A stretch of DNA of 64,000 bases from a virus. Lineage: Duplodnaviria; Caudoviricetes. Below are positions 1 through 64,000 of this stretch, in pieces. How positions within the stretch are numbered: the stretch's first letter is position 1; each line of letters starts with the position of its first letter. The position numbers were made by a program, and so were the translations under genes. Under the pieces are notes generated by a model that had not been told where the DNA came from, did no database searches, and saw only the letters and a program-made list of their open reading frames with translations. The DNA is taken from IMG/VR virus record IMGVR_UViG_3300029288_000118, positions 29,987-93,986 of that record. The stretch is one strand, 5' to 3'.

Positions 1-2
1 TG

Positions 3-251
3 AAACAGTTCTGGTTTTTTAGGGCATTACAAAAAAGCCTACATTTTGATGAAAACGGCAGAGTGCATGGGTTTAATCAGCATATAATACATTATAGGCG
101 TAAATACGTCATTGATATGTATAATTCCGGGAAAAATTATGAGGAAATAGCGAAGTCTTTAAAGGTCTCTGTTTCCCTCATAAGGCATGATATTGACTGG
201 TACACCGAGAATAAGCGGAACAAAAAAATTCCGCTATCTACCACAAGGTGA
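3..251 (+). CDS. 5'-truncated protein with C-terminal helix-turn-helix
   Basis: Frame is open from the window edge (KQFWFFRALQKSLHF...); C-terminus GKNYEEIAKSLKVSVSLIRHDI looks like an HTH. Confidence 0.55.
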   Translation, partial: KQFWFFRALQKSLHFDENGRVHGFNQHIIHYRRKYVIDMYNSGKNYEEIAKSLKVSVSLIRHDIDWYTENKRNKKIPLSTTR

Positions 252-278
252 AAACCATAATTTGTAGTTTTGTATAGA
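229..278 (+). promoter_or_regulatory. Bipartite motif copy 1 (candidate late promoter/activator site) upstream of the head operon
   Basis: TTCCGCTATCTACCACAAGGTGAAA-N15-TTTGTATAGA; the same boxes and spacing recur at 12756-12805. Confidence 0.6.
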
Positions 279-307
279 CTTAAATGTAAACAATTAGCTT
301 TTACTCT

Positions 308-1816
308 ATGGACGAACAAAATAAATACTTCAGAATTTTTGGCTTTTTAGACAAACTTGAAAAATCCATTCCCGCTTCATCCTCAATCGATAAAGAAGGA
401 GTTATAATCGAAGGTAGATTCATGAACGCCGTCCACGACATCTCTGGAGAGAGGCCGATTATACCGGAGATGATCTGGGATATTCTGAAGAAATCAGGGA
501 ATATCAAATACGAACATGATCCGTTATCAGTCAAGAAAATGTCGGACGGGACATTGATGGCAGTAGCTCAGGCAAATCCAGGAAATATTATCGGAGTTCC
601 ACTTAATATAAAAACAAGTGCTGATGGCAAACAAGCATTTTTTAAAGCAACTCTATTCCCGGAAAACGATCTCGTAAAATCATTGATAAAAAAAGCGAAA
701 GAATTTGACGAACATAATAAACGCTATCCGAACAATCAAAGACATTTTCAATTATCGGTTGAGGGCAAATATTACAAGAGAGACAAACTGACAAAAACTT
801 ACGCAGGTATTGCTGAGAATATAGTTATATCCCCGCAAGCTCAGGATGAAAGCACATATTTTCATTTTGTAAACGCGGAAAATCTTGCAATGGCAAAATC
901 TCTTGCAGCGGGCACGGAAACAAATATAACAAACATGAAAAATGGTGATTCATTACGTCAAGAAAGTTTAGAAGGCAATAATAAATCAAATTCAAGGAGA
1001 AAAAAAATGAACAAGCTTGGAAAAAATCGTGACGAAGTATTCTCGCACTTCCGAAAATCATGCGGGACACAAAAAGAAGCACAGGAAAAAACCGACGAAT
1101 ATATGAGAGAGCTGGAAACGGAACGAAATAATTCCGGCACTTCATTTGCGAAGAGTCTGAATGATGGAATTGATAAAATTAAAAAATCCATCACTGATTT
1201 TGCCGGGATTGAAACCATAATTGCGGCCAAACAGGCGGATGTTGTAAAGATAGACACGGAGATGAAGAAATCTATCAACACACTCAGAGAGGATCCGGAG
1301 AAATTCAGCGGTGAACAATTTATGCAACAACAGACCGCTGCAACAGTTGCGTTCGGCACAAGCCTAAACGAAGTTCAATCTCAGTTAGTAAAATCGTTGG
1401 CGACACTGGCTGAAGGTCTTGCAGATGTTCTTCCATTGCTGAAAGATATTCATTCAATGACATCCGATGCCGTTGAACAAGCGGCAGACGCGAATGAGGC
1501 AGTAAGGTATATTGCGCGTGGGCTGAAAAAATCACATCAAGGCTTTACCCGTTCAATCGATGCACTTGAACCGATGAACGGCGGAGACAAGCCCAATGCA
1601 GAAAAGATTTTGAAATCGATCAACACAAAAGCCGTTGAGCGTTACCTGGTAGATAAATTTGTTGCCAACCAGGCATCACCAGCGATTGCCCAGCAGTACG
1701 ATGAGGCATATAACCAGCTCAACCGTATGGGTCGTGATGCGTTCGGAGCGATGAACAAATCCATTGTCTCGGAAATTGTACAGGTATTTGAAGCGCAATT
1801 TACCGATGTTCAGTAG
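308..1816 (+). CDS. Prohead protease fused to scaffold protein
   Basis: Directly upstream of the capsid gene; protease-like N-half (IKYEH, LSVEG); KSLAAGTETN...SLRQESLEG mirrors the capsid N-terminus as in K/A511-like proteases; coiled-coil C-half rich in K-S-hydrophobic motifs. Confidence 0.8.
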   Translation: MDEQNKYFRIFGFLDKLEKSIPASSSIDKEGVIIEGRFMNAVHDISGERPIIPEMIWDILKKSGNIKYEHDPLSVKKMSDGTLMAVAQANPGNIIGVPLNIKTSADGKQAFFKATLFPENDLVKSLIKKAKEFDEHNKRYPNNQRHFQLSVEGKYYKRDKLTKTYAGIAENIVISPQAQDESTYFHFVNAENLAMAKSLAAGTETNITNMKNGDSLRQESLEGNNKSNSRRKKMNKLGKNRDEVFSHFRKSCGTQKEAQEKTDEYMRELETERNNSGTSFAKSLNDGIDKIKKSITDFAGIETIIAAKQADVVKIDTEMKKSINTLREDPEKFSGEQFMQQQTAATVAFGTSLNEVQSQLVKSLATLAEGLADVLPLLKDIHSMTSDAVEQAADANEAVRYIARGLKKSHQGFTRSIDALEPMNGGDKPNAEKILKSINTKAVERYLVDKFVANQASPAIAQQYDEAYNQLNRMGRDAFGAMNKSIVSEIVQVFEAQFTDVQ

Positions 1817-1880
1817 TCAGAATATTTAGTGAAAGAAAGGTTTTTAGAAAAATAATTCTCATTTACAATAGGAGTCTAAA

Positions 1881-3368
1881 ATGAATAATGAGTTCAGTTA
1901 TCCCGATGCGTTGGATCTGGGCGTATCTTCAGGCGGAGGATTCTCTGGAATTCCTGCCGATAATTACGGTTCCCTTTTCCGAAGCAAAAGTCCTATGAGA
2001 GCGATACAAGAAGCTCTCGAAAAATCGCTTACCGCAGGTTATGAAACGAATCTACCGTCAATGTCCGGCGGTGGTGCGATGCGTATTGAATCGCTTGAGC
2101 CGAATCTCACGAAACTGATTTATGACGACAAATCGACAGCACTCTTTAACGATCTGCTTGCTACAAAGCAGAAAGCGAAATCCACGATTGAACAATATAC
2201 GACATGGGATTATGTAGGTGAAGCTGCTACATTTGAAGAAGGCGGAGCACCGTCTTATGAAGATGATGGCTATACCAGACATGTTATGCCCGTGAAGTAT
2301 GTCGGTGCAATCGGGAGAGTTACAAATCCGATGCGGGAAGTGGAAGCGATTGTTGAGCCAGAGGCTCAGGAAACAAAAGCGAAGATGCTGGCAATCAAAC
2401 GTAAAGCAAATCAGGTATGTTACTTCGGTGATGCGACAGCGGTACCGACAGAATTTACCGGATTATTTCCCGCAGTGAGAGACGGCGCGTATGCGACAAC
2501 GAACATCATTGATCTGCAAGGTAAACGATTAACCCTTGAAAACGTAAACGCAGGTATTGCAGCACTTGAGGATCAGAAAGGATATTGCACGAGTCCACGA
2601 ATGTATATTTCTCCGCAGGCGCGGATGAATTACAAGAATGAACTCTTGAAAAACAAGTACTACATCGTAAACGGCGTTCAATCGACGAGAGAAGATATTG
2701 AAAATGCATTACAAGGGCTGGGTAAAAACCAGATCGCTTATGACGGCGGTGAAATTCCATATCGGAAAGACATCTTCTTGAATCCCCGTAAATATCCACG
2801 TAGAAATACAGCGGGTAATGCCTTTATTGCAACCGGATCCACTCCGCCAGCAACACCGACGATCACGAGCGCAACGCCAACAGTAGATGCGACATCCTCG
2901 ATTCCGGCCGGAGATTACAATTATGCAGTTGTAGCAGTTAACAAATACGGTCAAAAATCAGCACCAGCAGAATCCGGGAAAGTAGTAGTAGCAGACGGTG
3001 AGAGCGTTGTGTTCGTGTTGGCAGATGGTGGAAGCACATCTGGTCTTGAAGCAACCGCATGGGAAATTTACCGTCGAGCTGATGGTGGTGGAGCAACGGA
3101 TTATCGGTATTTATTTACCGTAGCAGTTGCCAGCACACCGATAACGGATAAAAATGCATACATGCCGGATACTTCGATCATTCCGTTAGTTGATTTTGAT
3201 CTGGACGAAGTGTTGATTTACAAACAATTGCTTGATGCTGCCAAATTCCCGCTTGCGACAACAGTGGATGCGATTCAATGGCTTCAGAGGTTGTATGGAG
3301 TGCTGATCATAAAGAATACACGGCGTATCGTGATATTCATTAACGCAGGTTCAACCGCAGCCTCTTAA
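1881..3368 (+). CDS. Major capsid protein, Herelleviridae (K/Twort/A511)-like
   Basis: KSLTAGY...GAMRIESLE, KAKSTIEQY, YFGDA...EFTGL, Ig-like insertion (YAVVAVN..GQKSAP) and KFPLA...LYGVL all match recalled phage K/A511 capsid motifs; AGGAG RBS. Confidence 0.92.
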   Translation: MNNEFSYPDALDLGVSSGGGFSGIPADNYGSLFRSKSPMRAIQEALEKSLTAGYETNLPSMSGGGAMRIESLEPNLTKLIYDDKSTALFNDLLATKQKAKSTIEQYTTWDYVGEAATFEEGGAPSYEDDGYTRHVMPVKYVGAIGRVTNPMREVEAIVEPEAQETKAKMLAIKRKANQVCYFGDATAVPTEFTGLFPAVRDGAYATTNIIDLQGKRLTLENVNAGIAALEDQKGYCTSPRMYISPQARMNYKNELLKNKYYIVNGVQSTREDIENALQGLGKNQIAYDGGEIPYRKDIFLNPRKYPRRNTAGNAFIATGSTPPATPTITSATPTVDATSSIPAGDYNYAVVAVNKYGQKSAPAESGKVVVADGESVVFVLADGGSTSGLEATAWEIYRRADGGGATDYRYLFTVAVASTPITDKNAYMPDTSIIPLVDFDLDEVLIYKQLLDAAKFPLATTVDAIQWLQRLYGVLIIKNTRRIVIFINAGSTAAS

Positions 3369-3384
3369 CAAATGAAATTTAAGT

Positions 3385-3418
3385 GAGTCCCTTGCCAGTT
3401 AGGGAGGGACTTAATTTT
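3385..3418 (+). terminator. Stem-loop after the capsid gene (weak terminator or mRNA stabiliser)
   Basis: GAGTCCCT...AGGGACTT followed by AATTTT. Confidence 0.5.
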
Positions 3419-3443
3419 AAAACATTTTCCTGGAGCAAAAGCA

Positions 3444-3992
3444 ATGAAAACACTTCTTTTTATAATTCCAATACTTCTCTTATTGATTGGTCCGGTGGCA
3501 AATTGCCAGACAACGATAACGGGAAGCACAATGCTGGATCAAAGCCTGTCAGTTAATTCCTACATGGCTAAAGATACCACAATTACCGGAACAAAATACT
3601 CGGATATTCTGGTGCTTAATTCAAAGAGTATAACTCAAGAAGATCGGTATGTGAATTATTCCGCAGGCGCACATATTCTCGTACTCGCGAGACAAACTAA
3701 TGACAGTGTGAACTCAATAGTTTACTTGCAGGTAGGTCAAAATTTATCTGGTACCGAAGGAACCGACTATGGTACTATTTACATAGATACCCTATTGAGC
3801 ACGAGAAAACTAATAAATATTGATCTTACGCCTTATCTCGATTACAAACAAGTGAGATTAAAAGTTGTTGCAATCACCGGAGTAGGCGTATCTGCACATG
3901 CATCGTTCTTGCCCAAATGGAGCGCAATCTTAGGCGGAAAAGGTTATCTGGGAAAGATAACCGCGCCTGGAAAAGCACCTACTTTACAGTAG
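3444..3992 (+). CDS. Sec-exported beta-rich protein after the capsid gene (candidate decoration protein)
   Basis: Signal peptide MKTLLFIIPILLLLIGPVANC followed by Q; beta-strand-like mature part. Confidence 0.6.
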   Translation: MKTLLFIIPILLLLIGPVANCQTTITGSTMLDQSLSVNSYMAKDTTITGTKYSDILVLNSKSITQEDRYVNYSAGAHILVLARQTNDSVNSIVYLQVGQNLSGTEGTDYGTIYIDTLLSTRKLINIDLTPYLDYKQVRLKVVAITGVGVSAHASFLPKWSAILGGKGYLGKITAPGKAPTLQ

Positions 3993-4019
3993 CTATAATA
4001 TCAATGTATGGTAAAAAAG

Positions 4020-4053
4020 AGGGCGAGAACTGAAAAAGCTCTCGCCTTTTTTT
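4020..4053 (+). terminator. Rho-independent terminator
   Basis: AGGGCGAGA...TCTCGCCTT followed by a T-run. Confidence 0.75.
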
Positions 4054-4095
4054 ATAAACACTTATCACATAACATAAAAATAAAGGATTACGATC

Positions 4096-4662
4096 ATGGA
4101 AAATCAGAAAGTGAAATTTTATCATCCGTCCGGCAAAGGCGGAAAATTTATGACCTCAAAAGGAGAGATAGTCCTGGAGTCTAACGGGACGGCAATGGTT
4201 TCGCAAGAGATGTATGATCATCTTATGCGGATACCCAAGAATAAAGAATATCAAGATAAATTGAAGGAACTTGCGAACGAAGACAAAAAAGGCAAACAGA
4301 CTACGGAATCAAAAAAACAAGATTCACCAACTCAGCCGCCAGCATTGGATCCAACTGTAGTACCCACGCTTGAAGAATATGTAAAAGCCGGATACAAGGC
4401 AGATACGTATGAAAAGAGATTCTTTGGACTCAAAGCAGGAGATACTTACGATGGCGAAAAGGTCAAAGAGAATCTTGAACAGGCAGAGAAGGAAAATAAA
4501 ACCAATTCTCCGGATCTGAAAGAAGAAGATTTGAAAATTCTTGGAATTAAAGAATTAAAAGCTATGGCCGGAAAACGTGAGATAAAATTTGACAAAGACG
4601 CGACTAAAGATGAGCTTATTAAATTTATTCTTGATTCTCAGGCTAAAAATTCTCAGCAATAG
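4096..4662 (+). CDS. Head-region protein with C-terminal HeH/Rho_N-like motif
   Basis: IKELKAMAGKREIKFDKDATKDELIKFI; similar small genes follow the capsid gene in K-like phages. Confidence 0.6.
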   Translation: MENQKVKFYHPSGKGGKFMTSKGEIVLESNGTAMVSQEMYDHLMRIPKNKEYQDKLKELANEDKKGKQTTESKKQDSPTQPPALDPTVVPTLEEYVKAGYKADTYEKRFFGLKAGDTYDGEKVKENLEQAEKENKTNSPDLKEEDLKILGIKELKAMAGKREIKFDKDATKDELIKFILDSQAKNSQQ

Positions 4663-4709
4663 TCTATACATTAAGCAACTTCAGCGGATTACAGGAAGGA
4701 ACTTGAGTT

Positions 4710-5123
4710 ATGGGAGAGAGGAAAAAGTGCAGTGCTAATGTAAGTGCTCGTGATTGCTTTTATAAAAAAGACATGGGAACTATAAAAAAACGGTTTACGC
4801 AAATTGATGAAAAATTGCATGAAATAGCGTTTGTAAAGCTCAATGGTGCCGGGCAAGAGACACATATACAGACGGTGATGAAAGATATATGGATTGCCAC
4901 TCGATCACAGAGAGCAACAAAAGGTTTATCTGAACGATATGCAATCTGGAAACGTGATACGGCAATCGGCAGGTTTATCGGTACTCGAGGCGGAAGAATA
5001 TTGTCCTGGTTTGTCTGGGCGTGGGTAATTATTGGTTCAACCAATACTCTGGGATTGACCGATATAAAATTGAATCAAATGTTAGAAGCATTTATAAGGT
5101 ACGTTTTTAGATCAGGAGGTTAA
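4710..5123 (+). CDS. Membrane protein, holin/antiholin-like
   Basis: Single hydrophobic segment ILSWFVWAWVIIG near the C-terminus. Confidence 0.45.
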   Translation: MGERKKCSANVSARDCFYKKDMGTIKKRFTQIDEKLHEIAFVKLNGAGQETHIQTVMKDIWIATRSQRATKGLSERYAIWKRDTAIGRFIGTRGGRILSWFVWAWVIIGSTNTLGLTDIKLNQMLEAFIRYVFRSGG

Positions 5124-5125
5124 CA

Positions 5126-5476
5126 ATGGAAGAACTTCTTTATAATCCATATATAAGAATTGCAGCGGCAATCGTAGCATCGTCGTTGGCATTATCGATC
5201 ATTAATTTATTTCCCAAAATTCGAGATGGTGAGAGATGGTATCACAATAATAAGTTCCTCATTCTTATTATTGCGACGATATTTACCCTTCTTTTGACCG
5301 ATCTTGAAACATTTTTATCCGACTGGCAACTTGCATCCTTCAAGGTCTTATTCATCATAATGATTTCATTTCTTGTTGCTGTAACAAAAGGGCAAAAAAT
5401 TGTGGATTCCCTTGTGAATAAGATAGCCAACAAAATAAAAGACAAGGCAGATAGCGGTATTGATAAAAGCATGTAA
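5126..5476 (+). CDS. Putative holin (3 TM helices)
   Basis: Three hydrophobic segments and a charged C-terminal tail; AGGAGG RBS. Confidence 0.6.
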   Translation: MEELLYNPYIRIAAAIVASSLALSIINLFPKIRDGERWYHNNKFLILIIATIFTLLLTDLETFLSDWQLASFKVLFIIMISFLVAVTKGQKIVDSLVNKIANKIKDKADSGIDKSM

Positions 5477-6594
5477 TGAAAAAGCTATACCTCAATACCG
5501 ACAATATCCTTACGCTGGATTCGAGTTCAGCGCAGGTGGAAACTTACAAAGTAAGACTATCTCTTGTTGGCGAAGATGGCACGCTTCTCAAGGATAACAA
5601 TGATCAGGATTTAATTCTATTGAGCACAGGTACAGAGCCAAAGATTACTTTTGATTCCACACTCAGTAAATTTAAAGCGACAATCCATCTTGCAGACGAT
5701 ACAGCAAAACAATATGTCAGAGCCTTCTGGATAGTAACAAACGAGAACGATATTCCGGTGGAGATATCAGGTTATTATCCAGAAGAGATATCGGTTGAAA
5801 ATTCGCCAACCGATTCAACACAAGTTTTTGACCCGCTGATAGTTCCAGCTCAATATTTCATCGATTCGTTTTTAGGTGCGGATCCGAGTATAAGTGAAGA
5901 ACTCGTAAACGCGATTGCGGCCATAAACGAGAAAAACCCGGATATAATTAAGAACGAATTACTTGCTTCCCAAGACTTACTCGAAGGAGACATCAGAACA
6001 AAATTTTTCAAAACTCAATTTAATCTTGATCGAGACTGGAACGATGAAATATTTTATGCAAATTACTGGTTCCAACAAGTAGATTGGCTACCGTTGGTAA
6101 GTGTGGATAGCTACAAATTGATATACGGCAATCAAAACATTGAGTTATCTAATGATCTTGCAAGCAGTATGAAAGTAGATAAAACTCAGGGTACTATAGA
6201 ATGGTTGCCTACAATTGTTTCAGGGAATTTATTCACGATCATCATTTCGACGGTTAGTGCTCTGGCTATTTCTATGGTTGCGATGGGTGAAAGATCACGT
6301 ATTCCAGGATTGTTTAGAATAGTTTACACGGCGGGCATGGATTTTCCCAATCTGCCTGTACAGAAAAAGGAAAGAATCCGGAGGCTCATTTCACGTCATT
6401 GTTTTTGTCAGATAATGCCGAGAATAGATCAGTTAATAAGAGAAACGAGTTTGAGCCAGTCTATTGATGGTGCAAGTTTGAGTAGATCCAGCGGAGTGCC
6501 GGACATAATCAAACAATTCAAAGAAGACGAGTTAAGAGATATAGCCTTATTCCAAAAAGAACTGGGAACAAACATAGCGATCGCGGTGAGTTAG
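5476..6594 (+). CDS. Head-tail adaptor/neck protein
   Basis: Position; PLVSVDS..L.YG, IPGLFRIVYTAG and SLSQSIDGASLSRS resemble K-like neck proteins. Confidence 0.7.
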   Translation: MKKLYLNTDNILTLDSSSAQVETYKVRLSLVGEDGTLLKDNNDQDLILLSTGTEPKITFDSTLSKFKATIHLADDTAKQYVRAFWIVTNENDIPVEISGYYPEEISVENSPTDSTQVFDPLIVPAQYFIDSFLGADPSISEELVNAIAAINEKNPDIIKNELLASQDLLEGDIRTKFFKTQFNLDRDWNDEIFYANYWFQQVDWLPLVSVDSYKLIYGNQNIELSNDLASSMKVDKTQGTIEWLPTIVSGNLFTIIISTVSALAISMVAMGERSRIPGLFRIVYTAGMDFPNLPVQKKERIRRLISRHCFCQIMPRIDQLIRETSLSQSIDGASLSRSSGVPDIIKQFKEDELRDIALFQKELGTNIAIAVS

Positions 6595-6596
6595 AA

Positions 6597-7466
6597 ATGA
6601 ATAGTATTATTTGGCGTAATGTCGACGTAAACAGAATGTTCAAAACTTTTGGCGTTCAATGCTATTATTATGAAGCCAGGATAGCACCGGATCAGCGATA
6701 TGGACAAACAAAACTCGAAAGCGATGCTATACACGGTTTTAGATATAACGATCCGGTTGAAGAGCGATTAATGCGGACATCAATCAGCCAGCGAATAATT
6801 CTCAGTGAGCACGGCAGAATGTATCAAGGAGGTGCACGATTTACAATCCCGCCGGTTAAACTCGTAAATGGGATATATCAAGCTGTGTCCATGCATGAAC
6901 GGGCTTTTCTCGGAGATGTTATAGTAATGAAAACAAAATCCATGAGAGATTTTGATATTTTAAAAAAGGGTTATAGAGATCAAATATTTGCATTCGATAT
7001 AAAAAAGATTTTAAGTGTTTCATCGGTTGACAATCAAGGGGAAGAACATATATATACCTATGATACGGATTACACTATAACTATTAACGGTAAAAGTGTT
7101 TCTCTCTCCGATGGAGGAACTCCGATAGGAGAAGGGGAATTTGGAGTGGTGTTATTCGGTGGAAGCGACGTGGTTGAGATAGTGACCGCACACAACAATA
7201 ATATTGTGAATACGATAATGATTGTCTGGAAGGAAAACGGCAATCATCCGGCTGAAGGTGAAAATTATACCGTTGAATTTTTATGTAGTCCGAATTATAT
7301 CATATTTGACTATAGTGACAAAATAAGGTCTACCGAAGAGAATAATTTACCGAGAACTGTTATGTGTGTAAAAAGAGCGTATTTTAATCCTGTAAAACCT
7401 AAAATGGATGAAGTTGAACTCCGTCAGCCAATTATGGATACGCAGTCAGAGGTATATGATTCTTAA
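6597..7466 (+). CDS. Neck/head-closure protein
   Basis: Position in the neck cluster; YTYDTDYTI and P..GENYTVEF..SPNY motifs; Gly-rich insertion. Confidence 0.6.
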   Translation: MNSIIWRNVDVNRMFKTFGVQCYYYEARIAPDQRYGQTKLESDAIHGFRYNDPVEERLMRTSISQRIILSEHGRMYQGGARFTIPPVKLVNGIYQAVSMHERAFLGDVIVMKTKSMRDFDILKKGYRDQIFAFDIKKILSVSSVDNQGEEHIYTYDTDYTITINGKSVSLSDGGTPIGEGEFGVVLFGGSDVVEIVTAHNNNIVNTIMIVWKENGNHPAEGENYTVEFLCSPNYIIFDYSDKIRSTEENNLPRTVMCVKRAYFNPVKPKMDEVELRQPIMDTQSEVYDS

Positions 7467-7486
7467 ATATTTAGGAGAATATTAAA

Positions 7487-7939
7487 ATGCCAATCCCATT
7501 ACCCCCGTCTGGTGAAATAATGGTTGATCAAGAACATTATAATCCAGTAGTAGCATATTATGATGCGGATACAAACACGATTATAAATGTGACTCCAGAC
7601 ACACCGTTGCCTGTGAGTGCAAGTGTTACACTTGAATCTGAAACATTAAAAATTATCGAAGAAGTAGAAGTCACGGTCACAACCGCAGGCACGCCAGTGG
7701 CATTGCCGTCGAACACGAGCGCGAAGGCCGTGATTGTCTATAATAACAATACTAATGGAGTGAAAGTGTGTGTCGGGCTTCAGGCTACAGTTGATGCGAC
7801 AGTGGATCCAATTGTAGGCATACCTTTAGCGTTAGCCTATTCTAATTCCGGGCAAATAAATGTGAATGAAAATTCTAATGAGATATATGTAGATGCGAGC
7901 ATAAACGGTACAAAAGTTACATGCCATATTTTAGGATAA
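7487..7939 (+). CDS. Structural accessory protein, paralog of 28492-28986
   Basis: Shares AGTPVALPSNTSAKAVIVYN and NEIYVDASINGTK with the distal paralog. Confidence 0.6.
   Translation: MPIPLPPSGEIMVDQEHYNPVVAYYDADTNTIINVTPDTPLPVSASVTLESETLKIIEEVEVTVTTAGTPVALPSNTSAKAVIVYNNNTNGVKVCVGLQATVDATVDPIVGIPLALAYSNSGQINVNENSNEIYVDASINGTKVTCHILG
7685..7744 (+). repeat. 60-bp near-identical direct repeat, copy A (partner 28735-28794)
   Basis: 58/60 identical; a second 39-bp block 7877-7915 matches 28924-28962 at 38/39. Confidence 0.9.
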
Positions 7940-7944
7940 AAACT

Positions 7945-10900
7945 ATGAAAAAGTTATTATCAATTATATTCCTATTATTTATCACAATCCAGATAGGCTT
8001 CAGTCAAGGTAGCTATTGGAATCTGGTGATGAACAAACTTGTGCCAATAAATTCGAGCTGGAAGCTGGCAGATTCTTTAATCACTGGGACCCGATTCTTA
8101 CTCGCGAGCGATTCAACGGGTGATAACGGATATACGAAGAACTGGAAACTGGGAGGGTATCAACCTATAAGTAATAATCTTACAATCTATGCAGGTATTA
8201 CTCCAAGTGCTGATGCTCAGACATTACTTAGTAGAACATTTGCTCAAATGCGGGCTGATATAGGTGCATCAGATTCGACTATTTCAAGAGACACCACTTA
8301 TTCTGAAAGTGTCAGTCAAATAACTGAAGGAGATAATATAACTGTTGAGAAGCATGGTAAAGGATATAAAATCAATTCTACTGGTGGTTCAGACTTTAAT
8401 GTCTGCGATTCAACATTAGTGTTCAATATAAACAGTTTTCCCGGTGTGGACGCAACGGGGGCAGACACATGCCAAACATCTATACGATCTGCAATAGATT
8501 ACGTTACCTCGCTTGGTGGGAAGATTTATTTCCCGCCAACAGGAATTTATTTAGTTCGAGGCAGGTGTCTTAATTATCAGAGTAAAGCCGCTCTTAACGT
8601 TGAAACAGTAATTGAAGCTGGTATTAATCTGCCAAGCAATGCACATTTAATTCTTGACGGTACAATACAAGTCATGACCGATACACTTGCGATTAACTGT
8701 CCTATTCTGATTTCTAATGGAGTTAAAAATGTAACAATCGAAGGCAGAGGGAAAATCAGAGGAGATAGAACTACTCACGATTTTACAAAAGATCAAGAGA
8801 TTAGTACTACGCATGAGTTTGGACACTTAATAGTAATGGGAAACTGCGATAGCATTGTTATCAGAGATATAAACCTTGTTGGGGCTACGGGTGATGGCAT
8901 ATGCATATATAGGCAAGGTCAAGTGTATTTGGAATATTTCAATTATACAAGAAATTTCCCGACCAACGTATTAATTGATAATGTGCAAATAGATTCTTGC
9001 CGCAGAGTTGGGATAAATAACTGCTTTGGCGAATATATAACTATACGTAATTGCAAATTTAATTATATCGGTATAGACGATGGCTATGAAGATGGTGTCG
9101 CACCTCGTGCAGCGATTAATCATGAATCTGGTCTTGGTAAAAAAGCAGAGCACATAAAGATTGAAGGTGGCTTTAGTGTTGGCTGTAGGGGTGGGGTTAA
9201 TTTATTCGACGCCAATTACATAGTCTGTCAGGGTTTCATTACCGATGCTGTAATAGCAATGGGCTACGCTTGCAATGGTTCTATCACTGGTTGTGTGGCA
9301 AAGTCAATAAGCAGTATAGGTGCAAGACCTAACAGTCATGGTGAGTTCACCTATGCTGGCGATTCTTTGTCAATCACAACCGATGCAAATCATGGTTACT
9401 CGGTAGGCGATTCTGTATCTATGGATATTTTAGTTTCAACAACAAAATACAAAATTGCAGGTGGGACATTTGTTATTACTTCTTCTGCCGCCGCAGATGA
9501 GTTTGTAGTGCATAAAACATCGCTTGGCGCAACGTCTGGATATGTTAGACTATTGGGTAGATATACTGTAACCGATGATGTTGTACACGTAGAATTTCCA
9601 TACACGCACGACTTGGGGCCGGGAGAACCAATACATGTAACCTACCGACACTCTAATGGTATTGTGCAATACAATGGAGACGGAGATCCGGAAATGGGGA
9701 ATTTCATTATCACGTCTATTGACTCGCCAACGAATGCTTCAAAAGGTTATTCGTATATAGACGCAGATGTAACTACGTCAGCAGGAGCGTTGTATGACCG
9801 ATTCATCGAAAATAATTTTGAAATTGCAAATAATACTATAACAAACGGTGGCATAGTTTTAGCGGGGCATAACGTAAATTGTCATCACAACATTATACAA
9901 AATGCGGAGAATGGTATTTATGCAACTGCTTTTTTCAACGGTAAAATATCAAATAATATTATCAGCAACGTAAACAAAGGTATATATGCCTCTATTGTTC
10001 AAACTGAAATTTCTGAAAATAAAATTTATAGTTCGGGTTCAACCGGAATACAATTAACCGGGGGAAGAGATATTACGTTGTCGGGTAATAAAATTTATGA
10101 CAGTTATAGGGGGATATATATTACAGGTTGTAGTGCGCCTCGTATTATTGATAATACAATAGACGTTACTGGATTTACAAAAACATCAGCCAACGACGGT
10201 ATATATATATCTGCATCTGATTCGGCGAGAATACTTTTGCAGGGCAATAAGTTAATAAATTATTCGGGTTCGCAAGGATTTGATATTGATGCAAAGGCAG
10301 ATATTATAAATAACTATATTATTGACTTTAAAGGCACAACAGCAATAGACCTTTCAGTATCGGGAGCGACAAGACAAAGAAATAATATAATGGATAACTA
10401 CATTTCATTCACACGTGGCTCCGCAGGTGGAACGGGAATCCTGACTTCAGGTGATTCATTGGCAATAATTAAGGGTAATACTATCTGGACTACAAATAGT
10501 AATGCGGTAACAACAGGTATCAATACATCTGGTAGTGTATATAGTGCAATCAAACTTAATGTCTTACGCTCTGGTGCTATGACTCATCACGCAAGCGATA
10601 CACTGCAACTTAATCTTGTAGGTGACACTTTTGATCCGCCGCTGCCGGGATTGTATAAACATTTCTACGCCTTGATAGATACGCCCTTGTATAGATACAC
10701 TCAGGATTCTATTATTGCTCTGACATACAAAACAACGGAGGCAATTACTATCGCAGGTATTCAGATTTCCTGCGATGCCGATCCAACCACAGAAATTGCA
10801 GGTAATCTTGTTTATGCTGATGATTTAATTACAAGAGCAAATCCGGTTATAATCAATTCAGTCAATACGGCAACTGGTGTGTTAACTGATGTTTCAATCA

Positions 10901-11013
10901 CGAGTGCAAGTGTGGCAGCAGGTAAAGCGATATACTTACGTTTAACTGCTGAACCTGATGCGGCAACCAAATGGGTGTGTGTGGATGTGGTTTATAAAGC
11001 AGCCGGATACTAA
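7945..11013 (+). CDS. Right-handed beta-helix (pectate-lyase-like) spike/depolymerase with Sec signal peptide
   Basis: Start at ATG 7945, MKKLLSIIFLLFITIQIGFS-Q; GVDATGAD...IRSAID...GGKIYFPPTGIY beta-helix cap; many Asn/Ile-rich coils. Confidence 0.8.
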   Translation: MKKLLSIIFLLFITIQIGFSQGSYWNLVMNKLVPINSSWKLADSLITGTRFLLASDSTGDNGYTKNWKLGGYQPISNNLTIYAGITPSADAQTLLSRTFAQMRADIGASDSTISRDTTYSESVSQITEGDNITVEKHGKGYKINSTGGSDFNVCDSTLVFNINSFPGVDATGADTCQTSIRSAIDYVTSLGGKIYFPPTGIYLVRGRCLNYQSKAALNVETVIEAGINLPSNAHLILDGTIQVMTDTLAINCPILISNGVKNVTIEGRGKIRGDRTTHDFTKDQEISTTHEFGHLIVMGNCDSIVIRDINLVGATGDGICIYRQGQVYLEYFNYTRNFPTNVLIDNVQIDSCRRVGINNCFGEYITIRNCKFNYIGIDDGYEDGVAPRAAINHESGLGKKAEHIKIEGGFSVGCRGGVNLFDANYIVCQGFITDAVIAMGYACNGSITGCVAKSISSIGARPNSHGEFTYAGDSLSITTDANHGYSVGDSVSMDILVSTTKYKIAGGTFVITSSAAADEFVVHKTSLGATSGYVRLLGRYTVTDDVVHVEFPYTHDLGPGEPIHVTYRHSNGIVQYNGDGDPEMGNFIITSIDSPTNASKGYSYIDADVTTSAGALYDRFIENNFEIANNTITNGGIVLAGHNVNCHHNIIQNAENGIYATAFFNGKISNNIISNVNKGIYASIVQTEISENKIYSSGSTGIQLTGGRDITLSGNKIYDSYRGIYITGCSAPRIIDNTIDVTGFTKTSANDGIYISASDSARILLQGNKLINYSGSQGFDIDAKADIINNYIIDFKGTTAIDLSVSGATRQRNNIMDNYISFTRGSAGGTGILTSGDSLAIIKGNTIWTTNSNAVTTGINTSGSVYSAIKLNVLRSGAMTHHASDTLQLNLVGDTFDPPLPGLYKHFYALIDTPLYRYTQDSIIALTYKTTEAITIAGIQISCDADPTTEIAGNLVYADDLITRANPVIINSVNTATGVLTDVSITSASVAAGKAIYLRLTAEPDAATKWVCVDVVYKAAGY

Positions 11014-11084
11014 AATGAGCACAGATCTCTACGTCCGGCTTATTTTTAAGACTGAGATATTAATAAATTTCAAAGGAGTATCAA

Positions 11085-11801
11085 ATGCCAAACGATAGCA
11101 AAAAATCATTGAAACCACCGAAGGAGTGGTGGGATAAAAAATATGCAGAGATCAAAAAGGGAAATCCGGATTATACAGACGAGCAAATTCGGTCAACCGT
11201 TGGAGCGATCTGGTATAAAGAAATGTCTAAACACCAGCGAAGCGAAAAACGCGAAGCCGAAGGAAAAACTTATGGCAAAGCTCCGGAGGCGGGAATAAAA
11301 AAGTCTATTCCGATGTTTTCTTTCATGCGGAAAAGTCAAAGTCATAGTCTCAAAGCAGAATTAGAAATGAATAAAGAAGAGTCTTCAATTCCGGCAATCG
11401 TATGTGAATATTATGGGAAGAATGGGAGTTTTGAAGAACTGCGTGTAGTCACCGCGATGGAGGTCTTGGAAAGTCCTGATAAATACGACAGCCGGACCTT
11501 TGCGCTTCTAATTCGGAATCTTGGTCGAAAGCTCGTATACGAATATAGTTCAGATGGTCAAGTAAAATGTATACAAGTTATAATTGATCTGGCTGAAGAA
11601 CTTGAAGAACGACTAAAAGAAGAAAAGAAGGCCAAAGAAAAAATACGAGAAGAGACAAAATCGGAACCCGTAATGCAAAGTAACTGGCAGAAGAAAGAAG
11701 AGTATTTTATGGGTAAAAGTATCATGGAGCTTCCAGTAGATGTTGATTGTATAGAAGACTATCTCAGCGATGCGCCTGAATTGGAACGCGATGGAGAGTA
11801 A
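11085..11801 (+). CDS. Hypothetical protein with K-S motifs (possible protease-processed internal head protein)
   Basis: AAAGGAG RBS; PPKEWW N-terminus; KKSL, KKSI, RKSQ and GKSI motifs. Confidence 0.5.
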   Translation: MPNDSKKSLKPPKEWWDKKYAEIKKGNPDYTDEQIRSTVGAIWYKEMSKHQRSEKREAEGKTYGKAPEAGIKKSIPMFSFMRKSQSHSLKAELEMNKEESSIPAIVCEYYGKNGSFEELRVVTAMEVLESPDKYDSRTFALLIRNLGRKLVYEYSSDGQVKCIQVIIDLAEELEERLKEEKKAKEKIREETKSEPVMQSNWQKKEEYFMGKSIMELPVDVDCIEDYLSDAPELERDGE

Positions 11802-12691
11802 TGGCATACGAACTTACATATAATGATCCATTGATTATATCTTTTGATCTACCAGATAGATTGTTGGCATTTGTAGACCAATTCAAAGGAGACTTACAGA
11901 ATTCTATCCCAGAGATTATTTCTGTAACCGTAGATCAGCTTGAATTAATGTGGAAACAAGAGGCAAGTAATTCATTAAAAGATGCAAGCGGGTATAACAC
12001 ATCTTTTTCTCGTGAGGATATCTCTCCATTTCATGTAAGACTTGAAAACAACCATAAAGCTGTATGGTTTTTGGAATTAGGTACAAGCCCATTTGATATG
12101 AAGAGGATGCTCGATACTGGAAGCAAAGTAAAAATGTCGCAAAAAGGGAATCGATATATCCGGATTCCATTTGAGGGTAAAGTCAAAGACTATATAGCCG
12201 GAGGGGTATCTCAGAAAGATATCCAGCGGATGAAAGGGTCAAGATTTTCGATAGATGATCAAGGGCGGAGAATAACTTTATACGGTGATAGATTGCATAC
12301 GAATGTTGGAATAAAGAGAAAATATTTTACAGTCCTCAACGCGCCGAGAAGTAAATTTCCGAACAAAACAAATTCTCCGAACATGGGCTTTGCTCCGTAT
12401 ACAGAATACAAGTCAGCAACAACAATTGACTATACCTGGAAGTCTTCTCCGTATGAAGGTGCAATTAAGATGGTAGATTTTCAAGGAAAAACAATAGGAA
12501 TGCAGACATTCAGGACTATATCTGATAACAGTGATCCCGAAAGCTGGATCCATCCGGGAATCAGAGCATCACACATTGCTGAAAAAGCTGTAAATGCAGT
12601 TAAACCCCAGTTTGATGCCGAGATAAGTAGGGTATTACAACCTATATTTGACAATTTTGAACAATCATTTAAAAATGCTGGTTTCGATTAG
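11801..12691 (+). CDS. Neck/virion morphogenesis protein (HK97 gp10-like)
   Basis: FLELGTSPFDMK, YIRIPF and FRTISDNSDPESWIHPG motifs typical of myophage neck proteins. Confidence 0.7.
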   Translation: MAYELTYNDPLIISFDLPDRLLAFVDQFKGDLQNSIPEIISVTVDQLELMWKQEASNSLKDASGYNTSFSREDISPFHVRLENNHKAVWFLELGTSPFDMKRMLDTGSKVKMSQKGNRYIRIPFEGKVKDYIAGGVSQKDIQRMKGSRFSIDDQGRRITLYGDRLHTNVGIKRKYFTVLNAPRSKFPNKTNSPNMGFAPYTEYKSATTIDYTWKSSPYEGAIKMVDFQGKTIGMQTFRTISDNSDPESWIHPGIRASHIAEKAVNAVKPQFDAEISRVLQPIFDNFEQSFKNAGFD

Positions 12692-12725
12692 CCGGTTTCT
12701 CCCCTGCCTAAGCTATTCGTGCCAG

Positions 12726-12751
12726 AAAGCCCTATTAGATAGGGCTTTTTT
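12726..12751 (+). terminator. Rho-independent terminator ending the head/neck operon
   Basis: AAAGCCCTAT-TAG-ATAGGGCTTT plus T-run. Confidence 0.85.
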
Positions 12752-12755
12752 GTTT

Positions 12756-12805
12756 TTCCGCTATCTACCACAAGGTGAAATGTGTAAAAACTATATTTGT
12801 ATAGA
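12756..12805 (+). promoter_or_regulatory. Bipartite motif copy 2 upstream of the tail operon
   Basis: 25-bp box identical to 229-253, then TTTGTATAGA after the same 15-nt spacer; lies right after a terminator. Confidence 0.6.
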
Positions 12806-12846
12806 ACTTTTGATTTACTTTGCTTCATTTAACAACAAAATAAATA

Positions 12847-13770
12847 ATGGCAACTGAACCATTAACATCATTCACCGTGATCAATGATGCAAGAGGATAC
12901 GGTGGAATTCTTTTCCTCAACTGGATCTATCCCGATAATTTACCAACAAGTTGGAAACTCTATATTTTTAAAAAGCAAGGTTCGTATGTAACAACCGAAC
13001 AAATAAACGACTACTTCAGTGGTTCACTTGATAGCACAGAACTCGACAAACTTGGAATTTATGTCTATAACAATTTGCCGATGAAAACAGGTTTTCTCGG
13101 ATTAAAAGACTTTGTTGTAGAAAATTCAAAAGAATACTTTTACAAAGCCTTAATACGAGATACGGCACTGAACGTCAACTCAGAGATACTTTCTGCAAGC
13201 TGTAAGCCTGAGAGCAATATTTATATACGAGTGTTCGATTCAAAGGATATAGTTGCAAAAGCTGTGGAGAAAACATTGCAGGCTGTAAAAACCGTAAGTG
13301 GATTCCATCCGCAAATAGAGAGAGATATTAGAGTTTTTAAATCTCATAACGAGAGACAGAACGAAGACAATTTTTTCGTCGTAAGCCGTGTAAGCGGACA
13401 GAATATTAATCGTACACTATCGAATATTATTGCTGAATTAGAAGATGCAAAATTATTAGGTCAAATAGATTACGATGTTTTACAGGTCGAATGGATATGT
13501 ATTGGTGTAGGCGAACGAAGGGACAAATATAGCCTGATCATGAAAGTTATGAGACCTATATTTGAGCATTTCGCAATTCAATTAGGGGACGGTGCGGTAG
13601 GTAAGGTAGAAACAATTATGCTCGGCGATAGTGACATTCGATATGGTGGAGACACTGGAGCACCAGCACTTCGCGGAGTAATGAATGTAGTGATTCAATT
13701 GGAGCAACTGGTTCAAATTGGCAGGTCAGACGTGGGAAGCTGGGAAGAAATTCAAAATACTTATTCTTAG
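12847..13770 (+). CDS. Tail completion/terminator protein with N-terminal FN3-like domain
   Basis: Two genes upstream of the sheath; FN3-like pattern LNW...IFKK...YFYKA. Confidence 0.55.
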   Translation: MATEPLTSFTVINDARGYGGILFLNWIYPDNLPTSWKLYIFKKQGSYVTTEQINDYFSGSLDSTELDKLGIYVYNNLPMKTGFLGLKDFVVENSKEYFYKALIRDTALNVNSEILSASCKPESNIYIRVFDSKDIVAKAVEKTLQAVKTVSGFHPQIERDIRVFKSHNERQNEDNFFVVSRVSGQNINRTLSNIIAELEDAKLLGQIDYDVLQVEWICIGVGERRDKYSLIMKVMRPIFEHFAIQLGDGAVGKVETIMLGDSDIRYGGDTGAPALRGVMNVVIQLEQLVQIGRSDVGSWEEIQNTYS

Positions 13771-13779
13771 GAGAGTATC

Positions 13780-13992
13780 ATGAGTAAAACAAATCGTTCT
13801 CGACAATCACAATCGCAATTGCAAAGCAACAATGTTGACAGAATTGATCTTCATACATTTATTAATATTAAAGGTTATTCTGTAGCAATTGAAAACAGGA
13901 TTAAGATATTCTTGGGTAATAAATTATCCGAGAGAACAACTGAAGAATGGGAAAACGTCTATTCACAGGCAATGAATCGAATAACAAAGTAA
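13780..13992 (+). CDS. Small pre-sheath protein
   Basis: AGGAG RBS; RTTEEWENVY motif; position just before the sheath gene. Confidence 0.55.
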   Translation: MSKTNRSRQSQSQLQSNNVDRIDLHTFINIKGYSVAIENRIKIFLGNKLSERTTEEWENVYSQAMNRITK

Positions 13993-14018
13993 TTAAAAAT
14001 TTCTAAGGAGATAAAACA

Positions 14019-15959
14019 ATGTTAATATTAGGCAGTCAAACTATTCTCGTGCCAGGTGTCTGGGCGATAACAAAAATTATCCAAGAAGGCGGAAACGCGC
14101 TTCCGATCTTCAATGTTGGAGTTATAATTGGAGAAGGGGTGAGAGGTGTGCCGTATACGCCAGGACATGGTGCAAGCCCGACAATGACGGCAGATGAATT
14201 TATTCTCCCGTTTACGAACACTACTGATTTAATTAACCAAGCAGGATTCGAGGGAGATGCTAACGCAGTGACCTTCATGCGTTATGCAAAAAAGAAAGGT
14301 GCTGGCAAGGTTTATTTTCTAAATGTCCGGCCTTTAACAGGGATGAGGGGTGGCGTGGTGCAAAATGCGGTTACAGGTGCGGTATTGACAGTATCTATTG
14401 GTGCGGGTGGAACAGGATATCGAGTAGCTGATATTCTGACAATTACTGGAGGTGGAGGAAATTGTACTCTGAGAGTAGCAACGATTGATACAGGCGGTGT
14501 GGTCTTAACCGTGACAATTGTCTTTGCGGGTTCCGGTTATAGCACGGGCGATGGAAATGCAACCACAGCGGATCCAGCGGGTGGAAGCGGGTGTACAATA
14601 GATATTGACTCGGTTGATACCGGCCAGAACTGCTTGACATTTGCATCCAGAGATTATGGTGCATTTGTCAACGACACATCGTTGACGATTGCAACATCCA
14701 TACACACGATCATTCCGCCAAAGAACTGCACTCTTTTAACAGCGAATAGCGGTACCGGAAAGACGATAGAAGTTGGTGACGTAGGAGCTTTTAAGGTTGG
14801 AGAAACAGTATACCTCACGAGTAATGCCTATGCAGCTCCAGTAGCAGAAGTTATAGAGGCAATTAATTACGATACGAATGAAATAACATTCGAGGATGCT
14901 ATATCAGTATCGGCATTGACCTCTGATTATGCACGTATCTTCCAGGAAGACACGGACAACGAAGAGGTGAGTGATGCCCTCACTACCAAACAATTGGTAG
15001 AAGAATTTTATGCAACATCAAAATATTTATCCGTCGAAGTATCAGCGGGTATCACGGTAATGCCTGTAACAAAATCGAAGACTTATATTCAAAACCTTAC
15101 GAGTGCAACAAAAGCAACGACTCCAGCGACACAAGCAAGCGACTGGCAAAATGTGGCAGATGATTTCAACCGATGGAACAATGAATTCGCGCTTGTCAAT
15201 AAAGTATATTTAAGAGTGCTCGGTTTGACAACAACAGACAGTGCAAATCATGCAGCATTCTCGGCGTTAGCTATTGCTCAACGTGCTCTCAACAAGCCGA
15301 TTGCAGTAGTAGCAGGATGTGAATTAGGTGATTATGCACTGGCAACTTCAAATGCTGATTCATCGATTGCTCGTGCCAGAGCATTAAACGATGAGAATTT
15401 TCAACTGGCAGAAGTTGGACTCGACGGATATTCGGCTGGGCTTTCTTTGGCCGGTGAGTTATTCGGAATGCGATTAGCTAACAGTGTTAATCATAATCAA
15501 ACATGGGACGAAGTAGTTGCATCGTCAGTTGAAAAATTTTATTTCCAGGATGATGCGGATTATGAAACGCGGATAATTTCCGGAGTTGTGACAATACTTG
15601 CGACAAAAGACGGATTCAAAATATCGCAAGGCGTTAATACTTATCAGGATCAATCCACGACATTTAATGAAAACACGAAGAAAACATATCTTATCCAGAA
15701 TAGGGATGTAGCTGATTTTGATTTAAGAGCTATGATTGAACTATTAGAAACAGCGAACGGTCAGGACGGATTGACAAAAGAATCGCTTGCTAACCTGGTA
15801 GTTAAACAAAGCGATATCCTTGTATCGGGCGGGATAATAACTTCATACTCGATAACCGACATCACAAAATCAGGTAACGCTTGGACCGTGAAACGTCAGG
15901 CAAGTGTTGATAGTCCGACAGACTTTATAGGTCTTGAAAATACAATTTTGGTAAACTAA
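14019..15959 (+). CDS. Tail sheath protein
   Basis: N-terminal PGVW, VIIGE..RG.PY, SRDYG and C-terminal ISQGVNTY; 646 aa, followed by a tube-sized gene. Confidence 0.9.
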   Translation: MLILGSQTILVPGVWAITKIIQEGGNALPIFNVGVIIGEGVRGVPYTPGHGASPTMTADEFILPFTNTTDLINQAGFEGDANAVTFMRYAKKKGAGKVYFLNVRPLTGMRGGVVQNAVTGAVLTVSIGAGGTGYRVADILTITGGGGNCTLRVATIDTGGVVLTVTIVFAGSGYSTGDGNATTADPAGGSGCTIDIDSVDTGQNCLTFASRDYGAFVNDTSLTIATSIHTIIPPKNCTLLTANSGTGKTIEVGDVGAFKVGETVYLTSNAYAAPVAEVIEAINYDTNEITFEDAISVSALTSDYARIFQEDTDNEEVSDALTTKQLVEEFYATSKYLSVEVSAGITVMPVTKSKTYIQNLTSATKATTPATQASDWQNVADDFNRWNNEFALVNKVYLRVLGLTTTDSANHAAFSALAIAQRALNKPIAVVAGCELGDYALATSNADSSIARARALNDENFQLAEVGLDGYSAGLSLAGELFGMRLANSVNHNQTWDEVVASSVEKFYFQDDADYETRIISGVVTILATKDGFKISQGVNTYQDQSTTFNENTKKTYLIQNRDVADFDLRAMIELLETANGQDGLTKESLANLVVKQSDILVSGGIITSYSITDITKSGNAWTVKRQASVDSPTDFIGLENTILVN

Positions 15960-15974
15960 TGAGGAGATAAAATT

Positions 15975-16505
15975 ATGTCACAGGTAAAAATTGCCAATCC
16001 TACAGTAGATTATGACCGTGCATCGAATGGGTCAGCTCAAGCCGGGCTACTCGTGAGAGGTGATCCAACTAAACCGGACAATATCATTGCTCGATGTTCA
16101 AATATAACCTGGAGGGTAGGATTTAATATTTCCGATATACCGGAAATCAATACACGAATCTCAAAAGAGACTGCATACGGTAGGCAGGATTTAGTAACTG
16201 GTCAAATAGGACTTGTTATGACGTTGAGAAATAACGATCTCCTACCGACTTCCCGGACGTTAAAAGATGATGATGATGAAATGACTCTTTACCTTATGAG
16301 TGGTGATGATCATAAACTCACTACTCAGGACGGAAAAGTTATCAGTGATGTATTTGTCGGAGTTAAAATCAGCGATAAAGCAGGCGGAGCAGCGGTCAAT
16401 CAATTACGCATGACAAATGTAGGTTGGATTGCCAGAGATCACATGACTGGCGGTGAATGGAAATTAAAGAATCCCGCAACTCCGTATCCAGCAACAGTAT
16501 CATAA
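15975..16505 (+). CDS. Tail tube protein
   Basis: 176 aa beta-rich protein immediately after the sheath; GAGGAG RBS. Confidence 0.8.
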   Translation: MSQVKIANPTVDYDRASNGSAQAGLLVRGDPTKPDNIIARCSNITWRVGFNISDIPEINTRISKETAYGRQDLVTGQIGLVMTLRNNDLLPTSRTLKDDDDEMTLYLMSGDDHKLTTQDGKVISDVFVGVKISDKAGGAAVNQLRMTNVGWIARDHMTGGEWKLKNPATPYPATVS

Positions 16506-16509
16506 CCAC

Positions 16510-16545
16510 ATAGCTGGGTAATGTAGAAATATATTACCCAGCTAT
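16510..16545 (+). terminator. Stable hairpin after the tube gene
   Basis: ATAGCTGGGTAAT / ATTACCCAGCTAT perfect 13-bp stem, no U-tract. Confidence 0.55.
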
Positions 16546-16571
16546 AAAACTAAAAGAGGAGAAAACAGACT

Positions 16572-17015
16572 ATGGAAACGAAGACATTTGAGGTTGAAGG
16601 AATAGGAAAGTTTGAATTTTTACCGGAACTTCCCCATACTATATTTTTCATGGACAAACGCAAAAGAATGATATCTTTTGTGGGCGGAATACGGAATTTA
16701 CTTACCCTCGAAACCATGATGAACGATGGACTTGATTATGATGAAAAATCAAGAATGTATAAAGCGAAAGAATCGGCAGATGAAATGACTCAAAAACTTG
16801 GTTTTGCAGCCCTGTTTGAGTATAATCGCGCTGGATCTATGGTTGAGATGCAAGACCATATAGTAAAGTACCCTGAAGGTAAAACACTTGAACGACTTTT
16901 GCCGGAGGAATTCGCAAAAGTAGAAGAGGAGTTTAGTAAACAGTTATCTTCCTTTCGCGATAAGGGTAAAGAAAAAACAGAATCTTCTTCTTCACCTTCT
17001 CAATCTCAAGGATGA
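16572..17015 (+). CDS. Tail assembly chaperone
   Basis: Between tube and tape measure; ends with SSFR plus a low-complexity tail. Confidence 0.75.
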   Translation: METKTFEVEGIGKFEFLPELPHTIFFMDKRKRMISFVGGIRNLLTLETMMNDGLDYDEKSRMYKAKESADEMTQKLGFAALFEYNRAGSMVEMQDHIVKYPEGKTLERLLPEEFAKVEEEFSKQLSSFRDKGKEKTESSSSPSQSQG

Positions 17016-17100
17016 TAAGCAAAAAATACTTTCAATAACATTTCAGGAGCAAGTAGATAAGTATAAAAGAGTAGTTAGTATTTGGAAGCGGAAATATAAT

Positions 17101-17316
17101 TTGACATCTAATGATCCAAGATACTTAACGGCAACATATACAAATATACTGACAGATGTTCTGGAAGAGGTTGTAGGTAATTTTGTTGAAAACTTTGAGA
17201 TGTGGGATGATGAAACCAATAAAAAACTTAGAGAGCAAATAATTAATCCGAACTTTGCTGAGGAGGAACGGGAACGTCTTGCTCAGGAAATTCAGAATTT
17301 GTTTGGAAAACAATAA
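17101..17316 (+). CDS. Second tail chaperone segment, probably a +1 frameshift extension of 16572-17015
   Basis: Frame is open from 16924 with no convincing start; WKRKYNLTSNDPRYL resembles the K-like second chaperone. Confidence 0.65.
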   Translation: MTSNDPRYLTATYTNILTDVLEEVVGNFVENFEMWDDETNKKLREQIINPNFAEEERERLAQEIQNLFGKQ

Positions 17317-19622
17317 TGGCCGATGATTTCTCAAAAAAATTAGGTATTGATGTAAAAGCCAATCTGGATCCCTCTGGTTTTGAGAGAGGAAGCGATAGGA
17401 TTATAGCAAGCGCGGAACATCAAAGAACGGCGTTAGAGGCACTGAGAAAATCTTCGCAAGAACTTCAACAGTTACAACAAGTATATTTAAAGACTCCGGA
17501 ACTCTATGCTCAACAAAGAGCGCAGTATACTGGAAGAGGAGCTTCAATATTTTCGCCTGAAGCGGAAAAGTTAAGACTTGCATCACTTGAACATCAAATT
17601 AGATTAGCCGGAGGCACAGCTCCGACAATAGCTGGTGGTGGCACAATTGAAGAGTTAGAGCAAAGGGATATTACAACCAGGCGGTTGAGGGGATTGGTTG
17701 AAGAAAAATTTTCTCAGTTCGGTGGTATGTCAAGAACTCAAAGAAAAGCCTTAATGGGTGACGTACAACCGCACATTCAAGAACTTCAAAGACGATATGG
17801 AGCGACACAATCCTATTATTCTGGCAGAGTGAGAGAGGCTACTGCGGAATTTGAGGCAATGTCTGGAGAGGATCAGTTAAAGAATCTTGATGCATTCAAT
17901 CACAAGATTCAGGTTTACGAGGATAATGCCAGAAAAGCACGGGTAGCATCCGACGAATTAGCTAAATCGACTAAGAAATTCACGGAAGAGGCGGGATTAG
18001 CGTCAAAATCGATTCCAGCTTACGCTGCAAGCGTCGTTAATATGGGAATAACCATTGGACAAGGGATAGCTCAAATATCTCGTGCAGGTGCGCTTGCGTT
18101 CGATTACAGCAGTCCTTATGCAATGTATTCAGCTCAACAACAGTTTGAGATCCAGCGGAGCAAGACTTTATGGAATACAGGAGGTTCCATAATAGGTCAA
18201 ATTGGCGGTGCAGCGGTAGGAGCTATGACAGGAATAAATCCTTTTGCTGCAAGCTATATAGGTGGAATGCTCGGTGGGGGAGCTGGAGATATTATTTCTA
18301 CGTTCTTAAATATCGAACCTGAAAGACAATTGAAATACATGGGACAGATGTATGGTAAATCGAGTCAAGCTGTGGATATGTTTACAGGAATTCAAGGTCA
18401 GGAATACGGTATTTCTCGGCGGACCGCAGCAACTCCAGCGCAAATTGCAGCAGTGCTCAGGAGATACGGTAACTTAGGTATTGATCAAGCACAAGCAGCT
18501 CAAATAGCAAATCAGTATGTGAATGCTACAGGCAGTATGAGTGTTGCTGGTTTAGACGAATGGATTAATATGTATGTCCGGACGGGAATAATGCCTCATG
18601 GGTTATTAGAAAAAATTTCCGGCGGAAGTTCGGTTAACATGCTTGCAAACGCAGGATTAGCAATGGGATTACCGAGAGCGAGATATGCTGATCTGAGTCA
18701 ATTTATGCAACAAGCTACAAGTGTTGCTGGTAGGTTGTTTACCAATCCTATGGATATAGAACGCGCAACATCAATGACGATGATGTTACCATATACACTG
18801 TATGGTGAAGGCGTGGGATCAAATAGGTGGGCAACATCCTTTGAAGGTATGCAACAAATAAGTCAAGGTTTCCAAGCATTGGGACAATCAAAGAATACTG
18901 GGGAGCAAGCATTTCTTTTTAACGCACTTAATCAAAGCGGTCAAAGTTGGCGAGAGACACTATTAAGAATGCAAGAAGGAATTTACGGTAAAGGAAATTT
19001 AAGGGACATATTGCAGTATACCCGTCGAGCATACGGTGGACGCGGTGGAGATGCATTGTTTTCGATGTTGTCAGAAAAAGGAGTTAACCCAGACATCGTA
19101 AGAAAACTTGTTGGAGAATTTGAAGGAAATTATAGCGGGTTAATTGCACGTATCGGCGAAGGTGCGGTCACAGAAAAAGACCTTTATAAAAAACTTGGTA
19201 TGACAGAAGTATCTCCATTAGCGAGAATTAAAGCAGGAGAATCGATAGCCGTGACTGAATCGGCAAGAGGCATGGCTGAAGCCTTTGCTACCGGACTTGC
19301 TCAATTCAATGTTCAGGTAGCAAGATTAGCTACTGGAGCTGATACACAGAGAAAAATTCAAGATATGCTGGGTAATGTTATACGTTCGGTTGAAGAAGCA
19401 TTTCAATCGCCAAAGCCAGCAAAACCGTTAAATCAAAACGATTTTTCGCCAGAAGAATGGGAGAGAATTCAACGTGTAAGAAAATCAATGCAGTCTCTTG
19501 TATTGCCAGACGGAAAGAAAATTAACTTCACTGTAGAAACAACCACAACCGTGAATCTTGATTCGATTTTAAGTACAGTGCCAAGATCACAATATAGAAC
19601 TACATTTCCTTCTCATCCATAA
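17316..19622 (+). CDS. Tape measure protein
   Basis: After the chaperones; helical, Ala/Gly/Gln-rich, with a Gly-rich hydrophobic segment. Confidence 0.85.
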   Translation: MADDFSKKLGIDVKANLDPSGFERGSDRIIASAEHQRTALEALRKSSQELQQLQQVYLKTPELYAQQRAQYTGRGASIFSPEAEKLRLASLEHQIRLAGGTAPTIAGGGTIEELEQRDITTRRLRGLVEEKFSQFGGMSRTQRKALMGDVQPHIQELQRRYGATQSYYSGRVREATAEFEAMSGEDQLKNLDAFNHKIQVYEDNARKARVASDELAKSTKKFTEEAGLASKSIPAYAASVVNMGITIGQGIAQISRAGALAFDYSSPYAMYSAQQQFEIQRSKTLWNTGGSIIGQIGGAAVGAMTGINPFAASYIGGMLGGGAGDIISTFLNIEPERQLKYMGQMYGKSSQAVDMFTGIQGQEYGISRRTAATPAQIAAVLRRYGNLGIDQAQAAQIANQYVNATGSMSVAGLDEWINMYVRTGIMPHGLLEKISGGSSVNMLANAGLAMGLPRARYADLSQFMQQATSVAGRLFTNPMDIERATSMTMMLPYTLYGEGVGSNRWATSFEGMQQISQGFQALGQSKNTGEQAFLFNALNQSGQSWRETLLRMQEGIYGKGNLRDILQYTRRAYGGRGGDALFSMLSEKGVNPDIVRKLVGEFEGNYSGLIARIGEGAVTEKDLYKKLGMTEVSPLARIKAGESIAVTESARGMAEAFATGLAQFNVQVARLATGADTQRKIQDMLGNVIRSVEEAFQSPKPAKPLNQNDFSPEEWERIQRVRKSMQSLVLPDGKKINFTVETTTTVNLDSILSTVPRSQYRTTFPSHP

Positions 19623-21451
19623 TGATAAATAATCCAGACATAAGACGGCCAAAGCCAATATTTTTAAATCTTTCACCAACAATAGAGGGAATGGATGATC
19701 TATCAGATTATGCAATGATGATCCATACAAAAAAGAATTTGTCTACAAACGCCGGGACATGGGAAGCAACATTAGTGCCCTCACCTTATGCTCAAGAGAG
19801 GATAAGCAGAGCAGATTTTCAGAATATTGTTTATCAAAGTATACGACCAATGGATTGTGTTATACTCGGTCAGTGGGGAAAAGGATTCGACGATGATGAC
19901 GAATATTCACCTCAGCATTTCATGTTTGGTTTTGTAGATAATGTATATCGATCATTTTCAAGGGTAAACGGCAGAATAGAACGAAGCGTTAATGTAAGAG
20001 GACGGGACGCGACTAAGTTGTTTCTTGTAGATAATATTGCGAATGCTCCAGAGCTTGCGACTAATCCTGATCTTATGGATGCGTTCGTTAATAAAAAGGT
20101 TTTAGAATTTTTACAGTATTTGCGCGGGACCTTTAATGGCAAAAGTATTTTTATAAATAGCTGGCTTCCGCAAGTAATATACTGGTTGCTATCAAACGCA
20201 CCATCAATGAGAATAGGATTAGATTATTTACAAGGAAAAGAATCTAACAAGGGAGATCCGAATGATTTATTGAGTCCTGCTGATTTATTCCAAACGTATT
20301 TAATGGCAAGGGCTGATGAAAAGGTATACAACATACCGATGTCTATTTACTCAGGCAGTCTGTTAAATTATTTCACGAGCGTGATTGATCCAGCTTTCTA
20401 CGAATTATGGATTGATACTATGCCATATAATTCTCCGGCTAATTCATCTGGAATGACAAGACCATGTTTGATCATGAGACCCAAGCCTTATGATTATGAA
20501 TGGGAAAAAACGAATTCAAAAGGTGAAGATTTGTTAAATGTGTTTTGTGAATTAAGTAGTAGTAATCCCCTATCATCGATAAATAAATGGAACGAAACAA
20601 ATAATAAAAATTATAATTGGCAAAAATTTATCCATCCAATAACAGCTTGCAGTTTTACGATAAAAGATGAAGACGTAATGCAATGCAATCTTGGCATTTC
20701 AGATGAAGAGATATTCACCTTGTTTCGTGTGAGTGGAAAAGGTGATATTATTGGGACTGGATCATTGGCTACGTTTGGATTGAATTTTCCACTTATTGAC
20801 GCTATGATGATGAAGTCTTATGGATTGAGAGAATTATCGCTTGAAAGTGGTTTAATACCGCCTTCGGTTGACGATCTATCTCAGAGATTTAATACTAAAC
20901 TTGGAAATATCGTACAGAGAGAAGAAAGAGAAGAATATGCTGAAGCATGGGGGAGCAACATATTGACTACATTGGGAGTGTTTAAGAAAGAAGATATTCC
21001 TAATTATGTGGAAGACTGGGATAGGCAATTAAAAAACAATGCTCTGCTTAGACTAATCACTACAGAAAAAAGAGATAGATTATGGAGAATGAATAGATAC
21101 AATCACTTGCTTGAAAGTGGAACTCTGACAATCAAGGGCGGCAATGTTTTTGTTGGGCAGAAAATATTATCTTCTTTGGATTCAGGTATATTTTGGACAC
21201 GAGGATTATTTGATCCACAAACAAGGCAAAGAAATTCTAAGAGTGGAATGGAGTTTTATTGTGTAGGCGTAGAGCAACATGCTGGCTGGGGACAGACCTG
21301 GAAGACGGGATTGTCTTTAACACGAGGTGCAAATATGAGTGAACTACAATCATATTATACTAATCGTCACTTAGACAAAGCTAATGGTAGTCAAAACCAG
21401 GTCTTCGCAAGAAATACAGAAGGCGAATCAAGCGCAAAGGAGTTATCGTAA
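19622..21451 (+). CDS. Baseplate hub (gp27-like)
   Basis: After the tape measure; MFGFVDNV...VRGRDATK and FYCVGVEQH...TGLSLTRG hub motifs. Confidence 0.75.
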   Translation: MINNPDIRRPKPIFLNLSPTIEGMDDLSDYAMMIHTKKNLSTNAGTWEATLVPSPYAQERISRADFQNIVYQSIRPMDCVILGQWGKGFDDDDEYSPQHFMFGFVDNVYRSFSRVNGRIERSVNVRGRDATKLFLVDNIANAPELATNPDLMDAFVNKKVLEFLQYLRGTFNGKSIFINSWLPQVIYWLLSNAPSMRIGLDYLQGKESNKGDPNDLLSPADLFQTYLMARADEKVYNIPMSIYSGSLLNYFTSVIDPAFYELWIDTMPYNSPANSSGMTRPCLIMRPKPYDYEWEKTNSKGEDLLNVFCELSSSNPLSSINKWNETNNKNYNWQKFIHPITACSFTIKDEDVMQCNLGISDEEIFTLFRVSGKGDIIGTGSLATFGLNFPLIDAMMMKSYGLRELSLESGLIPPSVDDLSQRFNTKLGNIVQREEREEYAEAWGSNILTTLGVFKKEDIPNYVEDWDRQLKNNALLRLITTEKRDRLWRMNRYNHLLESGTLTIKGGNVFVGQKILSSLDSGIFWTRGLFDPQTRQRNSKSGMEFYCVGVEQHAGWGQTWKTGLSLTRGANMSELQSYYTNRHLDKANGSQNQVFARNTEGESSAKELS

Positions 21452-21453
21452 AA

Positions 21454-22341
21454 ATGTCAGGTTGTTATAGAATAGAGCAGGATGGATTTGTCAGTGAATA
21501 CGAATATGAGCAGTTAAGAAACAATGACCAGCGTATATTTTATCCGGTCACTGGGCACTTTGTGAGGCTGAAAAATAATCCTCAAGCGTTATTTTTATTT
21601 GATGATTCAGCAAGGTTATTTCATTCAATTGATAAAGTAAGTTTTCTGCACAAAGTTAGTAATCCAATTGAAGGCCATAAAATATATCCGCGACCATTTA
21701 TAATTGATCAAACTCCGGATGAAAAGAGGATAAAAGGATATCAATTTGGATCTATAATAATCAGCACTGGAGACAAAGTTCTTATATCGTATGTTAATGG
21801 TAGCATTTTCAATCCGTTAGTTATAGGCTCTATAGAACCATTTGGCAGTTTTTACCAGAATAAATTTTTATTGACCAAGCCCGATGAATGGGAACAAGAA
21901 AAAAAGAGATTAGAAAACGATGATTATATTCTCGAGTACAAGGACGATGCGAAAGGTGAGCTGGTACTTAATTTAATTGCTAAGTCTGCGGGTACCGGGA
22001 ATATTACACTGAATTTAACCGGCACAGAAGGCAATGGCAAGGTGACTTTAAACCTTAACGGAAATGTTGGTATAAACCAGGTAGACGGAGATGGGAAGGT
22101 AAAACAATCAATTACTATGAATTATGGTAATGGTGGGATAAAAATTAAGGGTAAAACAGACGGAAAAGAAGAATATACTCTTTATGGTGAGACGGTAAAA
22201 GATAAGCTGGAAAAAATTATTGCCGCAATAAAAGCGTTAGTATTTATGACCAATACGGGAACCACAACTGGATTAATACCAGCATCGATACAGGAACTCG
22301 ATGATATCAATCAATCACTTAATGAAATACTGGTGGATTAA
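21454..22341 (+). CDS. Baseplate central spike (gp5/gpV-like)
   Basis: OB-fold motif GDKVLISYVNGS..NPLVIG followed by beta-repeats. Confidence 0.75.
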   Translation: MSGCYRIEQDGFVSEYEYEQLRNNDQRIFYPVTGHFVRLKNNPQALFLFDDSARLFHSIDKVSFLHKVSNPIEGHKIYPRPFIIDQTPDEKRIKGYQFGSIIISTGDKVLISYVNGSIFNPLVIGSIEPFGSFYQNKFLLTKPDEWEQEKKRLENDDYILEYKDDAKGELVLNLIAKSAGTGNITLNLTGTEGNGKVTLNLNGNVGINQVDGDGKVKQSITMNYGNGGIKIKGKTDGKEEYTLYGETVKDKLEKIIAAIKALVFMTNTGTTTGLIPASIQELDDINQSLNEILVD

Positions 22342-22598
22342 TGGCTATTAATTATGATAAAGGGAGTTTAAAGAACTCTATAAAAGCCGTGTTAGATGCA
22401 GCATCCGAAAGAACATCTGACCCTGCACAGAGTAGAGATGATATTGCTGGAGCAATTGCGGACGCGGTTGATACCTATGTGAAAAAAGTGATTCAAACAG
22501 CGAGAGTAAACCATGCTTCAGGAACAGTTAATGGTGTAGCACCATCCGGAGGTGGACCTATAACGGCTGGAACGGCGAGCGAAGGAGTGATATCCTAA
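22341..22598 (+). CDS. Small spike-associated protein
   Basis: Coupled to the spike gene; IADAVDTYVK helix and Gly-rich tail. Confidence 0.5.
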   Translation: MAINYDKGSLKNSIKAVLDAASERTSDPAQSRDDIAGAIADAVDTYVKKVIQTARVNHASGTVNGVAPSGGGPITAGTASEGVIS

Positions 22599-23446
22599 TG
22601 GGTGCGATAAATTTGAAAAAAAGTGATGCAATAGTATTCCAGCTCTTGAGAAAAAACCTTGCCGGGATAGATGAACCAGCGAGAATCTGGAAGGAAATTA
22701 AAGTTGTGACACTGGCAGTTAAACCATCGTTCATAGATTATAATTATAGGAATCGATCACAAATAAATCAGACTCAGGAAAGAAGTGGTTTTGTTGACAA
22801 ATATGGTATGCTGTTTACTCAGGTGAACATGGGTGGATCCTTTGGTATACAACCAAGACGTGTAGGATTATCATTAAAAGACGGGTATACACGATTGATG
22901 GAGTTTAGAGATGAAATAGTCAAAAAATCGAATAGAGTGAACGATGAACTTGATCAAAAAGAAGGAACAAGCCAGATTTTCGGTGGGAACAATCTGGGAA
23001 GCGATGCAAATGCAAAATATGTTTATGCTGTGAACTTTTATGATTTTATCAATAATGAAATGTTTGCTATCGACATAACTACATTCAGCATTCGCTTGGA
23101 TTCAGCTTTTAATACCGTGATGCCAACGTATAAGTTAGGTTTTCAAGAAATTGGCGATGTCATAAAAGTAAATACGATGGATGGAGTACTGAGAGCGTTA
23201 TTGGCCGTCTCTTCGGTTATGGATACAATTGAAAACGAGATTAATTATGCATCAGATTATATAACAAGTTCACCTATATTCCAAGCAGTTGAATTCGGGG
23301 TAACGATGGTCGAAGACATTATAAACCAGGCAAATAATCTCAGCGACACAATCATTTTATACGCCGCTGCGACATCCGGGATAGCAACATCGATCAAGAA
23401 TAGACAAATAAACACAGCTTTACAGTTTTCATCCGTAAAGGGTTAA
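22598..23446 (+). CDS. Baseplate/tail-tube initiator protein
   Basis: P..I.YNY..R..I.QT....VDKYG....V.MGGSFG pattern. Confidence 0.6.
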   Translation: MGAINLKKSDAIVFQLLRKNLAGIDEPARIWKEIKVVTLAVKPSFIDYNYRNRSQINQTQERSGFVDKYGMLFTQVNMGGSFGIQPRRVGLSLKDGYTRLMEFRDEIVKKSNRVNDELDQKEGTSQIFGGNNLGSDANAKYVYAVNFYDFINNEMFAIDITTFSIRLDSAFNTVMPTYKLGFQEIGDVIKVNTMDGVLRALLAVSSVMDTIENEINYASDYITSSPIFQAVEFGVTMVEDIINQANNLSDTIILYAAATSGIATSIKNRQINTALQFSSVKG

Positions 23447-23448
23447 TC

Positions 23449-24282
23449 GTGGCAGAAAAGTTATCACAATATTATAAAGAAGTGGAGAAAGCACTTTATC
23501 TATTTGAGACCACTTTGAACACATTGGAAAACAAGATATTAAATCTTCCAGATGAAGACGTGGATTTGGTAGAGAACGATTATTCTGGTGCGGTCTATGC
23601 GGTTCAGAATGCGGTAAACAAATTAATGATTCTCGATAATATTCATAAATTTGAAAAGATAACAAAAAGCCAGATGCAATATTTATTTAGCTCCTATGAT
23701 TCCGGGAATGGAATAAATAAGATAGTTACAGACATTGAATACATAGTAGCAACTTATGACACGATTAGAACTATAGAGCAGAAATTCAATGTACCGTGGC
23801 TTAAAATTCAAGATTATAATAACATTTTACCAAGCGAGGTTGTCACGGGATTAGCTATACGGATACCGATAGAAACTCCAGTAGATCAGAATACAATTCG
23901 AGACATACCTACGATTGGTGATCAGCAAGGGAATAACATACTGGGCGTAGATTTTACAAATGATCTGAAAGAAGGTGAAGACGGAGATTTTAAGACGTTA
24001 ACACCAGAAGAATCGTTCAAACAATCGGTTGACAACAGACTTACATTGATGCCAGGTTCAGTCCCGTACTATGAAGAAATAGGCTTTGACCCTAAAATTC
24101 CAGAAGGTTATAACAATGAAGAAATCGAAAGCATATTGCAATTAAGAATCATAAACGCACTTTCGGACGATAAAAGGATTAAAAATATATCTATTTCAGA
24201 CCAGACAAAAAATAAAACTTCTCGACAGTTCAGTACTAATATTCAAACAATCAGTGGACAGCAAATTGAACTCCCTATTTAA
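23449..24282 (+). CDS. Baseplate wedge protein, LysM plus gp25-like
   Basis: LysM-like YIV..YDTIRTI....VPWLKI..YNNI; gp25-like ALSDDKRI; GTG start. Confidence 0.75.
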   Translation: MAEKLSQYYKEVEKALYLFETTLNTLENKILNLPDEDVDLVENDYSGAVYAVQNAVNKLMILDNIHKFEKITKSQMQYLFSSYDSGNGINKIVTDIEYIVATYDTIRTIEQKFNVPWLKIQDYNNILPSEVVTGLAIRIPIETPVDQNTIRDIPTIGDQQGNNILGVDFTNDLKEGEDGDFKTLTPEESFKQSVDNRLTLMPGSVPYYEEIGFDPKIPEGYNNEEIESILQLRIINALSDDKRIKNISISDQTKNKTSRQFSTNIQTISGQQIELPI

Positions 24283-24292
24283 TGGATAGCCC

Positions 24293-25693
24293 ATGAGAAC
24301 TCAAAAGCAAATAGAAACAGGTATTTCGCAACTATTTTTTTCCTGGCAAAGCAAAATAACAACCTATGCAAAAGGAAGTTCTGTACGTGCGCTTATAGTT
24401 GCGGTCTCCGCTTTCATTTTTGATTTATGGAACGAAGTTACACAAATAAAAAGAAAACTATTCCCCAGCACAGCAATTGGCACGGATCTCGACGATCTAT
24501 TAAGTGAGCACGGGACAAAAAGGCTTGAACAGGTAAGTTTATCAACTATACTTGTATTTGGCAGTAATGAGATTGTAAAAAGTAATAGTACTAGCGTTGG
24601 GTTAAATTATTTGACAGACACGACACAATACTGGGATATTAATGAGCATACTGGTAAAATATTATACGATTCCAGCACAAATGAATATACAATAGTATCA
24701 AACACGAGTAATACTCTGGTTATATCCGGCACTCCAGCAAGTGGATTATATTATATCTTCCCAGTTGTGCCAGTAGGGACGGCAATATTGTCTAATATAT
24801 CCGGCGTAAAATATCTTACCACTTCAGAGGTTATAGTAGGTAAGTCAAACCCTGTTTTATTGGCAAGAACAAATTCAATTGCATTAGGAAATAGAACTAT
24901 TGCAACTTGTGAACAAGCGGGAGACGAAGGAAGAGTGCAAGCGAATGAACTTACTGTATTTGATACCGAGATTTCAGGTGTCAATTCCGTAACGAATCCA
25001 TTGCCGTCACAACCGAGAAGCAGTGTAGACAGTGAAAGTGACGATGCTTTTAGACAAAGAACGGCGATGCTCATATCTTCTTATGACATAGGTACTCAAG
25101 CATTTTTTGAAAGTCTGGCAGTAAGAGGAAACAATAAAGTTTTGAGATCAATAGCAAAGAAGAATATACTTACAGATGGAGTGCAAATTCATATTGCTAC
25201 ACGAAGCGGAGAAGAATTATCAGCGGGAGAATTAACTACGCTTGCGACTTATATTTATGATAGAAGCCGTGCTTTCGATGCGGTAGATTGTGTTAATATG
25301 GTAATGACTGATATATTTGTTGATTTAGAATGCGCGTTACCACCGGACGTTACTCTCGAAGATTATTATAACCAGGTAGCAAATGCGTTGGCCGATTATT
25401 TTGATTATTCAAAGTGGGATACCGATGATTCAATCATTGACGATGATTTACTCGTGATTATAAAAGCTATTGATACAGATGTTGACATTGATCTCAGCAC
25501 GTTTATGGTAGAGGCATCTAAAGATAGCGTATTTTTTGACAGCAAAAGAATAGAGTTAATAGATTCGTTGCCGAGATTTGCAAGACTGAGAATTAAGGAT
25601 ACTATTTTAAACGAAACATTGGATTATGTTTTGAATTCGTATCCAATATCACAACAAAATGATCCCTTATTAAATCCATACGCATTCCAATAA
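24293..25693 (+). CDS. Baseplate J-like wedge protein
   Basis: TAIGTDLDD, VPVGT, CEQAGDEG and VTNP...DSESDDAFRQR motifs. Confidence 0.88.
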   Translation: MRTQKQIETGISQLFFSWQSKITTYAKGSSVRALIVAVSAFIFDLWNEVTQIKRKLFPSTAIGTDLDDLLSEHGTKRLEQVSLSTILVFGSNEIVKSNSTSVGLNYLTDTTQYWDINEHTGKILYDSSTNEYTIVSNTSNTLVISGTPASGLYYIFPVVPVGTAILSNISGVKYLTTSEVIVGKSNPVLLARTNSIALGNRTIATCEQAGDEGRVQANELTVFDTEISGVNSVTNPLPSQPRSSVDSESDDAFRQRTAMLISSYDIGTQAFFESLAVRGNNKVLRSIAKKNILTDGVQIHIATRSGEELSAGELTTLATYIYDRSRAFDAVDCVNMVMTDIFVDLECALPPDVTLEDYYNQVANALADYFDYSKWDTDDSIIDDDLLVIIKAIDTDVDIDLSTFMVEASKDSVFFDSKRIELIDSLPRFARLRIKDTILNETLDYVLNSYPISQQNDPLLNPYAFQ

Positions 25694-25705
25694 AGAGGTA
25701 ATAAT

Positions 25706-26080
25706 ATGTCAGTCACAGTCAAGTTTTTTCGTGGGTTAGAAGCCGAACTTCCAACATTGGAGGACGGGCAACCAGGTTGGACGACCGATACCCACAAATT
25801 GTTTGTAGGTTCTGAAGCTGGCAACATTGAGCTTAGTGGTGGTGGAGGTGGTAGTAGTGGAATAATTTCTGGGAATGCTACGCTGGGCGCAGATGGAACA
25901 GTAACCGTGCTTAATGCGAGTGTAACTACAAAAGAAAAAGTGTTCCTCAACCGCAATTCAGGCAATAGCAATGAAGCTATTTACGTGAGTGCAGCAGTTT
26001 CCGGAGTATCTTTTACTATCACATCAACAGCAGGTTCTATTGATACAGGACTCGTTATAGGATATATTATTGTATTATAA
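25706..26080 (+). CDS. Short fibre protein with Mtd_N/hyaluronidase-N-like domain
   Basis: RGLEAELPTLEDGQPGWTTDTHKLFVG followed by a poly-Gly hinge. Confidence 0.7.
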   Translation: MSVTVKFFRGLEAELPTLEDGQPGWTTDTHKLFVGSEAGNIELSGGGGGSSGIISGNATLGADGTVTVLNASVTTKEKVFLNRNSGNSNEAIYVSAAVSGVSFTITSTAGSIDTGLVIGYIIVL

Positions 26081-26102
26081 TTGTATTTTAAAAGGAGAAA
26101 CC

Positions 26103-28157
26103 ATGAAAAAACTTATTTTAATCTTAGCGGTATTATTGTTCACCTTGCCGGCATATTCGCAATGGGTGAGAAAGAATTCGGGAGGCACGGTTTCAACAAC
26201 TGGTACTCGGATAAATCTACAGCGGAGCACCGATACATTACAATTAAACCTTACTAATACTATATTGAGTGGACAGGTTCCAGGAGATTTAATACCGAGA
26301 TATACAGATACATATAGTCTCGGTTCGTCCACAAACTTGTGGTTGAAAGGATGGCTTTCAGAAATAGAAGCTGTATTATTTGCTGAAAATACTATCACGG
26401 TATTCGGCGGATATTCCTATATAACAAAAGATGCTGGTACGATTCAAACTGATGTTGAATCAGGAACTACTACGATTGATTTTGGTAGGACAATGACTCC
26501 CAATGATTTTGTTGTATTAAGAAATTCTGGAGAGGTTGAATACATACAGGTAGGTTCGTTAGTATCGGGCACAGCCTACAATGTAACTCGTGATCTTGAT
26601 GGGACAGGTGCTAATAGTTGGGCGCAAGGGACTCCATTTGCTGTTTTAGGATATAATGGGACTGGTCGAATAGAAATGAAGTCCGGTTCAAGCGCAGGTG
26701 ATACAAGAATAAGTTTATTTACACAGGGAACTACTTATAATGATCAAATAGAAAGACTGAGACTCGGTGATTTAAACCAATTGGCGGGTTATTCTACAAC
26801 ACATTATGGAATGTGGGGAGGAGCTGGGACAAAAACATATTTTTATATTGCAGATGATTCTACGGCGCAAATAGCTGGATATAACTTTAATGATACATCA
26901 ATGTACTCTGGAGTTGGAGAGTATGGCAATTCAAATACTCCGTTTTTTCAAAGTTCTTCAGGCAGATTTTCTTTAGGGGACAAATTGACATGGGATGGTA
27001 CGACTCTCGGTTTAACGGGAGAAATAGTTGTTTCAGGCACATATAGCTGGGACTCATTAGCAGATAAACCTACAACGCTTGGAGAGATCAGTCCGACAGA
27101 AGCATCGAAGTTGGCTGGGATTGCCAGTGGAGCGACTGTGGGGGCTACATGGGGAACGGATCTTTCTGGAATACCAAGTCATTTAGCAACAACTGCACCG
27201 GACAACTCTCTCTCTATAACGTCTACATTTATGGGTTTTCATGCAACTGGAACTAATTGGCCAATAAAGATTGCGAACGACGGTGGCGTAGGGAAGTTTT
27301 ATGCAGGTGATGGATCCAGCAAATTCATCGATTGGAATGGAAGTGATTTAACGGTTCAAGGTAATATATATACTTCTTCGGGTGCAAAGAGAACGATATT
27401 AAGTAGTTCAACTAATGAATTGTCTTTTTATGAATCTTCGGCAGAAAAAGTCCGTATTGGTTCTGGAGTATTCGGATCAAATTCGGGTGTTCTTGTCAAT
27501 AACGGTGTGGTATATTCTTTAACAACACTTGCAGATGAACCAGCAATATATGCATCAGCAAATAATGCATCTTGGGCAACCGGAGGAAGATTCGGCGCGA
27601 CTGGAGCTGGCAATAATAAAGCTATAACATCAAGTGCAACTGGTGGAGCTTATAATTATTCTTTTTATGGATATTCAGGTGATATATATAATGCTGGAAA
27701 TATAAACATAGGTTCAGGTTATAATTATAAGATTAATGGCACAAATTTATCCGCTGCAAACGTAGGAGCTATTGCTTTAGGAGGGGCATATACTGATTTA
27801 GATGGATACAGTAAAATAGGCACGGGTTCGACTCAAGTTGCAAGAGGTAATCATACTCATACTGGGGTTTATGAGCCTGCTTTTAGTGTATTGTCCTGGT
27901 CAAAAGGTGGTACTGGTAATAATTCATTTACATCTGGTCAAATAATAATAGCAGATAATTATGGAGACGGATATTTTACATCATCTGGTTATTATCCTAC
28001 CAGTTTTGCGCCAGCAACACAGGGAGCAACCTTCGGGACCCATGATTATGCTGGATACTATGTTGCATTATCCAGCGGTGGTTCTGTAACAAAGCAATTA
28101 GAATATGTAGCAGTCACAATAAACGGAGTAACATATAATTTCTTAATAAAAAATTAA
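26103..28157 (+). CDS. Tail fibre-like protein with Sec signal peptide
   Basis: ATG 26103 after AAAGGAG; MKKLILILAVLLFTLPAYS-Q; fibre motifs YSLGSSTNLW, FSLGDKLTWDGTTL, WDSLADKP, ARGNHTH, SKGGTG. Confidence 0.8.
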   Translation: MKKLILILAVLLFTLPAYSQWVRKNSGGTVSTTGTRINLQRSTDTLQLNLTNTILSGQVPGDLIPRYTDTYSLGSSTNLWLKGWLSEIEAVLFAENTITVFGGYSYITKDAGTIQTDVESGTTTIDFGRTMTPNDFVVLRNSGEVEYIQVGSLVSGTAYNVTRDLDGTGANSWAQGTPFAVLGYNGTGRIEMKSGSSAGDTRISLFTQGTTYNDQIERLRLGDLNQLAGYSTTHYGMWGGAGTKTYFYIADDSTAQIAGYNFNDTSMYSGVGEYGNSNTPFFQSSSGRFSLGDKLTWDGTTLGLTGEIVVSGTYSWDSLADKPTTLGEISPTEASKLAGIASGATVGATWGTDLSGIPSHLATTAPDNSLSITSTFMGFHATGTNWPIKIANDGGVGKFYAGDGSSKFIDWNGSDLTVQGNIYTSSGAKRTILSSSTNELSFYESSAEKVRIGSGVFGSNSGVLVNNGVVYSLTTLADEPAIYASANNASWATGGRFGATGAGNNKAITSSATGGAYNYSFYGYSGDIYNAGNINIGSGYNYKINGTNLSAANVGAIALGGAYTDLDGYSKIGTGSTQVARGNHTHTGVYEPAFSVLSWSKGGTGNNSFTSGQIIIADNYGDGYFTSSGYYPTSFAPATQGATFGTHDYAGYYVALSSGGSVTKQLEYVAVTINGVTYNFLIKN

Positions 28158-28172
28158 AAGAGGAGAAACATC

Positions 28173-28484
28173 ATGAAAAAGATTATCGGTCTACAAATAT
28201 TATTAATTATTGCCGGCACGATCTTGTTTGCGCAAGACAAGCAAAATATCAGTATTGCGAAAAAAGATACGTCGGTTTGGGTTAAAAAATCAATTCAAGA
28301 GAATTTTGTTCAATCGAAACTTAAAGAGCTTAATCAAATGCAGGTACAATTAGACGCGAGGAAGAAAGCTGTCGACGCAGATCAAAAAGCTATTGATGGA
28401 GCTATAAAGTATTATGAAGGTCAAATGGATCTGATTAATTTATTGTCGGATTCAGTGCTGGTAGACAAGAGGAAATTAGAGTAA
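28173..28484 (+). CDS. Exported coiled-coil protein (fibre chaperone-like)
   Basis: Signal peptide ending TILFA-Q; coiled coil ending IDGAIKYYEG; directly follows the fibre gene. Confidence 0.6.
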   Translation: MKKIIGLQILLIIAGTILFAQDKQNISIAKKDTSVWVKKSIQENFVQSKLKELNQMQVQLDARKKAVDADQKAIDGAIKYYEGQMDLINLLSDSVLVDKRKLE

Positions 28485-28491
28485 TAATAAA

Positions 28492-28986
28492 ATGTCTGAG
28501 CAAATTTATAGACGTGCGAATATATTAAAGTCTTTTCAGACTCTTTTGAAGTATGATGCTTTTTCAAAGCATGATAACGACAGATTCCCCCTTCCTCTTG
28601 TCGCTTATTATGATCCAGACATCGAAGAAGTTACCTATGTCACAGAGGCAAACAAACTGCCTATTACGGCAACCGTAAACCTGCTTGCGAACGAATTGAA
28701 GATCATTGCTCAGGGTACAGTCACGATTGCAGAAGCAGGCACGCCAGTGGCATTGCCGTCAAACACGAGCGCGAAAGCCGTGATTGTCTATAATGGAAAC
28801 TCAACTGGAGTAATAATTGTCGTGGGTAAAGCTACAATAGATGCTGTTTCGGAACCGCCTGTAGGACTACCGCTTGTTTTTCCATACTCTAACAGCGGTG
28901 TATTGAGAGTAATGGCTAATAGCAATGAGATATATGTAGATGCAAGCATAAACGGTACAAAATTAACTTACAGCATATTAGGTTAA
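28492..28986 (+). CDS. Structural accessory protein, paralog of 7487-7939
   Basis: Collinear similarity to the 150-aa protein at 7487. Confidence 0.6.
   Translation: MSEQIYRRANILKSFQTLLKYDAFSKHDNDRFPLPLVAYYDPDIEEVTYVTEANKLPITATVNLLANELKIIAQGTVTIAEAGTPVALPSNTSAKAVIVYNGNSTGVIIVVGKATIDAVSEPPVGLPLVFPYSNSGVLRVMANSNEIYVDASINGTKLTYSILG
28735..28794 (+). repeat. 60-bp near-identical direct repeat, copy B
   Basis: 58/60 identity with 7685-7744. Confidence 0.9.
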
Positions 28987-29945
28987 TGATGAATACGAGA
29001 GATACATTATTATACAGTATAGCTACGGAATTGCAATTATTGCGAGACTATATAAACAGGCTTCCAAAGGTTAAAGAAAGTAGCATAGGTGGACAACTAT
29101 GGACAGATTTTTTAAAAATATTTCTCAGTAGAAGAGAAGAAAAAACAAATTATGCTTTTCCCAGCAAAACCACAGCATTGTTACACAATCTTTTTGGCGA
29201 TTGTGATACCGATGAAATAGGAGATCCAATAAGTATTTTAGATTTTGAAAAAGCGACCTATGCTATCCATAAAGCACGAGGGACAGAAAATGGGATATTA
29301 GCCGATATTAAAAGAATCTGTAACAGTGTCAACGTAGAAGTAAGAGGATATCCACAAAGTCAATGTGGTTGGATAGGGGATGTTACAAGCCCGGAATTTG
29401 CGTGGAAAATTCTGGACGATACAGGAGGGAAGATCACGTTTGATTTGCCAGCAGATGGAGGTGAATTCGGGGATACTCCATCCGAGACTGTTGATGGTGG
29501 TTCCTTCGGTATACCAATAACTGAACCCGGAATAATAGAATTTATATTCACAGAGAATGCAACAACGATATTAGCGTTACTCGGTATAACAGAAAACTGG
29601 GAAGATTTAGACGGTATAACGGAAATAATGGTCACAACGGAACAAGCGAGCAGTGTTTTATTCTCTGGATTGGGCACATTATCAATGTTCGGCAAAACAC
29701 TGGAACAGATAGAAGATTATTTTTCAGCCGATATGTATATAAACGCAAAGGCATTGATCAGTGTAAATGCGCTTATTTATGATCCTGACAACTCATTGTG
29801 TTATATGGATTTAGACAACATGGTTCTTATTGATGCAGAGAATAATGGTGGAAGATCATCTTTAGAGATAGAAAATATTATAAGACATGATTTTGTGCCC
29901 ATAAAGTATAATATAAAAACAAACATTGAAAGAGTGCCAGTATGA
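28986..29945 (+). CDS. Baseplate wedge gpI-like protein with acidic insertion
   Basis: HKARGTENGI..DI motif and C-terminal FVP; central DGGEFG/DGGSFG insertion. Confidence 0.6.
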   Translation: MMNTRDTLLYSIATELQLLRDYINRLPKVKESSIGGQLWTDFLKIFLSRREEKTNYAFPSKTTALLHNLFGDCDTDEIGDPISILDFEKATYAIHKARGTENGILADIKRICNSVNVEVRGYPQSQCGWIGDVTSPEFAWKILDDTGGKITFDLPADGGEFGDTPSETVDGGSFGIPITEPGIIEFIFTENATTILALLGITENWEDLDGITEIMVTTEQASSVLFSGLGTLSMFGKTLEQIEDYFSADMYINAKALISVNALIYDPDNSLCYMDLDNMVLIDAENNGGRSSLEIENIIRHDFVPIKYNIKTNIERVPV

Positions 29946-30331
29946 AAAAGTTATTTTTATTATTTGTGACAATGATTGTCTGCACAATAGATGCATCTGG
30001 ACAATCTAATGTAGAGTATACCCCTAATTTCAAATTCAGAACTATCAAAAAAGGATATACAGGGGATTGGGCTGGATCCCAGAGGGACACAACGGCAAAC
30101 AGCGGATTAAACTACAATGCATTAATGAATGAAATATTGTGGAGTATGATATTTACATCGACTTATTCAGTGAATCAAACACTGAAAGACTCGGTATTAA
30201 ACGGTGGTCGATTACAGCTTCATACGATAGTAGCTGGAGATAGTGTGTTTGGCAGGATATTCGTGCGAGATACCGATACAACTCTCGTGTTTTGGAATGG
30301 AGGATGGAAAGTGATTAAAGATTTAAGGTAG
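29942..30331 (+). CDS. Exported protein with a fibre-N-terminus-like motif
   Basis: Signal peptide ending DASG-Q; YTPNF.F....G..GDW......GLNYN. Confidence 0.55.
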   Translation: MKKLFLLFVTMIVCTIDASGQSNVEYTPNFKFRTIKKGYTGDWAGSQRDTTANSGLNYNALMNEILWSMIFTSTYSVNQTLKDSVLNGGRLQLHTIVAGDSVFGRIFVRDTDTTLVFWNGGWKVIKDLR

Positions 30332-30370
30332 CTTAATTAATTATTCAACAACTAATTTAAAGGTGTTATC

Positions 30371-31027
30371 ATGAAAAAGATAGCAATTACTTTATTATTC
30401 CTTATCGGAATAATTTCACTATCAGCTTCTCAGAACTTGCTGATAAAAACGAATGAGGGATGGAAAGCTCTTGACGGTACATTCAATTATGATAATAATA
30501 ATATTTCCATACCTCAGCCAGTTACAGAGGGAGTGATATTGCCTTCGGCAAGTACTCATATTTGGGCTGCTGGTGGCTCAGTGATCGCTGATACGCTGGG
30601 GACGGACGTTTCTTGCTCTAATGGAGCACGATATTGGGTAGAACTCATGATCCCTTATAATGTGACATTGACAGGCTTGTCTTATTTAGTAGGCTCAGTG
30701 GGCGGGACTGATTCTGTGGTAGTTCAGTTATGTAGTTCAACAGGAGTTGAGGTTGCGACTTCACGAGCACCTGGTTCTGCTGCCGTAATAGTAGGAACCG
30801 CAAAACAATTTCAGAGCGTTCCGTTTACTACGCCTTATGTGGCTAAAGCAGGTCTGTATTATGCAACAGTACAATTTAATGGCACGACAGCAAAATTCAG
30901 GACATATTCAGTGCCAGGAAGCAAGTTTATAGGTGCTTCAGCGGCCGGGACCTGGCAAACGAAAGCCAACATTACGCCAGGAACGACGTTCACGGTGGAT
31001 AAAGCACCTATCATAATAACGTATTAA
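30371..31027 (+). CDS. Exported beta-sandwich protein
   Basis: Signal peptide ending SLSAS-Q; VTLTGLSY.VG...QSVPFTTPYVAKAGLYY. Confidence 0.6.
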   Translation: MKKIAITLLFLIGIISLSASQNLLIKTNEGWKALDGTFNYDNNNISIPQPVTEGVILPSASTHIWAAGGSVIADTLGTDVSCSNGARYWVELMIPYNVTLTGLSYLVGSVGGTDSVVVQLCSSTGVEVATSRAPGSAAVIVGTAKQFQSVPFTTPYVAKAGLYYATVQFNGTTAKFRTYSVPGSKFIGASAAGTWQTKANITPGTTFTVDKAPIIITY

Positions 31028-31057
31028 ATATTTAACGAGAAAGAAAAAGGTGAGCTT

Positions 31058-32716
31058 ATGCAAGGCGGATTATTCAATAAATCGGGGTTATTTATAACCC
31101 TTAAAATGCTTGATACTGCATTTAATCTAAGAAGCGAGGCATTGAGTGCTATGTTTGAAAAAATGTCTTCTCAATACGGAATTATTCTTCAGAGAAGTCA
31201 ATCCGCCTTGCTGAGAACAAATATCTTAACAGGAAACAATACAAATTTTGCTGCTGGTCTAGGTGACTGGAGTGGTTCAGGTACAACTTGGGATAGTGTT
31301 GGTAACAGGATGAAGATTACAAGTGGTATAGCAACCATCTATTTAAACTTATTGGCGTACGGTTATGGGACATACAGGATATCTTTCACGATGGCAACTG
31401 GATCAGTCCATTACGTGAGATTGAACGGAGAGCTTGTTACTTTTTCTTCTGGCAGCTCCATATCTTGGACTGGACTCATTACTATCACATCTGGGAATCT
31501 GGCTAATATGTCATTAAGTATTGAAGCGGATACTGGAGCGATACTATATGTAGATAATATTGTATTCGAGGCATTAAATACTTTTGTGAACTCAGATGAT
31601 GGCTTCTGTTCTATCGATGGCACAGACGTGGAAATAAAAGCGTTTGATGCGATAGTTAAAGACACGGATGGCATGATGAAATCAATAATCGTTCCCAGTG
31701 ATGATAGTATTGATTTTAATGGAACGCATGCAGATGGAACATGGAAAGTTCTTGCGCAGGTTAAGAAGGTTTATAATGAAGAGGGGACTATAGCATTTAC
31801 TAACGGGAGCAAGAATGTAACAGGGACGGGCACGGAATTCACGAAACGTCTCGGCAGGAGAATGAAACTCGTTATAGTAGATAGCACTTTAGGTAACGAT
31901 GGTGTGTATGAGATATCAACAATAACGGATGATACCCATCTCGTATTAAAAAATACATACACAGGTACATCAGAAAGTGATTTACCTTTTTCTTCAGGCG
32001 CAGTATTTCCGGATGTGAGTTTCCTACCAGCTACATATTCAGAGTACAGAGCTTATGAAATGGAATCTTATGAATTCGTAGTAACTCAGGATGCCGTAGG
32101 TTCACATCAAATATATTTATGCGATGTTGTAATAGCCGGAGGCGTACCAGTTTCAGTAGAAGACAAGAGAACGGCTTTTACATTGTCTCCTCATGCACAT
32201 TATTTGTCGGACATAACAGATTTTATGGTTAAAGCTGGAAAAATCTTAGGAGAAGGAACGGGCAAAGCGGTTGACGGTGCTACAGTAGTAGTGAATGAAG
32301 CTGGCGAATTAGCTGTGGACTCAGACGGGCTGGTTGACGATGATACGATAGAGGTTGACGACGATGGAAAACTTGCATTAAAAAGTTTAGGCTATCAAAT
32401 ATATTGGGCAAAAATTACACAATCCGGCACTGCTGATCCAAGTTTAATAGTAGTTAAAAACGATCTCGATGGAGCTGCACCAGCGTTTACCCGTCACACG
32501 AATGGAGAATATTATGCGGACTTTGAAGGCGGTGCGGACGTTAATAAAGTGTTTGCCAGAATAAACCAAGCGAGGGGAGCACAAAAAGTATTGCAAAGTG
32601 ACGTTGTATATTATTCCGGGAAGATGAGAGTTTGGATATACTCACTTAATTCAAGTTTTGTAGTTGCCGACAGTTTGTTGACTGGTGACTTGTTAGAGAT
32701 TGTTGTTATGCCCTAA
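31058..32716 (+). CDS. Baseplate-attached tail fibre/receptor-binding protein (no signal peptide)
   Basis: CBM-like N-domain; GTIAFTNGSKNVTGTGTEF, VEDKR, PHAH..SDITDF and VDDDTIEV motifs. Confidence 0.75.
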   Translation: MQGGLFNKSGLFITLKMLDTAFNLRSEALSAMFEKMSSQYGIILQRSQSALLRTNILTGNNTNFAAGLGDWSGSGTTWDSVGNRMKITSGIATIYLNLLAYGYGTYRISFTMATGSVHYVRLNGELVTFSSGSSISWTGLITITSGNLANMSLSIEADTGAILYVDNIVFEALNTFVNSDDGFCSIDGTDVEIKAFDAIVKDTDGMMKSIIVPSDDSIDFNGTHADGTWKVLAQVKKVYNEEGTIAFTNGSKNVTGTGTEFTKRLGRRMKLVIVDSTLGNDGVYEISTITDDTHLVLKNTYTGTSESDLPFSSGAVFPDVSFLPATYSEYRAYEMESYEFVVTQDAVGSHQIYLCDVVIAGGVPVSVEDKRTAFTLSPHAHYLSDITDFMVKAGKILGEGTGKAVDGATVVVNEAGELAVDSDGLVDDDTIEVDDDGKLALKSLGYQIYWAKITQSGTADPSLIVVKNDLDGAAPAFTRHTNGEYYADFEGGADVNKVFARINQARGAQKVLQSDVVYYSGKMRVWIYSLNSSFVVADSLLTGDLLEIVVMP

Positions 32717-32759
32717 AGATAATAATTAGAGCACGAATCAGGTCTCTATTGGGTTACAT

Positions 32760-32789
32760 ATTATATTATAGTACATTATATTACAGTAC
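32760..32789. repeat. 15-bp tandem repeat upstream of the endolysin gene
   Basis: ATTATATTATAGTAC ATTATATTACAGTAC. Confidence 0.7.
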
Positions 32790-32804
32790 ATAACAAAGAT
32801 TACT

Positions 32805-33218
32805 ATGGCTGATATTAATTTATCGTTCAAGAAAACATTTAAAAACGAGGGTGGTTATACTCATAACTCTCATGACACAGGGAAAGAAACATATAAAGGC
32901 ATCAGTATCGTATTTAATCCTGACTGGCCGGGTTGGAAGATAATACACAAAACAATTAAATCTCTGGGAATCAATAACACACTCGATTGTTCATTATCAA
33001 CGAGAACAAAAATTGATAATGCTCTTGAGAATCTACCTGAATTACAAGAGCAGGTTATAAAACTCTACAAAGTTAAATACTGGGATCCACTTAATCTCGA
33101 TAACGAGCCAAATCAGATTATTGCTGATTCAGTATTTGATAGCGCGGTATTGATAGGAGTTATGCGAGAAAAAAAATCTATAGAAGATGCAAGGAAGAAA
33201 GCCGATGAAATCATTTAA
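32805..33218 (+). CDS. Endolysin, glycosyl hydrolase family 108
   Basis: EGGY...D.GKETYKGIS, YKVKYWD and VFDSAVL.G motifs; no C-terminal PG-binding domain. Confidence 0.88.
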   Translation: MADINLSFKKTFKNEGGYTHNSHDTGKETYKGISIVFNPDWPGWKIIHKTIKSLGINNTLDCSLSTRTKIDNALENLPELQEQVIKLYKVKYWDPLNLDNEPNQIIADSVFDSAVLIGVMREKKSIEDARKKADEII

Positions 33219-33531
33219 TATATGCATACTTATAATTACTGCTTTATTCACAGGTTGTTTTCAGAAAAGTAATAATACCTATCCTCAGAGCAGAGAACTC
33301 AAAATGATTGATAGTCTGAAAACAGTGATAGCTCAAAAAGACTCCGCTTATAATGAATTAAAAAACGATTATAAAGCCTGGATTACTCTAACATTTGACA
33401 CAGAAAATCATTGCCTTGTATTTGCCGAATCTGTTAAAAAAAACCCAAAAAACACTGTATTTATAGTAGGTTGGACAAAAAGGACATTCAACTGGGCGCA
33501 CGAGTGGAAAAAAAATAAAAAAATAACTTGA
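33205..33531 (+). CDS. Lipoprotein, spanin-like
   Basis: Lipobox LFTG-C, coiled coil, overlaps the end of the endolysin gene. Confidence 0.55.
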   Translation: MKSFNICILIITALFTGCFQKSNNTYPQSRELKMIDSLKTVIAQKDSAYNELKNDYKAWITLTFDTENHCLVFAESVKKNPKNTVFIVGWTKRTFNWAHEWKKNKKIT

Positions 33532-33555
33532 CAATAAAAAGATATCTTTTATATT
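33528..33555 (+). promoter_or_regulatory. Sigma70-type early promoter containing a 14-bp palindrome
   Basis: TTGACA-N16-TATATT; AAAAGATATCTTTT at 33537-33550. Confidence 0.65.
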
Positions 33556-33592
33556 ACTTGTTGTTAATAACAAGTAAGTAAAGGATAAAACG

Positions 33593-33781
33593 ATGTCAAG
33601 AACCATTAACCCCTCCAAATTTAAAAAACTGAGAAAGAAACTTGGATTATCAATTCAGGCTGTCGCGCTGGAGATGATGAATCAAGTATCGTTCAGCACA
33701 CTTTACAACTTCGAGCACGGAATGCCTGTTAGCGATAAAACAAAAGAAGAAATAAATAAATGGATAACAACAAAAAATTAA
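33593..33781 (+). CDS. Cro/XRE-family HTH regulator
   Basis: KKLRKKLGLSIQAVA...VSFSTLYNFEHG. Confidence 0.85.
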   Translation: MSRTINPSKFKKLRKKLGLSIQAVALEMMNQVSFSTLYNFEHGMPVSDKTKEEINKWITTKN

Positions 33782-33806
33782 CCATACAACGTAAAGGAGA
33801 AAAACG

Positions 33807-34217
33807 ATGAAAACACTGATCTATATACTTGCCGTAATAGCACTACTGTCGTTTACATCATGTGAAAAAGAATATCCGGTATACATCCAAAAAGAACCCG
33901 AATATAAAATGTGCACGGGTTTTATTTCTCAATACGGCACAGACGATCCGATAGTAACAACCACGTATAATACTCTTCCCGGCGAAATAAGATGGAAAAG
34001 GTTCGCTGTAGGCATGTATGAGGGATATCTTAAAAACGCTTTTAAACCTTATGGGAAAACAATTTGTATTATTTCCTCTGGATATGCAGGTTATTATTAT
34101 TTTTCAAGAGGGAGCGATGATACTATCAATTTATATTCGTTTTCGTATTTAACCGATACCTATGCAGATAACTCAATCGAGTATGTATCATTTTTAATAC
34201 TTGTGTGCCCTGAATAA
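33807..34217 (+). CDS. Lipoprotein made of a tail-fibre C-terminal-like domain
   Basis: Lipobox SFTS-C; mature part aligns with the C-terminal ~105 aa of 31058-32716. Confidence 0.7.
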   Translation: MKTLIYILAVIALLSFTSCEKEYPVYIQKEPEYKMCTGFISQYGTDDPIVTTTYNTLPGEIRWKRFAVGMYEGYLKNAFKPYGKTICIISSGYAGYYYFSRGSDDTINLYSFSYLTDTYADNSIEYVSFLILVCPE

Positions 34218-34243
34218 ACTATATAATATAAAGGAGTTTTATT

Positions 34244-35383
34244 ATGGCAGAAGAACAATCATCTCACACAGACCAGCTTAAAAGTCTGTATACACAATAT
34301 CCGAAAGATAAGTACAACATACTTTTCCCGACGGAAACACTGATGCAACTTTCCCCCCTGCAACAAGTGAACTATGAATTGTTATACATAGACCCGACAC
34401 CAATGCCTCAAGGGCAAGATGTATTCAGTATTGGTAAAAAGGAATTCGATGAAAAATGGATAGAAGTATTCTCATTTAGCAAAACAGCCTTACAGAAACT
34501 TGCTCACGCAGCGGGGATCCAAATTGATCATTCCAGTTCCGGTTATATACCGACAGGCAATCCAAGAAGTGCGGGATATAAAATTGTTGGAGCAATTCAA
34601 AAGCCGGACGGCACATGGCAGAGACTAACCCAATCAAAAGTTGTGGATGTCGATGTCACAGTTGAAAAAACGAGGTTTAAATATGAAAGCCTACTTCAAG
34701 CTGGTAAACTCTCGACTGGTAGTGGAGACAAAAAGAAAATCTACAAAAACGATACGGAGGGTAAAAAATACATCGAAAACAAGATCAAAGAAGAAGAACT
34801 CAGGATTTTAGAGTTCAAAGAAGCACTGGCAGAAACAAAGGCTTATACGCGTTTAGTTAGAGCATTACTTGCTCTGAAGGGCTACTATACACGAGAGGAA
34901 TTAAAAAAGCCATTCGTAGTTGTTAAGATATCGCTTAACATTCATTACATGATGTCAAACGATTCGATGAAACAACAATTGGTATCACATGCCATTGCGA
35001 GTCAGAATGCTATGTTTGGATTACCACCAGCCGAGATTCAACAACGTAGACAACTTTCACAAAACGTAGAAGTTACGGATGCGGTAGTAGTAGGGGACGA
35101 TGGGGACGATGATTTAGAAAAGACTCCAAAATTAGAAATTGAACCCCAGGGTAACCCTGTCCGCGATGTTCCACTTCCAGAGGTTATTGATTTATTTAAA
35201 AAAGCAAAACCTCAAGATCGAATTGAATCACTAAAGTCATGGATTGAACGCAAGGGATACACGCCAAAACCGGGACTTCCGAAGCCAGAAGAAATGACTT
35301 TAGAAGAGCAAGTTAAATATCTTACCCATTTGCACGGGCTGAAAGATGTTGAAAAAACAGAGGAACGGGATTTAATTTTCTAA
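34244..35383 (+). CDS. Putative single-strand annealing/recombination protein
   Basis: KTALQKLAHAAGI and AETKA..R..R..L.LK..YT.EELKKPFVV motifs; upstream of sbcDC. Confidence 0.45.
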   Translation: MAEEQSSHTDQLKSLYTQYPKDKYNILFPTETLMQLSPLQQVNYELLYIDPTPMPQGQDVFSIGKKEFDEKWIEVFSFSKTALQKLAHAAGIQIDHSSSGYIPTGNPRSAGYKIVGAIQKPDGTWQRLTQSKVVDVDVTVEKTRFKYESLLQAGKLSTGSGDKKKIYKNDTEGKKYIENKIKEEELRILEFKEALAETKAYTRLVRALLALKGYYTREELKKPFVVVKISLNIHYMMSNDSMKQQLVSHAIASQNAMFGLPPAEIQQRRQLSQNVEVTDAVVVGDDGDDDLEKTPKLEIEPQGNPVRDVPLPEVIDLFKKAKPQDRIESLKSWIERKGYTPKPGLPKPEEMTLEEQVKYLTHLHGLKDVEKTEERDLIF

Positions 35384-35536
35384 TTATCAGGCAGGATGCT
35401 GTTTCGACTTTTTAATTTTCCCCCCTTAATTAAAAGGTCTAATGGTATCCTGTTATTATATTCAGCCCGCCTTAAATCGGCGGGATTATATTGCGTTCGC
35501 AAGGAAAGGAGGTATCTGAAGCAGGTGCGTATCGTT

Positions 35537-35610
35537 CGAGAATAGAGTGTAGAGTAAACAGCACAGCAGACTTGCAATCTGAAAGTGGAGTTCGATTCTC
35601 CAGTTCTCGA
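35537..35610 (+). tRNA. Atypical tRNA-like gene, anticodon TGC (nominally Ala)
   Basis: Cloverleaf: acceptor CGAGAAT/GTTCTCG, D-stem GTGT/GCAC, loop CTTGCAA, T-arm TGGAG-TTCGATT-CTCCA; lacks U8, D-loop GG and G3:U70. Confidence 0.6.
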
Positions 35611-35778
35611 TTTAAAGATACAAAGGTTTAACTGAGGTTAAATCGACGAGGCGGACATGAAAAGTTACATGCGACCGCTAAACCTAAACTAAACAACATA
35701 CATCATATTAATAGAGATGATAGCACTCACGGGTGCAGAGTCATGAATGCAATTGGGCACTCTGCACCTATATTTAAC

Positions 35779-35807
35779 TTGACAACGGAAATATTATTTA
35801 TTAAAAT
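35779..35807 (+). promoter_or_regulatory. Sigma70-type promoter for the sbcD operon
   Basis: TTGACA-N17-TAAAAT. Confidence 0.75.
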
Positions 35808-35835
35808 TGAACATCATAAAACGTAAAGGTCATAT

Positions 35836-37059
35836 ATGAAAATCCTGCACATTGCTGATCTCCATTGGTCCACAAAACATCTTTCCAAATGCATCAATTC
35901 TTCCATTCAAATAGAAACTATTGCGAAAGATGAGCAACCAGAACTAATAATAATTTCCGGAGACATTCAGGATAGCATACTAACGGTCGAAGACGAAACA
36001 GCGTATGCTCCGATGCTGAAGCATATTCAGATATTAGCCGATATTTCACCGATGGTGATTTTATACGGCAATGACAATCATGACGCACCAAAGAGTTTGG
36101 ATCCAATAAAACTTCTTGAAACGCAACATCCAATATGCATTTCAGATTATCCGCAAACATTATACATGCAAGATCATTATGGTGAAAAATCTTTTTACAC
36201 AGAGCCAGAAGATAAAAACACTATTTGTACCATTCATACCCTTCCGTACCCTACAAAAGAATTTCTACTCCGAGAGCAAAAAGAAAATCAGCAGATCGAC
36301 GATCTTAATCAACTTGCTATTGATAATTTAAAAATGATATTCACAGGAATGCAGACACGCAATATTGACGGGATTCCAACCATACTGGCATTTCACGGCA
36401 ATGTATCCGATTCAAAAATCAGCAATGGTCAAACTATCAGCACTCATGCAAAAGACATTATAATACGTAAAGACGATCTTGAATTATCCGGCGCGGATTA
36501 CATAGCTGGAGGACATATACATTTGAATCAAATGTTCTCTCCAAAAGGCGGATACGCTGGAAGCACGTATCATGTGAACTGGGGGGAGACCGAAAAGAAA
36601 TTCGTAAATTGCGTAGAGATTGAACCTGGAAAACTACCTAAGATCAGAGCCATTGAACTAACGTCTACGCGACCAATGGTAAAGCATGAATGTGAAATTA
36701 CTAAAAGCGGTTCAATTCGAGACAAAAATGAAGTAGCGGATTGTTGTGTAGAAAATGATTGGCAGGGAGCGGATCTTCGAGTAAGAGTAACAATGGATGA
36801 AGAACAGCGTAAGACTTATGATGAAAACATTGTTAAACAATTCTATGCAGGTGCATTCAGCTATCAAATTGAACCGGAAACTATTTATGTTGAGAGATCA
36901 AGGAGCGAAAACATAGGGAGGGCGACAAATTTAGTAGATCAATTCAAAGAATGGGCTACGGCTGTAAATAAAGAAGACAAGATAACAGAAGATGTGATAT
37001 CCGAGATTCATGAAATCGAATTAGAATATAACAAGAAAGGAATGTATAACAATGAGTAG
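35836..37059 (+). CDS. sbcD: SbcD/Mre11-like nuclease
   Basis: ADLH, SGD, GNDNHD, AFHG and GHIH metallophosphoesterase motifs. Confidence 0.9.
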   Translation: MKILHIADLHWSTKHLSKCINSSIQIETIAKDEQPELIIISGDIQDSILTVEDETAYAPMLKHIQILADISPMVILYGNDNHDAPKSLDPIKLLETQHPICISDYPQTLYMQDHYGEKSFYTEPEDKNTICTIHTLPYPTKEFLLREQKENQQIDDLNQLAIDNLKMIFTGMQTRNIDGIPTILAFHGNVSDSKISNGQTISTHAKDIIIRKDDLELSGADYIAGGHIHLNQMFSPKGGYAGSTYHVNWGETEKKFVNCVEIEPGKLPKIRAIELTSTRPMVKHECEITKSGSIRDKNEVADCCVENDWQGADLRVRVTMDEEQRKTYDENIVKQFYAGAFSYQIEPETIYVERSRSENIGRATNLVDQFKEWATAVNKEDKITEDVISEIHEIELEYNKKGMYNNE

Positions 37060-37396
37060 TAAATATAGAATACCAGCGGGCTGGGCAAATATCTATGTAA
37101 AAATCTCGTTGACCGGGTTTGCCAGCGTAGCAATAGCATATTTATTGATCATAATCATGGGGAACTTAAATAAGCCTGATTTTAAAAAATCATCAGTAGT
37201 AGCATCTGGAAATACAAGAATTGAAATACAAGTTGTAAAAAAGGACACGGTTTACATAGTACATTGTTATAGCTATGGGCATGACCAGTGTTGGGTTAAA
37301 GTAGGAATTTTTAATTCTTCAGAAGAAGCTAATAGAGTAGCATCGGCTATTGATAAACTATCTTCATCTCCAACGAAGCCAGAAAACAAAGAATAA
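37052..37396 (+). CDS. Membrane-anchored protein with SPOR-like motif
   Basis: N-terminal TM helix; WVKVGIFNSSEEANRV. Confidence 0.5.
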   Translation: MSSKYRIPAGWANIYVKISLTGFASVAIAYLLIIIMGNLNKPDFKKSSVVASGNTRIEIQVVKKDTVYIVHCYSYGHDQCWVKVGIFNSSEEANRVASAIDKLSSSPTKPENKE

Positions 37397-37429
37397 AACG
37401 ATGAAATTATAATGTAAAGGATAAATGAA

Positions 37430-40252
37430 ATGATACCACTATATGGAAGATTAAAAGGAAGCAAAGGGATTTCGTTCGGACTGGGTTTAGACGAAATAGA
37501 AATAGACTTTACAAAATTTAAACCAGGCATAATAGCGATTCAGGGTGACAATGGAGTAGGTAAGTCTACTATTATGAAACTTATGTTGCATCCTTATCTA
37601 ATGTGTACTGGCAGCAAGAAGAAAATCCAGGAGCACTTCCAATTAAGAAACAGCGAAAAGGAGTTTATTTGCATCCAAGACGGGATTAAATATAGATCAT
37701 TAGTGCTTATTGATGCAAAAAGCGAAAACGCTGAAGCGTATCTATATAAATATCTTCCAGACGGCGAGCAGGAACCGTTAAATAATGGGTTACTCGGTTC
37801 ATACAGAGAGAAAGCAGAAGAAATATTTGGGTCTGAAGAAATATTCGTCAACGTGTTGAATAGTAGCCGGAAACTTACGCCGATCACACAAATGCTTCCC
37901 TCAGAGCGAAAGAAGATATTTTATTACTATCTGGGGAACAAGCTCACAGTCTTTGAGCAATATGAAAAAATAGCTAAAGACCGTTACGATAAAGCAGTTG
38001 ATTTATTAGATAAAGCCAGACAAAAGACAGTATTTATTGATGAACAATTAAGCACGATTCAATCAAAAAACGATATCGATTCTCGGTTGAGAGAGATTGA
38101 GACAGAAAAATTTGATTGCAATAAAAAATTAGAAGAAATATCGGAAAAGCTAAAGATCAGCGACGAAAACTTAATTAAGGAAAAGCACAGATTATCATTG
38201 GTTGATGCGACCGAGAAAAAAATAAAAGAGATAGAAGACAACATAACGTCTTACGAGGCTAACTTAGAAAAAGAAAAAACAGGTTTTATTATTAAAAATA
38301 AAAATCTGGAAGATCAAAAATTAGAGATAGAAGCTGAGGTGCTTCGTAAGGATAAGATTTTACAAAATGGAGACAAGATATCCGAAGCATTAAAAGAAAT
38401 ACAAGAATTACGTGAAATTATAAATATAGTCATTCCGAAGAAAAAACTTCACAGAGCAAGTATAATCAGCGAAGTATCTAAATTAAATGTTGATTATCAG
38501 GAATTGAAAAATAAATATGATGCTCAGTTATCGGCGATAAATTCTAAGTATGAAAAACTTGAACTGGAAGAGAGAAACAGGTTTTCGCAAATACGGGCAG
38601 ATTACAATCTTAAACTGGCAGAGAACAAGAATGTCAAGAATACGATAGAAACAGAATATCAGAACTTAATTAAAACTGAAGAGGATAAATATAGTCAACT
38701 TGTTATCGAAGAAGACAAAAAGAAACAGCGAATAGCGAACCTTGAGATCGAGAAAGAGGCGTTAGGCAAGGAAATAATCAACTTAGAGTCAGATCACAAA
38801 AAAGAAGTAACTCGGTTAGAGAGTGATAGAGAGAGAGCTGAAAAGGAAGCCAGCCAGATAGACAGGGTTCCGTGTAAAAATATTAAAGAATGTACAGAAA
38901 CCTGTGAATTTTTACTCAATGCCAGAACAAACAGGGAGATGATAGGCAAATACTCGGAGAAGAAAAACAGTCTTGAGCAAGAATTTATCGTCAAGAAACA
39001 GGAGTTGGTTGAAAAACAGTCATTAAAATCATTAGCAATTCAGGAGATGCAATCGGCTTTAAAAATTATTGACAGAAGTGAAACAGAAAAAACGATAGCC
39101 AGCATTGAGCGACTAAGAAACGATGAATTATCAGCGGTTATAGATCCAATTGCTCCGGACGAAAAAGAACTTATCGGCAATTTGAATATATTGTCTCTTA
39201 AAAAAGATGATGAATTGTCAGCATTGCACGAGCCTACAAAGCCGGATACGATTGCTCAAGAGATTGAAATATCGAGGATTGATAAAGAAATAAAAGAGTC
39301 TGAAACTCAGGGAAAAGCATTGAAAGAGTTAGAGAGGTATAATTGGGAAGAACTTAAAAAAGAATATGATGAAGTACAGATAATCCTTCCAGAGAAAAAG
39401 AAGTCTCTGGAAGAATTAAAAGCAAGAATTGCGGAATTAAAAGATAATACCGCGAAGGTACAAAGTGAGATTAATCTCAGAATAAGCTCACTTAAATTGG
39501 AAGTTGATGGTTTGAAGAAAGAATCTGACCGGAGTATTATTCTAACGAATATAGCTTCTTGGGAGCAAGAAAAAAAGAGGTTGAATTCAGATAGCGATGA
39601 TAATTCTATAAAAATTAACAATTATAATAAAGAAATAGCGTCTTTGAACGTTATTAATGAAAAAAGAATAGATTTAGAATTACAGCGGACCGACCAGACG
39701 AAAGAAGTTGAAGACAGAGAATTCCAAGCCCAGCGTATTGCATTTATCAGGGAGGGATTATCAAAGAACGGTATTCCAGCACTTATCATTCACAATGTTG
39801 GGCTGGATGTCGCAGCGATTGCGAACGAATATCTTAAAGACGGAGAAAGTGGTTTACGAATAAATTTTGACACATTAAAACCAAATAAGAACGGCGAATA
39901 TCGCGAGTCATTCGATATAGGTATTTATCGTGGAGAGAACAAGATCGAAGTCCAAGACTTGTCTGATGGAGAAACCGTGTGGATAGACGAATCGATCAGT
40001 AAAGCAATGGGTGAATATTTAACGGATCCCAGTAGATATTCTAAACACAAGTATGATTTAGATTTGACAGACGAAAAAGACGGAGCATTGAGTGCTGAAA
40101 ATAAGCCAATATTTTTAAAGCTGTTGGAACAATCAAGGCGACGAGCAAAGAGGCATTATTCATTTGTAGTGACTCATTCTCCGGAGATATGGAAAACAAT
40201 ATCCCAGAGGATACATTTATCAAAAGATAACGGAATAAAAATAGTTAATTAG
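37430..40252 (+). CDS. sbcC: SbcC/Rad50-like SMC ATPase
   Basis: Walker A GDNGVGKST, long coiled coil with a central Cys cluster, LSDGE signature, Walker B DE, VVTH. Confidence 0.92.
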   Translation: MIPLYGRLKGSKGISFGLGLDEIEIDFTKFKPGIIAIQGDNGVGKSTIMKLMLHPYLMCTGSKKKIQEHFQLRNSEKEFICIQDGIKYRSLVLIDAKSENAEAYLYKYLPDGEQEPLNNGLLGSYREKAEEIFGSEEIFVNVLNSSRKLTPITQMLPSERKKIFYYYLGNKLTVFEQYEKIAKDRYDKAVDLLDKARQKTVFIDEQLSTIQSKNDIDSRLREIETEKFDCNKKLEEISEKLKISDENLIKEKHRLSLVDATEKKIKEIEDNITSYEANLEKEKTGFIIKNKNLEDQKLEIEAEVLRKDKILQNGDKISEALKEIQELREIINIVIPKKKLHRASIISEVSKLNVDYQELKNKYDAQLSAINSKYEKLELEERNRFSQIRADYNLKLAENKNVKNTIETEYQNLIKTEEDKYSQLVIEEDKKKQRIANLEIEKEALGKEIINLESDHKKEVTRLESDRERAEKEASQIDRVPCKNIKECTETCEFLLNARTNREMIGKYSEKKNSLEQEFIVKKQELVEKQSLKSLAIQEMQSALKIIDRSETEKTIASIERLRNDELSAVIDPIAPDEKELIGNLNILSLKKDDELSALHEPTKPDTIAQEIEISRIDKEIKESETQGKALKELERYNWEELKKEYDEVQIILPEKKKSLEELKARIAELKDNTAKVQSEINLRISSLKLEVDGLKKESDRSIILTNIASWEQEKKRLNSDSDDNSIKINNYNKEIASLNVINEKRIDLELQRTDQTKEVEDREFQAQRIAFIREGLSKNGIPALIIHNVGLDVAAIANEYLKDGESGLRINFDTLKPNKNGEYRESFDIGIYRGENKIEVQDLSDGETVWIDESISKAMGEYLTDPSRYSKHKYDLDLTDEKDGALSAENKPIFLKLLEQSRRRAKRHYSFVVTHSPEIWKTISQRIHLSKDNGIKIVN

Positions 40253-40261
40253 GGACAGGGA

Positions 40262-40546
40262 ATGAGTAAAGACATACTTTTCAAAGTAAGACCAACTCAA
40301 ATTAGTGGTGTCTATGGTTGTGGAGATTATGAAATTAGAGTTGCGAATAAGTCAGGTGGAAAAGCTGGAAGAGGGAATAATATAACTTCCACTTTGCGAG
40401 TAATAAGCAACGATTCTATAAACGGCGGATATCGCATAGAAAAACAATTCAGATTTACTGTAGGCAACAAAGATAGTTACGATAAAGCAGAGAAAAAGTG
40501 TGTCTTATGGATTATGCAACATCCGAAGACCGGGCAAATAAAATAG
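40262..40546 (+). CDS. Hypothetical protein
   Basis: Tightly packed + strand ORF with purine-rich leader. Confidence 0.55.
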   Translation: MSKDILFKVRPTQISGVYGCGDYEIRVANKSGGKAGRGNNITSTLRVISNDSINGGYRIEKQFRFTVGNKDSYDKAEKKCVLWIMQHPKTGQIK

Positions 40547-40550
40547 TTAA

Positions 40551-40931
40551 TTGAAAACGAACGAGGTTGTGATGGATCTAAAAAAAGAATTTGAAAAAAG
40601 AATACTCCCAATAAAAGATAAGTTGTCAGAAAAAGATTTTGAGAAACTTCTTTTGGTAGCAGAAGGATTTGCTTTTGAATTAATGAGAGCGAACCTGATA
40701 GCCAGGATAATTAATTCTGGATACAATATCCGATTTTGGTGGCAAGAAACGAGCAAGAATAAATTCAGAATAATGTGGGAGATAGACAATCAGCTTTTAG
40801 ATCAACACATTGATGGAGACGAATGTGGATACAACACAGCAGAAGAAGCAATGAAGTCCGTGATTGACACTCTTCGAGAGATCGAAAAGCAGAAAGAAGC
40901 CCAAAAAAGGAGAATAATTAATCCTAATTAG
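40551..40931 (+). CDS. Hypothetical protein
   Basis: Tightly packed ORF; start possibly at the ATG near 40572. Confidence 0.55.
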   Translation: MKTNEVVMDLKKEFEKRILPIKDKLSEKDFEKLLLVAEGFAFELMRANLIARIINSGYNIRFWWQETSKNKFRIMWEIDNQLLDQHIDGDECGYNTAEEAMKSVIDTLREIEKQKEAQKRRIINPN

Positions 40932-40942
40932 GAAAGACTATA

Positions 40943-41287
40943 ATGAACGATAGAATTTATTTAGATTGCTCTGGACTGCATAATATACGGTTAGAGGGAG
41001 TGCCTAACTCAATATACTTGGATGCTGAAGTCTTTTTAAGAAACTTCCAGAGTATACTTGATCAAATAAATTATGTAGCACCATTGAGAAAGGTAAAATT
41101 TCGCACTGGATTTGGCAAAACTCTATCTGGGTGGATGGATGGAAGTTTTCATCGCTGGGGGGACGATATGCTTGAAAATACCGAAGGCCAGGCATTTGTG
41201 AATATGACTGTGGCAATCATAGAAGATAAATATGGGAATTTATACAAAATAGATCCAATCCAAATACAATTTGTAAAGGAATGGTAA
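40943..41287 (+). CDS. Hypothetical phage protein
   Basis: G.FHRWG...TVAIIED..G....IDP..IQF pattern seen in small phage proteins. Confidence 0.6.
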   Translation: MNDRIYLDCSGLHNIRLEGVPNSIYLDAEVFLRNFQSILDQINYVAPLRKVKFRTGFGKTLSGWMDGSFHRWGDDMLENTEGQAFVNMTVAIIEDKYGNLYKIDPIQIQFVKEW

Positions 41288-41493
41288 TGTCGAAAACACT
41301 TAAAGAAATACAGCAAGACGAACAATTTGCCAAAGAGCAAATGGGAATATGCATAAATGATCTTCCGCAGGTGATAGGTGGATCGATCAATAACTTCAAG
41401 TTAATATCGTTTCTTGCGGACTTACATAAAGAAGTTGAGCAACTCCGAAAAAAAGTTGATGAATTTATACAAAATGAGAAAAAGGGAGATTAG
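41281..41493 (+). CDS. Hypothetical protein
   Basis: Coupled ORF with coiled-coil C-terminus. Confidence 0.5.
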   Translation: MVMSKTLKEIQQDEQFAKEQMGICINDLPQVIGGSINNFKLISFLADLHKEVEQLRKKVDEFIQNEKKGD

Positions 41494-41694
41494 ACATGGA
41501 GGGTTACTACACAAGAGTCCAAAAACAGATCAAGAAAGCAACGAAAGAGGCAGAAGCATTAGGTCATTCATTGCCTCGTTGGTTTGAAGGATGTGTATCT
41601 CATTGGGCTGTCTGTGAGCATTGTGGACAATCAGCAAGAGCAGACGATGCAGGTCGCTGGGTGCTGCATTAGAAAATAAATGTGAACATCAGAA

Positions 41695-42138
41695 ATGATT
41701 CAGATTATATCAAAAGAAATTGTAGACAATATACTTGTTTCAGAAAAACTATTGCGAGAGGCGATAGAGAAGTATAAAGGCAAACAGGTTATTATCTCGA
41801 TAGATGAGTTCAATCCTAAAAAGTCTTCGCAGAAGAGAAAACAATATTTTGCCGGCATTGTTGAACCGATGAGACAATTTCTCGGGTACGAGTCAAAAGA
41901 CGCACTTCACGAAGAATTGAAGTTAGCCTGTAACCCGGTAACAAAAGTAAATCTCCAGACCGGAGAAGAAGTAGAAGTGGGAGGATCCACTAAGAAATTT
42001 TCGCCTGATCAATGGGAAGAATACAAAACAAGATGCAGAAGACTTGCAAGGAGACTTGGTATTAAACTACTAACAGAATCAGAATATTATAATAGAATAA
42101 GTAATTCTGAGAGCGAACAAAAACCCTTTGGGGAATAA
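41695..42138 (+). CDS. NinB/YbcN-like recombination accessory protein
   Basis: KSSQKRKQYF, LHEELK and GSTKKFS..QWEEY...GIKL pattern. Confidence 0.6.
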   Translation: MIQIISKEIVDNILVSEKLLREAIEKYKGKQVIISIDEFNPKKSSQKRKQYFAGIVEPMRQFLGYESKDALHEELKLACNPVTKVNLQTGEEVEVGGSTKKFSPDQWEEYKTRCRRLARRLGIKLLTESEYYNRISNSESEQKPFGE

Positions 42139-42272
42139 TAAATGGTTAAAATAAAGGAAATAATTAAAGGTATAACGATTGCATTAATAATATGCACTAT
42201 CATCTATATAGGTCTAAAATATACTTTACCATTGATTAAAAAAGCTATAATAGAATTCATCAGAGAAATTAA

Positions 42273-42524
42273 ATGAGTGTTTATGTCGACAACCTGATGG
42301 ACTGGGGATGGAAGTATGGTAAATCTTGTCATTTAATGGCTGACACAGAAAAAGAATTACACGATTTTGCTCGGTCGATTGGATGCAAAAGAAATTGGTT
42401 TCAGACGAAAAGTTCACCGCACTATGATTTGACTGAAAGCCGAAGAAAGAGGGCGGTAGAAAAAGGAGCAATAGAATTAGACAGACGACAAGCAGTAGAA
42501 TTATGGAAAAAACAAAGAAAATAG
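42273..42524 (+). CDS. DUF4031-family protein
   Basis: VYVD...CHLMADT..ELHDFA..IG.KR.WFQ....HYDLT..RR.RAV..GA. Confidence 0.88.
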   Translation: MSVYVDNLMDWGWKYGKSCHLMADTEKELHDFARSIGCKRNWFQTKSSPHYDLTESRRKRAVEKGAIELDRRQAVELWKKQRK

Positions 42525-42543
42525 AAAGGAGGTGAAGAATCAC

Positions 42544-42666
42544 ATGGCAACGAGAAAGAGCATAAACAAAAAACGGAGATCGCAGGCTAAGACAAAGCAA
42601 AAGAAAAAAGCAGCAGAGAAACGACAACAAAAACAGCAATCTCCGGAAAATAATAACGGCGTATGA
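42544..42666 (+). CDS. 40-aa basic peptide (below the ORF-track cutoff)
   Basis: AAAGGAGGTGA RBS; MATRKSINKKRRSQAKTKQKKKAAEKRQQKQQSPENNNGV. Confidence 0.6.
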   Translation: MATRKSINKKRRSQAKTKQKKKAAEKRQQKQQSPENNNGV

Positions 42667-42764
42667 TGCTTCTCATACCTATAATCAAAGAAGCAAATCC
42701 GGCGTATAGTTAGGTGGTAGCTATATGCCGGATTAATATATTGAGTTTAATAAAGGATAATCCA

Positions 42765-43253
42765 ATGAACAACCGTATAATCGAATCAAAGCGCAATCTA
42801 AAATACGAATTTACTAATGATGAAAAATTAACGATGGGAATGGAAATGGCAAACCTTGATCGAGAGATTAAGTTACTCCAGGAAGAGAAGAAATCAGCAA
42901 ATTCCAACTTCCAGAGCAGGATAGATGAAAAGGAATCGCGCCGGACCAGGTTGTCAAACTGTGTTGCCGATGGCTGTGAATTCAGAGATATCGATTGTGA
43001 GGTCAAATACAATTCTCCTAAAGATGGGGTCAAACAAGTTGTCAGAAAAGACAATAATGAAGTAGTGGAAGAAATCCCTATGACGGCAGAGGAGATGCAG
43101 GAAGAGATGGAATTTCAGGAAACAAGGAAACTTGAGGCTGAAAACAAGAAGGAAAATAAGCGCAAGCAGAAAGCCGAAAAAGCCGGAAAAGAGAAGTCTC
43201 AGAAAAGGCAAGCAATGGCAAAAAAGAAACAGGAACAAAAAGAGACCAAATAG
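42765..43253 (+). CDS. Hypothetical phage protein with basic tail
   Basis: ATG 42765 after AAAGGA; coiled coil then RDIDCEV...R.D..EVVE..PMT.EE.Q. Confidence 0.65.
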   Translation: MNNRIIESKRNLKYEFTNDEKLTMGMEMANLDREIKLLQEEKKSANSNFQSRIDEKESRRTRLSNCVADGCEFRDIDCEVKYNSPKDGVKQVVRKDNNEVVEEIPMTAEEMQEEMEFQETRKLEAENKKENKRKQKAEKAGKEKSQKRQAMAKKKQEQKETK

Positions 43254-43495
43254 AGACTTGCATATTTCAAAAAGTTAAATTATTTTATGTCGTCACAAAA
43301 CGTAAGGATATGAAGACTCGCATCTCAAAATACATAATTCCGCTTGACAATTCATTAAAATATAGCAAGATTAAATACGTCTATTGCTATATTGTTATAT
43401 TGATTTTAACAATACCCCTTGATTCATTCGCGTTGCATCTAAACAATGTAGCGATAGACCGAACGATGATAGGGGTTTTTTATTGTGCAAAACCA

Positions 43496-44242
43496 ATGCG
43501 AACACCGGAACAAAAAGCCAAAAGAAATATATATCTTAAAAGCTGGAGAAAGAAAAATCAGCAGAAGTTATTGATATACTTTCAAGAATATCGAAAAATG
43601 CACCCTGAATTAAAACAATATTATGCTGACTATCATTTCGTTGTTGATAAATACAAACAAAGATGGAAATCGGAACACAACAAATCCTATATGAAAGAAT
43701 ATCGTAAAATAAAGCGTGAACATCTCCGATTATTAAAAATTGAATGGATAAAGAAAAATCCAGAAAAGGCAAAGGCAATCGAATTAAGACATAGAATAAA
43801 TCGGCATGATACCAAAATTATAGCTGATAGAGAGTACAGAAAAAACAATCCAAAAAAGTGCAGTGAAATTGTATGTAAATCAAAAGCAAAGAATCCTGAA
43901 TTATATTTACATATAGCCCAACAATCCCGCCTTATTAGACGAGCAAGAATTAATGGAACTGAAACGGAAAAAATATCTATCTTAAAAATATATGAACGTG
44001 ATTGTTATCGTTGTCATATATGTTTAGAATTAACAAATAAAGACAATCGTTCCATAGATCATCTTATACCAGTGTCGCGTAACGGTGCAACAACAGAATG
44101 GAATCTAATGTTGGCGCATCTCGAATGCAACAGAAAACGTGGAGCAAAAAATATTTTAGGGCTTGAAACCAAAGAATCCGCATTAACATATATTCAACAA
44201 AGAAACGAATTGAAAAAGCTAAGGCAAATAAATGAAACTTGA
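43496..44242 (+). CDS. HNH endonuclease
   Basis: CHIC...SIDHLIPVSRNG....NLMLAHLECN; likely start ATG 43496 after a structured leader (ORF is open from 43310). Confidence 0.85.
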   Translation: MRTPEQKAKRNIYLKSWRKKNQQKLLIYFQEYRKMHPELKQYYADYHFVVDKYKQRWKSEHNKSYMKEYRKIKREHLRLLKIEWIKKNPEKAKAIELRHRINRHDTKIIADREYRKNNPKKCSEIVCKSKAKNPELYLHIAQQSRLIRRARINGTETEKISILKIYERDCYRCHICLELTNKDNRSIDHLIPVSRNGATTEWNLMLAHLECNRKRGAKNILGLETKESALTYIQQRNELKKLRQINET

Positions 44243-46106
44243 TATCTCTGATAATATTCACTTACCGCTTGATTCCGTCACTCAAACATTCGCAATTCTT
44301 GCCAAGCGCAGAGTAGGAAAAACATATACCGCTTCTGTGATCGCGGAAGAATTCGTAAGGGCAAATCTTCCTTTTGTTGTCTTAGACCCTACTGGTGCTT
44401 GGTGGGGATTGAGGTCTGGCAAAAATGGAAAAGCAAAAGGCGGTCTTCCGGTCTATATTATTGGAGGACAAAAAGGTATTCCATTAGAGTCTACCGCTGG
44501 AAGCATTATAGCTGAACAAGTTGCAATTCATCCATCATTTTATATTATAGATGTTTCTCAATTTGAGTCTAATTCTATACAAGATAGGTTTGCGACAGAA
44601 TTTGCAGAGAGACTTTATAGAATCAAGGAAAGGCATAGAGAGCCGTTACATTTGTTTATCGATGAAGCTGATTCTTTTATTCCTCAAAGACCAATAAAAG
44701 GTCAAGAACGAATGCTTGGGGCATTTGAAGCTTTAGTTCGTCGCGGTGGTATTCGTGGAATAGGAGTAACATTAATAAGTCAACGTCCCGCAGTTATAAA
44801 TAAAAATGTTTTGACGCAAACCGAATGTCTTATTGTTCTTCAAACAACAGCACCGCAAGACCAAGATGCAATAGATGAATGGGTAAAGCGCAATGGGACA
44901 GAGGAAAATAGGAAAATTCTTATGTCTTCCCTTGCATCGCTTCAAAAAGGAGAGGCTTGGATATGGAGTCCTGCATGGTTAGAAATTTTTAAACGTATAA
45001 ATATTCGAGAACGTAATACATTCAATTCTTCGGCAACACCCAAGATAAATGAACGTAAAGTTGTGAATCCTACTCTTACTGTTGTCGATATGGAGAAACT
45101 TAGTGAACAAATAAATGCAACAATAAAAGACGCGAAAGAAAACGATCCACGAGAACTTAAAAAAACGATTCGAGAACTTCAGATAGAATTGAAAAAGAAA
45201 TCGATTCCAGTCCCTCAAATTCAATCAAAGCAAACTGATCAAAAACAAATAGATAAAGCCATTCAACAAGTACGTGATCAATACGAATCTCAAATAGTAA
45301 AAGCAAAAAAAGAAATAAATATAATTTGTCAGGGATTAGCGAAAGAAATCGTAGACGTATATCATGCAGTAAAAGCACTTCAGGAAATAAAATTCCCAGC
45401 TTTTACAGACAAGATTGATAAACTTGCATTATTTAAAGCAGAAGCAAGAAAAGAATTAATATTGCCATTAAAGCAAAATAAAAACTACAAGTATGAATTA
45501 GCGATGTTTACAAAAACTGGGGCAAAAATAGGAATAGACAAAGTTAATAAGCAGGACGCTATAACTGGAATTTCTCTTACGTCTATTCCGCCGCATGTTT
45601 ATAATGCCGATAAAATAACAGTGACAGAGAACAATAAACCGCTTCCATCAGGTGCAAAACGGTTATTGGAGGTATTAGTAGCCTGGTATCCGAACTCTCT
45701 TACAGAAGGGCATTGGAGAAGTAACGCAGGGCTGAGAAAGACAGGTACATTCAGTAATTATAAATCTCTGCTTATAACAAAAGGGTTAATTGATAAAAAC
45801 GGAGACAAGTATCAAGCCACAGAAAACGGTATAAATTGGTTTGGAGACAATAAGCCAATAGCACCACAGACCACCGAAGAAGTACTTGCCCTATGGAATC
45901 CCAAGTTACCCGATGGAGCGCGAAGGATATTAGAAGTATTAATACGCTATAAAGGGGAATATATTCCACAAGAAGAAGTACTGGAACAAGCGATATTAAG
46001 AAAGACGGGCACATTCAGCAACTACAAGTCAATGTTGATTACAGCAAAGCTAATAAAAAAGAACGGCAACCAACTGGCAGCGGACAAGGAGACATTGTTC
46101 CTATAA
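44232..46106 (+). CDS. HerA/FtsK-like (DUF87-type) ATPase with two C-terminal winged-helix repeats
   Basis: Walker A AKRRVGKT, LDPTG, Walker B FIDEAD, RRG..RG.G...ISQRPA. Confidence 0.85.
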   Translation: MKLDISDNIHLPLDSVTQTFAILAKRRVGKTYTASVIAEEFVRANLPFVVLDPTGAWWGLRSGKNGKAKGGLPVYIIGGQKGIPLESTAGSIIAEQVAIHPSFYIIDVSQFESNSIQDRFATEFAERLYRIKERHREPLHLFIDEADSFIPQRPIKGQERMLGAFEALVRRGGIRGIGVTLISQRPAVINKNVLTQTECLIVLQTTAPQDQDAIDEWVKRNGTEENRKILMSSLASLQKGEAWIWSPAWLEIFKRINIRERNTFNSSATPKINERKVVNPTLTVVDMEKLSEQINATIKDAKENDPRELKKTIRELQIELKKKSIPVPQIQSKQTDQKQIDKAIQQVRDQYESQIVKAKKEINIICQGLAKEIVDVYHAVKALQEIKFPAFTDKIDKLALFKAEARKELILPLKQNKNYKYELAMFTKTGAKIGIDKVNKQDAITGISLTSIPPHVYNADKITVTENNKPLPSGAKRLLEVLVAWYPNSLTEGHWRSNAGLRKTGTFSNYKSLLITKGLIDKNGDKYQATENGINWFGDNKPIAPQTTEEVLALWNPKLPDGARRILEVLIRYKGEYIPQEEVLEQAILRKTGTFSNYKSMLITAKLIKKNGNQLAADKETLFL

Positions 46107-46199
46107 TGAAAAAGATAGCTTTAAGCGGAAAACTTGGTCATGGCAAATTTGCAAATCTAAATGTCATAGATGAAAATGCAGGACGAAAAGGATAAACAC

Positions 46200-46973
46200 A
46201 TGGCGATATGGAACGTGGTAGAAACATCAATTGGCAGGAATTCAAAAGTGTTTCGATTGACAGATACATTAGGAATCGGGATAGCTCAGACGGTAGGATG
46301 TTTAGTGTTACTCTGGGGAGCTGTTTTGGAACAAAGAGAAGACGGTGATATATCCGGCTGGGCATACTCAGAAATAGAGAGATATGCTGGCTGGGAGGGA
46401 GAAAAAGGAAAATTTGCAAAAGCACTTTACCGAAAAGAAAATTCATTTATTGATATTATAGGGAATAAACATTTGATCCATGATTGGATTGAATATGCTG
46501 GTAGATATCTGATAAAAAGATATGGGACATCTAATAGAGAAAGACTTATTGAAATATGGAATAAACACGGACGGATTTACGGTCAAGCGCAAGAGGAAAC
46601 AATATCGAAGAATAAGGGAAGAAAGAACAAGGTCTATGCTGATGATTCACCGGAAATTAAAGCGGCGAAATATCTGTTTGGTAAAATATTAGACAATGAT
46701 CCTAAAGCAAAAAACCCTGACTTTCAAAGGTGGGCAATAGAAATCGACGGAATATTAAGACTGGATAAAAGAACAAAAGAAGAATTAAAAGCAGTAATTG
46801 ACTGGTGTCAGAATGACAATTTCTGGAAATCAAACATTTTATCAGCCAAGAAACTCAGGTTGCAATTTGCTAAACTTAAACTCCAGATGGAATCTCAAAA
46901 TGTCAAAGGCAGTGGTAAGAAAAAATCAGGGTATACTTTCCAAAAAGGCAAGTACCCAACTCTTAACACGTGA
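46200..46973 (+). CDS. Replication initiator, lambda O-like C-terminal domain
   Basis: P.FQRWA.EI....RLD.RT..E...VIDW...DNFWKSNILS.KKLR.QF..L. Confidence 0.8.
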   Translation: MAIWNVVETSIGRNSKVFRLTDTLGIGIAQTVGCLVLLWGAVLEQREDGDISGWAYSEIERYAGWEGEKGKFAKALYRKENSFIDIIGNKHLIHDWIEYAGRYLIKRYGTSNRERLIEIWNKHGRIYGQAQEETISKNKGRKNKVYADDSPEIKAAKYLFGKILDNDPKAKNPDFQRWAIEIDGILRLDKRTKEELKAVIDWCQNDNFWKSNILSAKKLRLQFAKLKLQMESQNVKGSGKKKSGYTFQKGKYPTLNT

Positions 46974-47538
46974 AGTATTCGACAGGGCTATAGCAGGTCT
47001 CGAAGCAGCAAAGCGCGAAGATTTTTCCAAAGAAACGCTTGATATCTGGTTTAACATCATGTCTAACCGTGAATGGACCAACGGATTTTTTGTTGAAAAA
47101 GTCAGATGTGTCCTGGATTCTAAACAGTACGGGGGTGTAAAATTTGATTCATTCATTGAAGGCAGAGGATTTTATACGGTTTACGAAGCGAATCAAATAG
47201 CATTAAACATAATTGAAAAAAGAAAGCTGGAAATGCGTTCAATGCAGATACCTATTGAAAAAATTGAAGAACAAGGAATGATAGATATACGACAGATTTA
47301 CGAAGGTAGGATACGGATAGCAATGGATAAATTTAGAGAACTACAGATTAAGAAGGTGAAATCCGTAGAAAAGTTTATTCGCTGCGCTTCAGAAGATACA
47401 AAGAGAAAGATAGCCGATATTCTCAAGGGCAAAGGTTATTTGGATCCGGATAAAGAACCACACTGGAAAGCAATATTACATTTATTTGCACCACAAGTAA
47501 TCCAAGAAGTTGAAGAAATAATGATGAAAGGCGGATAG
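46900..47538 (+). CDS. Putative helicase loader/replication accessory protein
   Basis: Overlaps the end of the initiator gene as lambda P-type genes do; start uncertain. Confidence 0.4.
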   Translation: MSKAVVRKNQGILSKKASTQLLTREVFDRAIAGLEAAKREDFSKETLDIWFNIMSNREWTNGFFVEKVRCVLDSKQYGGVKFDSFIEGRGFYTVYEANQIALNIIEKRKLEMRSMQIPIEKIEEQGMIDIRQIYEGRIRIAMDKFRELQIKKVKSVEKFIRCASEDTKRKIADILKGKGYLDPDKEPHWKAILHLFAPQVIQEVEEIMMKGG

Positions 47539-47542
47539 CTAT

Positions 47543-47743
47543 ATGTTTACACAATATGAATTATTAACATTAACAATGGCGTTAGGAATCTATCTCGGAG
47601 AAACTGCGCATGAAAAACCCGATGAAGAAACAAAGAAATGTGCAGAAGACCTAAAGAATAGATTTGCCATCCTGCTCACTGAGGTTTACAAATTAAATGT
47701 ATTTGAAAACAATGAAAAGGATAAAGCCAATGAAAACTTATGA
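47543..47743 (+). CDS. Hypothetical protein
   Basis: Tightly packed ORF. Confidence 0.5.
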   Translation: MFTQYELLTLTMALGIYLGETAHEKPDEETKKCAEDLKNRFAILLTEVYKLNVFENNEKDKANENL

Positions 47744-48374
47744 TGAAATAATACCAGAATTTTTGAGCGATGATGATTGCCGGCAAGCACTGATGAAGCC
47801 AGTGTTAATTGAAGAACATGTATTTGCTTCAAATGGGCACATTGCTATAAAAATTCCAGTGAGTAAACTTTTAAAGACATACGAATCCAATCCTAATTAT
47901 CCTGACATAGTATCTCTATATGAAAAAGTAGAAGGGCTTTTCCAGAGTCCTATAATCTATAAGGTAGAAAATATATCCGAACTTCTGAAACAAGTACCAT
48001 TGACTGATGTTGAAACTCAATGCACGAATTGTCAGGGGACTGGAAGTATTTGGTCAAAAGATGATTCTAAAGAGCCAGAGACCTGTAAAATTTGTGATGG
48101 GTCAGGATATGTGGCTACAGGTAAAAAAGAGTATGATTGGCAAAATCATAAAATCCAAATAGGTTTAGCGTATTTTAATCCGAACTATGTTGAAAAATTA
48201 TTGAACGTTGCGACGATAAATGATATAAAAGAAGTAAAACACGTCTATGGAACACCGATGAGCAAACACTTATTTATAATCGATGATTTAGAAATAATTA
48301 TGATGCCTATAAGATTAGGGATTAAGGAACTTCCAGAGTACTCTGTCCATAAATTGACATGGAGAAAGAGATGA
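47730..48374 (+). CDS. Clamp-fold-like protein with DnaJ-type zinc finger
   Basis: ASNGH, YPD, FNPNY and IIMMPIR clamp-like motifs; CTNCQGTG and CKICDGSG. Confidence 0.6.
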   Translation: MKTYDEIIPEFLSDDDCRQALMKPVLIEEHVFASNGHIAIKIPVSKLLKTYESNPNYPDIVSLYEKVEGLFQSPIIYKVENISELLKQVPLTDVETQCTNCQGTGSIWSKDDSKEPETCKICDGSGYVATGKKEYDWQNHKIQIGLAYFNPNYVEKLLNVATINDIKEVKHVYGTPMSKHLFIIDDLEIIMMPIRLGIKELPEYSVHKLTWRKR

Positions 48375-48378
48375 ATAT

Positions 48379-48765
48379 ATGATCAACGGGAAAAAAATAC
48401 AGGACTTTCTTGATGGAGAGGCGATAGAGCAAGGTTTAGACGAAGTTAAGAGGCAATGTAAGATATTTCTAAAGAAGAACACAGTACCCGGAGTAAAGCC
48501 GGAAAAACGGAAGCCAGTACCAAAAGAATGGGTGGCTGAGTCATATATGGAGCTTGGCGGAATATGTCCTCTTTGTAGTTTATTTATGGATCTGTCGGAT
48601 AAAAAGAATCCAGTAGTTCCTGATCATATAGTTCCGATAATTAAAGGAGGTAAGACTGAAAAAAGGAATATACAGGCATCGCACATGCGCTGTAATGCTG
48701 CAAAAGGTGACATGGATATGAATGAATGGAGCAAATATAAACAGACTCATAAGATAGGAATATGA
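48379..48765 (+). CDS. HNH endonuclease
   Basis: CPLC...DHIVPIIKGG....NIQASHMRCN..KG. Confidence 0.85.
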   Translation: MINGKKIQDFLDGEAIEQGLDEVKRQCKIFLKKNTVPGVKPEKRKPVPKEWVAESYMELGGICPLCSLFMDLSDKKNPVVPDHIVPIIKGGKTEKRNIQASHMRCNAAKGDMDMNEWSKYKQTHKIGI

Positions 48766-49019
48766 AAATCCTTCATTGTAGATACTGCGGTAAAGACAAA
48801 GCTATAGAAGTATTTAACAAATGGAGAAGATTATTAAAGAGAGAAAATCCTGATGCACCAGCAACTTGCAAAGAATGTTATGATAAACGAGCACTCAAAT
48901 ATAAATATATAAAGAGAAAAAGATATGCAACGACAATCGAAGGTAAAACGAGATATCGAATCAAAAGGCATCGATCAAAACATCCTTGCAAACGTACTCG
49001 GAGAGATATTATCATCTGA
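48762..49019 (+). CDS. Small zinc-finger protein
   Basis: CRYC...CKEC. Confidence 0.5.
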   Translation: MKILHCRYCGKDKAIEVFNKWRRLLKRENPDAPATCKECYDKRALKYKYIKRKRYATTIEGKTRYRIKRHRSKHPCKRTRRDIII

Positions 49020-49371
49020 GGATGGTAAATTGTTCACCTATAAATATTTAATTGATAAATATGGATTAAAAAGTAGGCGGGTATTGAGAAAGTATATCGA
49101 AGTAGCAAGGATTGATTTTAAAGCACCGATAGCGAATCCAGGCGGAGGCTATAAGAAAGCAAATAGCTGGAACGATTATAAAGAAACCTTCAGCCTTCTG
49201 GTGAAGCACTCAATTACCGTGATAAAAACACAAAATGCAGTGAGAAAAGAATTTGCAAGGCGGATGAATCTATCCCTCTTTGACCAAAGTGTATTCAACA
49301 CGGAATTCGAGGATATCATAAAGGCGGTAGACCAATATCAGGATGATATAAATGCCAAAAGTAGTATTTAA
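48925..49371 (+). CDS. Winged-HTH-like phage protein
   Basis: R.LRKYIE..R....PI.....GY pattern. Confidence 0.55.
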   Translation: MQRQSKVKRDIESKGIDQNILANVLGEILSSEDGKLFTYKYLIDKYGLKSRRVLRKYIEVARIDFKAPIANPGGGYKKANSWNDYKETFSLLVKHSITVIKTQNAVRKEFARRMNLSLFDQSVFNTEFEDIIKAVDQYQDDINAKSSI

Positions 49372-49636
49372 TCCTAAAATACATTATACACTGAATCAAG
49401 CCAGCAAAATAACTGGTCTTGAAGTATATGTAATTAGGTATTGGAACGCGGAGGAACTTATAGAATTAAAAACGAATAGAGCAGGTCGGAAATTCTGCAC
49501 TCATTCAGATATTAAGAAAATATTATTTGTCAAAAAGTGTTTAAGGGAAGATAGGCTGACAATTAAAGGGACGTTACCATTGGCGAAAGCATGGAAAGAG
49601 ATTGAAGCATCGCAGAGTGAGCTGGAGTTTAAATGA
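49352..49636 (+). CDS. MerR-family HTH protein
   Basis: YTLNQASKITGLEVYVIRYW...NRAGRKF...DIKKI..VK..L.E..LTIKG. Confidence 0.85.
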   Translation: MPKVVFNPKIHYTLNQASKITGLEVYVIRYWNAEELIELKTNRAGRKFCTHSDIKKILFVKKCLREDRLTIKGTLPLAKAWKEIEASQSELEFK

Positions 49637-49658
49637 GACCAATTAAGGAGCATATATT

Positions 49659-49847
49659 ATGCACGAATTTGAATTTCAAATAAAACAAAAAGTAAGAATT
49701 AAACAGCTTGAATGTGAAGGCAAAGTTGTCGCAATTTATATTTGCGAAACAGGAGTTAGATATGAAGTTAGATATTTTATCAAAGCAGAAGCAAAAAATG
49801 TCTATTTTTATGCAGATGAATTGGAGAGAACAAAGGAGAATGCCTAA
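49659..49847 (+). CDS. Small SH3-like hypothetical protein
   Basis: AAGGAG RBS; F.I.QKV.I.....G.V......YEVRY......FY.DEL. Confidence 0.55.
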   Translation: MHEFEFQIKQKVRIKQLECEGKVVAIYICETGVRYEVRYFIKAEAKNVYFYADELERTKENA

Positions 49848-49963
49848 AAGAAGAAGAAAATTTATTAGGAAATATAAAGTCAGCCCAGTAATAGTGTTCT
49901 GTTTAAATAAAATAGAAAAGGGCGATATTATGAGTGAAGCAATTGAAAAAGGAGGCAAGAATA

Positions 49964-50767
49964 ATGGGAAGTAAAACAGGAATCTCGTGGACCGATTCAA
50001 CCTGGAATCCGGTTACTGGTTGTAGCAAGATATCAGCGGGCTGTAAAAACTGCTATGCAAAACAATTGCATGATAAGCGGTATAAGGCTTACCATGCTGG
50101 TAAAGCTATGCCAGAGCAATACTCTACTCCTTTTGAGGTCATTCGTCTGCATAATAATCGCTTGCAAATACCGATACATTGGAAGAAGCCGAGAAAGATA
50201 TTTGTATGCTCTACAGGTGATTTATTCCATGAAGGGGTATCTTTTTATTTCATTGAAGAAGTGTGGGATATAATGTTCGACTGCCCTGAACATACATTTC
50301 AAATTCTCACAAAAAGACCAGACCGTATGCTGGAGTTTGCAAACTGGATGGTGAACAGGAGAAACCGTAACATAGACTATCATAATGTCTGGTTAGGAAC
50401 ATCAATAGAGAATCAAGAACAGGCTGATGAACGAATTCCATACTTATTGTCGACTCCAGCTCAAGTAAGATTTATTTCAGCGGAACCCTTGCTTGGGGAA
50501 TTAAACTTATCAAAGCCCTGTGGATTTGATAAACCAATTCAAACTCAAGCAATGGAAGGAATTAGCTGGGTAATAGTAGGAGGCGAAAGCGGAAAAGCGG
50601 CACGTTCGATGAATATGGTATGGGCATGGAGTATCAGGTATCAATGCAAAGAATTCGGAGTGCCATTTTTTATGAAGCAACTATCACAAGCAGACTATCC
50701 AAACACATTCAGAGACTTTAATTCATTTCCTAAAGACCTTCAAATCAGAGAATTTCCTAATGTCTAA
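49964..50767 (+). CDS. DUF5131 (phage Gp37/Gp68, radical-SAM-like) protein
   Basis: ISWTDSTWNPVTGCSKISAGCKNCYA, FQILTKRP, WVIVGGESG, PFFMKQ. Confidence 0.92.
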   Translation: MGSKTGISWTDSTWNPVTGCSKISAGCKNCYAKQLHDKRYKAYHAGKAMPEQYSTPFEVIRLHNNRLQIPIHWKKPRKIFVCSTGDLFHEGVSFYFIEEVWDIMFDCPEHTFQILTKRPDRMLEFANWMVNRRNRNIDYHNVWLGTSIENQEQADERIPYLLSTPAQVRFISAEPLLGELNLSKPCGFDKPIQTQAMEGISWVIVGGESGKAARSMNMVWAWSIRYQCKEFGVPFFMKQLSQADYPNTFRDFNSFPKDLQIREFPNV

Positions 50768-52412
50768 AATAAAATGGTTAAATTGGTACGGATGTTACGA
50801 AGAAAATAACAAACCCTATTACGTGCCAGCAGCTTTTACGCATCCGGCAAAGATGGCAATCGGACTCTGTAGGCGGATCTTCGAGTTCATGGAAGAAAAA
50901 AAGATGATACAAAAGGGTTCAATCGTTGTGGATCCATTCGCAGGAATCGGAACTACATTGATCATGGGCACAATGTTAGGATATCGATGTATCGGTAACG
51001 AACTCGAAGAGAAATTTGTAAAGCTAACCAAAGAAAACATTGAGAAGCACCGGAAAATGTTTGAGGCAACCGGGCGAATCATTCCTGTTATTCTACAGGG
51101 AGATAGTAGACAATTAAGCAAACTGACTCAAGAGAACATATCAACATCTTCACCATATGGAGCGACACAAAGTGGAGGCGGAATAGCTAAAAAAGGGTAT
51201 CATAATGAAAAAATGAGAAAAGATGTTTACGACAAAGTAGGTAAACGTTCTTACATGCCAGAACATTTTGACGAAAAAAATATCTCTAATCTTAAAGATG
51301 GAGATGCAAACGCGATTATAAGTTCTCCACCTTATGCAGATCAACAGCTTCAAGGAAGCGCAGCAATCGGATGGAAGTATATTAAAATGGCACAAGAAGG
51401 AAAGATGGACGAAGCTGTACGGTTATATCATAAAGAAGTGATTGAGAAATTACCGAAGCATGGTAGATGGACAGACGAAAATATACGAAAGCATATAGAG
51501 AAAGCCAGTATTAAGGGTTACGATGGAGTAAGCGCAATAATCACATCTCCGGCATACTCAGATATGACGATAGGAACCGGAGGATTAAATGGCCGACCAG
51601 CAAAGAAACCAGGTCAACAAACAAGGAATCCTGATCAACCGAGTCAAAACGCTATACAGAAGTATGGCGGGACCGCTGGGCAAATAGCCAGATTAAAAGA
51701 TAAAGGAATTGACGCAGTAATAACCAGCCCACCGTTTGTTAATCAATCTCTTGAAAAGAAATTCAAATCGGAGGAAGAAAAACAAAAGTTTTTAGAAGGA
51801 CAAAGGATATCTCATCCTGGAAGAAGCGATAAAACATTAAGCAATATGATGGATAGATGGAATGGGATAACCTATTCAAAAAAGCAAATAGGAAAGATGA
51901 AAGAGGGAGACGTTCATGGCGTAGTAACTTCTCCACCATTCGAGGACTCAATCGGTTCTGACGATCCTAAGAAGCGAGGAGGATTGTACCGAGATCCAAA
52001 AAGAGCGAAAGACAAAAATCTTACCGGAACGTATGGTAAATCCGAAGGACAGCTTGGAAAAGAAAAAGGTGAAACCTATTGGGAAGCGATGAAGCAAGTA
52101 TATATCGAGTGCTGGAAGATATTGAAAAAAGATGGGCACATGGCGATCGTAGTAAAGGACTTCTATCGCAAGGGGCAACGTGTACCATTGTGCGATAACA
52201 CGGTAAGACTATTGGAAAACATTGGATTTAAAACTGTTTATCGAATTCGAGCTTGGACATTAACCGAGACAATTCATGATGATCTATTTAAAGGTGAAAC
52301 CGTTAATAGAAAAGAAAGAAAATCTTTTTTTAGAAGGAATTATGAATCTAAATTTCCTAATAATAGGATCGATTGGGAAGAAATTTTAATATGCAAAAAA
52401 ATAAGTGTATAA
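50760..52412 (+). CDS. Amino (N4/N6) DNA methyltransferase with five repeated SPPY-like motifs
   Basis: HPAKM and SAM motif DPFAGIGTT; SSPY, SPPY, SPAY, SPPF, SPPF; ILKKDG. Confidence 0.8.
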   Translation: MSKIKWLNWYGCYEENNKPYYVPAAFTHPAKMAIGLCRRIFEFMEEKKMIQKGSIVVDPFAGIGTTLIMGTMLGYRCIGNELEEKFVKLTKENIEKHRKMFEATGRIIPVILQGDSRQLSKLTQENISTSSPYGATQSGGGIAKKGYHNEKMRKDVYDKVGKRSYMPEHFDEKNISNLKDGDANAIISSPPYADQQLQGSAAIGWKYIKMAQEGKMDEAVRLYHKEVIEKLPKHGRWTDENIRKHIEKASIKGYDGVSAIITSPAYSDMTIGTGGLNGRPAKKPGQQTRNPDQPSQNAIQKYGGTAGQIARLKDKGIDAVITSPPFVNQSLEKKFKSEEEKQKFLEGQRISHPGRSDKTLSNMMDRWNGITYSKKQIGKMKEGDVHGVVTSPPFEDSIGSDDPKKRGGLYRDPKRAKDKNLTGTYGKSEGQLGKEKGETYWEAMKQVYIECWKILKKDGHMAIVVKDFYRKGQRVPLCDNTVRLLENIGFKTVYRIRAWTLTETIHDDLFKGETVNRKERKSFFRRNYESKFPNNRIDWEEILICKKISV

Positions 52413-53104
52413 GTTGTGGTAAAAAACTAACAGGGCATGGAAAGCCTAAAAGATGTCTACGGTGCTCTGCAAGGGAAAGATATGTTCGGAAACATGGCAG
52501 ACCACCTATGCGCATTCGGATAATATGTGAAATGTGCAAAAAAGAAAAATTAGATTATCTCTCAAATCATAAAAAAAGCAGACATAAAACTTATTTTTGT
52601 TCAAACAAATGTAGAGCAAAATGGACAGGAATTCATAATTCAATTATTCGTGGTGGCGATGGATTAAGAAAAAGTAAGTCAGAGAAAGACGGAAATTACT
52701 ATCGCATAAATGTTAAAAAGATAAGAAAACAGAGAAAGAGTTATTATAGAAAAAACCGGATACGTATTCTTGCTCAAAAAAAAGAATCAGATAGAAAAGC
52801 AAAGCAAGCAGTTATAAATGCTTATGGAGGTAAATGCGAGTGTTGTGGAGAAACTATAATAGAATTTTTAACTATTGACCATACGAAAAATGATGGTGCG
52901 ATACATAGACGAAAGATTGGTAAAAAAAATGTATATAAAGACTTAATTAAGAGAGGCTTTCCCAAAGATGGATATCGCATACTATGTTTTAATTGCAACA
53001 TCACTCGTGGTTTTTATGGATATTGCCCACATCATCTAAAAGAAAAATCAAGTATATCACATAAGCCATTTCATGCGGGAAGAAAAAGAATCATAGCAGG
53101 ATAA
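52391..53104 (+). CDS. HNH-like endonuclease with zinc fingers
   Basis: YGGKCECCGE....LTIDH..NDG...LCFNCN. Confidence 0.8.
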   Translation: MQKNKCISCGKKLTGHGKPKRCLRCSARERYVRKHGRPPMRIRIICEMCKKEKLDYLSNHKKSRHKTYFCSNKCRAKWTGIHNSIIRGGDGLRKSKSEKDGNYYRINVKKIRKQRKSYYRKNRIRILAQKKESDRKAKQAVINAYGGKCECCGETIIEFLTIDHTKNDGAIHRRKIGKKNVYKDLIKRGFPKDGYRILCFNCNITRGFYGYCPHHLKEKSSISHKPFHAGRKRIIAG

Positions 53105-53116
53105 GGCAAACGATAA

Positions 53117-53401
53117 ATGAATCTTAAAGAACATTTATTACAAACATTGCAAGAAGAATGTGCTGAAGTCATTCAGGCAGCATCTAAAATAAATCGATTC
53201 GGAGACAAGGGAACGTATCCTGACGGTACCGGGAACATAGAAAAACTCGAACAGGAATATAATGACCTTATTGCAGTTGTTGAATTACTGAAAGAGAATA
53301 CCGATATTAGAATATATGAAGACATTCGGTTGATTAATTTAAAAAAAGCAAAGGTAATGCTCCACTGTGAAGTAGCAAAAAATAACAATGCTCTGGTATG
53401 A
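53117..53401 (+). CDS. MazG-like NTP pyrophosphohydrolase
   Basis: EECAEVIQAASKI.RFG...LEQEYNDL. Confidence 0.75.
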   Translation: MNLKEHLLQTLQEECAEVIQAASKINRFGDKGTYPDGTGNIEKLEQEYNDLIAVVELLKENTDIRIYEDIRLINLKKAKVMLHCEVAKNNNALV

Positions 53402-54521
53402 CAATAAAATATTTCTCAATATTTTCTGGTTCAGATATCACTATCCAGACAGAAAAGACTGGGGAGATGCAACACGAATTATTCCCACAGACCTCCCGGA
53501 CTTTGACTTGCTCGTTGGAGGATTTCCTTGCCAAACTTTTAGCATTGCTGGAAAACGAAAAGGAATGGAAGAAACCAGAGGCACACTATTTTTTGAAATT
53601 GCAAGGATACTTAAAGTTAAAAGACCTTCAAATTTTATCCTTGAAAACGTCAGAGGAATACTTTCTGCTGGCATCACAGATGAAGGCGGGAAAACTATCG
53701 AAGGAACAAAGGGTTTTGTTTTTAAGATCATTATTGCAACCCTTGCAGAGCTGGGGTATTGCGTTGAATGGGAAGTGTGCAACAGCGTCGGTTTCGGAGT
53801 TCCACAAAACAGGGAGCGAGTGTTCATTGTCGGACATCTTAGAAAAGGAGGTAGCGGAAAAATATTTCCTCTCCAGGAAGGCAATGAATTATATAATACG
53901 AAGATCAAGAGAAAAAGAGAGATCGTCTCCACGATTCGTTCGGGGATGAGTGGTGTTCCTGGAAGCGGTGAAACTTATGTTATAGGGACATTAGATGAAT
54001 TTGGATTTAGAGAAACACAGAATTCTTCATCAATAGATGCAAATTATTCTAAAGGTAGAGGCAGGGATGGTCAAAGACCAATGATATTAGAACAAATTGG
54101 CAATATCGATACTAAGGGCAATAATTCACTCTGGGGAAGAGTATATTCACCGGAGGGTATAGCTCCGAACTTGAATGCTGAAGGCGGAGGACTTGGTGCT
54201 AAAACTGGATTATATGCAGTAGCAAGTAGAGGGCGAGGAGAAGGCTGGAGACAACAATATGAAGCAAGGAAAGATAATTATACTAATTCTCTCACGGGGG
54301 TACAAAAAGATAATATGCTCTCAGACGGAATTAGGATCCGGCGATTGACTCCAATAGAATGTGAAAGACTCCAAGCGTTTCCAGACGATTACACGAAACA
54401 TGGCATTGATGAAAAAGGAAAATTAATAGAAATCAGCGATAGCCAAAGATATAAAGTACTCGGGAACGCTGTAACAACGGTAGTTATAGAAGAATTAATC
54501 CGAAGGCTATATAATCTATGA
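53388..54521 (+). pseudogene. C5 cytosine methyltransferase (alpha chain) that appears to have lost motifs I-II by deletion/frameshift
   Basis: GGFPCQ, ENV, GVPQNRER, RRLTP.ECERLQ.FPD and GNAV are present, but the start MTIKYFSIFSG lies in the other frame and stops short of FxGxG. Confidence 0.65.
53398..53949 (+). CDS. Overlapping alternative-frame protein (beta-subunit type of split C5 MTases)
   Basis: 183-codon open frame inside the MTase gene, ending SLSDILEKEVAEKYFLSRKA..YIIRR; natural start possibly ATG 53467. Confidence 0.6.
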   Translation: MTIKYFSIFSGSDITIQTEKTGEMQHELFPQTSRTLTCSLEDFLAKLLALLENEKEWKKPEAHYFLKLQGYLKLKDLQILSLKTSEEYFLLASQMKAGKLSKEQRVLFLRSLLQPLQSWGIALNGKCATASVSEFHKTGSECSLSDILEKEVAEKYFLSRKAMNYIIRRSREKERSSPRFVRG

Positions 54522-55378
54522 ATCCGAGATTTGATAATATTGAGCCAACTGTGGTTGAATGGTTTGAAGAATCGACAGAAGAACAGAGAGTAAAGAGAGC
54601 AATAAAATTATTGCAGGACAACGAACCACCAGAAGGTTATTATCTTGCATATTCCGGCGGCAAAGATTCGACGGTTATAAAGGAACTTGCAAAATTATCA
54701 GGTGTGAAGTATGAATCATATTTTAATAATACGACTATAGATGCTCCAGAGGTTATATATTTTATTCGTAAATATCATCCTGATGTTAAATGGAATAATC
54801 CGAAAGAGAATTTATTTCATGCAGTTGCAAATCTACCTAAGATGCCACCGTCGAGGCAATTCAGATGGTGTTGTGAACGGTATAAAGAAATACGTGGTAA
54901 AGGCAGAGTAAAAATATTCGGAGTCAGGGCACAAGAATCATTGAGAAGGGCAAGGAGATGGAAAGAGATAACTACGGATAATTATAACGGAGTAGCAATT
55001 TGTCCAATTGTATACTGGAGCGATGATCATGTATGGCAGTTTATAAAAGGTAGGAACATACCTTATTGTTCTTTATACGATGAAGGATTTACAAGAATAG
55101 GTTGTGTAGGATGTCCATTGGCATCTCCAGATCAGCAACAAAAGGAATTTAAACGCTGGCCTCGATATGAACAAGGGTGGCGTAGAGCAGTAGAGAGAAA
55201 CTGGGAGAAATATCATGCGCTTCCAAGAAGGGATGGTAAAGATAGATTTCAATCAAAATTTCCAACAGCGGAAGCCATGTGGAGATTCTGGATTCAGGAC
55301 AAAAGAAGAGATATGTATCGTGAAGGATGTCAAATGTCTCTCTTGTGGACCAATGAACCGGACGATGAAAAGGAGTGA
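54518..55378 (+). CDS. PAPS-reductase-family (PP-loop) protein
   Basis: SGGKDS, RWCC..YKE, GVRAQES..RA, LYDEGFTRIGCVGCP. Confidence 0.88.
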   Translation: MNPRFDNIEPTVVEWFEESTEEQRVKRAIKLLQDNEPPEGYYLAYSGGKDSTVIKELAKLSGVKYESYFNNTTIDAPEVIYFIRKYHPDVKWNNPKENLFHAVANLPKMPPSRQFRWCCERYKEIRGKGRVKIFGVRAQESLRRARRWKEITTDNYNGVAICPIVYWSDDHVWQFIKGRNIPYCSLYDEGFTRIGCVGCPLASPDQQQKEFKRWPRYEQGWRRAVERNWEKYHALPRRDGKDRFQSKFPTAEAMWRFWIQDKRRDMYREGCQMSLLWTNEPDDEKE

Positions 55379-55383
55379 TAATC

Positions 55384-55893
55384 ATGGGTTATGAAGCCGA
55401 ACATGCTGGCAAGGAGTTTGAATTGAGAGTTATTCACATGGCTGATATCTATAGAAAACTGAAGTATGCGTTTATACGTAAAGTTAACCCTAAGATGATC
55501 AGGAAGAATAAGTCATTTATTTATACTCACGCAGAAGGTTACGATTTTTACGGGAGTATATACCGGAATCAAAAATATCCAACTCCCGTTTATTTTGAAT
55601 GCAAAACAACAATGAAACCGGAGATAAGTATTTTGCAACCAAAAGACCCAAATAAAGCTGGAATAACATTTAAACAGATATCAACTCTTGTTGAACTTCA
55701 GGCCAATGGAGATAAAACATTTGTACTCTGGGAAATAAGGTCATTACAAAATAAAACTTTGATTTTAAATCCTAAATCTTTATATTTGTTCGTTGGCAAG
55801 ACACTAAAACTTAAAGATTTGCATGAAGGCACACAATATGAAACGGTACGAAGATCATTACCCTCGCTTGACTTCCTTAATCTTTTACCCTAA
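55384..55893 (+). CDS. recU: RecU-like Holliday junction resolvase
   Basis: GKEFE......Y......IRKV.P, DFYG, FECKTT, Q...L. Confidence 0.7.
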   Translation: MGYEAEHAGKEFELRVIHMADIYRKLKYAFIRKVNPKMIRKNKSFIYTHAEGYDFYGSIYRNQKYPTPVYFECKTTMKPEISILQPKDPNKAGITFKQISTLVELQANGDKTFVLWEIRSLQNKTLILNPKSLYLFVGKTLKLKDLHEGTQYETVRRSLPSLDFLNLLP

Positions 55894-55916
55894 TAACATA
55901 ATCCGGAGCTAATAAA

Positions 55917-56186
55917 ATGAGTAACAAACCTCTCAATAAGAATGAAGCTGATGTAAAATCATGCCTCGAAACAATGATAAAATTTCTCGGCGTAGATTCT
56001 GCCAGAGTAGAGTTCATTGACAATAAACATGGGCGGAAATCTTTTGAAGTTTATACAGAGTCAGAAGATCGGGGTAAGATTATCGGTCGAGACGGGCGGA
56101 ATGTAAACTCACTGCATACCATTCTTAATGCATTTGCGAAACAGCGAGGAGTTATATTCTCCGGTATTCATTTAAACGATGATTAA
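55917..56186 (+). CDS. khpA: KhpA-like single KH-domain RNA-binding protein
   Basis: EDRGKIIGRDGRNVNSLHTILNA (GxxG KH motif), 89 aa. Confidence 0.8.
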   Translation: MSNKPLNKNEADVKSCLETMIKFLGVDSARVEFIDNKHGRKSFEVYTESEDRGKIIGRDGRNVNSLHTILNAFAKQRGVIFSGIHLNDD

Positions 56187-56826
56187 AGGTCAGAAATATC
56201 AAAAGAAGATAAATGCGCCTACATTAAGATTGCTTCGCAAGCAAGGCAAGACTAACTCACAAATAGCGAAGCATTTTAATTGTTCTATTGAGGCTGTTAA
56301 TAAAGCGGTTAAAAGATACTCTCTCCAAAAGCATGGTAACAAGAAAAAATATGCCAAAATAGCCAAAACAAAGGCGCAAAAAAAAATATTTGCTGAAGCT
56401 GAGAAATATGCTATAACCGCGCAGACTATGATCGATGAGCTTTCGTTAGCGGTTTCAGAAAATATTATCATAAAAGATTTACTAAAAAAAGAAATTGATG
56501 GTATTAAAGACCGTAAAACGCGTAATATAGAACTGGAAAGACTGCAACGTGCACAGGACAAGCTGGTCCAGAGAATGACAGACTTTAGAGACTTGCAAAA
56601 AGACTTGACTGGCATTGTAGAATTGCAGAAATTTATAGCAGCGGTGATAGACGCTTATAAAGTACTTCCACTTGAGTATAGGATAATATTCCAAAATGAA
56701 CTCAAAAAACGAGGCATTATCCATCTTGGAATTGAGCAACTCGTTACAGGCAGGAATGATCCAAGTGGAGACGGAAATTTACCAAGAAGAGCAAAAATTA
56801 ACCAGTCCAGCTTTAATTCTCAATGA
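56179..56826 (+). CDS. terS: Terminase small subunit (putative)
   Basis: N-terminal HTH plus coiled coil, directly upstream of and overlapping terL. Confidence 0.65.
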   Translation: MIKGQKYQKKINAPTLRLLRKQGKTNSQIAKHFNCSIEAVNKAVKRYSLQKHGNKKKYAKIAKTKAQKKIFAEAEKYAITAQTMIDELSLAVSENIIIKDLLKKEIDGIKDRKTRNIELERLQRAQDKLVQRMTDFRDLQKDLTGIVELQKFIAAVIDAYKVLPLEYRIIFQNELKKRGIIHLGIEQLVTGRNDPSGDGNLPRRAKINQSSFNSQ

Positions 56827-58753
56827 CAAGACAAAACCATTTTGGCGGGAAAAAGATTTTTGGAAAGATAAGAATCCAATTCCGATTGATCAATTTGTTA
56901 AAGAACGTTTAGAATTAATCCCCAGCCCGCGTCAATTAAATATATTATTCAAGCTGGCCGGCAAAGATCCATACGAATGGGATCAAGCATATCAGCAGTA
57001 TATAATTGCTATCGGTATGGGCGGGGGTAAGAACGAATATATAATTTCGCCGTATTTGACGTATGTCACGTATAAAATAGCGAACATGCGTGATCCCCAT
57101 TTATATTTCCAGCGAATGCGTAAAACCCAGCTTAATCGAAGAAAACCATTTGACATTGTAAATATGTCCACCGTGAGCGGTCTTCAGGCTAAGAATGTTC
57201 ATTTCAATAATATGATATCATTGATAAGAAGCTGTAGGACAAAAGAAGGAGATAATTGGTTTGAGAAATATTGTGGAATGGATTTAAGAGAAGACGGAAT
57301 CGGCGATATCAAGAGTAAAGAAGTTATTGTGCCAACGGCAAAAGACTGTGGGAGCATCGTGCATCATAGTTTCGATTCCACGTATACAGCATGGGAAGGT
57401 CTGTCGATATTGTTTTCTGTCAATGATGAAACTTCCAGAGCAGATACAAAAGCATCGTATGCAGACCTGGAAAAGTCCTGGAAAGGTCAATTAGGAAATA
57501 TCAATACGCGATTCCCAGATAGAGTAGGCAAAATAATGGCAATCTCGTATTTGAATAATTCTCAATATGATTTTACGGATACTCTTTTAAAGCGGTCAGA
57601 GGAGGAGAAGAAGCATACAGATAAACCGTTAATGTTTGCCTGTAATTATTCTACATTTGAATGTAATCCAAACGTGACAAAAGATAGCGAAGAAATTAAA
57701 TCGGCGTATAGAACTGATCCACAGGACGCGAGAGCCAGGTATGAAGGAGTTAAGGGATCGCCGATAGAAGGATTTTATCAGCCACATCCAGAAAAAATCC
57801 AAGAATGTTTCTTTGCCAGTATGCCAACCCCTATCGATTATAGTTATATAGTGAGTACAAGATACGTCAGGGATCCGAATACCCAAAAAGATGTAAGACG
57901 GCAATTTACGGCAATCGCGCTTAATTCAATAAAGGGAGACAATAAGATAAGAGGATTTATCATAGATCCAGCATCTAAATTTGATGCATTCACTTTAAAA
58001 GGTGGATACATAGAAACGATGGATGAGTTTAAAGAAAATTTATTCATTGACAACAGAAAAGAAATGGTGACTATCAATAAAAGACCGATAATTGATATAG
58101 TATTGGTCTGGCAACCGAAAGATGGTATTCCGGTAGATTATTTGAATGTAGGTGAAATAGTAGGTCAAATTCTTGCTGAATTTCCCAATGCGAGGTTTTT
58201 AAATTCAGATAAGTATAATTCCGAGAAGTTGTCCCAAGAAGTCCAAGCGAGGGGGGTGCATAGCGAAACATTTGGATATGGCAATACACAGCAAGTACGA
58301 TTATTCAAAAAAATGAGACTTCTTATTTTTAATAATGTTCCACAGATATTTAAAGATCAACATCATTCAATTGCCAAAAAAGGGATAATAAAAACAGTAG
58401 GCGAATGGAACGTGTTGGAGCATGAGGAGCTATTGAAAATAAATGATAATAAAATTGACCATCCATCTCCAGACGGCAGCAAGGATTTTGCCGATGCGGA
58501 TAATTTATTAATAGACGGCTTAACACACCTTGAAATCAATGACGGGAGTTTAGGGACTGGGCAATCCACTGACCGGAAGCTCTTAGCTCTGGGAGAGAAA
58601 TACCTGGTAATAAGGGCAAAACTCAAGAATAAAGGAATCAAAGAAAACGATAAAACATACATCAAAAAGGTAGCCGAAATGATGAACGTCACAGAGGGTC
58701 AGGCACGGACTATAAAAGAATTCGCAGAAAGCCAGTTTTCAACCTTATTATAG
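56696..58753 (+). CDS. terL: Terminase large subunit
   Basis: Walker A GMGGGKN, Walker B VNDE, nuclease IDPA, DKYNS and KIDHP..GSKDFADA. Confidence 0.9.
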   Translation: MNSKNEALSILELSNSLQAGMIQVETEIYQEEQKLTSPALILNDKTKPFWREKDFWKDKNPIPIDQFVKERLELIPSPRQLNILFKLAGKDPYEWDQAYQQYIIAIGMGGGKNEYIISPYLTYVTYKIANMRDPHLYFQRMRKTQLNRRKPFDIVNMSTVSGLQAKNVHFNNMISLIRSCRTKEGDNWFEKYCGMDLREDGIGDIKSKEVIVPTAKDCGSIVHHSFDSTYTAWEGLSILFSVNDETSRADTKASYADLEKSWKGQLGNINTRFPDRVGKIMAISYLNNSQYDFTDTLLKRSEEEKKHTDKPLMFACNYSTFECNPNVTKDSEEIKSAYRTDPQDARARYEGVKGSPIEGFYQPHPEKIQECFFASMPTPIDYSYIVSTRYVRDPNTQKDVRRQFTAIALNSIKGDNKIRGFIIDPASKFDAFTLKGGYIETMDEFKENLFIDNRKEMVTINKRPIIDIVLVWQPKDGIPVDYLNVGEIVGQILAEFPNARFLNSDKYNSEKLSQEVQARGVHSETFGYGNTQQVRLFKKMRLLIFNNVPQIFKDQHHSIAKKGIIKTVGEWNVLEHEELLKINDNKIDHPSPDGSKDFADADNLLIDGLTHLEINDGSLGTGQSTDRKLLALGEKYLVIRAKLKNKGIKENDKTYIKKVAEMMNVTEGQARTIKEFAESQFSTLL

Positions 58754-58790
58754 AATAATATATTGTACTGTAAAATAATACAAATATTAC

Positions 58791-58819
58791 TTGACACAAG
58801 CGAATAAATATGATATATT
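58791..58819 (+). promoter_or_regulatory. Sigma70-type promoter
   Basis: TTGACA-N17-TATATT, 7 nt before ATG 58827. Confidence 0.7.
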
Positions 58820-58826
58820 TATATCA

Positions 58827-59417
58827 ATGAAAGACAAGTCTCATACACTTAGAAAAAATCATCCTTCCGAATATCATATATGGTCAGGAATGAAAGGTAG
58901 ATGTTTGAATCCAAATCATAATAATTTCAATGATTATGGAGGTCGTGGTATAACGGTTTGTATTCGATGGTTAGAATTTGAGAATTTTTTCAAAGATATG
59001 GGAGAACGTCCAAAAGGATATAGTTTAGAAAGAATAAATAATAACGGCAATTATACTCCTAATAATTGTAAGTGGGCAACAAAATATGAGCAAGCAAACA
59101 ATAAGCGAAATAATATCAGGTTTTCTGAATATAAGAATACTGGATTGTCTCGCCAAAGGATTTATCAAATAAGAAGATTGGAAAAAGGACTATGCTCTAT
59201 TTGCGGGAAAAATAAATTATATCAATCTCAACGCTGTAAAGAATGTTTTGATAAACTTGTATTAAGCCGTAAGAAACTTATTCCTACATCGATATTAAAT
59301 GTTGAAGAATATAAAAAGTTTCGCGAACATTTAGACAAGATAAACAAGGAAGCAAACTATAATATTTCTGAAAAAGCATATATCCGTAAATTGATATTAG
59401 ATGATATGAGAAAGTAA
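58827..59417 (+). CDS. HNH homing-type endonuclease fused to a C-terminal RHH-like segment
   Basis: W.GMKGRC.NP.....YGGRGITVC.RW..F..F..DMG.RP..YSLERINNNGNY.P.NCKWAT..EQANN; tail matches 63609-63791. Confidence 0.85.
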   Translation: MKDKSHTLRKNHPSEYHIWSGMKGRCLNPNHNNFNDYGGRGITVCIRWLEFENFFKDMGERPKGYSLERINNNGNYTPNNCKWATKYEQANNKRNNIRFSEYKNTGLSRQRIYQIRRLEKGLCSICGKNKLYQSQRCKECFDKLVLSRKKLIPTSILNVEEYKKFREHLDKINKEANYNISEKAYIRKLILDDMRK

Positions 59418-59438
59418 TAAATCCACAACAATCACATA

Positions 59439-59651
59439 ATGAAAAGGACAAAGACGATGCCAACCTCAGCACAAAAAATTCTCTTAAACAAACACATGCA
59501 AGACTTCGGTTATGATGATTACAAAATTGTCTTAGCCATTGATAGAGCCAGCGGCATTTTCGATTACTCCGAACTTGGTGGAGGGCTTAAAGGATACATA
59601 TTTGACATAACAAAAACAAATCCGTGCTTGCAGACTGGATATTTAACATGA
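59439..59651 (+). CDS. Hypothetical protein
   Basis: Short + strand ORF with AAGGA upstream of an internal ATG. Confidence 0.45.
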   Translation: MKRTKTMPTSAQKILLNKHMQDFGYDDYKIVLAIDRASGIFDYSELGGGLKGYIFDITKTNPCLQTGYLT

Positions 59652-59880
59652 GTAGAATAACATTTCATCCAAAATATCAGGCGATTGAATTCCAAATACC
59701 GAATGGCGGTAGTATTTTATGGCTACCAGATTCTCAGGTTAAGAAAGAAGATTTAGAAGGTTATGAATTTGTTACAATTTTAAAACCAATATACTCGGTG
59801 AATTGATCTGACGATCTTTAGGGATAGGTAGAAGCGATCTTCGAGATAGCTCCTATCCCATTCACCGAAGCAAGGGAACA

Positions 59881-60648
59881 ATGAACGACGAACTCATACC
59901 TTACAATACTATCGTTTCGATGGTTCAGAATTGGGATACAAACAGAGCAAAGATTATTCGCGCTTGTGAAATGATAGACGAAGTAAAGCGAGACCTGGAA
60001 TTTGTATTCGGTGATAGGCTACATTTTTATCGAAGTGATATTGACATAACAAGACCGAAAGAATCCGTTGATAAGACTCGTATCAAAATTTGGCAGACTA
60101 TAATAGAAAAATCAGAGATAAGAAGATTTTTATCCGTGAAAGAAGCACAATCACTGGACAAAAAACTCGAAGAAGGAAAGTTCCCAGAAGTTACGACCGA
60201 TGAGATATTGAATGTTATTAAAAGTGCGATGGCGAATATTCAGAACTTTGCAGATGATATGGTAACAGAGGTATACGAATTTATAAGACCATACACGGGA
60301 TATAAGAACAATCAGAAATTTCAGGGAGAGATAGGCAAGCGTGTTGTATTACACTGGGTAGAGCAATATTATGGTAGCAAAAAATTCCACGTAAAAATGC
60401 ATTATGACAAAAAAGTGAGAGCAGTAGATAATGTTTTTCATGCTTTAGACGGCAAAGGGTTTTCATCTTCATATTATGGTGATCTTTACCAAGCAATAAA
60501 CGGATGCGCCGGAGAAGGGGAAACAGAGTATTTTAAATTCAGATGCTATATGAACGGGAACCTACATCTTGAATTCAAGCGAATGGATCTGGTAAGAAAG
60601 ATGAATGCAATTGCATCGAAGAACGTATTGAAACCGGAGAACAACTAA
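59881..60648 (+). CDS. DUF4942-like protein
   Basis: ETEYFKFRCYMNGNLHLEFKRMDLV..MN. Confidence 0.75.
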   Translation: MNDELIPYNTIVSMVQNWDTNRAKIIRACEMIDEVKRDLEFVFGDRLHFYRSDIDITRPKESVDKTRIKIWQTIIEKSEIRRFLSVKEAQSLDKKLEEGKFPEVTTDEILNVIKSAMANIQNFADDMVTEVYEFIRPYTGYKNNQKFQGEIGKRVVLHWVEQYYGSKKFHVKMHYDKKVRAVDNVFHALDGKGFSSSYYGDLYQAINGCAGEGETEYFKFRCYMNGNLHLEFKRMDLVRKMNAIASKNVLKPENN

Positions 60649-62630
60649 TGACAGTAGAATATAAAGATAATCAATTCATAATAAAATTTGCCTATAATCC
60701 TACTCTCGTATCAGCGGTTAAAAATATTCCTGGAAGAAGATTTAATCCTGAAGAAAAAAATTGGACAGTTCCAAAAGAATCAGCCATAGAGATAAGTCAA
60801 TTCATATCTGATAATAAATTTACCGCAAATGAGTTGACGCAAGAAGTTATTAAAAAGCATATTAACAAGGCAAACTCTATTCTCGAAGAATCGAAAGCAG
60901 TGAGTGCTGAGATAGAAATACCAAGACCGGACGGACTCGAGTACTTACCATATCAAAAAGCAGGAATTCAATTTGCTTTAAACAGAAACAATACTTTGTT
61001 TGGTGATCAAATGGGTCTTGGAAAAACAATTGAAGCAATAGGCGTATGTAATGCAGATAAAACGGCTAACAGTATTTTAATTATTTGTCCAGCATCTTTG
61101 AAAATTAACTGGCAAAGAGAATTCAAAAAATGGGATACTAAGAATCTTAGTATCGGTATAGCTAACAGTATATTTCCCGACACAGATGTAGTGATTATAA
61201 ATTATGACATACTGAAGAAACATCGTCATTTTATTCATTCAAAAGAATGGGGCATTCTTATTATTGATGAAGTACACTATTTAAAAAATAGTAAAGCTCT
61301 GAGAACAAAAGAAGTATTTGGTTTTCAAAAGGGTAAGTTGGAAGAAAGAATATCACCTATCACAGCCAGAAAGAAATTATTTTTGACTGGGACTCCAATA
61401 CTAAATAAACCTATCGAACTCTGGACGCTTGTTCATGCGCTGGATCCAGAGGGGATCGGAAAAAGCTGGAAATATTACATAGAAAGATATTGTGATGCTT
61501 ACTTAGATAGATTTGGCTGGAATACATCTGGAGCGAGTAACCTGGAGGAGTTACAAAAAAAATTAAGAATGAGTTTTATGATACGAAGATTAAAAGAGGA
61601 TGTGTTAACCGAGTTACCGCCGAAACGACGACAGATAATAACTTTTCCGGCAGATTCGATGCTTGAGGATATTGTTGAAAATGAGAAAAAATCATACCAG
61701 AGATTACAAGAGAAGATTCATTTTTTAAAAGCTCAGGTCGAAATTGCAAAAGCGAGTGATAAAGAGGGGGTTTATGAAAACGCAGTTAGGGCATTGAATG
61801 GTGAAATGAAAGTTATATTCTCCGAAATATCCAAGCTCAGGCATGAAACAGCGGTTGCGAAGATACCATTAATGATAGATCACTTAAAGAATATGCTTGA
61901 AGAAATCCCAAAGATAGTATTTTTTGCCCATCACCATGATGTAATGGAAGCAATACAAAAAGAATTTAGCGGTATTTCTGTTAAACTCACCGGGAAAGAA
62001 AACGCAGAAGAAAGACAGAAAGCGGTTGATAAATTTCAGAATGATGTAGGAATAAAATTATTTATAGGAAGCATTCATGCTGCTGGGGTTGGAATAACAT
62101 TAACAGCGTCCAATACTGTAATCTTTGGTGAACTTGATTGGGTTCCAGGAAATATAAGTCAGTGCGAAGATAGGACACATAGAATAGGGCAAAAAGATAG
62201 CGTACTGATACAACATCTTGTTGTTGATGAGTCTCTTGATGCAAAAATGGCGCAAACGCTTGTTAATAAACAAGAAATAATTGACAAAGCTCTCGACAAC
62301 GAAACAAAATATGAATTGAAAACTATGCCGGCTATTCCAACTACAGAGTCTATCACAGATGATATAACAAGAAAACAGATAGACAAAGAAGCATCAAACA
62401 TCAAGGTAGATGAAATAAGTATAATACATTCAGCTATAAAAATATTGGCTTCTTATTGCGATGGTGCTAATGCGCTTGATGGAATGGGCTTTTCAAAGAT
62501 AGACACTGCTATTGGTCATTCATTGGCAGAATTTAAAACATTATCTGCGAAACAGGCAGTGATTGCAAAAAAACTTATAATTAAATATAAAAGGCAATTA
62601 CCAGATAACATAAAGGATAAAATACTATGA
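60648..62630 (+). CDS. SNF2-family helicase with N-terminal HARP domain (SMARCAL1-like)
   Basis: F.YNP.LV..VK.IPGRRF.P..K.W; DQMGLGKT, DEVH, LTGTP, GVGITLT, QCEDRTHRIGQ. Confidence 0.92.
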   Translation: MTVEYKDNQFIIKFAYNPTLVSAVKNIPGRRFNPEEKNWTVPKESAIEISQFISDNKFTANELTQEVIKKHINKANSILEESKAVSAEIEIPRPDGLEYLPYQKAGIQFALNRNNTLFGDQMGLGKTIEAIGVCNADKTANSILIICPASLKINWQREFKKWDTKNLSIGIANSIFPDTDVVIINYDILKKHRHFIHSKEWGILIIDEVHYLKNSKALRTKEVFGFQKGKLEERISPITARKKLFLTGTPILNKPIELWTLVHALDPEGIGKSWKYYIERYCDAYLDRFGWNTSGASNLEELQKKLRMSFMIRRLKEDVLTELPPKRRQIITFPADSMLEDIVENEKKSYQRLQEKIHFLKAQVEIAKASDKEGVYENAVRALNGEMKVIFSEISKLRHETAVAKIPLMIDHLKNMLEEIPKIVFFAHHHDVMEAIQKEFSGISVKLTGKENAEERQKAVDKFQNDVGIKLFIGSIHAAGVGITLTASNTVIFGELDWVPGNISQCEDRTHRIGQKDSVLIQHLVVDESLDAKMAQTLVNKQEIIDKALDNETKYELKTMPAIPTTESITDDITRKQIDKEASNIKVDEISIIHSAIKILASYCDGANALDGMGFSKIDTAIGHSLAEFKTLSAKQAVIAKKLIIKYKRQLPDNIKDKIL

Positions 62631-63061
62631 CACATTCAGACATAAGAACACAGCTTATTAATCAAGGGATAAAAGAAAGCCCGTTACTGTTAGTAGAGAG
62701 GAAATTTGAACTATTTCAAAGATATGGAGAGCAAGCAGCGAAAGCAAAAGGGAATAAATTGCTGGGGATCCAAGCAGAAGGCGAAAAACTTGTCAAACAG
62801 ATCAATGAAATCTGTGATTCGCGGAAGATCGGGAATCCATTAAAAGGCGAGAAGGTTGAATATATCGGGATAGAATATGTAGTTGAGTACTACGAAGAGT
62901 TAACCAGGAAATTTAAAGCCATTGAAGTAAGATGTGATTCTCCGGCTTTTGCAGATGTTGAAGCCATGAAAAGGGGAGCAAAAATTCTCAAGGTGTCGAA
63001 GGTTTATGAAAAAAACGACAAAGAGAAGAAAAATCTATTTCATTCAATAAAAAACAACTGA
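62627..63061 (+). CDS. Hypothetical protein
   Basis: ATGA overlap with the helicase gene. Confidence 0.55.
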   Translation: MTHSDIRTQLINQGIKESPLLLVERKFELFQRYGEQAAKAKGNKLLGIQAEGEKLVKQINEICDSRKIGNPLKGEKVEYIGIEYVVEYYEELTRKFKAIEVRCDSPAFADVEAMKRGAKILKVSKVYEKNDKEKKNLFHSIKNN

Positions 63062-63246
63062 AGGAAACAACCGATGAAAAATTCAAGAACTTCTTTATCA
63101 AAGAGTGAAAAGCGTAACCGCTGGGGTAAAAATGGCAAGAGTCCAAGATATTGTTATGTTAGTAGTTGCCCATTTCCAAGAAAACAAGTATGCAGATGGC
63201 ATGGAATAACCTGTGTCTTTGATAGGCGGAAGGGCAACCGTAAGCG

Positions 63247-63534
63247 ATGAACAATCAAGATACATTGCGAAAAATAGAATCCTTAGCAAAGCAAGTCTGT
63301 AAACCGAGTAGGAGTATCACACAACAGGGTGAAAGAATAATTTCTTTCACGGTCTTCAAGACGAAACACAGCCGGAACCGCACAATGATATTAGTTTATC
63401 GGTGTAGGATAATAAAGGGCAAAGACGATGTATCTACATTGTTAATAAACGAGACTCCGACCGACAGTAACGATGAAGACAAGATTTATTGTCTATTGTT
63501 AGAGTATAAAAAGTATAAAATAAAGATAATATAA
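63247..63534 (+). CDS. Hypothetical protein
   Basis: + strand ORF in the early-gene run. Confidence 0.45.
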   Translation: MNNQDTLRKIESLAKQVCKPSRSITQQGERIISFTVFKTKHSRNRTMILVYRCRIIKGKDDVSTLLINETPTDSNDEDKIYCLLLEYKKYKIKII

Positions 63535-63608
63535 CGTACTATTGTATATTAAAATACAATATTATATATTATAACATAATGATAAAGCAAAGTATATAAG
63601 AGGAGAGC

Positions 63609-63791
63609 ATGGCGAAAACCAAGAAAAATGGAGATAGAAAAACTCTCCAGTCGAGCGTGAGCAAAGAAGAATATAAAAAGTTAGAGGCATATTTAAAAAA
63701 AATAAGCGAAGAGCAAAACATCATAATCACAGAATCAGCGTATATACGGAAGTTGATTTTAGATGATATGAAGAAAGGCGATAGTTCGTAA
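63609..63791 (+). CDS. Ribbon-helix-helix-like regulator
   Basis: AGGAG RBS; strand TLQSSV, helix KEEYKKLEAYL, helix ESAYIRKLILDDM. Confidence 0.7.
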   Translation: MAKTKKNGDRKTLQSSVSKEEYKKLEAYLKKISEEQNIIITESAYIRKLILDDMKKGDSS

Positions 63792-64000
63792 GAAAGTAGG
63801 AGGTGTCCGATGGAAGATGTAAAAATCATAGCCGAATGCAGTTTTTGTGGGATAGAAAAAGAAGTTATTCCAATGATTGATAGCGATAAAAACGGAAGTA
63901 TATACTTCAGAAACGCTAATTATGCAGAAAAAATTCAATAAAATAATTGAGACAAAACTCAGAGCGCGAATTGATGGATTACAAGTGTGGCTTGACAAGA

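Follow-up and report, generated by a model that had tools for sequence, protein, structure and literature searches.

Tailed-phage assembly is otherwise known as a cytoplasmic process. The virion region analyzed here therefore raises the question of why six of its proteins, among them a tailspike and a tail fibre, should begin with what reads as a secretion signal, and where these proteins would go. The window is a stretch of 64,000 nucleotides (positions 29,987 to 93,986 of the 93,986-bp contig of an uncultured virus, IMGVR_UViG_3300029288_000118). Coordinates refer to the window unless the contig is named, and the genes described individually lie on the + strand. In the literature, we found no paper on phage tail fibres with export signals.

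Secretion leaders in the virion region

Leaders were called by rule, from a hydrophobicity scan that we ran over the full set of 122 ORFs on the contig; a Sec/signal peptidase I (SPI) leader was taken to have a basic n-region, a hydrophobic core of 7-15 residues, a polar c-region and small residues at -3 and -1. By these rules, all six ORFs that a first-pass annotation had singled out for an MK start, a hydrophobic core and a Gln after the cleavage site carry such a leader: MKTLLFIIPILLLLIGPVANC in the ORF at 3444, MKKLLSIIFLLFITIQIGFS at 7945, MKKLILILAVLLFTLPAYS at 26103, MKKIIGLQILLIIAGTILFA at 28173, MKKLFLLFVTMIVCTIDASG at 29942 and MKKIAITLLFLIGIISLSAS at 30371, each followed by Gln. The leaders are 19-21 residues long, too short for a membrane anchor, with a basic n-region and a hydrophobic core of 12-14 residues that reaches 17 in 28173. 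The residue at -1 is small in all six; that at -3 is small in four and Leu or Gly in two. For 3444 there is an alternative reading as an atypical lipoprotein (VAN|C), in which Cys is followed by Gln. Two of the starts are internal ATGs, 7945 in an ORF opening at 7921 (ATG) and 26103 in one opening at 26070 (TTG), and the public gene calls of relatives begin at MKK.

Beyond the window, the scan revealed a seventh leader with Gln, in an ORF lying among non-structural genes (contig 4754-5209, SLQG|Q), and over the contig it returned two lipoproteins, 33187 (FTG|C) and 33807 (FTS|C), along with several ordinary membrane proteins. The lipoproteins and the seventh leader protein indicate that the use of Sec by this phage extends to non-virion jobs. 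The virion module, with its 33 genes, contains six of the seven leader-bearing ORFs (hypergeometric P = 0.0015). Gln accounts for 4.0% of residues, and finding it at +1 in seven of seven has a probability of ~7e-6, allowing five candidate cleavage sites per protein. The capsid, sheath, tube, tape measure and baseplate proteins and the 31058 fibre display no leader in the hydrophobicity scan, as the first-pass annotation had held for all of these except the tape measure. In Bacteroidota, Gln at +1 is typical of Sec/SPI substrates (the Q-rule), and its capping as pyroglutamate stabilises extracytoplasmic proteins (Bochtler 2018, PMC5837995; PMC10653852).

Identity of the leader-bearing proteins and their neighbours

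The most upstream of the six, 3444..3992 (182 aa, ANC|Q), lies directly 3' of the major capsid gene, a position typical of a decoration protein. It has no match in Pfam, PHROG or NCBIfam, and its atlas neighbours, to be read as leads only, are viral hypothetical proteins. The earlier identification of 7945 as a beta-helix spike is borne out by profile matches, and that of 26103 as a fibre by family homology. The body of the former (7945..11013, 1022 aa, GFS|Q) is a tailspike/depolymerase-like right-handed parallel beta-helix (PF13229, E 2.7e-26, 92.5 bits; TIGR03804; phrog_2234 tail spike). The protein contains 17 Cys, and disulfides may be formed. Its conserved mature N-terminal module of ~55 aa is followed by an exchangeable body: the first 81 aa are shared with the relative P0051 (80%), the bodies being unrelated, whereas with P0050 the body alone is common (53%) and the N-module of P0050, also leader-bearing, is different. 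Such an arrangement reads as a tailspike-type layout, with particle binding as a candidate role of the N-module. Just 5' of the spike gene lies the leaderless 7487..7939 (150 aa), a member of a widespread viral family and a paralogue of 28492..28986 (164 aa, also leaderless), to which it is 60% identical across 131 aa.

Further downstream, the genes for a sheath initiator, Baseplate_J, a stub, the fibre and a small coiled coil follow one another. The stub (25706..26080, 124 aa) is a leaderless mini-fibre that joins a weak Mtd_N-like N-terminus (PF18454, below cut-off) through a Gly-rich linker to a K1-lyase_C domain (PF24146, E 3.5e-10). The fibre (26103..28157, 684 aa, AYS|Q) occupies the position of P2 gpH, and its residues 60-240 are 45-65% identical to a fibre-like protein family of 1,164 homologues, the majority of which are leaderless with fibre-like N-termini and some of which end in Peptidase_S74. 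It carries a GNHTH motif close to its C-terminus and a beta-barrel resembling the insertion barrels of lambda gpJ, the phage Chi tail tip and the JBD30 baseplate (Z 7-11); no leaderless twin of this 684-aa fibre was found. The chaperone position, immediately 3' of the fibre gene, is taken by 28173..28484 (103 aa, LFA|Q), which encodes a predicted coiled coil, as read from its sequence. In L003 and L005, leader-bearing small coiled-coil genes follow or adjoin leader-bearing fibre genes. We also considered 28173 as an i-spanin and rejected this, since the protein has an SPI-like LFA|Q site rather than an uncleaved anchor and the nearest lipoprotein gene, 33187, is 4.7 kb off. The earlier description of the six as appendages is too broad for the whole set, as the 103-aa coiled coil looks helper-like.

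The two remaining leader-bearing genes are 29942..30331 (129 aa, ASG|Q), the start of which overlaps the stop of the leaderless 28986..29945 (319 aa), and 30371..31027 (218 aa, SAS|Q), encoding a lectin-like jelly-roll. The AF2 model of the latter (pLDDT 89) matches best a capsid-associated chain of cyanophage A4 (Z 15.9) and the Bxb1 tail tip (Z 12.9), followed by the phi812 baseplate (Z 11.1) and then by many CBMs. It has 120 homologues, and a hydrophobic leader is present in 72 of the 114 that start with Met. As a comparison case, we used the leaderless tail fibre 31058..32716 (552 aa), which has PHROG tail-fibre matches.

Conservation of the leaders and variation of the proteins

In a near-isogenic 95-kb relative the leaders are retained with conservative changes. 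In 3444, 19 of 21 leader residues are identical (98.9% for the protein), and in 29942 16 of 20 (94.6% for the whole protein), with hydrophobic character and Gln kept. The virion-module proteins that were compared are generally 93-99% identical between the two phages, as exemplified by 28173 (98%), 28492 (94.5%) and 28986 (97.8%), and the leaderless fibres are 95-99% conserved (5476, and 31058 with 94.7%). The three most divergent proteins, which are the exceptions to this range, all bear leaders: the spike, with its body swapped, 26103 (77%, in mosaic blocks) and 30371 (84%). Judged by these alignments, rapid evolution and module exchange within the virion region are confined to the leader-bearing spike, fibre and lectin.

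Retention of the signal in homologues, which the first-pass annotation had put forward as a check, extends beyond this relative, as distant homologues with other N-modules are still leader-bearing (P0050, P0052 and the 466-aa fibre of L003). In the fibre-domain family, reading of the N-termini by eye yields ~19 leader-bearing proteins among 188, with Gln at +1 in 19 of 19. The N-terminus of the leaderless P0005 aligns with the mature start of the leader-bearing P0017 (55% identity, 38 aa), indicating that the leader is an extra element in front of an otherwise ordinary fibre N-terminus.

Probable destination of the leader-bearing proteins

Export of the six proteins is very likely. Their mature chains contain 26 Bacteroidota O-glycosylation sequons of the form D[ST][AILVMT] versus 9.8 expected by shuffling (~2.7x, p<0.0005), an enrichment that is absent from leaderless virion proteins in the same comparison and points to periplasmic exposure. 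The excess is seen for 7945 (13 versus 4.8 expected) and for 29942, the richest of the six in sequons (4 versus 0.47); the 26103 fibre, which has zero Cys, is unenriched (3 versus 2.8). None of the six contains a T9SS C-terminal sorting domain (PF18962 / TIGR04183; Pfam E<=0.1, NCBIfam E<=1) and none has a clear lipobox, so that the periplasm is the likely destination. Of the earlier proposal, periplasmic export is upheld by the Q-rule leaders, their conservation and the sequons, whereas display on the infected cell finds no support, given the same lack of a T9SS domain or clear lipobox; nor did any sign of an outer-membrane barrel emerge from these searches. A receptor-blocking lipoprotein of the T5 Llp / Cor type was rejected as well, since five of the proteins lack a cleavage-site Cys and the lipobox of 3444 is atypical.

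The genes could also be read as morons; for five of the six we rejected this, as they are separated from their neighbours by gaps of 5-40 nt or overlap them, and GC and GC3 are within the neighbours' range. Such spacing and composition indicate that the genes of the exported proteins are part of the late operon. The flanking gaps of 3444 measure 75 and 103 nt, with a strong hairpin 3' of the gene at 4022-4046; a promoter scan was uninformative for the phylum. From the Q-rule itself, the GC content of the phage (38%) and the similarity of its capsid to Bacteroides phages DAC19-23, among others (27%), we infer a Bacteroidota host; searches turned up neither a host genome nor a spacer link.

A proposed route to the particle

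Because the host's secretion signal is found on the spike, the fibre and four small partners, the host-recognition gear very likely matures in the periplasm and not in the cytoplasm. We propose that the capsid, contractile tail and baseplate would be built in the cytoplasm, while the six proteins would cross the inner membrane by the SecYEG of the Bacteroidota host. Their leaders would be cleaved before Gln by signal peptidase I, the +1 Gln would be turned into pyroglutamate by host glutaminyl cyclase, and several of the proteins would probably be O-glycosylated in the periplasm. The 7945 spike, the 26103 fibre and the 30371 lectin-like protein would constitute the variable host-recognition parts, with the 28173 coiled coil as their exported helper. 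Holin and endolysin would merge the compartments, and the exported parts would join particles at or just before lysis. Docking would use the N-terminal modules that are conserved in the mature chains, and candidate partners among the leaderless phage proteins are the stub 25706 and the paralogous pair 7487 and 28492. The lysis genes at 32805..33531 comprise a GH108 endolysin without leader (32805..33218; PF05838, E 2.3e-16) and an overlapping lipoprotein gene (33187..33531), and would mix cytoplasm and periplasm.

Cultured Cellulophaga phages offer a point of reference. For gp085-087 of phi18:3 and gp091-094 of phi10:1, the records give an annotation as virion, structural or tail protein that rests on experimental MS/MS proteomics. 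Each of these seven proteins starts with a leader plus Gln, compared with none of the other nine MS-annotated phi18:3 proteins. In gp086 of phi18:3, the N-terminal 118 aa are conserved and pectate-lyase-like bodies are swapped across Cellulophaga phages. Particle MS/MS of this kind could pick up envelope or vesicle proteins that purify along with the particles, and the annotation is silent on leader removal. Leaders go unmentioned in the phage records consulted, and the term is absent from Bartlau et al. 2021 (PMC8776804).

That the exported parts join the particle around lysis appears plausible, in an evenly poised balance. The receptor-binding-protein-like variability, the fibre and chaperone positions and the Cellulophaga MS/MS annotation lend docking indirect support; on the other side, dilution would confront parts that join after lysis, and the leaderless fibres 31058 and 5476 could be sufficient for infection.

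Alternative explanations

The exported proteins might never reach the particle and instead act from the periplasm on the envelope of the infected cell itself, where they would bind or cut surface glycans or receptors, serving superinfection exclusion and keeping progeny off debris and vesicles, much as T5 Llp or a viral receptor-destroying enzyme would. Export is well supported, the small exported proteins adjoining fibre genes recall llp/cor, and the lipoproteins near the lysis genes and the seventh leader protein among non-structural genes would suit such a role. Q-rule phage proteins have been taken as envelope modifiers by Matrishin et al. 2023 (PMC10367356). However, masking proteins should track the receptor-binding proteins of the virion, whereas here the leaderless fibres are conserved and the exported parts vary. 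The 684-aa protein occupies the fibre slot with a complete fibre architecture and has no leaderless counterpart, the conserved N-module and swappable body of the spike are the signature of a particle-bound spike, and the Cellulophaga analogues are MS-annotated as virion proteins. Action on the envelope is hence a tentative explanation that we regard as unlikely.

Release as free enzymes or lectins, through lysis or outer-membrane vesicles, could strip or bind the capsule and biofilm of neighbouring cells and aid progeny spread. Many phages make a soluble depolymerase, and 7945 and 30371 have a depolymerase beta-helix and a CBM-like fold, respectively. Even so, this seems distinctly improbable, as it leaves unexplained the full-length fibre and helper in canonical position, the conservation of the spike's N-terminal module and the MS annotation of the analogues as virion proteins, and an export signal is needless for proteins released by lysis. 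It is more doubtful still that the hydrophobic N-termini do not serve export but are removed by a phage protease, are membrane-active segments or remain as uncleaved inner-membrane anchors. The prohead protease may indeed cut some "signal peptides" of capsid proteins (Matrishin et al., PMC10367356). Opposed to this are the n-h-c anatomy within a length below that of an anchor, the periplasmic exposure suggested by the sequons, and the +1 Gln in all seven leaders here and in ~19 of 19 leader-bearing family members, which is the signature of host SPI and cyclase; we consider it highly improbable.

Comparison with known systems

In leader anatomy and +1 Gln the six proteins are like the Q-rule substrates of Bacteroidota, from which pyroglutamate capping is assumed by analogy, but the cargo there consists of host envelope proteins and here of phage tail-fibre/tailspike proteins. 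Phages of Porphyromonas gingivalis carry five Q-rule signal-peptide genes that were read as host outer-membrane modifiers; predicted cleavage likewise exposes Gln, but no fibre or spike identity or virion link is given (Matrishin 2023, PMC10367356). The Cellulophaga phages share MKK-type leaders with Gln and fibre/pectate-lyase-like clusters in the tail-fibre region. The leader-bearing cluster lies beside the lysis genes in phi18:3, the core virion proteins are leaderless, and gp086 resembles 7945 in its conserved N-terminal module and exchanged beta-helix bodies. However, sequence similarity of these analogues to the proteins of the window is undetectable, and their phages are Pachyviridae and Assiduviridae according to the records, whereas the present phage has a contractile-tail module.

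The receptor-blocking lipoproteins T5 Llp / phi80 Cor and the lambda morons Lom/Bor are also phage-encoded exported proteins adjoining tail or fibre genes, but these are small, either lipoproteins or outer-membrane proteins, and are expressed from signals of their own. The six proteins have no clear lipobox, a neighbour-like composition and a place in the late operon, and include a full-length fibre and a spike. The present gene order matches the P2 order W-J-I-H-G, and the two modules have in common a sheath initiator, Baseplate_J, a small protein, a fibre and a small helper. In T4, fibres are attached last, and their addition in vitro is possible. The fibre and chaperone of P2 and T4 are cytoplasmic, whereas in the present phage both members of the pair bear leaders.

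Leader-bearing genes and their genomic setting

The first-pass annotation had placed signal peptides on six virion-module proteins, and all six ORFs were found where it had put them (window starts 3444, 7945, 26103, 28173, 29942 and 30371). Read by rule, every one of them has the described MK start, hydrophobic core and Gln at the cut site. The leaders begin with MK(K/T), continue with a hydrophobic stretch of 12-14 residues (17 at most, in 28173) and close with a short c-region. A small residue occupies -1 in all six and -3 in four, and the Gln comes next. Their total length of 19-21 residues is that of signal peptides, not of membrane anchors. The same rule-based scan, which took in all 122 ORFs of the contig, agreed with the earlier reading that capsid, sheath, tube and baseplate proteins and the 552-aa fibre at 31058 have no leader, and found none on the tape measure; it also returned a handful of plain membrane proteins and, close to the lysin, two lipoproteins. 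Six of the seven leader ORFs of the contig lie inside the 33-gene virion module (P = 0.0015), and all seven carry Gln at +1, for which the probability by chance is ~7e-6 or less. Such a Gln marks signal-peptidase-I substrates in Bacteroidetes, and its cyclisation to pyroglutamate makes extracytoplasmic proteins more stable (Bochtler 2018, PMC5837995; 2023 follow-up, PMC10653852).

The seventh leader ORF lies outside the window, at 4754-5209 of the full contig, among early or non-structural genes. It encodes 151 aa with the site SLQG-Q (the last hyphen marking the cut), which would mean that the phage also exports at least one protein from outside the virion module.

The contig, a single one of 93,986 bp without a terminal repeat, has all its long ORFs on the + strand; the window is its right-hand 64 kb. 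A contractile-tail virion module occupies window positions 300-33,500. Its genes code for the major capsid protein (phrog_752, E 1e-58), the sheath and tube, a tape measure, baseplate proteins that include a sheath initiator and Baseplate_J, fibres and a GH108 endolysin. The matches of the capsid protein, in SPO1-like phages and Bacteroides phages DAC19-23, are ~27% identical, and a search of viral_contigs gave no related record. In a collection of 50,697 phage records, no match was found to the 684-aa fibre (26103) or to the window's first 25 kb. Prokaryote genomes, scanned twice with the fibre domain, yielded a single fragment, so that a host could not be assigned through prophages. Five of the six exported genes are tightly spaced or overlapping, with GC and GC3 as in their neighbours, which speaks against a recent gain of these five as morons; 3444 has wider gaps on both sides (75 and 103 nt).

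Scans for sigma-70 promoters and for terminators performed no better than on shuffled sequence, with models that do not cover Bacteroidota promoters. Gene 3444 starts 75 nt past the capsid gene, and directly 3' of it lies a strong, GC-rich 10-bp hairpin (4022-4046), a possible attenuator that could put 3444 on the strongly expressed transcript of the capsid gene. A 116-aa protein (5126-5476), encoded amid the head-proximal appendage genes, displays three apparent hydrophobic segments by eye; it could be a holin, a candidacy considered because no obvious holin adjoins the GH108 endolysin at 32805. In a near-isogenic 95-kb relative, the opening 24-40 codons of a 940-aa gene recur as short copies (96% and 65% identity) upstream of that gene (locus L010, 9004-9341), whose counterpart in the window is 37430-40252.

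Nature of the leader-bearing proteins

The ORF at 7945 encodes a 1022-aa right-handed beta-helix protein with 17 cysteines (PF13229; phrog_2234 tail spike). By its sequence, 26103 is a genuine fibre: its residues 60-240 match a domain of 1,164 proteins at 45-65% identity, the majority of which have no leader and an ordinary fibre N-terminus, and it carries a GNHTH motif. The monomer model of this fibre is poor (pLDDT 56) and usable only at residues 80-235; the sole confidently modelled part is a beta-barrel with middling structural matches (Z 7-11) to insertion barrels in lambda gpJ, the tail tip of phage Chi and the baseplate of JBD30. Directly 3' of the fibre gene, 28173 reads as a coiled coil of 83 residues in its mature form. 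The 218-aa product of 30371 is modelled with high confidence as a lectin-like jelly roll (pLDDT 89). Its closest structures are a capsid-associated chain of cyanophage A4 at Z 15.9, the tail tip of Bxb1 at Z 12.9 and the baseplate of phi812 at Z 11.1; many carbohydrate-binding modules rank after them. No fold or family could be assigned to 3444 and 29942. A canonical fibre N-terminal motif on mature 29942 was dropped, since no significant BLAST match turned up among all the fibre proteins collected.

Conservation of the leaders and expected destination

The 95-kb relative retains all six leaders (loci L001, L002 and L010) with 16-20 of ~20 positions identical, conservative substitutions and the Gln in place. 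Distant homologues with another N-terminal module are still leader-bearing, as in proteins P0050 (AYG-Q) and P0052 (MAA-Q) and the 466-aa fibre of phage contig L003 (LLS-Q). Among the members of the fibre-domain family in hand, ~19 of 188 have a leader, and a reading of the listed N-termini places Gln next in all of them. The leaderless homologue P0005 starts at the position of the mature N-terminus of the leader-bearing P0017 (55% identity over 38 aa), and the leader is thus an add-on to the fibre N-terminus.

Leader and Gln are also present on fibre homologues and small neighbours in two high-GC contigs, L005 (67%) and L006 (60%), so the Q-rule signature seems not to be limited to low-GC Bacteroidia-type hosts. 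The siphophage-like L005, with its leader-bearing fibre homologue, additionally has genes for RAMP and Csf3 (both type IV CRISPR-Cas-like) and for a PAPS reductase in region 18504-21259.

The motif D-(S/T)-(A/I/L/V/M/T), reportedly the general O-glycosylation motif of Bacteroidota described by Fletcher, Coyne and colleagues, occurs 26 times in the mature chains against 9.8 expected by shuffling (p<0.0005), with the greatest excess in spike 7945 and in 29942. The leaderless virion proteins display no enrichment in the same test. All six proteins lack a T9SS sorting domain and any clear lipobox, and therefore the periplasm, not the cell surface, is the expected destination. From these sequence features, we consider export and periplasmic maturation of the six proteins highly probable; that the leaders are not used in export seems very improbable.

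Variability and gene order

The virion-module proteins that were compared with those of the 95-kb relative are 93-99% identical, with three exceptions. In spike 7945 the first 81 residues are 80% identical and the body is an unrelated beta-helix; the 684-aa fibre is 77% identical in mosaic blocks, and the lectin-like protein 84%. The leaderless fibres are 95-99% identical. As only leader-bearing proteins diverge, host-range-type variability sits wholly in them. The plan of the spike, a constant N-module with an interchangeable body, is by analogy that of a particle-bound spike.

The gene order runs from sheath initiator and Baseplate_J through a mini-fibre stub (25706, with a K1-lyase_C domain and a weak Mtd_N match) to fibre 26103 and the small helper 28173. 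In P2, the order is W-J-I-H-G. The two orders resemble each other, except that here both the 'fibre' and the 'chaperone' bear leaders, and export of a helper is sensible only if the fibre folds outside the cytoplasm. Small leader-bearing coiled-coil genes adjoin or follow leader-bearing fibre genes in two unrelated contigs as well (38% and 67% GC). In L003, a small lipoprotein gene (LFIG-C; 4437-4754, minus strand) lies between leader-bearing fibre and coiled-coil genes.

Proposed fate of the exported proteins

The proposal that the exported parts end up on the particle is about evenly poised; the pattern of variability, the modular spike, the gene order, the add-on character of the leader and the operon spacing all speak for it. 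A fuller scheme, in which the particles of many Bacteroidota tailed phages, among them contractile-tailed ones, are put together in two compartments, is plausible at somewhat lower confidence. Head, tail and baseplate would be built in the cytoplasm, while Sec would export the host-recognition fibres and spikes for pyroglutamate capping and O-glycosylation in the periplasm, aided by exported chaperones. These parts would snap onto leaderless adaptors only once lysis breaches the inner membrane, and the host-range determinants of such phages would be host-glycosylated glycoproteins. Candidate adaptors, or alternatively pre-export chaperones, are the leaderless paralogues 7487 and 28492, which are 60% identical, belong to a widespread viral family and are located next to or inside the two clusters of exported genes. 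Complex prediction for 7487 (150 aa) with the first 100 mature spike residues scored 0.00, 'no answer', and speaks neither for nor against.

Cultured Cellulophaga phages supply a precedent for exported proteins on the particle. The phi18:3 record labels gp085 a virion structural protein, gp086 a structural protein and gp087 a tail protein, each 'based on experimental MS/MS proteomics analysis'; these three have leader and Gln, as against none of the nine other MS-annotated proteins. In the unrelated phi10:1, four MS-annotated structural proteins, gp091-094, all have both. The MS/MS evidence for the two phages consists of GenBank record notes, silent on leader cleavage, and co-purifying envelope material is possible. 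The first 118 residues of the pectate-lyase-like gp086 recur at 82-83% in proteins of four other Cellulophaga phages whose bodies differ, a constant N-terminus with a swapped body as in spike 7945.

Leaderless fibres might be enough for infection. The exported proteins could instead act on the infected cell's own envelope, masking or destroying receptors, a reading that we rate as unlikely. Five Q-rule signal-peptide genes of Porphyromonas phages, without assigned function, have been read as envelope modifiers (Matrishin 2023, PMC10367356). The lipoprotein at 33807-34217 was not used as a receptor-masking precedent, its BLASTP comparison with fibre 31058-32716 giving no significant similarity (best E 1.9). 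Release of the proteins at lysis as free enzymes or lectins is less likely still. The choice between docking and these readings is open to direct test in the cultured Cellulophaga phages, for which particle proteomics data exist.

Comparison with known systems

The searchable literature yielded no description of leader-bearing tail fibres, and the flavobacterial and Bacteroides phage papers checked do not mention leaders on fibres. The window contributes a contractile-tailed example with a P2-like slot for fibre and chaperone, a near-isogenic pair with all variability placed in exported proteins, a spike whose module behind the leader is conserved and, as candidate adaptors, two leaderless paralogues. 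Leader and +1 Gln on fibre genes offer a cheap marker tying uncultured phages to Bacteroidota hosts. To our knowledge, the cytoplasm is where fibres and spikes are assembled in every tailed phage studied. If a large group of Bacteroidota phages instead sends these parts through Sec, host envelope machinery would make, fold and probably sugar-coat their receptor-binding proteins. The expression route in phage engineering would then have to change, as proteins expressed in the cytoplasm of E. coli would miss the processing, and host-range prediction and the timing of lysis relative to particle completion would need rethinking.

Follow-up and report, generated by a model that had tools for sequence, protein, structure and literature searches.

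The lipoprotein encoded 1.1 kb 3' of the tail fibre gene of an uncultured phage and the last 110 residues of that fibre are two members of one domain family, here termed the knob. Both copies are encoded within the 64,000-nt stretch of DNA that we analyzed (the window), which is part of a 94-kb phage record.

31058..32716, + strand: tail fibre gene, 552 aa, the last gene of the tail module (from the ORF list)
32381..32713, + strand: C-terminal knob domain of the fibre, residues 442-552, the first copy of the family (HMM, hhalign and AF2 model)
33807..34217, + strand: lipoprotein gene, 136 aa (from its translation), with AAGGAG 8 nt 5' of the ATG

A sequence-only reading had described the lipoprotein as a stand-alone, exported version of the fibre-terminal domain. 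That description is borne out by profile and fold as far as homology is concerned, and the predicted export fits the lipobox and Cys19 read in the sequence. Among the functions that we considered, receptor masking is the best reading, and from the sequence we put its probability at about 35%. The fibre itself is matched by PHROG tail-fibre families at residues 237-413 (E 7e-8 to 5e-6) and is 94.7% identical to its homologue in a sister phage.

Pairwise comparison was insufficient to establish the relation. BLASTP of the lipoprotein against the fibre reported no C-terminal alignment even at an E value of 10, and Smith-Waterman alignment found only a 27-residue block, Y..I.Q.GT.DP..N.L.G, with a score of 42 and a z of 3.6 that was equalled by 7 of 1,000 shuffles. 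Aligned end to end, the two domains gave a z of 1.1, which is not significant. For the lipoprotein, word-index homology searches returned only the 96% identical sister; the fibre end had no hit, and an exhaustive HMMER search was required. A family HMM built from the 149 relatives of the lipoprotein found in this way, leaving out the lipoprotein itself and its near-identical sister, matched the fibre at residues about 442-549 (domain E 2e-13, 46 bits, HMM positions 28-131 of 134); the lipoprotein scored 165 bits, and across the 94-kb genome the HMM had no match beyond these two. A profile of the lipoprotein only, compared with the fibre end by hhalign, gave a probability of 96.7% (E 3.3e-10 over 102 columns). 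The two were also linked transitively through a third protein, P0008, to which the fibre end matched at 61 bits (E 7.6e-12 at whole-library size) and the lipoprotein at E 8e-10. In the HMM-guided alignment, lipoprotein residues 29-133 paired with fibre residues 442-550, with 21 of 104 positions identical, and both proteins stop 2 to 3 residues past the final profile position. The alignment drawn earlier by eye was recovered here, apart from the IYS/LYS block, which is shifted by one residue. The silence of BLASTP and the poor global score would be expected if two unrelated beta-rich sequences merely had a short motif in common by chance, but the profile, hhalign and transitive matches, together with the identical structural neighbours described below, refute this explanation, to which we assign a negligible probability.

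AF2 models of the two domains (pLDDT, 92.5 for the lipoprotein and 91.4 for the fibre end) are eight-strand beta-sandwiches. Their identical strand order and the same set of neighbours indicate that the modeled domains have a common fold. The best eight BFVD matches were identical for the two models, the best PDB matches were common to both, and in the ESM Atlas both matched the same two viral clusters (TM 0.73-0.81). The nearest solved folds were the phiAB6 tailspike (Z 7.3/6.8), PRD1 P5 (Z 5.1/5.8), AP22 gp53 (4mtm; Z 4.5), and the Oekolampad RBP; among these folds are the distal or C-terminal parts of viral attachment proteins, along with TNF/C1q-type trimers, members of the latter giving Z scores of 4-5.5 in a comparison of monomers. 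WSSV VP37 (7dda), TNF, BAFF, and C1q were also PDB neighbours, and these entries ranked the same for both models. Like the phiAB6 tailspike (5js4) and PRD1 P5 (1yq5/1yq8), the modeled knob is an approximately 100-residue eight-stranded sandwich at the distal end of a fibre. The PDB fold matches of our monomer models, at Z scores of only 4.4-7.3 and 5-12% identity, lie below the level that would allow a family call. Foldseek against the PDB returned no match, and a profile search of PDB sequences found no relative of the knob. Language-model scores of 0.79-0.82 for PF21882 (Gp53-like_C) and PF09458 (H-type lectin) fall in a range that shuffled sequences reach too.

The knob belongs to a large family that is absent from Pfam and the PDB. 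An exhaustive search at E≤1e-3 collected 530 representatives after clustering at 50%, with the signature Y-K-V-Y-T-A-L-L-T-Q-x-G-T-x-A-P ... I-E-I-R-V-Y. Neither the lipoprotein nor the fibre nor any of 102 relatives had a Pfam match for the domain, and PHROG and NCBIfam had no family for the lipoprotein. Nearly all long members carry the knob up to their C terminus. Among cultured phages, only those of Flavobacterium and Olleya have it, at the fibre C terminus. Flavobacterium phages pippi8-1 (gp046) and lotta8-1, the elemo phages, and the tail fibre of Olleya phage Harreka_1 share family and fold with the lipoprotein; proteins of these phages were the top BFVD matches of both models (E 1e-7 to 1e-10, TM about 0.7), and the tblastn matches lay at the very C terminus of a 634-aa "structural protein." Unlike the lipoprotein, these domains are parts of long virion proteins that are made in the cytoplasm, have no signal peptide, and are annotated by similarity only.

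The lipoprotein had been called a copy of the phage's own fibre tip, and here the data speak otherwise. Each of the two domains matched about 126 of 132 other family domains, and the median identity within the family is 37%; at about 20% identity, and with BLASTP silent, the lipoprotein and the fibre knob of the same phage make one of the family's most divergent pairs. As judged from this divergence, the lipoprotein is a family member and not a recent copy of the fibre tip. A maximum-likelihood tree built from 157 copies of the domain was mostly unresolved, with support for only 7 of its 154 branches; the lipoprotein form took 7 changes by parsimony, of which the supported branches force only 2, so that the tree does not separate one origin from several.

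The lipoprotein consists of a signal peptide (residues 1-18), Cys19 (33861-33863), a linker (residues 20-31), and the knob (residues 32-133; 33900-34205). Its N terminus has a lysine at position 2, an 11-residue hydrophobic core, and the lipobox S-F-T-S-C19, a pattern that fits an SPase II substrate; it also matches, weakly, the signal of a Porphyromonas lipoprotein family. In the AF2 model, a helix at residues 2-16 is followed by the eight strands. The lipobox cysteine is invariant across 12 aligned lipoprotein-type relatives. Relative to the sister phage, the gene has 13 synonymous and 5 nonsynonymous differences (dN/dS 0.095), and it is thus a real gene under purifying selection. Exported versions of the domain carried 0.8 cysteines per domain versus 0.44 in the others; such an enrichment would be a mark of adapting to an oxidising compartment, but the difference was not significant (P = 0.09).

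Whether the protein would reach the cell surface depends on what follows the lipidated cysteine. The published surface-export signal of Bacteroidota at this place is C-X-K-(D/E)2 (PMC5080379). The lipoprotein reads C-E-K-E-Y-P and departs from this signal, with lysine at +3, a single acidic residue after it, and glutamate at +2; lipoprotein-type relatives have C-E-K-E, C-K-K-E, or C-E-K-K. By sequence, C-E-K-E-Y therefore only partly resembles the minimum of Bacteroidota, the putative host phylum. The partial signal counts against receptor masking, since a protein that stays periplasmic cannot meet the external ligand of a fibre.

Between the fibre gene and the lipoprotein gene lie lysis genes and a promoter, and the lipoprotein gene is part of a short unit headed by a helix-turn-helix (HTH) gene.

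32805..33218, + strand: endolysin (GH108), marking where the late/lysis genes end (PF05838, E 2.3e-16; phrog_315)
33208..33531, + strand: second, unrelated lipoprotein gene with lipobox F-T-G-C, overlapping the end of the endolysin gene (ORF translation)
33528..33555, + strand: sigma70-like promoter TTGACA-16-TATATT, intergenic, 11 of 12 consensus positions
33556..33575, + strand: operator-like palindrome ACTTGTT-N6-AACAAGT immediately 3' of the -10 box (sequence reading)
33593..33781, + strand: small HTH (Cro/CI-type) regulator, first gene of the unit (PF01381 HTH_3, HTH_19)
34244..35383, + strand: 379-aa gene, third in the unit (phrog_13782, E 3.3e-37)
35466..35484, + strand: terminator-like hairpin, the first downstream and the sole terminator-like site in 32000-36000

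The lipoprotein had been placed second after a sigma70 promoter and a Cro-like gene, and we found the same arrangement. The promoter is one of only four such sites outside large ORFs in the whole genome; this site and that at 35779-35807 lie 29 to 38 nt 5' of a gene start, and the remaining two (48354 and 58791) abut or overlap the start of the next gene. The HTH gene matches PF01381 HTH_3 at 24.0 bits (cutoff, 23) and HTH_19 at E 2.9e-5. The palindrome occurs once in the window, and the count of its pattern is no higher than chance, so that an operator role is suggested by position only. A terminator-free gap of 26 nt separates the lipoprotein gene from the 379-aa gene, and the unit of HTH, lipoprotein, and 379-aa genes probably ends at the hairpin. 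It sits at the border of the lysis genes with the DNA-metabolism genes. This operon structure would suit the early expression that had been proposed for the lipoprotein, but other phages carry the gene inside a late tail operon. The second lipoprotein showed no match to the knob-family HMM (E 2.4), and Pfam, PHROG, and NCBIfam were uninformative about it.

The position of the gene 0.6 kb 3' of the endolysin gene would also be compatible with a lysis accessory, namely, the outer membrane component of a spanin. Outer membrane spanins are short and proline rich, whereas those of the unimolecular type carry a membrane helix at the C terminus. The lipoprotein is modeled with high confidence as a 105-residue globular beta-sandwich that extends to the last residue, and we rejected a spanin identity on this anatomy. 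Moreover, the other lipoprotein gene, the promoter, and the HTH gene intervene between it and the endolysin gene, and other phages place it among baseplate genes, which together make a lysis role very improbable.

Lipoprotein forms of the knob recur. About a dozen other representatives of the lipoprotein type were present within the 150 nearest relatives, and most of the contexts recovered were phage tail modules. In L004 and in L210/L211, the lipoprotein gene lies directly 3' of a short fibre gene with a knob domain, and lipoprotein and fibre knob are 47% and 39% identical, respectively. In these tandem lineages, the similarity of lipoprotein and fibre within a genome equals that of orthologues between genomes, and the same gene order is repeated around P0042 and P0058. 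The lipoprotein gene immediately adjoins fibre or tail genes in the L004, L210/L211, L209, P0031, and P0042 contigs; single-protein queries with P0042 and P0031 against IMG/VR gave no match. Recurrence beside fibre genes is what a fibre-related exclusion factor predicts. In the tandem lineages, the lipoprotein gene is located within the late tail operon, among baseplate genes, rather than among early genes, which speaks against masking.

The same contexts bear on a role in virion assembly, in which the lipoprotein would dock, hold, or help to assemble exported fibre-like proteins or substitute for a fibre assembly gene. In P2- and Mu-type phages, the fibre assembly gene directly follows the fibre gene, and the lipoprotein of the tandem lineages occupies this position. 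Furthermore, two tail-module proteins encoded just 5' of the fibre in our phage have signal peptides, about one-tenth of the long, fibre-like proteins of the family from viral contigs begin with a signal peptide, and in L212 the protein in the fibre position itself bears a lipoprotein signal. However, a lipid-anchored protein exported by Sec could not act as chaperone to a fibre folding in the cytoplasm, and the fibre of our phage lacks a signal peptide. No exported virion-module protein of this phage carries a knob domain; a knob-to-knob hetero-oligomer would therefore be without a partner, and the earlier suggestion of a holder for exported parts finds no support. Lysis genes and a separate promoter also part the lipoprotein gene from the tail operon. 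We consider an assembly role improbable, if less so than a part in lysis.

Other contexts are suggestive of a moron, a lectin or adhesin at the surface or in the periplasm with a purpose unrelated to exclusion, whose link to the fibre would be that of a recycled binding fold; by binding glycans or proteins, it may change the cell surface, cause aggregation, or capture nutrients. P0031, P0104, and P0106 are moron-like singletons that lie where the tail module ends, on the opposite strand, and such singletons occur in a provirus and in other contigs that lack a partner fibre of this family. In Flavobacterium genomes, the family is found on long proteins with ordinary signal peptides, one of which adjoins nonphage genes (an LRR protein and DUF4833). 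There are also weak lectin-like leads, comprising the H-type lectin and Gp53-like_C families and carbohydrate-binding modules at Z about 4. On the other hand, a search of the complete record for a tyrosine integrase (PF00589) found none, and the phage looks lytic rather than temperate, so a long-term benefit to the host is hard to see; the predominance of tail modules among the contexts points the same way. A moron is thus unlikely, though the strongest of the alternatives to masking. A provirus (84% complete) has the lipoprotein and no fibre of the knob family, an observation that also weighs against masking.

If the lipoprotein masks receptors, it would be exported and lipid anchored in the envelope of the infected cell, where its knob would bind the kind of surface ligand bound by the fibre knobs of the family. 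The bound knob would occupy or mask receptors, sparing further phages and the progeny released by lysis an unproductive adsorption, and the function would be one of lytic conversion or superinfection exclusion. The lipoprotein is far from the knob of its own phage and closer to the family consensus, so that rival phages with consensus-type knobs are no less likely to be the targets than the phage itself; at about 20% identity, the same binding specificity for both knobs is not expected from sequence. Tailspike C-terminal beta-sandwich domains can trimerise instead of bind, so that the knob is itself only a putative receptor-binding part.

The closest functional precedent is Llp of phage T5, a small lipoprotein whose gene lies beside that of the receptor-binding protein (RBP) and which abolishes use of the receptor; purified T5 RBP, pb5, added to cells likewise blocks infection (PMC9586334). 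Llp is periplasmic, acts allosterically on FhuA, and is not described as a relative of pb5 (PMC9586334). The lipoprotein studied here would resemble Llp and Cor (of the T1/phi80 type) in being a small lipoprotein, encoded near an RBP or fibre gene, with a proposed role in disabling the receptor in the infected cell. Unlike Llp, it is a homologue of the distal domain family of the fibre, is twice as long, and is all beta, and the family-library searches, in which it matched no Pfam, PHROG, or NCBIfam family, gave no relation to Llp or Cor. To our knowledge, the characterised receptor-blocking phage lipoproteins, Llp and Cor, are all small and unrelated to the receptor-binding protein. Within the literature that we searched, we found no phage lipoprotein or exclusion factor with homology to a fibre or RBP. 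Exclusion by a derivative of the attachment domain would be a different and very direct solution compared with that of Llp and Cor.

In retroviruses, Env products provide a cell-associated attachment domain that saturates the receptor and blocks viruses that use the same receptor. The concept would be the same here, although the virus world and the proteins are different, and the comparison is an analogy of mechanism only; our literature searches turned up no phage example of it. We tentatively propose, from sequence comparisons, that phages of the Flavobacteriia type may repeatedly have converted a fibre knob into a lipid-anchored, receptor-saturating protein, which in the tandem lineages would coevolve with the neighbouring fibre knob; we hold this to be somewhat less probable than masking as such. 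Acting on infected or lysogenic cells, such a protein would be the bacterial-virus counterpart of receptor interference by Env. Given coevolution with the neighbouring knob, fibre-lipoprotein pairs would report receptor specificity; the factor would be recognisable in genomes by a lipobox preceding the knob profile and would offer a handle on specificity in uncultured phages of the Bacteroidota type. Whatever the function, the knob is a large, uncharacterised domain family with which fibres terminate in Flavobacterium and Olleya phages as well as in many uncultured viral contigs, and in a metagenome scan for the family, nearly all returns were fibre forms.

As a bare sequence pair, the lipoprotein and the fiber end (the C-terminal residues 442-552 of the 552-aa tail fiber) are not significantly similar. 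BLASTP of the lipoprotein against the fiber reported no C-terminal alignment and no hit between the two domains even at an E value of 10; Smith-Waterman alignment of the lipoprotein with the fiber end found a 27-residue block (score 42, z 3.6) that was equaled by 7 of 1,000 shuffles, and word-index searches returned only a 96% sister for the lipoprotein and nothing for the fiber end. The sequence-only reading had aligned the two domains end to end; a computed end-to-end alignment reached a z of only 1.1. The relationship emerged when profiles were used instead. An exhaustive HMMER search with the lipoprotein found 530 relatives at an E value of ≤1e-3 among 1.84 billion cluster representatives. 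A family HMM built from the best 149 of these, with the lipoprotein and its sister left out, matched residues ~442-549 of the fiber (domain E value of 2e-13 and 46 bits, spanning positions 28-131 of the 134 in the profile) and nothing else in the phage genome. When a profile of twelve lipoprotein-type members was compared with the fiber end, hhalign gave a probability of 96.7% (E value 3.3e-10, 102 columns). P0008, a relative composed of knob domains, was matched by the fiber end alone with 61 bits (E value 7.6e-12 at whole-library size) and by the lipoprotein with an E value of 8e-10. The profile-guided alignment pairs residues 29-133 of the lipoprotein with fiber residues 442-550, with 21 of 104 positions identical; its columns agree with those of the original alignment except near IYS/LYS, where they are shifted by one residue.

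Structure prediction gave the same answer. AlphaFold2 models built with family alignments (pLDDT 92.5 for the lipoprotein and 91.4 for the fiber end) have eight strands each in identical order, preceded in the lipoprotein by a signal helix (residues 2-16) and a short linker, and a search of BFVD returned the same eight best matches for both (E values of 1e-7 to 1e-10, TM about 0.7), including a structural protein of Flavobacterium phage lotta8-1 and a tail fiber of Olleya phage Harreka_1. ESM Atlas models of both proteins likewise matched the same two viral clusters (TM 0.73-0.81). Homology of the lipoprotein and the fiber end is therefore solid, and a chance resemblance is refuted by the family-profile match, the hhalign probability and the common structural neighbors. 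Foldseek found no match in the PDB, and an exhaustive structural aligner ranked PDB entries in the same way for both models: residues 454-565 of the phiAB6 tailspike (Z 7.3 for the lipoprotein and 6.8 for the fiber end), WSSV VP37 (6.4 and 6.7), PRD1 P5 (5.1 and 5.8) and, at Z 4.4-5.5, TNF, BAFF, APRIL, C1q, AP22 gp53 and the Oekolampad RBP. Such values are too low for family assignment; they are typical of the trimeric jelly-roll knobs that viral attachment proteins can carry at their distal ends.

The knob domain family is large and uncharacterized. Neither the lipoprotein nor the fiber nor any of 102 relatives is hit by a Pfam model, and a profile search of PDB sequences gave no match; the PHROG matches of relatives are to various tail-fiber families, via their N-terminal parts. 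The family signature is Y-K-V-Y-T-A-L-L-T-Q-x-G-T-x-A-P near the domain start and I-E-I-R-V-Y at its end. The domain is almost always C-terminal, in proteins from 100 up to about 1000 residues long, and a few proteins carry two or three tandem copies; P0008 (343 aa), P0004, P0010, P0011 and P0019 consist of these copies with no other part. Among 50,697 deposited phage genomes, the domain was found only in Flavobacterium phages (70 records), Olleya phages (2) and one uncultured megaphage, where it forms the C terminus of proteins whose annotation is structural protein or tail fiber. A degenerate motif scan of IMG/VR identified at least 120 contigs, and among the matches listed essentially all have the domain. 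Bacterial genomes with the domain are mostly Flavobacterium and other Bacteroidota, with a few Proteobacteria, Acidobacteriota and other MAGs. The knob family points to Flavobacteriia-type bacteria as candidate hosts of this phage. Genome-wide, a Shine-Dalgarno core lies within 20 nt of the start in 55% of 85 long genes, compared with 14% for random positions, and the promoters conform to the TTGACA/TATAAT type. Both features are unusual for Bacteroidota, and the Shine-Dalgarno share fits poorly with a Bacteroidota host.

The suggestion that the lipoprotein is a copy of the phage's own fiber tip did not hold. In BLASTP, each of the two domains matches about 126 of the 132 others in the family (family median identity, 37%) while failing to match the other, and in a poorly resolved tree the fiber knob falls far from the lipoprotein, on a long branch with one P0008 repeat, its nearest relative. 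The lipoprotein thus belongs to the fiber-knob family without being a recent copy of the knob in this phage. Within-genome closeness was seen in two other lineages, in which a short fiber gene and a lipoprotein gene lie in tandem. There, identity between the fiber domain and the lipoprotein domain within a genome is 47-48%, and between genomes the values are 44% for fiber-fiber, 47% for lipoprotein-lipoprotein and 38-47% for cross pairs; at one such locus, L004, the two domains are each other's nearest relatives. This pattern suggests concerted evolution or repeated duplication, but only weakly, as it comes from two lineages.

The window covers the right-hand 64 kb of a virus record of 93,986 bp that is rated complete, and its large genes are all on the + strand. 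The features around the lipoprotein gene are as follows.

31058-32716 (+): tail fiber gene, 552 aa, end of the tail module; PHROG tail-fiber families match residues 237-413
32805-33218 (+): GH108 endolysin gene (family match), next after the fiber
33208-33531 (+): 107-aa lipoprotein gene, lipobox F-T-G-C; overlaps the endolysin gene at the latter's 3' end
33528-33555 (+): promoter TTGACA-16-TATATT in the intergenic gap, 11 of 12 consensus positions
33556-33575: near-perfect 20-bp palindrome ACTTGTT-N6-AACAAGT, abutting the -10 box, upstream of the HTH gene
33593-33781 (+): HTH_3 gene, 62 aa (family match)
33807-34217 (+): lipoprotein gene, 136 aa, second in the predicted HTH-headed unit
34244-35383 (+): 379-aa gene matching phrog_13782 (unknown function), E value 3e-37
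35466-35484: first downstream terminator-like hairpin, after the 379-aa gene
35779-35807: second intergenic promoter, TTGACA-17-TAAAAT, preceding the SbcD-like gene by 29 nt
35836-37059 (+): SbcD-like gene, followed by an SbcC-like gene

The palindrome, which occurs once within the window, looks like an autoregulatory operator. Because promoter, operator-like palindrome and HTH gene are followed by gaps of 25-26 nt with no terminator before 35466, the HTH, lipoprotein and 379-aa genes likely form a three-gene transcription unit, and the 379-aa gene, whose product matched no Pfam or NCBIfam family, likely shares the predicted transcript with the lipoprotein gene. Among the TTGACA-type sites, those at 33528 and 35779 precede a gene start by 29-38 nt, and two others (48354 and 58791) abut or overlap a start. 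Early expression of the lipoprotein gene is plausible, given that the unit heads DNA-metabolism genes; in the tandem lineages, by contrast, the lipoprotein gene is in a late operon. A tyrosine integrase is absent from the phage genome. The 107-aa lipoprotein bears no relation to the knob family and drew no informative family match; a role as lysis accessory or as another envelope factor is conceivable. That the 136-aa lipoprotein acts as a spanin is highly improbable.

The lipoprotein begins with M-K, an 11-residue hydrophobic core and the lipobox S-F-T-S-C (Cys19, 33861-33863), and its ATG is preceded by AAGGAG 8 nt upstream. Compared with the 95-kb sister phage, which has the same synteny, the gene has 13 synonymous and 5 nonsynonymous changes; the resulting dN/dS of 0.095 is comparable to that of the endolysin and the whole fiber, indicating that it is a maintained gene. 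Surface exposure is uncertain, since the residues after Cys19, E-K-E-Y, resemble but do not match the published surface-export signal C-X-K-(D/E)2 (PMC5080379).

Among the best 150 of the 530 relatives, about a dozen other representatives have a lipobox-bearing signal peptide, and a further ten or so carry ordinary ones. When the lipoprotein-type sequences are aligned, the lipobox Cys does not vary, and a K/E-rich stretch comes after it (C-E-K-E, C-K-K-E and similar). The recovered gene contexts are of three types. In the tandem type, seen in L004 and in L210/L211 (11 contigs), the gene for a 177-186-aa short fiber with the domain at its end has the lipoprotein gene directly behind it on the same strand; both lie within a baseplate and tail operon with the order Baseplate_J, wedge protein, short fiber, lipoprotein, minor tail protein and Gp44-like; contigs of two further relatives, P0042 and P0058, have the same gene order and sizes. 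The second type comprises moron-like singletons on the opposite strand at the end of tail or lysis genes (P0031, P0106 and P0104), and the P0104 provirus has no second copy of the knob domain. The third, found in this phage and its sister, places the gene second in the HTH-headed unit after the lysis genes. The lipoprotein could instead be a lectin or adhesin moron without a link to exclusion, which we consider rather unlikely.

The likeliest function, at a tentative probability of about 0.35, is that the knob, exported and lipid-anchored, would occupy receptors, shielding the infected cell from further adsorption and sparing progeny from loss to debris. This reading is favored by the predicted fold, which is that of distal attachment domains, by the presence of the lipoprotein gene with fiber genes in unrelated phages and as a moron in a provirus, and by precedent: T5 Llp, encoded beside the RBP gene, abolishes receptor use, and the purified RBP pb5 blocks infection when added to cells (PMC9586334). 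Against it weigh the divergence of the two copies in this phage and the uncertain surface exposure, and the knob domain may be a trimerization module rather than the receptor-binding part. Our literature searches turned up no account of a phage lipoprotein that derives from a fiber or RBP domain. As an exclusion factor, the lipoprotein would be a further form among the already known exclusion lipoproteins; with any other function, it still presents an unnamed fiber domain in a new architecture.

About one-tenth of the long fiber-like proteins (400-1079 aa) ending in the knob have a classic M-K-K...A-Q type signal peptide, so that predicted export of fiber-like proteins seems widespread in this phage group; one of them, in a Flavobacterium genome, adjoins a tape-measure gene.

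IMG/VR: L013 2688-5927; L021, L030, L065, L069, L089, L109, L117
Flavobacterium genomes: L144 2532-4154; L145 93-2774

It is conceivable that the lipoprotein has an assembly or docking role for exported appendages, but a Sec-exported protein cannot serve a cytoplasmic fiber and no other exported protein of this phage carries the knob domain, making such a role improbable.

Directly upstream of the fiber gene, two tail-module proteins (29942-30331 and 30371-31027, both +) have typical Sec signal peptides. At L212 (8001-8933), a 310-aa protein with the lipoprotein signal S-L-T-A-C and a C-terminal knob domain sits where a tail fiber usually would, closing a tail module (tape measure, DUF6046 and tail proteins).
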